The translations under genes and the position numbers were made by a program. Positions 1 to 24,634 of a stretch of DNA of 24,634 nt are shown here, piece after piece. The notes beneath the pieces are model-generated. The model was not told the DNA's origin. It saw only the letters and a list, made by a program, of their open reading frames with translations, and did no database searches. The stretch is taken from assembly GCA_021299615.1 (NCBI GenBank), contig JAJTHC010000027.1, positions 1-24,634 on the forward strand, given 5' to 3'. Position 1 is the first letter of the stretch; each line of letters starts with the position of its first letter. This DNA is from Vampirovibrionales bacterium. GTDB lineage: Bacteria > Cyanobacteriota > Vampirovibrionia > Vampirovibrionales > JAJTHC01.

Positions 1-1326
1 CAAGCGTTTTTTAGACGACACGTCTTCTTCTTTTTTCAAGGCTTCTTGCTCGATTTCCAGTTGTCGCAATTGACGGTTGACGACATCCAGCTCTTCAGGC
101 AGGCTGTCAATATCGGTGCGTAAGCGACTGGCGGCTTCATCCATCAGATCAATGGCTTTATCAGGCAAGAAGCGGTCTTGAATATAGCGTTTGGAAAGCG
201 TCACCGCAGCGACTAGTGCCGCATCCTTAATTCGCACCCCGTGATGCAATTCGTACTTTTCTTTTAAGCCTCTCAAAATACTAATGGTGTCTTCTTCACT
301 CGGTTCGTGAACTTGCACGGGTTGAAAGCGACGTTCTAACGCAGCGTCTTTTTCGATATATTTACGATATTCGTTAATGGTGGTTGCCCCAATGCAACGC
401 AATTCCCCACGAGCCAACTTGGGTTTGAGCAGATTGCTGGCATCCATGGCACCGCCATCGCCTCCGCCACCTGCACCCACAACGGTGTGCAATTCGTCGA
501 TGAATAAAATAATTTGCCCAGTAGAATCTTCCACTTCTTTCAAAACATCCTTGAGCCGTTCTTCAAATTCGCCCCGATACTTAGACCCTGCCAAGAGCAT
601 CCCCATATCGAGCGAAAAGACTTGCTTGTCTTTCAAGCCTTCAGGCACATCGCCTTTAATGATGCGTTGAGCCAACCCTTCGACGATCGCCGTTTTGCCG
701 ACCCCCGGTTCGCCAATGAGTACTGGGTTGTTTTTGGTACGACGGCTTAAAACTTGAATCACACGGCGGATTTCATCCTGCCTGCCAATGACGGGATCCA
801 ACTTGCCTGCCCGTGCTTTTTCGGTAAGATTATGCCCATATTTATGCAAGGCACTTTGTTCATTTTGAGCTTCTTCCGATGCGGTGGGTGTGTGCAAACC
901 TTCGGTCAAACTCACGGCGGTTACGCCAGAACGTCGTAATAAAGCGGATGCCAGCCCCCCTTCATCCAGCAAAGCAAGTAAAAGCTCTTCAGGCGAAATA
1001 AGGGATTTTCCTTGTTGATTCGCCATATTCCACGCCACATTTTGAACCAACGCAATGCGAGCCGACACATATAGATTCGATTCAATCGGATGATTCAATC
1101 GTGGGCGACTGGCAAGGTTCTTGGCTAGTTCAGCAATGACGGTGGGGTAATGCCCACCTAAGCTTTTGATGAGACTTTGGTGAGCCTTCATGCCCTGCCC
1201 ATGCTCAAGCAACGCCAGCAAAAGATGCTCTACATCCAGTTCGCTATGGCGAAACTGTACGGCAATGTCGTGGCTGATTTGCAACAAGCGTTGGGCTTCA
1301 GGGTCGTATCGGTTGACGTCGAACAT
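1..1326 (-). CDS. clpB: ATP-dependent chaperone ClpB, 5' part (runs off the window start)
   Basis: Manual translation from ATG at 1326 ([12 protein letters not shown]...): Clp N-domain, then '[49 protein letters not shown]' (Walker A of NBD1) and the start of the long M-domain '[30 protein letters not shown]', typical of ClpB. Not in the ORF track because it is truncated. Confidence 0.93.
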
Positions 1327-1411
1327 AGGGGAATCCTCACAAAATTAAAAGACTTTTCCCCATTATAACTTTTTTTAATTACTTGTGATTGTTTTTAAGA
1401 AAAAATCAATA

Positions 1412-1561
1412 TATAGACGTCTTTAGAGTTTTCTGTAGAGGTGGCTAGACGAGGAGCCTAGATTATTTTGTGAGGGCGTGTAGTGAGACCTACATAACTG
1501 AACAAAATAATCGTAGCGACAAAGTATAGACCCTGTACAGAAAATTATAAAGACGTCTATA
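1412..1561 (+). mobile_element. 150-bp ERIC/MITE-like palindromic element, copy 1
   Basis: Perfect 14-bp TIR tatagacgtcttta (1412-1425) / taaagacgtctata (1548-1561). Shares the core aggagcctagattattttgt...acaaaataatcgtagcgacaa with the other copies. Confidence 0.88.
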
Positions 1562-1569
1562 GCGAAAAA

Positions 1570-1938
1570 CTACCTACCAACGTTAGAGGCTGTCTTGATA
1601 TTGTTAATCACCGTGCTTAGGCGTTTTGACACCATGTTGAAATACATCAAGTTCTTTTGCATGTCCATCAATTCATTTTGTAGATTGACGGTGCCGTCGC
1701 CTTCGGTACTCAACATATCGGGGAGCTGGCTTGCCCCCATACGGCTGGAAAGGCTGGTGTCCATCACGCTGTTGTCTGCCCCTAAAAAGGTTTCAAACTT
1801 GTAGTGCTTGGGCTTGTATCCTGGCGTGTTGACGTTGGCGATATTGTCCGCCGATGCCTTTTGCATGGTGATAAGGTTACTAAGATTTTGACTTAAAGGA
1901 GCCACTGCTCCGTCGATATTGATGCCTGAAAATTGCAT
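1570..1938 (-). CDS. flgB: Flagellar basal-body rod protein FlgB
   Basis: 122 aa; N-terminal 'ADNIANVNTPGYK' rod motif and C-terminal 'DGTVNLQNELMDMQKN'. Confidence 0.85.
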   Translation of the reverse strand: MQFSGINIDGAVAPLSQNLSNLITMQKASADNIANVNTPGYKPKHYKFETFLGADNSVMDTSLSSRMGASQLPDMLSTEGDGTVNLQNELMDMQKNLMYFNMVSKRLSTVINNIKTASNVGR

Positions 1939-1957
1939 GGTTTAGTCCTTTAAAAGC

Positions 1958-2665
1958 TTACTGTCTAATGCGGATCGCCTGATTAAGCAACTCATCCATG
2001 AGTTTGACGAGTCGCATATTGGTAATAACGCCTGCGTTAATCCGCATGGAATTGTGAACTTCGTCATATAAATCGACATTGGAACGTTCCAAGGCGCCTT
2101 GCATGATTTGAGGTTTTTCTTCCAAAGTCGGCGTGCCTGATTCTTCAGACGGTAAGAGTTGGTTACGGCTGGTTTTCACGAGTCCAGCAGGGTTGTCAAA
2201 CCGTGCTACGCTCAACTGCCCGATAACTTTTTTGTACCCGTCTTCCTTTTTTTTGATGCTCACTTCCCCTGTGGGAGACACCATGAGCTTGCCGAAATCC
2301 TGCGGAATTTGGATGCCTTGCCCCACAATGTCGCCTTCTTGGGTGACCAAAATACGGTCTCGATTGAGGCGAAAGCGACCGTCTTTGGTGTAAGCTTGTG
2401 AACCGTCTGGGCGAGTCACCATGAAGTAGGCGTTGGGATTTTTCAGGGCAAGATCAAACTCGTTTTGCGTGAGTTCTTGCATACCTGCGGTGGTGTCGGT
2501 TTGCAGGGAGCCTTTTAAGGCGTTGGCCCCGTCGAGGTAAAGATCAAAGCGTTCCGCTTTATAGCCTGTTGTTGTGTAGTTTGCCATGTTTTTCACAACG
2601 CTATTAAGGGCGTTATAATGCACCAAGCCGTTATTAGCGGCGGATTGAATCATACCGATGAGCAT
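1958..2665 (-). CDS. Flagellar rod protein, FlgF/FlgG family (divergent)
   Basis: 'KNMANYTTTGYK', 'YFMV...AYTKDGRFRLN...LVTQEG', 'QGALERSNVD' motifs; AGGAGG RBS at 2674-2679. Cannot separate FlgF from FlgG by eye. Confidence 0.88.
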   Translation of the reverse strand: MLIGMIQSAANNGLVHYNALNSVVKNMANYTTTGYKAERFDLYLDGANALKGSLQTDTTAGMQELTQNEFDLALKNPNAYFMVTRPDGSQAYTKDGRFRLNRDRILVTQEGDIVGQGIQIPQDFGKLMVSPTGEVSIKKKEDGYKKVIGQLSVARFDNPAGLVKTSRNQLLPSEESGTPTLEEKPQIMQGALERSNVDLYDEVHNSMRINAGVITNMRLVKLMDELLNQAIRIRQ

Positions 2666-2702
2666 ACGAAAAGCCTCCTACAGTTTTAGGGAACCGTAAG
2701 AA

Positions 2703-2729
2703 GTATCGGTATAAAAATAGTTTTATCTA
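2703..2729 (-). promoter_or_regulatory. Putative sigma28 (FliA)-type promoter
   Basis: Minus strand TAGA-N15-ACCGATAC versus consensus TAAA-N15-GCCGATAA, ~38 nt upstream of a flagellar rod gene. Confidence 0.5.
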
Positions 2730-2755
2730 AAACGGTCGTTTAAACAATGGAGAAA

Positions 2756-2855
2756 AACTAAAGAAACTAAACAAACTAAAGATTGCAGACTAAAGAAACT
2801 AAAGAAACTAAAGAAACTAAAGATTCAAAACTAAAGAAGCTAAATAAACTAAAGA
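2756..2855. repeat. Tandem array of ten 9-bp units (AACTAAAGA) with two 5-bp interruptions
   Basis: Units 3+4+3 separated by ttgca (2783-2787) and ttcaa (2824-2828); the array abuts the symporter stop codon at 2856-2858. Confidence 0.95.
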
Positions 2856-4214
2856 CTAGTTGTTTTCCATTTGAATGACATTTTCCCACTCATCGGAACC
2901 GTTAATGACATCATAATTGAGATCACCTTCTTGAGCGGAAACAAGCGTCGCCACCGTGCAACTGGAAATCACGTTAATGGCGGTTCGCAACATATCTAAA
3001 ATGCGGTCAATCGGCCAAAGTAGAGCGATGCCTCCAAATAAAGGCGTAAAACCTTCGCCAATAGAATTGATGACAATCGCCATGGTGATTAAGCCTGCAC
3101 TCGGCACACCAGGGGTCGCAATAGACGCCAAAATCGAAAAGACCACGATGAGAACTTGAGTCCACAAGGTGAGTTCAAGCCCAAAGGCTTGAGCGAGGAA
3201 TAAAACAGCGATAACTTCAAAAAGGGTCGTTCCTGTTTTGTTGATGCTGGCACCTGTGGGTAAAACAAAACTAGCGACTTGATGGCTCACACCCACACGA
3301 TTTTCGCAACAGGCAATCGACACAGGCAAAGTTGCGGAGCTGGATGCCGTCCCGAAGGAAACCATAATCGCTTCACTAATGGCTCGATAGAATTGTAGGA
3401 AGTTCACTTTCGCCACAGTTTTTAGCAAAATCGGAATTAAAATAAAGGTTTGAATCAACAAGCCCATGACAACCACAAGCGTGTAAGGGGCTAAAATCTG
3501 GAAGATTTGTGGCCCTGCTTTGGCTACTGAAATATAAGTCAAACTAAACACACCAGGAACGGCCAGGATGAACACCCAATCGGTTAGTTTCATGGTGGTG
3601 GCGAAAATGGATTCAAAAAAGGCAATCACAGGACGCCCCGCTTCACCCACTTTCGACAAGGCACTGGCAAAGAAAATCGTAAACAAGACCAACGGCACCA
3701 TTTCGGCTTTTGCCAAGGCTTCCATGGGGTTTTTGGGAATCAAGTTGAGAAAGAGTTCTTTTAAACTGTAAGCATTTGCCGTGATGTGGCTGACATCGAC
3801 AGGGGGGCGGTGCGACATGCTCGCTAAAGCGGATGTTGGATCTTGCATCAGCGTTTTGAGATATTCACCTGGATGCAAAAACTGCCCAAGCCCTAGAGCA
3901 ATCAAGGCGGAAAGCGTCATCATAATGACGAACCAACCCAAGACTCGACCGCCGAAGCGACCTAAGGAGCGACCATCACTCACGCTCGTGACGCCCACAA
4001 CAAGGGAACTGACCACGATCGGCACAACCAGCATACCAATCAAGCGAATGAAGACCTGCCCAATGGTATCAAAAATGGAATAAAATACATGAAACTTCGG
4101 ATCGCTTAACGCCAAACCCAAGCTAGCCCCTGCCACAATGGCAAACAAGATATGCCAATGACGCTTTGTGCCTAAGCCAAGTGCTAATAATGCCAACCAC
4201 AAAAAACGTTTCAT
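2856..4214 (-). CDS. Dicarboxylate/amino acid:cation symporter (DAACS/SDF, GltP-like)
   Basis: Multi-TM protein with 'SFGTASSSATLP', 'VLPTGASINKTGT' and 'IDRILDMLRTAINV' motifs. Start moved to ATG 4214 because of a GGAGAG RBS at 4224-4229 (ORF track starts at 4265). Confidence 0.93.
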   Translation of the reverse strand: MKRFLWLALLALGLGTKRHWHILFAIVAGASLGLALSDPKFHVFYSIFDTIGQVFIRLIGMLVVPIVVSSLVVGVTSVSDGRSLGRFGGRVLGWFVIMMTLSALIALGLGQFLHPGEYLKTLMQDPTSALASMSHRPPVDVSHITANAYSLKELFLNLIPKNPMEALAKAEMVPLVLFTIFFASALSKVGEAGRPVIAFFESIFATTMKLTDWVFILAVPGVFSLTYISVAKAGPQIFQILAPYTLVVVMGLLIQTFILIPILLKTVAKVNFLQFYRAISEAIMVSFGTASSSATLPVSIACCENRVGVSHQVASFVLPTGASINKTGTTLFEVIAVLFLAQAFGLELTLWTQVLIVVFSILASIATPGVPSAGLITMAIVINSIGEGFTPLFGGIALLWPIDRILDMLRTAINVISSCTVATLVSAQEGDLNYDVINGSDEWENVIQMENN

Positions 4215-4326
4215 GCCACAATGCTCTCCATGTAAAATATCAAGTACAGAAGTATAATATGCCAAAGGTATAAATTATACAAGACATTATACAGGGGGTT
4301 ATATATTTAATCACGCTAAAAATTGA

Positions 4327-5223
4327 TTAAATCGAATCTGATGCCTTTGAAGAGCTGGACAAAATGAACAAATCGATGATTTCAGAAAGTTCGTTGGCTT
4401 TGCCTTGATAATGCTTAATATCGGATTCTAGCTTGCGAATCACGGTTTTGTATTCTTCAATCTTTTTAATGTTGCCACGCACGGCTTCCAACATTTCAGA
4501 TTGAGCCGCTTGGGCTTCAGAAAGCACTTCTTCCATGGCAATACCCATGGCTTCCATGGTCAAGCGAATGATTTGAGCCCCTGTTTGTTTGGTTACGCCT
4601 TCAGGCAAGTTATTGACAAGTGTAATTAAGGTACGCACATTATTGGTGTATTCAGTGTCATAAATCGGCTTGGGTTCTGCCAAGTGATTTAAGGACAATT
4701 GAGGTTTACGAGCCACCACTTCCGTATAGCTGGATTGAGCCACTTCAGCATCTAAGGGACTAAAATTAATGGCGGTTGAAATGTTTTCAGCAATACGTTC
4801 ATCGCTAACGTCATTATTGTAAACAGAATCAAGAAGTGCGTCATCTAAGTCAATGTTTTGAATGCCTTCAAGAGAGGGGGCTTCAGAAAGATCGTTATAG
4901 CTGGGGGACATGGGTAAAGCTCCTATAGAATCATCGGAATATGCAGATATTTTTGCTTCATGTGCTTCAAGTAAAACATCATGGGGGACTATTCCACTAA
5001 TTCTAGCATCCTTCTGATTTTTTGTCTCGTTTTTTTCTTCTTCAGCTAAATCGGATATTGATTCACCCGATGTGGCTGAGATGGTAAAATTTGTTTTAGA
5101 TGAATTTAAACGTGATTTAATACGTTCAAGGGTGGGCGATGTGCTTGGCAAATCAAGTAAAGGGCGGTGGGTTTGTTCGGCTTGATTAAGGCGTTCTTTC
5201 AAGCGTTCAAAGCGATACTTCAT
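4327..5223 (-). CDS. Hypothetical protein; acidic/disordered centre and C-terminal coiled coil
   Basis: 298-aa ORF with an AAAGGA RBS; heptad-like C-terminal 90 aa. No family recognised. Confidence 0.8.
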   Translation of the reverse strand: MKYRFERLKERLNQAEQTHRPLLDLPSTSPTLERIKSRLNSSKTNFTISATSGESISDLAEEEKNETKNQKDARISGIVPHDVLLEAHEAKISAYSDDSIGALPMSPSYNDLSEAPSLEGIQNIDLDDALLDSVYNNDVSDERIAENISTAINFSPLDAEVAQSSYTEVVARKPQLSLNHLAEPKPIYDTEYTNNVRTLITLVNNLPEGVTKQTGAQIIRLTMEAMGIAMEEVLSEAQAAQSEMLEAVRGNIKKIEEYKTVIRKLESDIKHYQGKANELSEIIDLFILSSSSKASDSI

Positions 5224-5318
5224 GGCAAGTGTTCCTTTATTTTGAATTAACGCTATTCTAGCCTATTTCAGACGACTCACTTTATTTAACGCCCAATTTT
5301 CCCATAAATGAAGGACGC

Positions 5319-5468
5319 TATAGTGTTTTAAAGAGTTTTCCAGACAGTAGGCTAGACGAGGAGCCTAGATTATTTTGTGAAGAAGTGTAGATAGACCTAC
5401 ATGACTGAACAAAATAATCGTAGCGACAAAGTATAGACACCGTAGGGGAAATTATTTAAAACACTATA
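5319..5468 (+). mobile_element. 150-bp ERIC/MITE-like palindromic element, copy 2
   Basis: Perfect TIR tatagtgttttaaa / tttaaaacactata; 145/150 identical to copy 5 by manual alignment. Confidence 0.9.
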
Positions 5469-5494
5469 TAGAAAGTTCTGCGAAAGGGGAAACC

Positions 5495-5566
5495 CTCATC
5501 CTGAGTGAAACGAAGGATCTCCTAGCCTTTACGGTTTGGGAGATGTTTCGCTATGTTCAACATGAC
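5495..5566. repeat. REP-like palindrome of the 'tcatcctgag-gaa-cgaaggatct...agat--ttcgct--gttcaacatgac' type
   Basis: Imperfect long hairpin (tcatcctgag/ttcaacatga, atctcc/ggagat). Resembles a widespread intergenic palindrome family. Lies 20 nt past the fliI stop and may act as a terminator. Confidence 0.65.
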
Positions 5567-5585
5567 GTCTTGTCTTTTTGTAGCT

Positions 5586-6914
5586 TTATCTAACCGCAAG
5601 TATAGACTTCAACTGTTCCAACGCCTCCTCAAAAGGGACGTTGTCTTGAATGCCTTGGCGTAAAAAATCCATGAGCGGATCATGCAATTTCACCGCACGA
5701 TCCAACGCCGCATTCTGCCCAGCCACATACGCCCCCACCGAAAGCAAGTCTTCATTTTGCTGATACGTCGCCAGCAACCGACGGGCTTCACTCGCCAACG
5801 CCTGATGTTCCGTACCAGCCAAGATCGTGAACAAACGACTGACGGATGCCCCCACATCAATCGAAGGGAAATGGTTGCGTTGAGCCAAATCACGAGACAA
5901 AACGACGTGACCGTCCAACAAACCACGGGTTAAATCGGCAATGGGTTCGTTGAAGTCGTCGCCTTCCACCAAAACCGTGTAAATCCCTGTAATGCTTCCT
6001 TTTTCGCCCATGCCTGTGCGTTCGAGCAATTTCGGCATGAAGGCATACACACTGGGCGGATACCCCCGCGTCGCAGGAGGCTCCCCCGCTGCCAAGCCGA
6101 CTTCTCGTAATGCCATGGCAATACGAGTCACGCTGTCCATCATCAATAGCACTTGTTTGCCTTCATCTCTGAAGTATTCGGCAATGGCAGTTGCCACGAG
6201 TCCAGCTTTTATTTTAACCAAGGCTGGGGCTTCGGCAGTGGCGACCACTAGCACGCTTCGCTTAATGCCTTCTTCACCTAGTGAATGCTGAATAAACTCC
6301 TTGACTTCACGACCCCGTTCGCCAATGAGTGCAATCACGTTGAGATCCGCCTTGGCATTACGAGCCAGCATCCCGAGCGTGGTGCTTTTTCCCACGCCAC
6401 TGCCTGCAAAAACACCGACTCGCTGACCGTAGCCGAGGGTTAAGGTGCTGTCCCACGCTTTTATGCCTGTGGGTAAGATCTCGTCGATTTCTTTGCGGTA
6501 CAAGGGATTCGGCGGTATGGCGGAAGCGTTGTATTCAATGGATGCTTTAGGTAAGCTGGTTTCAGGATTCATGGGATTGCCTAGACCGTCCAAGACATGC
6601 CCAAGCAAGTGAGGTCCCACGCCGACTTTAAAGGGTTCGCCTGTGTTCCAAACTCTCGCTCCGGGATGCAAGGCTTGCATCGAGCCAAGCGGCATCAAAA
6701 GCAAGTGACCGTCTTTAAAGCCCACGACTTCGCTTAGAATGGGATCGATGCGACTGCCTGCTTGTTCAATTTCGCAAATATCACCGAGCTTGGCATTCGG
6801 GCCTTGGGATTCTATCATTAAGCCAATGGTTTTGACGACACGCCCAAAGGCGACATCGTGGTGGCGTTGTCGGTTGGGGATTTCGATGTTTTGCAAGAGG
6901 GCGTCGTTTGTCAT
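5586..6914 (-). CDS. fliI: Flagellar export ATPase FliI
   Basis: Walker A 'AGSGVGKST', 'IALIGERGREV', 'LLMMDSVTR', 'GEPPATRGYPPS', 'LVEGDDFNEPI'. Confidence 0.93.
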   Translation of the reverse strand: MTNDALLQNIEIPNRQRHHDVAFGRVVKTIGLMIESQGPNAKLGDICEIEQAGSRIDPILSEVVGFKDGHLLLMPLGSMQALHPGARVWNTGEPFKVGVGPHLLGHVLDGLGNPMNPETSLPKASIEYNASAIPPNPLYRKEIDEILPTGIKAWDSTLTLGYGQRVGVFAGSGVGKSTTLGMLARNAKADLNVIALIGERGREVKEFIQHSLGEEGIKRSVLVVATAEAPALVKIKAGLVATAIAEYFRDEGKQVLLMMDSVTRIAMALREVGLAAGEPPATRGYPPSVYAFMPKLLERTGMGEKGSITGIYTVLVEGDDFNEPIADLTRGLLDGHVVLSRDLAQRNHFPSIDVGASVSRLFTILAGTEHQALASEARRLLATYQQNEDLLSVGAYVAGQNAALDRAVKLHDPLMDFLRQGIQDNVPFEEALEQLKSILAVR

Positions 6915-6967
6915 GGCGTTTCCTTAACAGTTCTTACTTATTATATAGAATCCTGCCAAAGAAAAGA

Positions 6968-7112
6968 TACAGCCGTTGAAGGAGTTTTGTAAATCTCTTC
7001 TTAGGAGCCTAGACTCGCAGATGTGTGAGATGTACAGAAGTGTACATAAGCACATCGAAAATCGTAGCGACAACGAAGAGACACTATACAGAAAATTATA
7101 AACTTGACTATA
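6968..7112 (+). mobile_element. Divergent copy 3 of the 150-bp element
   Basis: Keeps gagtttt, aggagcctaga, aatcgtagcgacaac and the tacagaaaattataaac...tata end. The central arm has a different sequence but still pairs (gatgtg/cacatc; atgtaca-gaag-tgtacat). Left arm is degenerate. Confidence 0.8.
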
Positions 7113-7142
7113 CCTAATAATATCAAAAAGTTTCATAGATTT

Positions 7143-7994
7143 CTACGGAGCAAAGGTCATCACATAAAAGCGATCGTAGTAATTGCTTTCGGAATCGCTG
7201 TTGATTGCTCCGTGATGCTGGTTTAAAAAGCCCAAATGCTCCGCAAACTCTTGAATACGGAAGTGGGGTTTACCAAATTGTGGCAAGCCTGTATTGCCCG
7301 CATACGCATCCGTCAAGCCGTCTTTGGCAACTCTTACAGAAGCCCCTGTGCTAGGATTCTTCACCGTACCCCAGTCGACATCTACCGCCACAAGCATGTG
7401 GTGATCGCCTGTGCCTTTTTTAATACCAATCAAAACCGTACCAGGAGGCGTTTTTTCAGGGCTTAAATCAGGAGCAAGTATGACCGTCAACTTGCCGAGC
7501 TTCTGCTTCTTGTAAAAATCCAAGAAGCTTTGGGTATGCGTCAAGGCATAGGGGATCTTCGCCGTCGTTTCAGGATACGCCTGCTTTAAGGCAGGCTTTG
7601 TGACATATTCCCAAATGGCGGCGGCACAGCCGTAAGAGCCAAGGTTGTAAGGGGTCTGCAATTTTGATTCGTGAGCTTGGTAAGCCAATTCCGCCATTTT
7701 GCGTTGCACACTTAGTCGAGGCGTGCCTAAGCCTGTCGACGTGCCGACATAAGCCATGGCTTTGCTAGAATGTTCAGAAAAGGCATTTGGCTTGGTTTTG
7801 ACGTTTTCAATAAAGGGAATTTTGATTTGATCATCCAACGCAACGACCGTAGGAGCCAGTTTTTTATGACCTTGTTCGGCTTGTTGAGGCTTATAGAGTT
7901 GCGTATAGGCTAACACACAAAAGCCTGTAAAAAAAATACCAAGTACAAAGCCTATAAAATGTTCCGAAAACCCGTGTTGTTTAGATGTAGCCAT
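7143..7994 (-). CDS. Hypothetical protein with an N-terminal membrane anchor; possible Cys/His (NlpC/P60- or papain-like) hydrolase
   Basis: 283 aa; hydrophobic residues ~13-31; 'GSYGCAAAIWEYV' and 'PGTVLIG...GDHHMLV'. The fold call is inference. Confidence 0.75.
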   Translation of the reverse strand: MATSKQHGFSEHFIGFVLGIFFTGFCVLAYTQLYKPQQAEQGHKKLAPTVVALDDQIKIPFIENVKTKPNAFSEHSSKAMAYVGTSTGLGTPRLSVQRKMAELAYQAHESKLQTPYNLGSYGCAAAIWEYVTKPALKQAYPETTAKIPYALTHTQSFLDFYKKQKLGKLTVILAPDLSPEKTPPGTVLIGIKKGTGDHHMLVAVDVDWGTVKNPSTGASVRVAKDGLTDAYAGNTGLPQFGKPHFRIQEFAEHLGFLNQHHGAINSDSESNYYDRFYVMTFAP

Positions 7995-8103
7995 ACGAAG
8001 GATTCCTAGAATAAAGAGGGGGGGACTTAACTGTTCTATCGATGAAGCACATTATATTCTACAAAAGCCGTTACATTTTTTTACTTACATTTTTTATTTA
8101 CGC

Positions 8104-8574
8104 TTATTTAATGACCTTCTTTTCATGTTTCCCACGATATTCCGCCCATAAATAGTCCAATCCATTAACGATAACCCCTACCCCCATGCCAGGAACGACA
8201 CCAGCGGCAAGAAGGTTATAGCCATAGGCAAGGCGTCCCATAAAAGAGGTAGCGTCTTTGAGGTCTTGCCTAGCATAGCCAATAAAGGCGCTACCCGATG
8301 GATGTTTGTCTTCTTCACTTAACACATGTTTTAAAAGCTGAATAAACTTATGGCGTTCATTTATTCTGAGTCCCACGCCTGCAAGCATAGCTAAAACGGC
8401 GGCTATGGTGCCAGACGTGGTATGAATGTCAAAAGTCGCAAGGGGTGCTTTTCGAGAAGCAAATTTTTGCCGTTGTTCTTCTTCAAAGGCTTGGCGTGTT
8501 TCAATCGCCGTCCGCTGGGTGACGACTTGGCTTAGATTTGTATAGTTAGTTGCGGGTCTAATTTTGTCAAGCAT
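8104..8574 (-). CDS. Hypothetical membrane-associated protein
   Basis: 156-aa ORF with two hydrophobic segments; GGAG just upstream; extended -10 TGcTAGACT at 8608-8616. Confidence 0.75.
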   Translation of the reverse strand: MLDKIRPATNYTNLSQVVTQRTAIETRQAFEEEQRQKFASRKAPLATFDIHTTSGTIAAVLAMLAGVGLRINERHKFIQLLKHVLSEEDKHPSGSAFIGYARQDLKDATSFMGRLAYGYNLLAAGVVPGMGVGVIVNGLDYLWAEYRGKHEKKVIK

Positions 8575-8671
8575 GGAGAAAAGTCTCTTTCAACATAGTT
8601 CATGCCAAGTCTAGCATACACATCTTCATAAAAACAGAAACAGATTTTTTTGTGTTATGCTTTTCTTCTTA

Positions 8672-8810
8672 CATAGCTGAATTTAGATTTTTCTATACAG
8701 TAGGCTAGACTAGGAGCCTAGATTATTTTGTGAGGGCGTGTAGACAGACCTACATAACAGAACAAAAAAATCGTAGCGACAACGAAGACGCCAGACGCTA
8801 TTTAAAACAC
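8672..8810 (+). mobile_element. Copy 4 of the 150-bp element (variant right half)
   Basis: Core conserved; right side reads aacgaagacgccagacgctatttaaaacac, as in copy 6. Confidence 0.85.
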
Positions 8811-8815
8811 GAATG

Positions 8816-8851
8816 ATACCAATTAAACGATTCAATAGCGTCTGGCACTTC
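8816..8851 (-). repeat. Solo inverted right arm of the element
   Basis: Reverse complement gaagtgccagacgctattgaatcgtttaattggtat matches the right end of copy 6 (gaagacgccagacgctatttaatcgtttaattggtat). Confidence 0.8.
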
Positions 8852-8885
8852 CCTCATCCTAGCCTTCTCCCTGTGGGAGAAGGGA
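8851..8885. repeat. REP-like hairpin ccctcatcctagccttctccc-tgt-gggagaaggga
   Basis: Perfect stem ccttctccc/gggagaagg (8863-8883) preceded by ccctcatcct. Resembles the widespread 'ccctcacccnnnccctctccc...gggagaggg' intergenic REP type. Confidence 0.65.
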
Positions 8886-8994
8886 TAAGAATCTTATTGT
8901 CTGTTTTAATAAAAATAGATAGCACAAAGAAGACGGCTTTTGGGTTTTATGCTAGTGACGACATTTATAGAGACATCGGCGTAGGACAATATCT

Positions 8995-9942
8995 GTGATT
9001 TCAACCAATTTGAGCATCCCAAATAGACAACCAATGCCTGTTCCATCGACAGGGCAAAATCAAGCAACGGCACAAAGTCCGCCGAGTGGTATGGGTTCGG
9101 ATGTTAATCAGCTTTTAAATGATACAAACTACCTTACAGCAGGTATGCAAGCCACTGCCCAACAAAACGAGCAGGCTCAAAAAGCCAAAGAACTTCAAGA
9201 GGCTCAAAAGCTCATGCAACAACAATATATTTCTGCTTTGCCTGCTAATCAAGCCAATGCTTCACAACCCAGTGTAACAAGTCCCGCAAATTCGCCCACC
9301 GTGATGCCTCGTAGTGCATCGATGCCTGCGTCTGAAAATGTGAGTACGGTTGACCAAGTTAAAGGCTTTGTAGCGAATGCGTGGAATGAAGCCAGTCAAC
9401 TCATTGCGAATACGGCTCGAAGTGCCACGCAATTTGTGACAGGGGCACCTGCTCAAGCAGCGACGTCTCCACCGCCTGCCATGCCTGCTACGAATCCCAC
9501 AGGGGGAGGAGCTTCAGGCAATGGAGGCTTTATTAATCCTTTACCTTCAGGTAAGTCTACATCAGGATTTGGCATGCGAAATCACCCCGTTCATGGTGGG
9601 CAAAAAATGCACAACGGACAAGATTTAGCAGCTCCTATGGGAACAGCTATTCAAGCCGCCGCCGACGGTGAAGTCACCATTAACGCCTTTGAAGCGAAAG
9701 GCTATGGGAATTGGATTGAAATTAAACATCCCAATGGAAAAAGTACTCGTTATGGTCACATGAAGGACAAGTCTCCTCTTGCCGTGGGTACCAAAGTAAC
9801 ACAAGGGCAAGTTATAGGATCCGTAGGTAGTACAGGCGCTTCAACAGGACCTCACTTGCACTTTGAAGTTCGTAATACAGCAGGCAAGGCTGAAAATCCT
9901 GTCGCCTATTTGCCCGATTTAAACAAATCTAAAAAAGCCTAA
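8995..9942 (+). CDS. M23 family metallopeptidase with a long low-complexity N-terminal region
   Basis: C-terminal domain with HxxxD (HNGQD), 'GYGNWIEIKH...TRYGH' and HxH (STGPHLHFEV). About 175 N-terminal residues are Q/P/S/T/A-rich. GTG start. Confidence 0.92.
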   Translation: MISTNLSIPNRQPMPVPSTGQNQATAQSPPSGMGSDVNQLLNDTNYLTAGMQATAQQNEQAQKAKELQEAQKLMQQQYISALPANQANASQPSVTSPANSPTVMPRSASMPASENVSTVDQVKGFVANAWNEASQLIANTARSATQFVTGAPAQAATSPPPAMPATNPTGGGASGNGGFINPLPSGKSTSGFGMRNHPVHGGQKMHNGQDLAAPMGTAIQAAADGEVTINAFEAKGYGNWIEIKHPNGKSTRYGHMKDKSPLAVGTKVTQGQVIGSVGSTGASTGPHLHFEVRNTAGKAENPVAYLPDLNKSKKA

Positions 9943-10340
9943 TGTCTGATGAACACCCGCTCAATGCCGATGCTTTCGGCGTTGGGGAGCAGATCCAGCT
10001 TTTCGATCCGCACCCACAAGCCCAAGCCCAAAGGATGCGACAACACCACCCCTGCCAGCTCTTCGGCGATTTCTTCCAATAACGGCACGTGTTTGGCTTT
10101 CGACAAAATCTCCAGCGTTTCCACAATCAAGCGATAGTCAAAGCTTAATTGCAAGTTTTCGCCCACACGCCCCATTTCTTTAGACGCCACCCGAACATTA
10201 AAGCGTAAGCGTTGCGTCATGCCGATTTCCTTCGGCAAAATCCCGACCTGAAAGGGTAGAATAAAATTGTCCACCCGAGACAGCATCACGCCGTGATGCA
10301 CTTGAAACAATAATTCTTCTGCGGTATGGGGCAATTTCAT
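9939..10340 (-). CDS. folB: Dihydroneopterin aldolase
   Basis: 'VGILPKE...QRLRFNV', 'SFDYRLIV', 'LLEEIAEELA', 'VRIEKL...AESIGIE'. Overlaps the M23 stop by 4 nt (convergent). Confidence 0.8.
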   Translation of the reverse strand: MKLPHTAEELLFQVHHGVMLSRVDNFILPFQVGILPKEIGMTQRLRFNVRVASKEMGRVGENLQLSFDYRLIVETLEILSKAKHVPLLEEIAEELAGVVLSHPLGLGLWVRIEKLDLLPNAESIGIERVFIRH

Positions 10341-10364
10341 CGCAAGGGGGGTCTCTCTATTTAT

Positions 10365-11648
10365 TCAATCAACATCTAAAGAATGGGTGAGTAACGGCAA
10401 CAAGTCAGGCGGGGTATTGTGCGTGGCTTCTAAATGCTGTAACTGCGTTTGTTGAAACACCTGTAACCACACCGCAAACCATAACCAATTGCGTGCATAG
10501 TAATCGTCGCTTTTAAGGGCGTCTTGCCAATTATAATGCGAAGCATAGGTTTCGTACAAGGGGGAATGATTCAAAATCAGCAAGGGCCAAAAGCCTGCTT
10601 CTCGAGCTTTTGAGCCGAAGTCTTGTACTTTGACGCCGTCTAGGCTCGTGACTTCGGGGAAACCTTGATCTAAACTTTGATTTAATCCCTTCAACAAGGC
10701 TTCGCCCGTGGGATTCTTCCACTTGTACGCCCGACTAATCGCCACATCTTGATACAAACGCCACGGCAATCGACACGCTTCATAGCCGTATTGACTGGTC
10801 ATGCCTTTAAAATCTTTGTCGTCTTGCTTGGCGTAGACCTCGCCTTTTGTACGAGCCAGCCACACCCAATCAGGGGGTAAGCCTCGTTTACTTAACTTAA
10901 AGGAGGCATCCCAGATTTGATAACTACTGCTCACAAGCTTTTCCCACGGATGCGTTTTGTCCACTTGGGCAAAGACTCGGTACAAGGCAGGCGACAAATA
11001 CGACGGATTCACCAAAACCACATCAGGGATCTTGGCTTCAAAGCGATGCCAATTCCCTGGTAAAAGAACAGGTCCTAAGGCGGATTCGGTGACTTCGTGT
11101 TTCCAAATATCATTTAAAATACGCAAGGCTTCTTTTTTATAGTTCGGATCGTTCCACCGCTCGTGAGCCATAAGCAAGGCAAAGGCGATGTCTTGGTCGG
11201 CATCCGCAGCGACGCTGGCATCTAGCACGCACCATATCTTGGTTTTGGGATCTTCACCCCACTTCCACGAAAAGAGCTTATGCTCTTTTTGAACTTGCAG
11301 GTTGTCCCGAGTCCAATGCCAGAGGGTGTCGAAGGAGGCTTTGTCGTTGAGCCAAACGGCTTGTTGGAGGGCATAGCTTTGCCCTTCGCTGGTGGTGGCG
11401 TTATTGTTATAAAAATCTTTGACTCTGCCGTCCGCTTGAATAAAGCGAGCTTTGTAGCTCTTCCAGCTTTGATTCAGCCACGCAGGTGGATTGCCCAAAA
11501 ACGCTTGCGGTGATTTTGTTAAGACACTAAGATGACGAGGGAAAGAATCATGCACAAAAATATAATGCCAACTAAAGAATCCCCATAACAGGAGTATCAG
11601 TAGGAAAGCGACGGCTAGTTTAAATCCATTTTGAAGGGAAACACCCAT
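10365..11648 (-). CDS. Glycoside hydrolase family 8 (BcsZ-like endoglucanase) with N-terminal TM/signal
   Basis: 'TTSEGQSYAL', 'AADADQDIAFALLMA', 'VNPSYLSP', 'GLPPDWV', 'YGYEACRLPW'. Confidence 0.88.
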   Translation of the reverse strand: MGVSLQNGFKLAVAFLLILLLWGFFSWHYIFVHDSFPRHLSVLTKSPQAFLGNPPAWLNQSWKSYKARFIQADGRVKDFYNNNATTSEGQSYALQQAVWLNDKASFDTLWHWTRDNLQVQKEHKLFSWKWGEDPKTKIWCVLDASVAADADQDIAFALLMAHERWNDPNYKKEALRILNDIWKHEVTESALGPVLLPGNWHRFEAKIPDVVLVNPSYLSPALYRVFAQVDKTHPWEKLVSSSYQIWDASFKLSKRGLPPDWVWLARTKGEVYAKQDDKDFKGMTSQYGYEACRLPWRLYQDVAISRAYKWKNPTGEALLKGLNQSLDQGFPEVTSLDGVKVQDFGSKAREAGFWPLLILNHSPLYETYASHYNWQDALKSDDYYARNWLWFAVWLQVFQQTQLQHLEATHNTPPDLLPLLTHSLDVD

Positions 11649-11683
11649 AGAAGCACCTGTATTTTCACGATCATCTTATAGAA

Positions 11684-11833
11684 TATAGTGTTTTAAAGAG
11701 TTTTCCGTACAGTAGGCTAGACGAGGAGCCTAGATTATTTTGTGAAGAAGTGTAGATAGACCTACATGACTGAACAAAATGATCGTAGCGACAAAGTATA
11801 GACACTGTAGGGGAAATTATTTAAAATACTATA
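11684..11833 (+). mobile_element. Copy 5 of the 150-bp element
   Basis: TIR tatagtgttttaaa / tttaaaatactata (one G-T pair); full core. Confidence 0.9.
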
Positions 11834-11876
11834 GCAGGTTTTGTGGACTTGTCTTCACATTTGGCGTGAGATTACA

Positions 11877-12593
11877 CTATTTTATGGACGTACAGTCAAA
11901 GCTTAGGATGTTTTCAAATTGAATAGGATGCAAACGCTCATCTTCTTTTAAAACCTCAATTAAAGCGAGTTCCACTTCTTGACGAATCAATGCGGGACGA
12001 ATGTCACATAAGTTCGTAGGCACGGCATGGGGCAACGCACAAGGATGCACCCCCGTTGGCAGTCCCTGCCACATCGATTCATCCACCGAAACATTGATAG
12101 CAAGCCCGTGGTAGCTTACCCAACGCTTAATGGCAATCCCAACCGAAGCCACTTTCTTAGATTCATCTAACCACAAGCCAGAACCTTGACCGTCTAAAAG
12201 GCTGTCAATCCCGAGATGAGCTAAGGCGTTCTGCCCCCAATTAAGAACACGTTTTAAATGAGCGTGAACGTCGGGCGTTTTGAGCGTGATCAGCGGATAT
12301 AAAATCACTTGTTCGGGATGATGAAACGTTAAATGTCCTCCCCGTTCGATTTCAAAAACAGGAAAGGGATAGTGATGTTCTTTTTCAATTTGAGAAGAAG
12401 CACGTCCTAAGGTGTAACACGCTGGATGCGACGTCAGCAATAACACATCAGGAAACGCTGCGTTGGCTATTTTATCTTGTAGAATCTTTTTTTGAAGTTC
12501 GTGGACGATTTCAAAATCTAAACAAGGTAAGATCCACACAACGGTTTTTAGATCAGGATGCTTAACAAATTTGTTACATAAATTCCTATACAT
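11877..12593 (-). CDS. lipB: Lipoyl(octanoyl) transferase
   Basis: 'LLLTSHPACYTLGR', 'ERGGHLTFHHPEQVILYP', 'KKVASVGI...WVSYHGLAINV', 'PCAL'. Confidence 0.9.
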   Translation of the reverse strand: MYRNLCNKFVKHPDLKTVVWILPCLDFEIVHELQKKILQDKIANAAFPDVLLLTSHPACYTLGRASSQIEKEHHYPFPVFEIERGGHLTFHHPEQVILYPLITLKTPDVHAHLKRVLNWGQNALAHLGIDSLLDGQGSGLWLDESKKVASVGIAIKRWVSYHGLAINVSVDESMWQGLPTGVHPCALPHAVPTNLCDIRPALIRQEVELALIEVLKEDERLHPIQFENILSFDCTSIK

Positions 12594-12685
12594 AGGGGAG
12601 GCTTCTTTGCTTTTTTTAAAACATCCCCATTTGGCAAGGATTTGCCCTGTATATTAGCCTAAAGGTGAATGTTTTGGAAAGGTAC

Positions 12686-12725
12686 TTTACAAACGAAGAG
12701 AAAAGTTGTAGTATGTTAACATTAC
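12686..12725 (+). promoter_or_regulatory. Putative sigma70 promoter with an overlapping palindrome
   Basis: TTTACA (12686-12691)-N17-TAGTAT (12709-12714); palindrome gtATGTTAACATtac at 12711-12725. Confidence 0.45.
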
Positions 12726-12905
12726 ATTAAGAAAACAACATTTCACACGTGTTGAGCTTAAATGTGACATTGCTTTTCTAAAAGCATTTTAATTTTTGGG
12801 AATTTTTCCAGCTCTGCATTCAATTGTTTGAAATCGTCTAAAATAGACGTTCTTTAGACGTTATTGTTATTATATCATCGTTTTGCTTTTAAGGGAAATC
12901 ACACA

Positions 12906-13316
12906 ATGGCCTCTGCAACCCTCGCACTTGAAGAACCTCGTGTCCAGTTACAGTCCACTGAAGAATTAAAGTCTCACCCTGCTCTTGTAGCTGTTTCTGC
13001 TTCGGTAACCGCTCAATCCATTCGAGCGTTAAAGGTGCAATATCCGCATTTGAATCTTGAAAATCTAATCAAGTGGCATGACCATATTATTGATGCCAAC
13101 TTAATCGCTGAAAGCGATGAAGATAGCGTTGGTCCTTACCGCCAGTGGTCACCCTCGGCGGTTTCTTGCTTTGTTCGCAATGCCGATTGTTCAGGGTGTT
13201 ATTATCAAAACTTCTTTTCAGAATCGACGCAAGGTTGTCAAATGAACGATGCCGTCAAGCATTTGTTGGCCAAACTTGGACCGCCTAACAAACGTCATAT
13301 AAATAAATTATCATAA
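12906..13316 (+). CDS. Hypothetical protein with a C-x6-C-x2-C-x12-C motif (putative metal binding)
   Basis: Start moved to ATG 12906 (AAGGGA upstream); motif 'CFVRNADCSGCYYQNFFSESTQGC'. Confidence 0.78.
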   Translation: MASATLALEEPRVQLQSTEELKSHPALVAVSASVTAQSIRALKVQYPHLNLENLIKWHDHIIDANLIAESDEDSVGPYRQWSPSAVSCFVRNADCSGCYYQNFFSESTQGCQMNDAVKHLLAKLGPPNKRHINKLS

Positions 13317-13408
13317 ACGTATACAGATCAATCATTCGGCTTGAGACACAGTAATTCAAGCGTGATGATTTTAAATATCTGTATGCAAACGTTGACCTTT
13401 TTACCCCA

Positions 13409-13444
13409 CCCTGGATGCTATGGCATCTAGGGATTTTCTTTTTT
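13409..13444 (+). terminator. Intrinsic terminator
   Basis: Stem ccctggatgc/gcatctaggg, loop tatg, followed by attttctttttt. Confidence 0.75.
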
Positions 13445-13461
13445 AGAAATTCTGCAAAAGC

Positions 13462-13610
13462 TATAGTGTTTTAAAGAGTTTTCCGTACAATAGGCTAGAC
13501 GAGGAGCCTAGATTATTTTGTGAGGGCGTGTAGACAGACCTACATAATAGAACAAAATAATCGTAGCGACAACGAAGACGCCAGACGCTATTTAATCGTT
13601 TAATTGGTAT
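13462..13610 (+). mobile_element. Copy 6 of the 150-bp element (mismatched arms)
   Basis: Left arm tatagtgttttaaa; right end ...gccagacgctatttaatcgtttaattggtat abuts the stop codon of the 13610-13975 gene. Confidence 0.87.
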
Positions 13611-13975
13611 TAAGACACACGATCACAATGCGTTTCTAAGAAATGCTGGATACGTCCCCAATCTTGCAAGCGTAAGTGAGACGACTGATAGTCCCCCAAA
13701 TGCCAGACGCCCATTTCATCCCGATGATTTAAATACACGTCGCTTGCCAAAGGGGGCAATTCATCTTTGCTTTTTAGACTTCGTAGATTATAATCAAACC
13801 ACGTTTGACCTTCTTCATAAACGTCCCACTCATCTTCCAAATAAATCTCAAAGCCCGAAACGTTCGTATTGAACCAGTTTCGGGCTTGATTAAGACGTGT
13901 ATAAAGATCTTCAGACCCCTTCAGCATTAAGGCTTGTAGTGTTACCACAATCTGTTCCGATGAAGGCGTTTTCAT
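13610..13975 (-). CDS. Hypothetical protein immediately downstream of recA
   Basis: 121-aa ORF starting 6 nt after the recA stop; Trp/acidic-rich; does not look like RecX. Confidence 0.75.
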   Translation of the reverse strand: MKTPSSEQIVVTLQALMLKGSEDLYTRLNQARNWFNTNVSGFEIYLEDEWDVYEEGQTWFDYNLRSLKSKDELPPLASDVYLNHRDEMGVWHLGDYQSSHLRLQDWGRIQHFLETHCDRVS

Positions 13976-13981
13976 GACATT

Positions 13982-15112
13982 CTAACCTAAAGGCAACAAG
14001 TCAGATTCCGCAATTTCTACATCACCGACGCTGGCTCCGCCAATGACATCAACGGCATCTAGGGCGTTACGATCCGCTTGAATGCGATCACGCACCTTTT
14101 GATCAATTTCAGCCATCATAGCAGGGTTTTCGATGATGAAGTCACGTGCTTTTTCACGACCTTGCCCTAAACGGGTTTCGCCGTAACTGAACCATGTGCC
14201 TGATTTTTTGACAATGCCCATTTCAGTGGCAACATCAATCACAGAACCTTCCACACTGATGCCTTTGCCGTACAAAATATCAAATTCAGCAATACGAAAC
14301 GGAGGAGCCACCTTATTTTTGACGATTTTACATTTTACACGGTTGCCATATTCAACGCCATCTTTTTTCAAGATTTCAATACGGCGAATATCCATACGCA
14401 AGGAACAGTAAAACTTCAAGGCATTACCACCTGTTGTGGTTTCGGGATTGCCCATGTAAACGCCGATTTTTTGACGTAACTGGTTAATGAATATAACCGT
14501 GGTGCGTGTTTTTCCGACAACGGCGGTCAATTTACGCAAGGCTTGAGACATCAAACGAGCTTGTAAACCCATGTGAGCATCACCCATATCGCCTTCAATT
14601 TCCGCTTTCGGCACCAACGCTGCTACTGAATCGACAACGACCACATCGATCGCACCAGAACGCACCAACTGCTCGGTGATTTCGAGGGCTTGCTCGCCTG
14701 TATCGGGTTGTGAAATAAGCAATTCATCGATATTAACGCCTAATTTTCGGGCGTAAATAGGATCTAGGGCATGTTCCGCATCCACAAAGGCGGCGATGCC
14801 TCCTTTTTTTTGGGCTTGAGCAATCAAGTTCAAGGTCAACGTGGTTTTTCCGCTAGATTCAGGCCCGTAGATTTCCACGATGCGTCCACGAGGGATACCG
14901 CCCACCCCAAGTGCCAAGTCTAGTGACAAGGCCCCTGTAGGGATGACGTCAATGTTTACATTCGGGCGTTCACCCAATCGCATAATAGAACCTTTACCAA
15001 AATCTTTTTCGATTTTGTCTAAGGTAAACGCCAAGGCTTGTTTGCGTGCTTCATAATCAGAACCGCTTAAATCAACGGCGGCTTCAACAGGGGTGCTATT
15101 TTTTGCCATCAT
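13982..15112 (-). CDS. recA: Recombinase RecA
   Basis: 'GPESSGKTT', '[11 protein letters not shown]', 'VVVDSVAAL', 'IFINQLR', 'GGNALKFY'. Confidence 0.99.
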
Positions 15113-15229
15113 GGGAGGGGTTGTCCTTTTTATTGTGTGGATTGCAGGGAAGGAATGGTCTTATTATACCTTAAAAAAAGGGCGTCAAGACGTTTTGCAT
15201 AAATTGTTACAGATTTCTTGAAGGAAGCC

Positions 15230-16063
15230 CTAATAAAATAGTGTTGTGATGAGATAGTCCAAAAACGCCATGGTGATAAAGCTCCACACGACGGCTTTGG
15301 TCACCGATTTGGCGGATTCATTACTGGCACGGCTTGAGGTGAAACCTACACTACAACACAATAAACCAATCATGCCTGCAAAAATAAGTGATTTAATAAA
15401 CATCACGCCGATGTCTCGCATTTCAATAAAGGTACACACGGAATCCAAGTACGCCGTAAAAGGAATACCTGCAATCATGTGAGCCGTGTACATTCCCCCT
15501 AGAATGCCTAGCGTCGTGCCAATTAACGTTAAAAAGGGCAAGGCAATCATGGTCGCTACCACACGAGGAATCATCAAGTAACGCACGACATCGACATGTA
15601 AGACTTTCAAGGCATCGAGCTGGTTATTACTTTTCATCACGGTGATTTCAGCGGCAAAGGCGGAGCCTGCCATGGCAATCACAGCAAAGCCTGTCATAAC
15701 AGGCCCGAGTTCACGCACCATCGCCACCGCCACGAGTCCCCCCACAAAGGCGGATCCGCCTTGTTCCGCCATATCAGGAGCCACCTGCATGGAAAGCACA
15801 GAACCGAGTGTGCCTGTGAGCAATAACGCCATGGGCATGGTGTCAAGCCCCACAAAGGCGAGGCGGTCGAAAATGTGACGCATGCCCCAATGTCCTTTGC
15901 CCATGAAGCGAAGCATCCGCCTGCCGTCGATGGTGGCAAAGCCGACCGTTTCAAGTATGCTTCGTAGGGGTTCTAAGCACCAGCCTAAGAAGCGTCGTGT
16001 TTGGGGAAACAAGACGACATTTTCTTCAGGACTTTCAAGTGTTTCAGCTTTCGAATGTATCAT
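15230..16063 (-). CDS. mlaE: MlaE/Ttg2B family ABC transporter permease
   Basis: 'VRELGPVMTGFAVIAMAGSAFAAEI..MK...QLDALKVL...PR' signature. Confidence 0.88.
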   Translation of the reverse strand: MIHSKAETLESPEENVVLFPQTRRFLGWCLEPLRSILETVGFATIDGRRMLRFMGKGHWGMRHIFDRLAFVGLDTMPMALLLTGTLGSVLSMQVAPDMAEQGGSAFVGGLVAVAMVRELGPVMTGFAVIAMAGSAFAAEITVMKSNNQLDALKVLHVDVVRYLMIPRVVATMIALPFLTLIGTTLGILGGMYTAHMIAGIPFTAYLDSVCTFIEMRDIGVMFIKSLIFAGMIGLLCCSVGFTSSRASNESAKSVTKAVVWSFITMAFLDYLITTLFY

Positions 16064-16131
16064 GTGTATAGACTTTATTCATATTTTTAAATATCTGTAT
16101 CTATTATACATGAAAACTAGCTTATCTTCCT

Positions 16132-16551
16132 TTAGCTAAGCTCTTCACCGAGATATTCTGTATATCTTTCAGGATTCTTAAACGGATCGCTGTCTTTGGG
16201 TGGAGGCATTTGTTGACCTTCCTTATACTTCCAAAAACGAACTTTTTGTTTTTCAGCTTTTGCGACGGATTTAGGGTTTTTAGGATCGACTGCATTGGAA
16301 TCATCCAAAGGAAATCGATAAGGATTATCACCTTCTTCCGCAAAGATAAAATGTTTGTCTGATCTATCTAAACCCATAGTAGGTAAAGGTTTTTTAGGTT
16401 TTTTCTTATCTGTAAAGTCATAGTCTATTTCTAAGCCAACGTTGCGTGTCTGAACACCGACATTCGCATTGATTTTAGACGGTTTTGAACCACCCCATGT
16501 GGCATTTATGCCAAATAGAAGGCGTGTCTCGTTTGTGTCGTTAAAACCCAT
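16132..16551 (-). CDS. Hypothetical protein, paralog of the upstream gene
   Basis: 139 aa; AAAGGA RBS; shares a VGxEIDY...GxDRS...EG...F..D block with 16567-17106. Confidence 0.75.
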   Translation of the reverse strand: MGFNDTNETRLLFGINATWGGSKPSKINANVGVQTRNVGLEIDYDFTDKKKPKKPLPTMGLDRSDKHFIFAEEGDNPYRFPLDDSNAVDPKNPKSVAKAEKQKVRFWKYKEGQQMPPPKDSDPFKNPERYTEYLGEELS

Positions 16552-16566
16552 GAGTGATCTTTCCTT

Positions 16567-17106
16567 TTAAGATTTTGAACTTAGTCGAGCCGTTTCGACA
16601 TAAGTACTACCATCGGGACGCTTGATTTCAGCCGTCGCTATTCTCTCACCAGAACCCACAACCACTTTGGTCACAGAATCACCTTTGTCTAAGGGCGTGT
16701 CAAAAGCAAATTTCAAGGTGCCTCCGCCTTCGGTGGATCGTAAAACATTTTGCCCACTTCGATCAGCTCCTTCTACTTTAGGAGCATCAGGCACGTCTTT
16801 TCGAGTATAGTCAATTTCAAAACCAACAGCGACATCATTTTTACTGTCCTGGCTATCCCCTGTTCTTGATGCACTGGTATTAGACGAACTCGTATAATTT
16901 AGTCTCACTCCTGCATATTCTAACCCCCTATTACTAAAGCTAATTTTTACATTGGCAGATAAGTTACTAGAAGATCTTCTAGTTCGACTAGTTGGGTCTA
17001 GGTTGATAACATTTCCTGTATTGATGGGGGCATTATTATCTCCACCTACAAATACATCTCCAGAAGAATTTACGTCCCCAGAAGAAGTATCAATGGGGTC
17101 ACCCAA
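16567..17106 (-). CDS. Hypothetical protein; frame stays open to 17307, probable true start GTG 17294 via a frameshift
   Basis: ORF track starts at a TTG without an RBS. The frame has no stop up to 17307 and contains no ATG/GTG there. Confidence 0.7.
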   Translation of the reverse strand: MGDPIDTSSGDVNSSGDVFVGGDNNAPINTGNVINLDPTSRTRRSSSNLSANVKISFSNRGLEYAGVRLNYTSSSNTSASRTGDSQDSKNDVAVGFEIDYTRKDVPDAPKVEGADRSGQNVLRSTEGGGTLKFAFDTPLDKGDSVTKVVVGSGERIATAEIKRPDGSTYVETARLSSKS

Positions 17107-17660
17107 AAGCGAAGCATCTGCTACTTCAATGGGTGATTTAGCTGACTTAGCAAAAGATTTAACCCCAGTAGCAAATGAAGTTGTGTCTCCTTTTCTTTCA
17201 GGGAGAGGTCGTGTTGATGAAGGTTCATTTTTACTTGTTGGTTTATTACTTTCTTTAGGTGGGGAACAGGTGTTGGGGCTACTTTTGAGATCACGAAATA
17301 TTTTCCTTTAGGGTTGAAGTGTACATAAGAACGAACACTCTAATAAAGGAAGATTTAGAAAGATTGTTTTTTAATTGTTACAAAAGTAAACATATCGTGT
17401 ATTCTGAAAGGCGTTCCCGCAAAACAAAAGCGAAAAAGCCTACACTAATTTGACCGTTCAAGGTAAAAAAGGTTTGACTCACACGAATTAAATCATGCTT
17501 TCATAGTGCAAAATAAGAACAGAACAACATCCATATGTGTAAAGTATCAATATTTTAGTTTTGTTGCAAGATTAAAAGTAAATCCTAGCGTCTGTTTTTA
17601 TGAATACAGTCTCTTTATTTATGCTAAACTAAAACCTGTTGATACGAAAGGACTCCCACC

Positions 17661-18212
17661 ATGCCCTTAGCACTGCTAGACCATGATATAGACGGCGTAT
17701 TACTGCTGGACGGCGTTCGCTTTCAAGACGACCGTGGCTTTTTTGCCGAACTTTACAACCAAGCTCGTATGCCTGCTGAACTCCCGACCTTCGTGCAGGA
17801 CAATGCGTCTCTTTCCCTTGAAAAAGGCGTGTTAAGAGGCTTACATTTTCAAAAGGCTCCCTACGCTCAAGGCAAGTTCATCACCGTTTTGCAAGGGGCT
17901 ATTTGGGATGTTGTCGTTGATTTGCGAAAGGATTCTTCCACCTTTGGCAAGGCTTACGGCGTCGAACTTTCTGCTCAAAACAAGCGGCAGCTCTATGTGC
18001 CTGAAGGTTTTGCTCATGGCTTTGTCACCCTAGAAGCTCAAACGCTGGTGCATTATAAAACCACCGCTCCTTACACGCCGTCGCATGACAGCGGAATTCG
18101 TTGGAACGATACGACGCTTGCCATCGACTGGCATTTAGACGGCAATCGCCCGATTCTTTCCCCCAAAGATGAAACCCTTCCCTTCTTTGATGCCACTGCT
18201 TCCTACTTTTAA
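17661..18212 (+). CDS. rfbC: dTDP-4-dehydrorhamnose 3,5-epimerase
   Basis: 'DDRGFFAE', 'VQDNAS', 'GVLRGLHFQ', '[11 protein letters not shown]', 'PEGFAHGF', 'LSPKD'. Confidence 0.96.
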
Positions 18213-18241
18213 ACCCAAAAACCCTTTTAGAGGACACTCAC

Positions 18242-19318
18242 ATGAACACTTCTTCACAAGCTCAACGTATACTCGTCACTGGCGGAGCAGGCTTTATCGG
18301 ATCCGCCCTCGTACGTTATCTCATCCAGTCCACGGAAGCTCACGTCCTTAACGTCGATGCCCTCACTTACGCCGCCAACCTTAATAGCTTGGCGGATGTG
18401 GCGTCGTCGCCTTGTTATACGTTTAAGCAAGTGAACATTACCGAAACCTCTGCTTTAAACGCCTTGTTTCAAGACTTTCAACCCACCAGCGTGATGCATC
18501 TCGCCGCTGAAAGTCATGTGGATCGCTCCATCGACGGACCTGCCGTCTTTTTAGATACGAACATCCTCGGGACGTTTTCGCTTTTAGAAGCCAGCCGTGC
18601 CTATTACGAAGGCTTGTCTCGTGAAGAGCAAAGCGGGTTTCGCTTCTTGCATGTGTCCACGGATGAAGTCTATGGCACGCTCGGCAAAGACGCCTTGTTC
18701 ACGGAAGAAACGCCGTATGCCCCTAATTCGCCGTATTCTGCCAGCAAAGCTAGCTCCGATTTTTTGGTGAGAGCGTGGCATCACACCTATGGCTTGCCTG
18801 TCTTGATGACGAATTGTTCCAACAATTACGGACCGTATCACTTCCCTGAAAAACTGATTCCGCTTATCATCATCAATGCCTTGCAAGGCAAGGACTTGCC
18901 TGTCTATGGCGACGGTTCTAATGTGCGTGACTGGCTCTATGTGGAAGATCATGTCAAGGGGCTGTATACCGTGCTTCAAACGGGTATCGTGGGGGAAAAG
19001 TATAACATCGGGGGGCATAACGAAAAAACGAACTTGGACGTGGTGCATACCTTGTGCGATACGTTGGATCAACAACGCCCCAAAGCCGACGGCACAAGCT
19101 TTCGCTCGCAGATCCGCTTTGTCACGGATCGTCCAGGGCATGACTTCCGCTATGCCATTGATGCGTCGAAGATTCAGCGAGAACTCGGCTGGGTGCCTGA
19201 AGAAAGCTTTGAATCAGGCATGGCTAAAACCGTGGACTGGTATTTGACTCGTCAAGACTGGTGGCAACTGATTTTAGACAGCACCTACAACACCCAACGC
19301 TTAGGTATAACTACCTAA
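18242..19318 (+). CDS. rfbB: dTDP-glucose 4,6-dehydratase
   Basis: '[10 protein letters not shown]', '[12 protein letters not shown]', 'HVSTDEVYG', 'YSASK', '[12 protein letters not shown]'. Confidence 0.97.
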
Positions 19319-19356
19319 ATCTATTTTATCAAATCAAAGAATAAATACTTTAAATT

Positions 19357-20424
19357 ATGCAACAAACACTTTTACCACTTCCTTTACTTCAAGTGCTGGC
19401 TTCAAAGAAGCCTTTAAAAAAATATCGCTTTGTCGATCTATGTGCAGGCATTGGTACAGGACGTCTAGGCTTAGAAAAAGCAGGCTTTGAATGCGTGGCG
19501 TATTCCGAAATTGATGCAAGTGCCACTTACCTATATGAACAATTGCACGCTGAAAAACATCCCAACCAAGGCGATTTAACCCTTATTTCTGCCGAGCAGT
19601 TGCCTTCTTGTGATTTACTGATCGCAGGATTTCCGTGTCAAACCTTTTCCATTGTAGGCAAACGCAAAGGCTTAGATGATGATCGAGGGCAAATTATTTA
19701 TCATTTGGTGCGTTTATTGAAAGCGAAGCAGATCCCCTATTTTATTTTAGAAAACGTCAAGGGCTTGGTGAATCTTCAACAGGGGGCTATTCTGAAAGAA
19801 ATTATCGCTACGCTTGAAGACGCTGGCTACAGTGTGCATTATCATGTCTTAAATAGTCTGGATTATGGCGTGCCTCAATCCAGAGAACGCATCTACTTTG
19901 TGGGGATTCGTCGAGATTTAGAGGTACAGCGTTTTGTGTTTCCTTCTCAACATAGAGAAATTCCATGTGCTTTAAAGGATTGCATAATAGAAACCGACGT
20001 CTCCTTTATTCTTCAAGAAAACACACCAAAGTATGATACGTTTTTACGTTATCTTCAAAATAAATACAATCAAGGGCAGTACAGCTTAGAAGAACTCTTG
20101 CGTCATGATTATTTGGTGTTGGACACACGCCAAAGCGACTTACGCCTTTATCAAGACAAAGTCCCCACACTGCGTACAGGTCGACATGGCATTTTGTATG
20201 TGAAAGACGCTCAATTACGAGCCTTGTCTGCCAAAGAAGCCATGCGTTTGCAAGGCTTTTCAGAAAGCTACATCGAACGACTTTCGGATTATGCCAATAC
20301 AGATTTACTTTCTAAAGTCGGCAATGCCATGAGTATTCCTGTGATTCAAGCCCTAGGCGAAGCGTTAATGCCTATTATGCAAGCCAATGAAACGAAACGC
20401 TTGGAGTCCACGAATGGAAATTAA
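19357..20424 (+). CDS. DNA (cytosine-5)-methyltransferase of a type II R-M system
   Basis: Motifs I (DLCAGIG, variant), IV (GFPCQ), VI (ENV), VIII (PQSRERIY), IX (EAMRLQGF) and X (GNAM). Confidence 0.93.
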   Translation: MQQTLLPLPLLQVLASKKPLKKYRFVDLCAGIGTGRLGLEKAGFECVAYSEIDASATYLYEQLHAEKHPNQGDLTLISAEQLPSCDLLIAGFPCQTFSIVGKRKGLDDDRGQIIYHLVRLLKAKQIPYFILENVKGLVNLQQGAILKEIIATLEDAGYSVHYHVLNSLDYGVPQSRERIYFVGIRRDLEVQRFVFPSQHREIPCALKDCIIETDVSFILQENTPKYDTFLRYLQNKYNQGQYSLEELLRHDYLVLDTRQSDLRLYQDKVPTLRTGRHGILYVKDAQLRALSAKEAMRLQGFSESYIERLSDYANTDLLSKVGNAMSIPVIQALGEALMPIMQANETKRLESTNGN

Positions 20425-21163
20425 TACCAAAGAACAAGCAAAAGGATCACAAACAGCGAGAGCAGGGTTTCAAAATGAAACCGATGTCATTGAAACCTTT
20501 AACGCATGGGAAACGAATACAATCGCTCAAGCGTGGCTTGAAAAAATGAATTATGTAATTGAAGACATTGAGTTTGTTCAGGCTGAAAAAATAAAAGGGT
20601 CTTTTAAAGCGGATATTCAAGTCAGGGTGACGATTAAGTTGAAATCTTTGTTGGATGTTCAAAACATTCAAGTCAAGCTTGTATCCAACAAAAAAGGATT
20701 TAACCAAATTGACAAACGCTGGGTTCATAAATATGTAGAACTTTGGCAAATCCCTGCTGAAGTCGAAACGCTTTTAAAGCATTATACAGGTGAATTACCT
20801 CCTTATCGTACGGATGTCAAAGATGCAAGACGTATGTTTATCGATGAGTTTACAGAAGAAGAACAAACCGTGTTGTCGAACTTCTTAAACACGCATAAGG
20901 TGTTAATTCTCTCTGATATTCTAAAAGGACGAGGCACATTTGCCGCAGAATGGATGTTAGTTGTTCGCAAAACCACGATTGAAGAATGGGTGCTTGAGCC
21001 AATCAATAAAGTCCTCGATTTTTATGCTCAAGGTGATGTACAATTTACCGAAAAAGGCAATATCAAAATCGGACGAGTCACCTGCCAACGCAAAGGCGGA
21101 GATGGCGGACGCAAAACAGCGAATATGCTTCAATTTAAAATAGACCCCACAACTTTATTTTAA
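20414..21163 (+). CDS. Type II restriction endonuclease, HinP1I-like (predicted GCGC)
   Basis: 'GSQTARAGFQNE', 'KADIQV', 'NIQVKLVSNKKGFNQIDKRW', 'GELPPY', 'QRKGGDGGRKTANMLQFKIDP' closely match R.HinP1I as I recall it. ATG 20414 has a GGAG RBS and overlaps the MTase stop. Confidence 0.85.
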   Translation: MEINTKEQAKGSQTARAGFQNETDVIETFNAWETNTIAQAWLEKMNYVIEDIEFVQAEKIKGSFKADIQVRVTIKLKSLLDVQNIQVKLVSNKKGFNQIDKRWVHKYVELWQIPAEVETLLKHYTGELPPYRTDVKDARRMFIDEFTEEEQTVLSNFLNTHKVLILSDILKGRGTFAAEWMLVVRKTTIEEWVLEPINKVLDFYAQGDVQFTEKGNIKIGRVTCQRKGGDGGRKTANMLQFKIDPTTLF

Positions 21164-21203
21164 TGCGAGTTCTTAAATTGAATTTGACTAAAAGGAAATC
21201 TCC

Positions 21204-22097
21204 ATGAAAAAACGTAAAGGCATTATTCTCGCAGGTGGATCAGGGACTCGTTTGCACCCTTGTACGCTGGCGGTGTCGAAGCAGTTGCTCCCCGTCTGGG
21301 ACAAGCCGATGATCTACTACCCCCTTTCGATGCTGATGAGTGCAGGCATTCAAGATATTCTGCTGATTAGCACGCCTCACGATTTGCCCCTCTTCAAGCG
21401 ATTGTTGGGTAACGGATCGCCATATGGCATCCACATAGAATACGCCGAACAGCCCGAGCCGAAGGGTTTGGCGCAAGCCCTCACCATTGGCGAGGCTTTC
21501 TTAGATGGGCATCCGTCTGCCATGATCTTAGGCGACAACTTGTTTTACGGAGCAACCTTGCCGACGCAGCTTCAACACATCAACCAGCAAAGCAAGGGGG
21601 CGACCGTCTTTGCGACACATGTAGACGATCCGCAACGCTACGGCATCGTTACGTTGGATGCCACAGGCAAGGCAACGTCGATTGAAGAAAAGCCTGAGCA
21701 TCCGAAAAGTTCGTGGGCGGTCACAGGCTTGTACTTCTTTGATGAGGAAGCCCCCGCGTATGCGAAAAGCTTGGCTCCTTCGGCTCGTGGGGAGTTTGAA
21801 ATCACCGATGTGAACCGTCTGTACTTGGAAGCAGGTACGTTGAATGTGGAAGTCTTGGGACGTGGTTCGGCGTGGTTTGATACGGGTACGCATGCGTCTT
21901 TATTGCAGGCGTCTCAATTTGTGCAAGCCATTGAAGAGCGTACAGGCATTAAAATCGCGTGCTTAGAAGAAATTGCCTATGAGCAAGGCTTTTTGGATCT
22001 CGATGCCCTAGAAAAGCAAGCGAATGCCTTGGGCAAAAGTGCCTATGGGCTTTATTTACAGCGTTATGCGAAAGAACAGGGCGTACTTCAAGTATAG
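21204..22097 (+). CDS. rfbA: Glucose-1-phosphate thymidylyltransferase
   Basis: 'GIILAGGSGTRLHP', 'SKQLLPVWDKPMIYYPL', 'LILGDN'-like 'MILGDNLFYG', 'EEKP', 'RGEFEITD', 'WFDTGT'. Confidence 0.97.
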   Translation: MKKRKGIILAGGSGTRLHPCTLAVSKQLLPVWDKPMIYYPLSMLMSAGIQDILLISTPHDLPLFKRLLGNGSPYGIHIEYAEQPEPKGLAQALTIGEAFLDGHPSAMILGDNLFYGATLPTQLQHINQQSKGATVFATHVDDPQRYGIVTLDATGKATSIEEKPEHPKSSWAVTGLYFFDEEAPAYAKSLAPSARGEFEITDVNRLYLEAGTLNVEVLGRGSAWFDTGTHASLLQASQFVQAIEERTGIKIACLEEIAYEQGFLDLDALEKQANALGKSAYGLYLQRYAKEQGVLQV

Positions 22098-22109
22098 GCG
22101 TGCTTTTCA

Positions 22110-22118
22110 TGGTATACT
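22110..22118 (+). promoter_or_regulatory. Extended -10 promoter element for lpxI-lpxB
   Basis: TG-g-TATACT, 45 nt upstream of the lpxI ATG. Confidence 0.45.
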
Positions 22119-22163
22119 TATTTAGATATACTCAACTAGTGACGGATATTTCCTAAGAATTTT

Positions 22164-23171
22164 ATGAGCGAAACGCCCTATTCCTACAACTTCAATGAGC
22201 TTCTTGCCGATGTCGAACCTTGGCAGGGGGATCCCTCGCATTTAGCCATCATCGCAGGAGAAGGGACGCTTCCCTTGCAAGCTGTGAAAGATGCCAAGCG
22301 TCAAGGCTACACCGTGCATGTCTTTGTGATTGGCGGAAATTGGCGAGAAATGGATCGCTACAAGTCCTTTGCGGATGTCGTGGAACCCTATCACTTAGGG
22401 CAATTACGACGCATGATGAACATCTTTAGGGGGCATCGTATTAAATATGTGTGCTTTGCAGGCAAGGTCAACAAATGGTTGCTGTTTACGCAACTGAACT
22501 TGGATAGCCTTTCTTTACGCCTGCTTCAAAAAATACCTCGTAAAAATGACGATGCCGTCATGCACTATATTATCGAAGGCTTGGCGTACTTGGGTATGGA
22601 AACCTTGCCTCAAGTGAAGTTTATGCAAGACTTGTTTCAGTCTGAAGGGATTTTAGCCGAAGGGCATCCATTGAGCGATGACGATTGGCTAGGGATTTGC
22701 TTTGGCTTTGACACCGCAAAAGCCATGGCGGCTTTAGATGTCGGGCAGACGGTGGTCGTGAATGAGACCATGGTGATTGCCATTGAAGCCATTGAAGGCA
22801 CCGATGAATGCTTGAAGCGAGCAGGCAAGCTTCAACGCAAGCAAGGGGGCATCGTGGCTAAAGTCGCCAAACCCTTTCAGGACGATCGCTTTGATGTGCC
22901 TGCTGTGGGCTTACGCACCTTGAAAACCATGCGAGACAACGGCTTAAACATTTTGGTTACAGAAGCAGGGTCGACCTTGTTTCTAGATTCATTCGATCGC
23001 ATGAAAGCCTATGCCGAAACGCATGGCATGACCTTACTTTCCGTCACCGAAGCAGGGCTTCAACCGTGGAGAGAACGCTTGGCTCAACGTCAAACCAAGA
23101 CAAACGCAACCCTTTCCCCTGCCTCATTAGAAGACGCGACATGTGAAAAAGGATCGACTTATGTCCACTGA
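22164..23171 (+). CDS. lpxI: UDP-2,3-diacylglucosamine pyrophosphatase LpxI (DUF1009)
   Basis: 'LAIIAGEGTLP', 'FAGKV.K', 'LDVGQTVVV', 'IEAIEGTD', 'KVAKPFQDDRFDVPAVG', 'EAGSTL'; adjacent to lpxB. Confidence 0.9.
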   Translation: MSETPYSYNFNELLADVEPWQGDPSHLAIIAGEGTLPLQAVKDAKRQGYTVHVFVIGGNWREMDRYKSFADVVEPYHLGQLRRMMNIFRGHRIKYVCFAGKVNKWLLFTQLNLDSLSLRLLQKIPRKNDDAVMHYIIEGLAYLGMETLPQVKFMQDLFQSEGILAEGHPLSDDDWLGICFGFDTAKAMAALDVGQTVVVNETMVIAIEAIEGTDECLKRAGKLQRKQGGIVAKVAKPFQDDRFDVPAVGLRTLKTMRDNGLNILVTEAGSTLFLDSFDRMKAYAETHGMTLLSVTEAGLQPWRERLAQRQTKTNATLSPASLEDATCEKGSTYVH

Positions 23172-24375
23172 TTCCCTTGAAACCATTGAACATTTGCTGA
23201 TTTGCACAGGCGATCCGTCGGCGGCTCATCATGCAGCGGACTTGGTGAAGGCGATTTTGGCTCGTCACCCTCAACTACGCATCACTGCCGTCGGCAATGA
23301 TGAATTGCAAGATGCAGGCGCCACCTTGCTGGCTCACCATGACGAGATCGGCATGGGGGGTTGGGGCATTGCGGCGGCACTTGCTGGCATTTGGGGGCAT
23401 TGGCAGTTGGCTCAAAAAATCAGACACTTTGTTTCAGAAGAACGAGTCGATCGTGTTCTGTTTATGGACTACAGTGGCTTTCATTTAAAATTAGCGAGAA
23501 TCCTTGTACGATTTTGTGACTTGCGTTATTACATTCCGCCTCAATTGTGGGCAAGTCGTCCGCAACGCATGAAAAGCATTGAAGCCTTTATCACCAAGGT
23601 TTACACGATTTTTCCCTTTGAAAATGACTTGTATCAGGATGCAGGCATCCCGCATTTATTTGTGGGGCATCCGTTGACACGCAGTTTGCCTGCACCCGTG
23701 AGCAAACATGAGTTTTGTGTGCGTCACTATTTTGAGGTCAGCCATCCTATTTTGGGACTATTCCCTGGTTCTCGAGTGGGGGAAGTCCAACGAATGTTGC
23801 CTGTCTTTGCACAAGCCTTAGCCAAAGTACACGAAGCCTTGGACGATAAAGGGCAAAGCTTGCAAATTGTGATGGCACAAGCCCCTAATTTATCCGATGC
23901 CTTCATCGAAAAAGCGGTGAAAAAAGCCTTTAAGCCGTTTCCTCAACTCAAGTTGACGATTTTAAAGGATGCGAATCATGCCATTTTATCGGCAAGCGAT
24001 GTGGTTTTGGGGGCGTCTGGCACGACAAGTTTAGAAGCCGCCTTGTACGAAACGCCCATGGTGATTGCTTATAAAGTCGATTGGATTAGTGCCATGGTGG
24101 CGAAACAGATCATTATGGTGCCGTTTATTGGTTTGCCTAATCTTTTGGTGCCGTTTGAACATGCCCCGATCTTACCTGAACGTCTGCAAGGCGGATGCAC
24201 CCCAACCCTACTCGCAAAAGACGTGCTAGACTTTTTGAATCCGCAGTCACCCGCATCTGAAAAAGCGAGAGAGGGCTTGGCGTATGTCAAGGCATCCTTA
24301 GGGGAAGGGGCGTCGTTAGATGAGTTTGTGGATGATCTCGTTTCGTTGGGCCAATATAGTTTTTTAAAAAGTTAA
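23161..24375 (+). CDS. lpxB: Lipid-A-disaccharide synthase
   Basis: 'TGDPSA', 'DYSGFH', 'YYIPPQLWASRP', 'FVGHPL', 'LFPGSR.GE', 'ASGTTSLEAAL..PMVIAY', 'GLPNLL'. ATG 23161 preferred over GTG 23143. Confidence 0.92.
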   Translation: MSTDSLETIEHLLICTGDPSAAHHAADLVKAILARHPQLRITAVGNDELQDAGATLLAHHDEIGMGGWGIAAALAGIWGHWQLAQKIRHFVSEERVDRVLFMDYSGFHLKLARILVRFCDLRYYIPPQLWASRPQRMKSIEAFITKVYTIFPFENDLYQDAGIPHLFVGHPLTRSLPAPVSKHEFCVRHYFEVSHPILGLFPGSRVGEVQRMLPVFAQALAKVHEALDDKGQSLQIVMAQAPNLSDAFIEKAVKKAFKPFPQLKLTILKDANHAILSASDVVLGASGTTSLEAALYETPMVIAYKVDWISAMVAKQIIMVPFIGLPNLLVPFEHAPILPERLQGGCTPTLLAKDVLDFLNPQSPASEKAREGLAYVKASLGEGASLDEFVDDLVSLGQYSFLKS

Positions 24376-24397
24376 ACAGTGGATTTTTCCCCATCTC

Positions 24398-24553
24398 ATA
24401 CCATTTAAACGGTTAAATAATTTCCCCTACAGTGTCTATACTTTGTCGCTACGATTATTTTGTTCAGTCATGTAGGTCTATCTACACTTCTTCACAAAAT
24501 AATCTAGGCTCCTCGTCTAGCCTACTGTACAGAAAACTCTAAACTTAGCGATA
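24398..24553 (-). mobile_element. Copy 7 of the 150-bp element, inverted
   Basis: Reverse complement of the full core, near-identical to copies 2 and 5 internally, with different outer arms. Confidence 0.9.
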
Positions 24554-24559
24554 TACGAT

Positions 24560-24586
24560 AAAACCCTTCTTTATCAGAAGGGTTTT
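24560..24586. terminator. Bidirectional intrinsic terminator-like hairpin
   Basis: aaaacccttct-ttatc-agaagggtttt: perfect 11-bp stem with A/T tails. Confidence 0.7.
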
Positions 24587-24634
24587 GGTAAATCTTATTG
24601 AAGCATCTGGCTTGCAATTAGCCGATGCAATTAA

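Follow-up and report, generated by a model that had tools for sequence, protein, structure and literature searches.

A high-copy intergenic repeat family with IS630-type ends in a Vampirovibrionales genome

Correia elements (CREE/NEMIS) of Neisseria are about 100–155 bp long, with TATAG-type tips and TA duplication. Their alternative end types are variously combined in hundreds of intergenic copies, which carry outward promoter-like sequences and yield hairpin RNA when transcribed. To our knowledge, no cognate transposase has been identified for them. For the ERIC/IRU of Enterobacteriaceae, we know of no demonstration of IS630-type terminal repeats and TA duplication. IS200/RAYT-type elements do not duplicate TA. 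The autonomous reference ISY100 of Synechocystis PCC 6803 has 947 bp, and 30 bp per end suffice for its transposition into TA (PMC2170065).

The repeats described here were noticed in a window of 24,634 nt, the whole stretch of DNA analysed (contig JAJTHC010000027.1 of an uncultured Vampirovibrionales bacterium). They share with IS630/Tc1-mariner MITEs and ISY100 the insertion at TA with its duplication and terminal inverted repeats of ~24–30 bp that match an IS630-family element; the partner insertion sequences (IS) measure about 0.93–1.08 kb. As in IS630-derived MITEs, the copies are gene-less, intergenic and numerous. Unlike in these, the interior shows no relation to the IS elements examined, one core is common to the ends of at least three IS630 lineages, the density is very high (3.3% of an about 2 Mb genome) and the host belongs to the Vampirovibrionales. 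The Correia elements, as described above, are similar in size, tips, TA duplication, mixed ends, intergenic location and an outward promoter-like site, but differ in phylum, so that kinship at the sequence level would not be expected, and matching IS630 elements were identified only for the repeats described here. ERIC is likewise a multi-copy, intergenic imperfect palindrome of comparable size, but occurs in different taxa and has no detectable sequence similarity. The echo of ERIC mentioned in the first-pass annotation was not confirmed: a blastn search with copy 2 (word size 11, E up to 1) matched none of 5,426 complete E. coli genomes, and an identity with ERIC by sequence was rejected. 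The repeats are a new family of a well-known element type, for which IS630-type cut-and-paste at TA is textbook knowledge. A literature search found no published MITE description for Vampirovibrionales.

Repeat copies in the window

A repeat search and a seven-way alignment recovered all seven copies that had been reported, six on the plus strand and one on the minus strand (24398–24553). Each is situated between long ORFs, in line with the intergenic location described earlier. The window contains the following features:

1412–1561, plus strand: putative MITE copy 1, 150 bp with the terminal TAs counted, the element itself at 1414–1559
5319–5468, plus strand: putative MITE copy 2 of 150 bp, with class i arms (tip TATAGTGTTTT) and a B-type central arm
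5469–5585, plus strand: separate ~115-nt repeat outside the MITE family, adjoining copy 2 at a TA
6968–7112, plus strand: putative MITE copy 3, 145 bp, C-type central arm, decayed left tip TACAG
8672–~8810, plus strand: putative MITE copy 4 with an A-type centre and a left arm of class ii, mutated tip CATAG
8816–8846, plus strand: solo class iii arm beginning with ATACCAATTAAACG, in inverse orientation to the right arm of copy 6
11684–11833, plus strand: putative MITE copy 5 of 150 bp, with class i arms around a B-type centre
13462–13610, plus strand: putative MITE copy 6, a chimera with a class i left and a class iii right arm around an A-type centre
24398–24553, minus strand: putative MITE copy 7, inverted and chimeric, B-type centre

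The junction motifs AGGAGCCTAGA and ATCGTAGCGACAA are unchanged in 7/7 copies of the alignment, as had been claimed. The three copies singled out before for their length and ends, copies 1, 2 and 5, have exactly 150 bp and tips TATAG...CTATA; the terminal repeats of 14 bp match without exception in copies 1 and 2 and at 13/14 positions in copy 5. The central arm of copy 1 is A-like, with 30 nt of arm pairing. Copy 3 has another helix sequence in its C-type arm at unchanged inter-motif spacing and lacks the TAGGCT half-hairpin. The right arm of copy 4 is of class iii type and shortened. Copy 7 has a class ii-like arm (TATCGCTAAG) at 24553 and a class iii arm at 24398, according to inverted pairs and alignment. 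The solo arm at 8816–8846 is 97% complementary to 13580–13610, forming an inverted pair, and has 111 matches in the genome (blastn). The right arm of copy 5 (11799–11827) contains an outward-facing promoter-like TAGACA-17-TAAAAT, a consensus match only. The ~115-nt repeat occurs at ~15 more genome places with 70–84% identity (blastn). It is missing together with copy 2 in the aligned orthologous spacer of a related genome (G005). Neither a match to the IS630 DDE_3 domain in the window nor one to transposase families among the 20 ORFs scanned was obtained, confirming the reported lack of a transposase.

Abundance, insertion sites and terminal repeats

The family occupies ~421 places in the assembly, 234 of them near full length, and accounts for 3.3% of the 1.72-Mb, 82%-complete sequence. 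The copies are thus not confined to the window, and the hundreds per genome expected from its density were found. A pattern of the two motifs occurred 199 times in the genome and its reversed control pattern 0 times; the recurrence is far beyond chance. The modal element length is 150 bp, and 193/199 units are intergenic. Related genomes contain 199, 151, 83, 53, 49, 35, 26, 25, 23, 9, 2 and 2 units; among congeneric species the number varies between 2 and 199. No member was detected outside three genera of a single family; two other families of the order and 300 phylum-wide genomes had none. These are small, non-coding, multi-copy elements with variable presence between related genomes, as is characteristic of MITEs. 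Copies coincide with 69/562 contig ends, which is why metagenome-assembled genomes (MAGs) of this genus assemble poorly. Phages were considered as vectors, and seven pattern matches in IMG/VR turned out to be GC-rich coding sequence with unrelated flanks, hence chance matches.

Comparison of filled and empty orthologous sites, as proposed in the first-pass annotation, revealed insertion at TA with a 2-bp TA target duplication. At the site of window copy 1, the own genome (G000) has TA-element-TA, and the aligned G005 and G007 have an empty site with a single TA. At a second site (L034), it is G007 that carries the element and G000 (contig C176) that has the empty site, again with a duplicated TA. 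In a third case, on contig C155, one copy is nested within another, inserted at the TA of CTACATAACAG. These three comparisons are clean. A class iii case (L037) is near-clean, and the empty-site comparisons of L063 and L068 are messy.

IS630 elements with matching ends, the search for which had been suggested, are present in relatives of the same bacterial family. Elements of 933–942 bp have the ends TATAG...CTATA and two overlapping reading frames, the longer of which matches NCBIfam NF033545 above the cut-off. The right end of copy 5 is identical to the IS630 terminal repeat of G004 (19/19) and to the right end of the IS in G016 (20/20 bases); the right end of copy 2 shares 18/19 positions with the G004 repeat. 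A second IS630 lineage (G011, ~1083 bp) has a 25-bp terminal repeat with which class iii arms agree, ungapped, at 20/25 positions, and the solo arm reaches the same 20/25. The own genome has IS630 DDE_3 fragments ending in CTTAGCTATA, which is class ii-like and similar to the class ii-like arm of copy 7. These are only C-terminal fragments at the ends of contigs C199 and C12, in an assembly that is 82% complete and breaks at repeats; tblastn detected no N-terminal transposase parts in G000, and the assembly contains no complete cognate transposase. Among the 101 copies with both tips classified, 73 have the same class on both arms. Transposase presence and MITE number do not track simply: G011 has 42 IS630 copies and no MITE, and G004 has the best-matching IS, yet only 2 MITE units.

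The repeats are very probably MITEs moved in trans by IS630/Tc1-mariner-type transposases. The matching ends, the TA duplication and the ~421 places agree with the earlier proposal, a MITE with TA ends of IS630/Tc1 type that has reached high copy number in a lineage so far poorly studied. The movers would be these particular IS630 transposases. An ISY100-like DDE transposase would recognise the ~25–30-bp terminal inverted repeats of the gene-less element, excise it and insert it at a TA dinucleotide, which is thereby duplicated. The element may be viewed as an asymmetric core, consisting of GGAGCCTAG, a ~50-nt hairpin arm and CGTAGCGAC, with exchangeable arms outside. At least three arm classes match the terminal repeats of three different IS630 lineages in this bacterial family. 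Since the arms match such repeats, the pairing of the outer stem would reflect a terminal-repeat requirement and not an RNA structure. Recombination between copies via the common core would produce the chimeric arms.

The conserved core and alternative readings

The combination of one conserved asymmetric core with the terminal repeats of at least three different IS630 lineages is unusual. The MITE interior is better conserved across subfamilies than the ends, which is unusual for a MITE. An origin of the core from an IS was rejected: local alignment with shuffles against the subterminal 200-nt regions of the tested IS elements did not yield any z above 3. Candidates for an autonomous element with the core were only left-half/right-half pairs in G000, which represent nested MITEs.

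The predicted fold was recovered in part. Outer stem, central arm and apical hairpin are present in the minimum-energy folds of both strands; z lies between −7.9 and −11.3 for copies 1 and 2, but copy 3 reaches only about −3. The TAGGCT/AGCCTA hairpin of the prediction is possible but lies outside the RNA minimum-energy fold, and copy 3 lacks it. RNAalifold gave no useful consensus for the mixed-subfamily alignment since type C does not share the register of A and B.

The core may be a module with a function of its own that rides in the MITE, a doubtful reading, which would add a layer and leave the MITE assignment in place. One possibility is a DNA structure or a binding site for a protein that helps the two ends of so short an element to meet, by cruciform extrusion or bending; another is a host terminator or insulator. 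Conservation over all subfamilies is at least 90% for both motifs and the apical hairpin, while the sequences of the arms and the central helix vary. At least three sequence versions of the central arm occur, all equally long and with compensatory changes (C-G/G-C swap 161 vs. 153). Template switching during replication can also render imperfect palindromes complementary, with no need for selection. GGAGC and GCGAC could pair via tandem G·A/A·G, and the same core was found with the ends of three IS630 lineages. ISY100, however, requires only 30 bp per end (PMC2170065). The canonical strand has a terminator-like hairpin followed by a T-rich run, but the orientation bias of a terminator is missing. 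Private mutations in the 234 copies amount to 5.0–7.5 per column in the motifs and about 5 elsewhere. The motifs are not depleted of rare alleles, and single inserted copies hence show no sign of constraint. We infer that the core is retained because still-amplifying lineages keep it, not for a host benefit of each inserted copy.

Somewhat more doubtful still is a role of the core as a chassis that raises transposition or persistence. Its GGAGC/GCGAC, possible tandem G·A, 3×3 loop and length-conserved hairpin arm might extrude as a hairpin or cruciform that joins the ends of the 150-bp element, or might recruit a protein.

That the repeats encode a structured RNA, such as a cis-regulatory element, small RNA or ribozyme with the conserved junctions as functional core, is very improbable. 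The single-strand folds are strong, with z down to −11, and the helices covary around invariant junctions; both strands, however, fold equally well because the element is a palindrome. An invariant G·T at the base of the apical hairpin pairs on the canonical strand only (299/331). In the outer stem, G·T and A·C counts are similar (672 vs. 557), without strand asymmetry. An orientation following transcription, seen for 5/5 in the window, was rejected for the genome, in which 27 units have the same and 35 the opposite orientation as the genes, and there is no bias by subfamily (18 same and 20 opposite; 9 same and 15 opposite). Two metatranscriptome runs hold the repeat in strandless Logan contigs, but its depth relative to genes is not above that in DNA runs. 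A cmscan of the whole window found no Rfam match on any copy at E up to 1, and only two sub-threshold chance matches away from the repeats. With the lack of constraint on the motifs of individual copies, these results argue against the structured RNA family named as an alternative in the first place.

REPIN-like REP doublets, which a RAYT (IS200-type Y1) transposase mobilises via single-stranded hairpins, resemble the repeats as long hairpin-forming intergenic palindromes in hundreds of copies, here with GTAG/CTAC tetranucleotides in the apical hairpin and motif B, but can be dismissed almost with certainty, as the insertions duplicate TA, the ends match IS630 terminal repeats and no PF01797 (Y1_Tnp) match, hence no RAYT gene, was found in the own, 82%-complete genome.

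As IS630-type MITEs, the repeats supply annotators with a model for masking ~3% of these genomes. They also point to places where recombination and recent transposition are likely in this predatory sister group of the cyanobacteria, which has been little studied. If true, a chassis role would explain the repeated refitting of the core with the ends of at least three IS630 lineages. A family in which the ends are exchanged around one common core offers a useful natural experiment: it can help to show what, apart from terminal repeats, a Tc1/mariner-type MITE requires.

Repeat copies in the window and the genome

A repeat search of the window recovered a 150-nt direct-repeat family (copies starting at 1412, 5319, 8672, 11684 and 13462) and an inverted copy that is 86-97% complementary to these. 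A divergent copy was recovered through a seven-way alignment.

1412-1561, plus strand, copy 1
5319-5468, plus strand, copy 2
6968-7112, plus strand, copy 3 (divergent)
8672-8810, plus strand, copy 4
11684-11833, plus strand, copy 5
13462-13610, plus strand, copy 6
24398-24553, minus strand, copy 7 (inverted)

The first-pass annotation had placed an intergenic family with two invariant junction motifs at these seven positions, and the alignment upheld it: AGGAGCCTAGA and ATCGTAGCGACAA are invariant in 7/7 copies, and long ORFs flank all copies and never contain them. Single-strand folding of copies 1 and 2 reproduced the predicted outer stem, central arm and apical hairpin, with a stability on either strand far above that of shuffled sequences (z -7.9 to -11.3); copy 3 has a modest fold only (z about -3). 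The window genes FlgB/C-like, FliI, RecA, MlaE, LpxB and LpxI are consistent with a flagellated diderm.

The window corresponds to contig C219 of an assembly of 1.72 Mb (281 contigs, 82% complete, 45.7% G+C). At the density in the window, a 3-Mb genome had been expected to hold hundreds of copies. A profile built from the copies located 421 distinct places in the assembly, 234 of them near full length. They total 56.5 kb, 3.3% of the assembly or about one per 4 kb. Of the 562 contig ends, 69 are no more than 60 nt from a copy, so the true copy number is higher. Counted separately, the two motifs number about 275 and 253; they form 199 units with a spacing of 46-52 nt (exactly 50 nt in 176); a reversed control pattern had 0 occurrences.

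A pattern scan with one genome per species detected at least eight assemblies with the element, of which seven are named Vampirovibrionales and one is labelled Gammaproteobacteria. The latter (JBEISK01 contigs; loci L010, L023 and L029) is probably a same-genus relative with a wrong public label. Among GTDB relatives, nine congeners have pattern counts of 151, 83, 49, 35, 26, 25, 23, 9 and 2, and two other genera of the family 53 and 2. The pattern was absent from five further genera of the family and two other families of the order, and from 300 genomes sampled across the phylum.

TA insertion and probable IS630 partners

Comparison of filled and empty sites revealed TA duplication, the hallmark of IS630/Tc1-mariner transposition. 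Two congeners, G005 and G007, have an empty window site 1, reading AATCAATATA-CCGAT, which is filled in the own genome as AATCAATA-TA-[TAG...CTA]-TA-GCGAA. At locus L034, G007 has a copy that is missing from the own contig C176: tattTAcgtc (empty) versus tatttTA[TAG...CTA]TAcgtc (filled). A nested pair in own contig C155 has an insertion at the TA of an otherwise invariant CTACATAACAG, with TA on each side of the insert. The comparison at L037, of class iii, is nearly clean; deletions obscure two others. ISY100 needs no more than 30 bp of each end and inserts almost only at TA, duplicating it (PMC2170065).

IS630-family elements with matching terminal repeats were found in relatives. The own genome has DDE_3 fragments of this family at two contig ends (C199 and C12), with a right end reading CTTAGCTATA. 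In relatives the homologous elements are complete (933-942 bp) and have two overlapping reading frames, of which the longer exceeds the cut-off of NCBIfam NF033545; all end in TATAG...CTATA. The right end of copy 5 is a 19/19 match to the terminal repeat of the G004 element, and that of copy 2 an 18/19 match; over 20 bases, the right arm of copy 5 also agrees with the right end of the G016 element. A second IS630 lineage (1083 bp, about 40% protein identity) has a perfect 25-bp terminal repeat, starting TACCAATT and finishing AATAGCGT. Aligned without gaps, this repeat agrees at 20/25 positions with the third arm class, which the window has at 8816-8846 and, in copies 6 and 7, as the right arm. 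The C199 fragment (2338-2677) stops at the contig edge with TATAG at the break, which may reflect a miniature element (MITE) that inserted into the transposase gene, or an assembly break caused by a repeat.

Tip classes in the own genome
Class i, TATAGT[G/A]TTTT, about 38 left and 37 right
Class ii, TATAGC..A.T, about 52 left and 41 right
Class iii, TATACCA.TT, about 17 left and 14 right
Class iv, a small class

The modal element length is 150 bp. Where both tips could be classified (101 copies), the two share a class in 73, and the arms are mismatched in about a quarter of copies. Central-arm types reassort with arm classes (B with class i; A with ii and i; C with ii and iii). Both observations fit recombination between copies via the shared motifs. 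A promoter-like TAGACA-17-TAAAAT (10/12, consensus match only) faces outward inside the class i right arm at 11799-11827 on the plus strand. The site recalls the promoters that Correia ends create.

Conserved core and other readings

A structured RNA had been the alternative; Rfam has no family matching any copy (E up to 1). Orientation follows transcription in five informative window copies, a rule that fails genome-wide (27 same versus 35 opposite in co-directional spacers; 18/20 and 9/15 by subfamily). G.T and A.C oppositions in the outer stem have similar counts (672 versus 557), so neither strand is favoured as a folded single strand. The repeat occurs in metatranscriptome contigs, which carry no strand, at a repeat-to-gene depth ratio not above that of DNA runs. 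The suspected echo of ERIC did not hold in sequence: a blastn search of 5,426 E. coli genomes with copy 2 gave no match. The own assembly, 82% complete, yielded no Y1/RAYT gene.

Across subfamilies the interior is conserved better than any other part, yet it resembles none of the subterminal regions of the tested IS elements. At least three central arms (A, B and C) differ in helix sequence at equal motif-to-motif length, and the apical hairpin has a C-G/G-C swap (161 versus 153). In DNA palindromes, template switching can yield such compensatory changes without selection. GGAGC and GCGAC do not vary and could pair via tandem G.A/A.G. Across the 234 copies, the invariant motifs carry private rare substitutions at 5.0-7.5 per column, as often as other positions (about 5). 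The invariance is therefore probably kept by amplifying lineages and not by host constraint on each copy.

Spread, neighbouring repeats and classification

Between species, identity reaches 99% for non-orthologous copies but is 81-91% for the surrounding orthologous genes. Copies 5 and 2 share 97-99% with non-orthologous copies on G005:C18 and G007:C54. The contrast suggests that the element either spread recently between co-occurring species or has master copies that change slowly. One shared orthologous insertion is 95.5% identical (flanks 86-91%); another site holds different subfamilies in two species. Synteny with G005 or G007 is broken at several spacers bearing the element, in window 1-14200 around copies 2, 3, 5 and 6 and a tandem array near 2750-2860. 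The breaks fit repeat-mediated rearrangement, though breakpoints fall in spacers anyway.

The array (2755-2868; 9-bp AAACTAAAG-type units in 14-bp steps) lies just beyond the low-coordinate end of a symporter ORF (2856-4265, minus strand). An unrelated repeat of about 115 nt (5469-5585, starting TAGAAAGTTCTGCG) adjoins copy 2 at TA and is missing from the orthologous G005 spacer. It has about 15 further places in the genome (70-84% identical), one of which breaks a MITE arm in contig C8, and is probably another TA-inserting MITE family. Own contig C120 has a different, G+C-rich palindromic sequence (CCCCCCTCC...GGAGGGGG) at 4400-4541 where two relatives have a MITE (L020 and L076). Different small elements seem to insert again and again into the same spacers.

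No published MITE description for Vampirovibrionales was found in the literature. IS630 end matches, TA duplication and the 421 places bear out the high-copy MITE proposed at first pass: the repeat is an IS630/Tc1-mariner-type MITE, a known kind of element and a new family. It is unusual in its very high density and in one conserved core common to at least three terminal-repeat classes. This core may aid transposition, for example by drawing together the ends of a very short element.

Follow-up and report, generated by a model that had tools for sequence, protein, structure and literature searches.

The flagged stretch at 6968-7112 is probably a 5'-truncated copy (~7002-7112) of a non-autonomous MITE of about 150 bp and of the IS630/Tc1-mariner kind, which inserts at TA, duplicates the TA, has arms drawn from TIR lineages and carries a core conserved as structure. 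It is one of seven copies, each of about 150 nt, that repeat detection and alignment confirmed in the window, that is, in the whole 24,634-nt stretch of DNA that was analyzed. The window is contig C219 of an assembly (G000) of 1.72 Mb in 281 contigs, 82% complete and with a GC content of 45.7%. Each element is built of three modules: the outer arms (TIRs), two junction motifs (J5 and J3) and a central hairpin. As a genome feature the element is ordinary. Selfish repeats of this kind are known already; this family is a new one, and its conserved core is unusual.

The truncated copy at 6968-7112

Several features originally predicted for this copy, the third in the window, were present in the sequence. 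The stem gatgtg/cacatc and the perfect hairpin atgtaca-gaag-tgtacat were both found, as were the two junction motifs, J5 (AGGAGCCTAGA) at 7003-7013 and J3 (ATCGTAGCGACAA) at 7061-7073, each read on the plus strand. The 47-nt centre between them (7014-7060, plus strand) holds the stem and the apical hairpin. J3 is followed on the same strand by a right arm (7074-7112) with an IS630-type TIR of arm type B2, which aligns with the right arms of the other copies and ends in CTA plus TA. Here the duplicated target is this terminal TA, as was demonstrated for copies 5 and 1. The central arm of copy 3 had been described as replaced. It belongs instead to a subfamily, centre type II, that accounts for ~120 of the ~275 cores in the genome (~44%) and is also found in other species; the other centre type of G000 is type I. 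Nor are the junction motifs invariant, as had been proposed, since J3 has a second allele, ACCCGAGCGACAA, in 37 copies of the genome and further junction-motif variants were seen in other genera.

The left side of the copy had been misread. Positions 6968-7002 (plus strand), which had been counted as its left arm, are native intergenic DNA: over 6935-7003, 59 of 69 positions (86%) are identical to the orthologous site of a related genome, G007, where the element is missing, and this identity is near the gene-level value of 88%. Similar sequence occurs in G005 and G008, and all three genomes continue from the native stretch into unrelated native sequence, with the element absent. Furthermore, in no other genome of the genus do the genes that flank copy 3 lie next to each other, which marks a synteny break. 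Because 6968-7002 is native and the synteny is broken here, copy 3 is taken to be a 5'-truncated element fused to native DNA. The breakpoint lies just upstream of J5, at ~6999-7003, and the left arm was lost through deletion or rearrangement at the synteny break. The reciprocal product of such a rearrangement was not found, the sequence past the G007 breakpoint having no match in the incomplete G000. The supposedly new stem tctcttc/gaagaga (6994-7000/7075-7081) is thus a pairing of native flank with the right arm of the element rather than an evolved stem, and since one of its strands is native DNA it is no evidence of selection.

Copy 3 folds weakly, with z values of about -2.8 on the plus strand and -3.0 on the minus strand; full copies have z values of -8 to -11 relative to shuffles, and their plus strand is always the stabler. 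In the public sequencing runs, copy 3 is fixed in three lake populations, and no population-level empty sites were seen in four runs.

An AGGAG followed after 13 nt by an ATG or GTG at a fixed place was noticed at 7003-7100 and in other copies with centre types I-III. It opens a frame of 19-26 codons, which in centre types I and II crosses J3 with the residues Asn-Arg-Ser-Asp. A conserved micro-ORF was rejected on inspection, because types I and II differ in the frame in which their homologous apical hairpin is read and type IV has no start codon; the AGGAG-started frame is probably fortuitous.

The element family and its insertion at TA

The other six copies differ mainly in their arms and completeness. 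Copies 1 (1412-1561), 2 (5319-5468) and 5 (11684-11833), all on the plus strand, are full length; copy 1 has cognate arms, copy 2 has arm type A with centre type I, and copy 5 also has arm type A. Copies 4 (8672-8810) and 6 (13462-13610), likewise on the plus strand, are hybrids. The left arm of copy 4 is B-type and its right arm is a C-type remnant, with a solo inverted C-type arm following at ~8816-8846, and copy 6 joins an A-type left arm to a C-type right arm, so that its outer arms are non-complementary. Copy 7 (24398-24553) is in inverted orientation, on the minus strand, and has a hybrid right arm.

A profile built from the seven window copies gave 405 nhmmer matches in the 1.72-Mb genome. 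Just 2 of these lie in long ORFs, indicating that the element is non-coding and mostly intergenic, and 54 lie at contig ends; because so many copies are found there, the family probably accounts for the break-up of the assembly into its 281 contigs. The J5 motif occurs at 275 exact sites genome-wide, or 338 if up to one mismatch is allowed, and 238 copies have both J5 and J3, at a spacing of 47 nt in 204 cases. The 189 copies that were analyzed individually are all unique, with nearest neighbours from 2 to ~40 positions apart. A scan of public genomes showed that several freshwater Vampirovibrionales MAGs carry the element. Within the genus it is present in all nine genomes (9/9), at 5-248 copies each, and it also occurs in three other genera of the same family-rank taxon. 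In a second family within the order, a covariance model search returned faint matches to diverged forms of the element; in 25 genomes of a third it returned none.

Insertion at TA was read from orthologous sites. For copy 5, G008 has a clean empty site in which a single TA stands in place of the TA-element-TA of G000, the flanks being otherwise collinear. The corresponding sites of copy 1 are empty in G007, G005 and G002 and fit a TA duplication, and the site orthologous to copy 2 is without the element in G008 and G005. The ends resemble those of IS630-type insertion sequences of the same genus. Intact ISs in G008 and G011 are 933-934 bp long with termini TATAG...CTATA, and a significant match (z values of 6.2-7.6) links arm type E to the 29-nt TIR of the G008 IS. 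A derivation of the core from the interior of such an IS was rejected, since in local alignments of the ends of three ISs with seven element types the 29-nt TIR was the only match.

Fragments of DDE_3 (IS630-family) transposase genes were found in G000 at two contig ends, and the IS end beside them looks, by eye, like arm type B. These fragments, at C199:2338-2677 and C12:1-130, are the only IS630-family transposase sequences of the genome and both halt at the end of the contig. The end of C199 reads TATAG, which suggests that the gene was interrupted by a MITE copy or by an assembly break. A search of G000 for matching termini 300-3500 bp apart, as a parent element would have, returned nothing convincing, and a complete autonomous partner with matching ends was not found in this 82% complete genome. 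Across genomes, copy number does not track the transposase count; G011 has 42 transposase matches and 2 canonical cores.

Hairpin-rich structure, a conserved internal motif and hints of strand specificity are also what might be seen in a REP- or PATE-like hairpin element moved as ssDNA by a Y1 (HUH) transposase of the IS200/IS605 or RAYT type. However, neither Y1_Tnp (PF01797) nor TnpB (PF07282) had a match in G000 (82% complete), and orientation relative to replication proxies is biased weakly at most. Moreover, the termini are true inverted repeats accompanied by a duplicated TA, and Y1 elements generate no such duplication. This explanation is considered highly improbable, and the IS630/Tc1-mariner kind of MITE is preferred.

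Type A copies at non-orthologous sites in G008, G002, G005 and G007 are 97-99% identical to copy 5 (11684-11833), above the 83-92% identity of orthologous genes from these genomes. Such high identity suggests either that an active subfamily spread horizontally in recent times or that its master copy is under very strong constraint. At least three elements (on contigs C85, C155 and C224 of G000) sit in the same TA in the apical 3' half of another element (...CTACA|TA|...), and many elements adjoin each other and share one TA. Elements that are nested and abutting in this way are therefore preferred targets for one another, and such mutual targeting could supply mosaic arms.

Three further features of the window were recorded. 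A second, unrelated repeat with inverted GGATCTCC...GGGAGAT-like segments adjoins copy 2 at 5469-5606; BLAST returned 15 further segments elsewhere in the genome, 78-97% identical and many of them partial. This repeat is missing at the orthologous site of G008 and G005, and a related insertion is found at the G008 site of copy 1. Between two genes, at 2741-2868, there is a 9-bp tandem array of AAACTAAAG-like units with 14-nt interruptions. The minimum of the cumulative GC skew falls at 17-19 kb, where gene orientation flips from minus to plus (17307/17643), a pattern compatible with a replication origin nearby.

Variation of the arms and conservation of the core

The TIR and subterminal sequences that had been quoted for copies 1, 2 and 5 are present and pair as claimed. 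At least eight arm types were distinguished in G000. In subfamily consensuses, 29-33 of the ~39 positions of cognate arms are Watson-Crick paired. Full flanks were available for 187 copies; the outer arms are clearly cognate in 96 of them and essentially non-complementary in 54 (~29%), including copies 4 and 6. The arms freely reassort, and the variants form discrete subfamilies or modules.

Complementary arms of different sequence had been taken as a sign of selection on a folded strand. As transposase-binding TIRs, however, the two arms of a mobile copy would have to fit the same enzyme and are inherited together, and arms that differ between copies and yet remain complementary would therefore be expected without a single-strand fold. 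The arm types would accordingly represent several TIR lineages, in each of which both ends fit one transposase on double-stranded DNA. Recognition by the transposase does not on its own account for the retained complementarity of variable TIR positions; joint inheritance together with specificity probably does. The original prediction had allowed that a few MITE subfamilies might explain the variants. This largely holds for the arms; the core helices covary across genera.

Changes in individual copies were followed along minimum-spanning-tree edges of at most 12 differences. One-sided changes numbered 433 and two-sided changes 26, against ~10 two-sided changes expected, and 13 of the 26 exchange one Watson-Crick pair for another. 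The excess is real, yet a small number of ancestral compensations that recombination reshuffled could lie behind it. A bias toward G-T pairs on the plus strand, also part of the original prediction, is weakly present in raw counts (489 vs. 391) but absent from polarized private changes: relative to near relatives, Watson-Crick pairs became G-T 44 times on the plus strand and 42 times on the minus strand. In the consensus arms, G-T sites number 10 on the plus strand compared with 2 on the other, although these sites are not independent. Private changes fall in the junction motifs at about half the rate of the arms, as judged by eye from the per-column table. Individual copies mostly do not behave as if selected for structure, and recent changes mostly break pairs. 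The constraint appears to act on propagating lineages and not on each inserted copy.

The non-TIR core, in contrast to the arms, is conserved as structure, with a junction helix, P2 and an apical stem (P3), in five or more genera and within several arm classes that are unrelated. One and the same core is found between at least three unrelated TIR classes, whose sequences start TATAG..., ATACC... and TAGACCTCTTGC.... P2 has four sequence types across genera (centre types I-IV), all of them paired, and point compensations convert GATGTG/CACATC to GATGAG/CTCATC, GAGGTG/CACCTC, GATATG/CATATC and GGTGAG/CTCACC. In the apical stem, GTGTAG/CTACAT is changed to GTGTAC/GTACAT, GTTTAG/CTAAAT, GTTTAC/GTAAAT and GTGTAT/ATACAT while the closing G.T is kept; a common variant, GACCAT, weakens this stem. 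The junction helix GGAGC/GCGAC is replaced by GGAAT/ATGAC with both G.A oppositions (a tandem G.A) retained. K-turn, loop E and tetraloop-receptor readings of the junction were rejected on inspection because the consensus motifs do not fit.

The pairing was quantified on 52 sequences in an alignment fitted to the model, which favours structure; here standard pairs make up 98.2% of cells, compared with 77.9% in shuffles. Nine of the 12 pairs change on both sides, in 122 cells as opposed to 33.9 +/- 6.1 in shuffles, and none of the 500 shuffles reached so high a count. The covariation score was 0.527, against 0.003-0.09 with slid partners, a control that retains the relatedness of the sequences. 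When centre types were mixed in a plain MAFFT alignment, the RNAalifold consensus was weak (-4.15 kcal/mol) because P2 of type I and P2 of type II are not column-homologous.

Paired changes of this sort could also arise with no selection on structure, if template switching or intrastrand conversion maintained a palindrome and the copies were inherited from a few palindromic masters. The whole element is near-palindromic and made of discrete modules, and many of the two-sided changes could be few ancestral events that were reshuffled. Copy 3, which is dead, has its apical hairpin turned into a perfect 7-bp palindrome, and one copy with its centre inverted between the stems attests to an event at the DNA level. 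In that copy, at L079:3919-4017 in another MAG, a type I centre lies inverted between intact J5 and J3, the product expected from recombination across the P2 inverted repeat. Conversion, however, should erase the tandem G.A, the 3x3 junction loop and the apical G.T, all of which persist across genera while their neighbours covary, and the dominance of one-sided, pair-breaking changes in recent times indicates that any correction is inefficient. Without selection, correction of the palindrome alone leaves the conserved non-complementary features unexplained and is considered unlikely, and conservation of the core as structure is retained as the preferred reading.

The original prediction placed a folded junction in opposition to a transposon end. 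A conserved folded junction is a fair description of the core, but the element is a transposon, as its TA duplication and IS630-like TIRs attest, and the choice between a folded nucleic acid and a transposon end is a false one.

Possible roles of the core and comparison with known systems

The most likely role of the core, we infer, would be that of a DNA module, folded or bent and acting in cis, through which the two ends of so short an element are helped to meet. With a length of only 150 bp, the element would have its ends brought together by the core in the way that the IHF site acts in Correia elements. Second and less likely is a transcript hairpin that undergoes processing. If the core is needed in cis, it would offer a handle on how the two ends of very short elements are brought together, or on an unrecognized structure-dependent step in transposition of the Tc1/IS630 type.

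The signals of strandedness are not predicted by a cruciform or duplex-DNA role. The fold of the J5-to-J3 (plus) strand is stabler in all four centre types, the arms show the 10 to 2 division of G-T sites, and the G.T and tandem G.A are features of the J5-to-J3 strand alone. A core of ~70-100 nt may be an autonomous module, with its tandem G.A helix, two covarying stems and G.T, whose fold as ssDNA or RNA on one strand is needed for propagation and which is retained or repeatedly re-fitted between unrelated IS630-type ends in two Vampirovibrionales families. This proposal is advanced tentatively and is regarded as doubtful. Were it true, Tc1/IS630-type MITEs would spread by way of a step that is single-stranded or depends on structure, and such a step lies outside the accepted mechanism.

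The same strand preference, seen for RNA folds in all full copies tested and in the four centre types, might instead reflect a strand-specific functional RNA on the J5-to-J3 strand, be it a regulator, a processing signal or a ribozyme, that the arms merely spread. The apical stem is closed by G.U in 47 of 51 aligned sequences, covarying pairs flank the tandem G.A, and unpaired positions of the plus strand are purine-rich. An exact 203-nt metatranscriptome contig covers 6960-7162, although it is unstranded and could come from DNA. Against this reading, the search for an internal promoter gave none that was convincing, just weak AT-rich matches in the arms, and no internal terminator was found in the element. 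Orientation downstream of genes is unbiased (180 antisense vs. 172 sense); the antisense arrangement of all seven window copies (7/7) is a local accident, orientation relative to genes being unbiased genome-wide. Relative to local GC skew the division is 130 vs. 97 (p = 0.03), and it is not significant where the skew is stronger. Individual copies gather pair-breaking changes with no preference for G-U, and the common GACCAT variant weakens the apical stem. Rfam 15 gave no match at the gathering score over the whole window; with E values up to 10 searched, there were chance-level matches alone in 5300-7130 (E 3-6). The suggestion that the fold has an activity of its own, such as self-cleavage, is thus unsupported, and a functional RNA is judged quite unlikely. 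A cis-acting DNA module stays the favoured role. For RNA discovery based on covariation the family is a caution, in that the inverted-repeat ends of transposons combined with subfamily structure mimic compensatory evolution.

Among known repeats, the Correia elements of Neisseria (CREE/NEMIS) are alike in being ~100-160 bp long, non-coding, mostly intergenic and present in hundreds of copies. They duplicate a TA target and have termini starting TATAG. Their conserved core is likewise flanked by inverted repeats, different ends are combined in their subtypes, and their transcripts fold as hairpins. The inverted repeat, the conserved core, binding of IHF and binding or cleavage by RNase III have been described for them (PMC2649163). 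The present element differs in belonging to another phylum, in its unrelated sequence and in being near-palindromic as a whole. In its core, unlike that of Correia elements, helices covary, the junction has a tandem G.A and a G.T is fixed across genera; no IHF-like site is recognizable there by eye. Moreover, a plausible transposase family is present here in the same genus, in the form of IS630-like ISs with related TIRs.

ERIC and other enterobacterial imperfect-palindrome repeats are similar in size (~127-150 bp), in being imperfect palindromes located in transcribed intergenic regions and in their modular insertions. The family had originally been called ERIC-like, but ERIC is not known to have a TA duplication or IS-like TIRs.

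Further parallels are the IS630/Tc1-mariner MITEs in general, such as Nezha of cyanobacteria and the Stowaway-like elements of plants, which share the TA duplication, DDE-related TIRs, small size, high copy number and stem-loop transcripts; MITE transcripts are known to form stable stem-loops (PMC10969869). In those elements, however, the TIRs are usually conserved while the interior drifts, whereas here the termini are the most variable part and the interior is conserved and covarying. The pattern of conservation is thus inverted relative to most transposon families, with ends that are swapped among unrelated TIR classes around a structured interior that remains constant.
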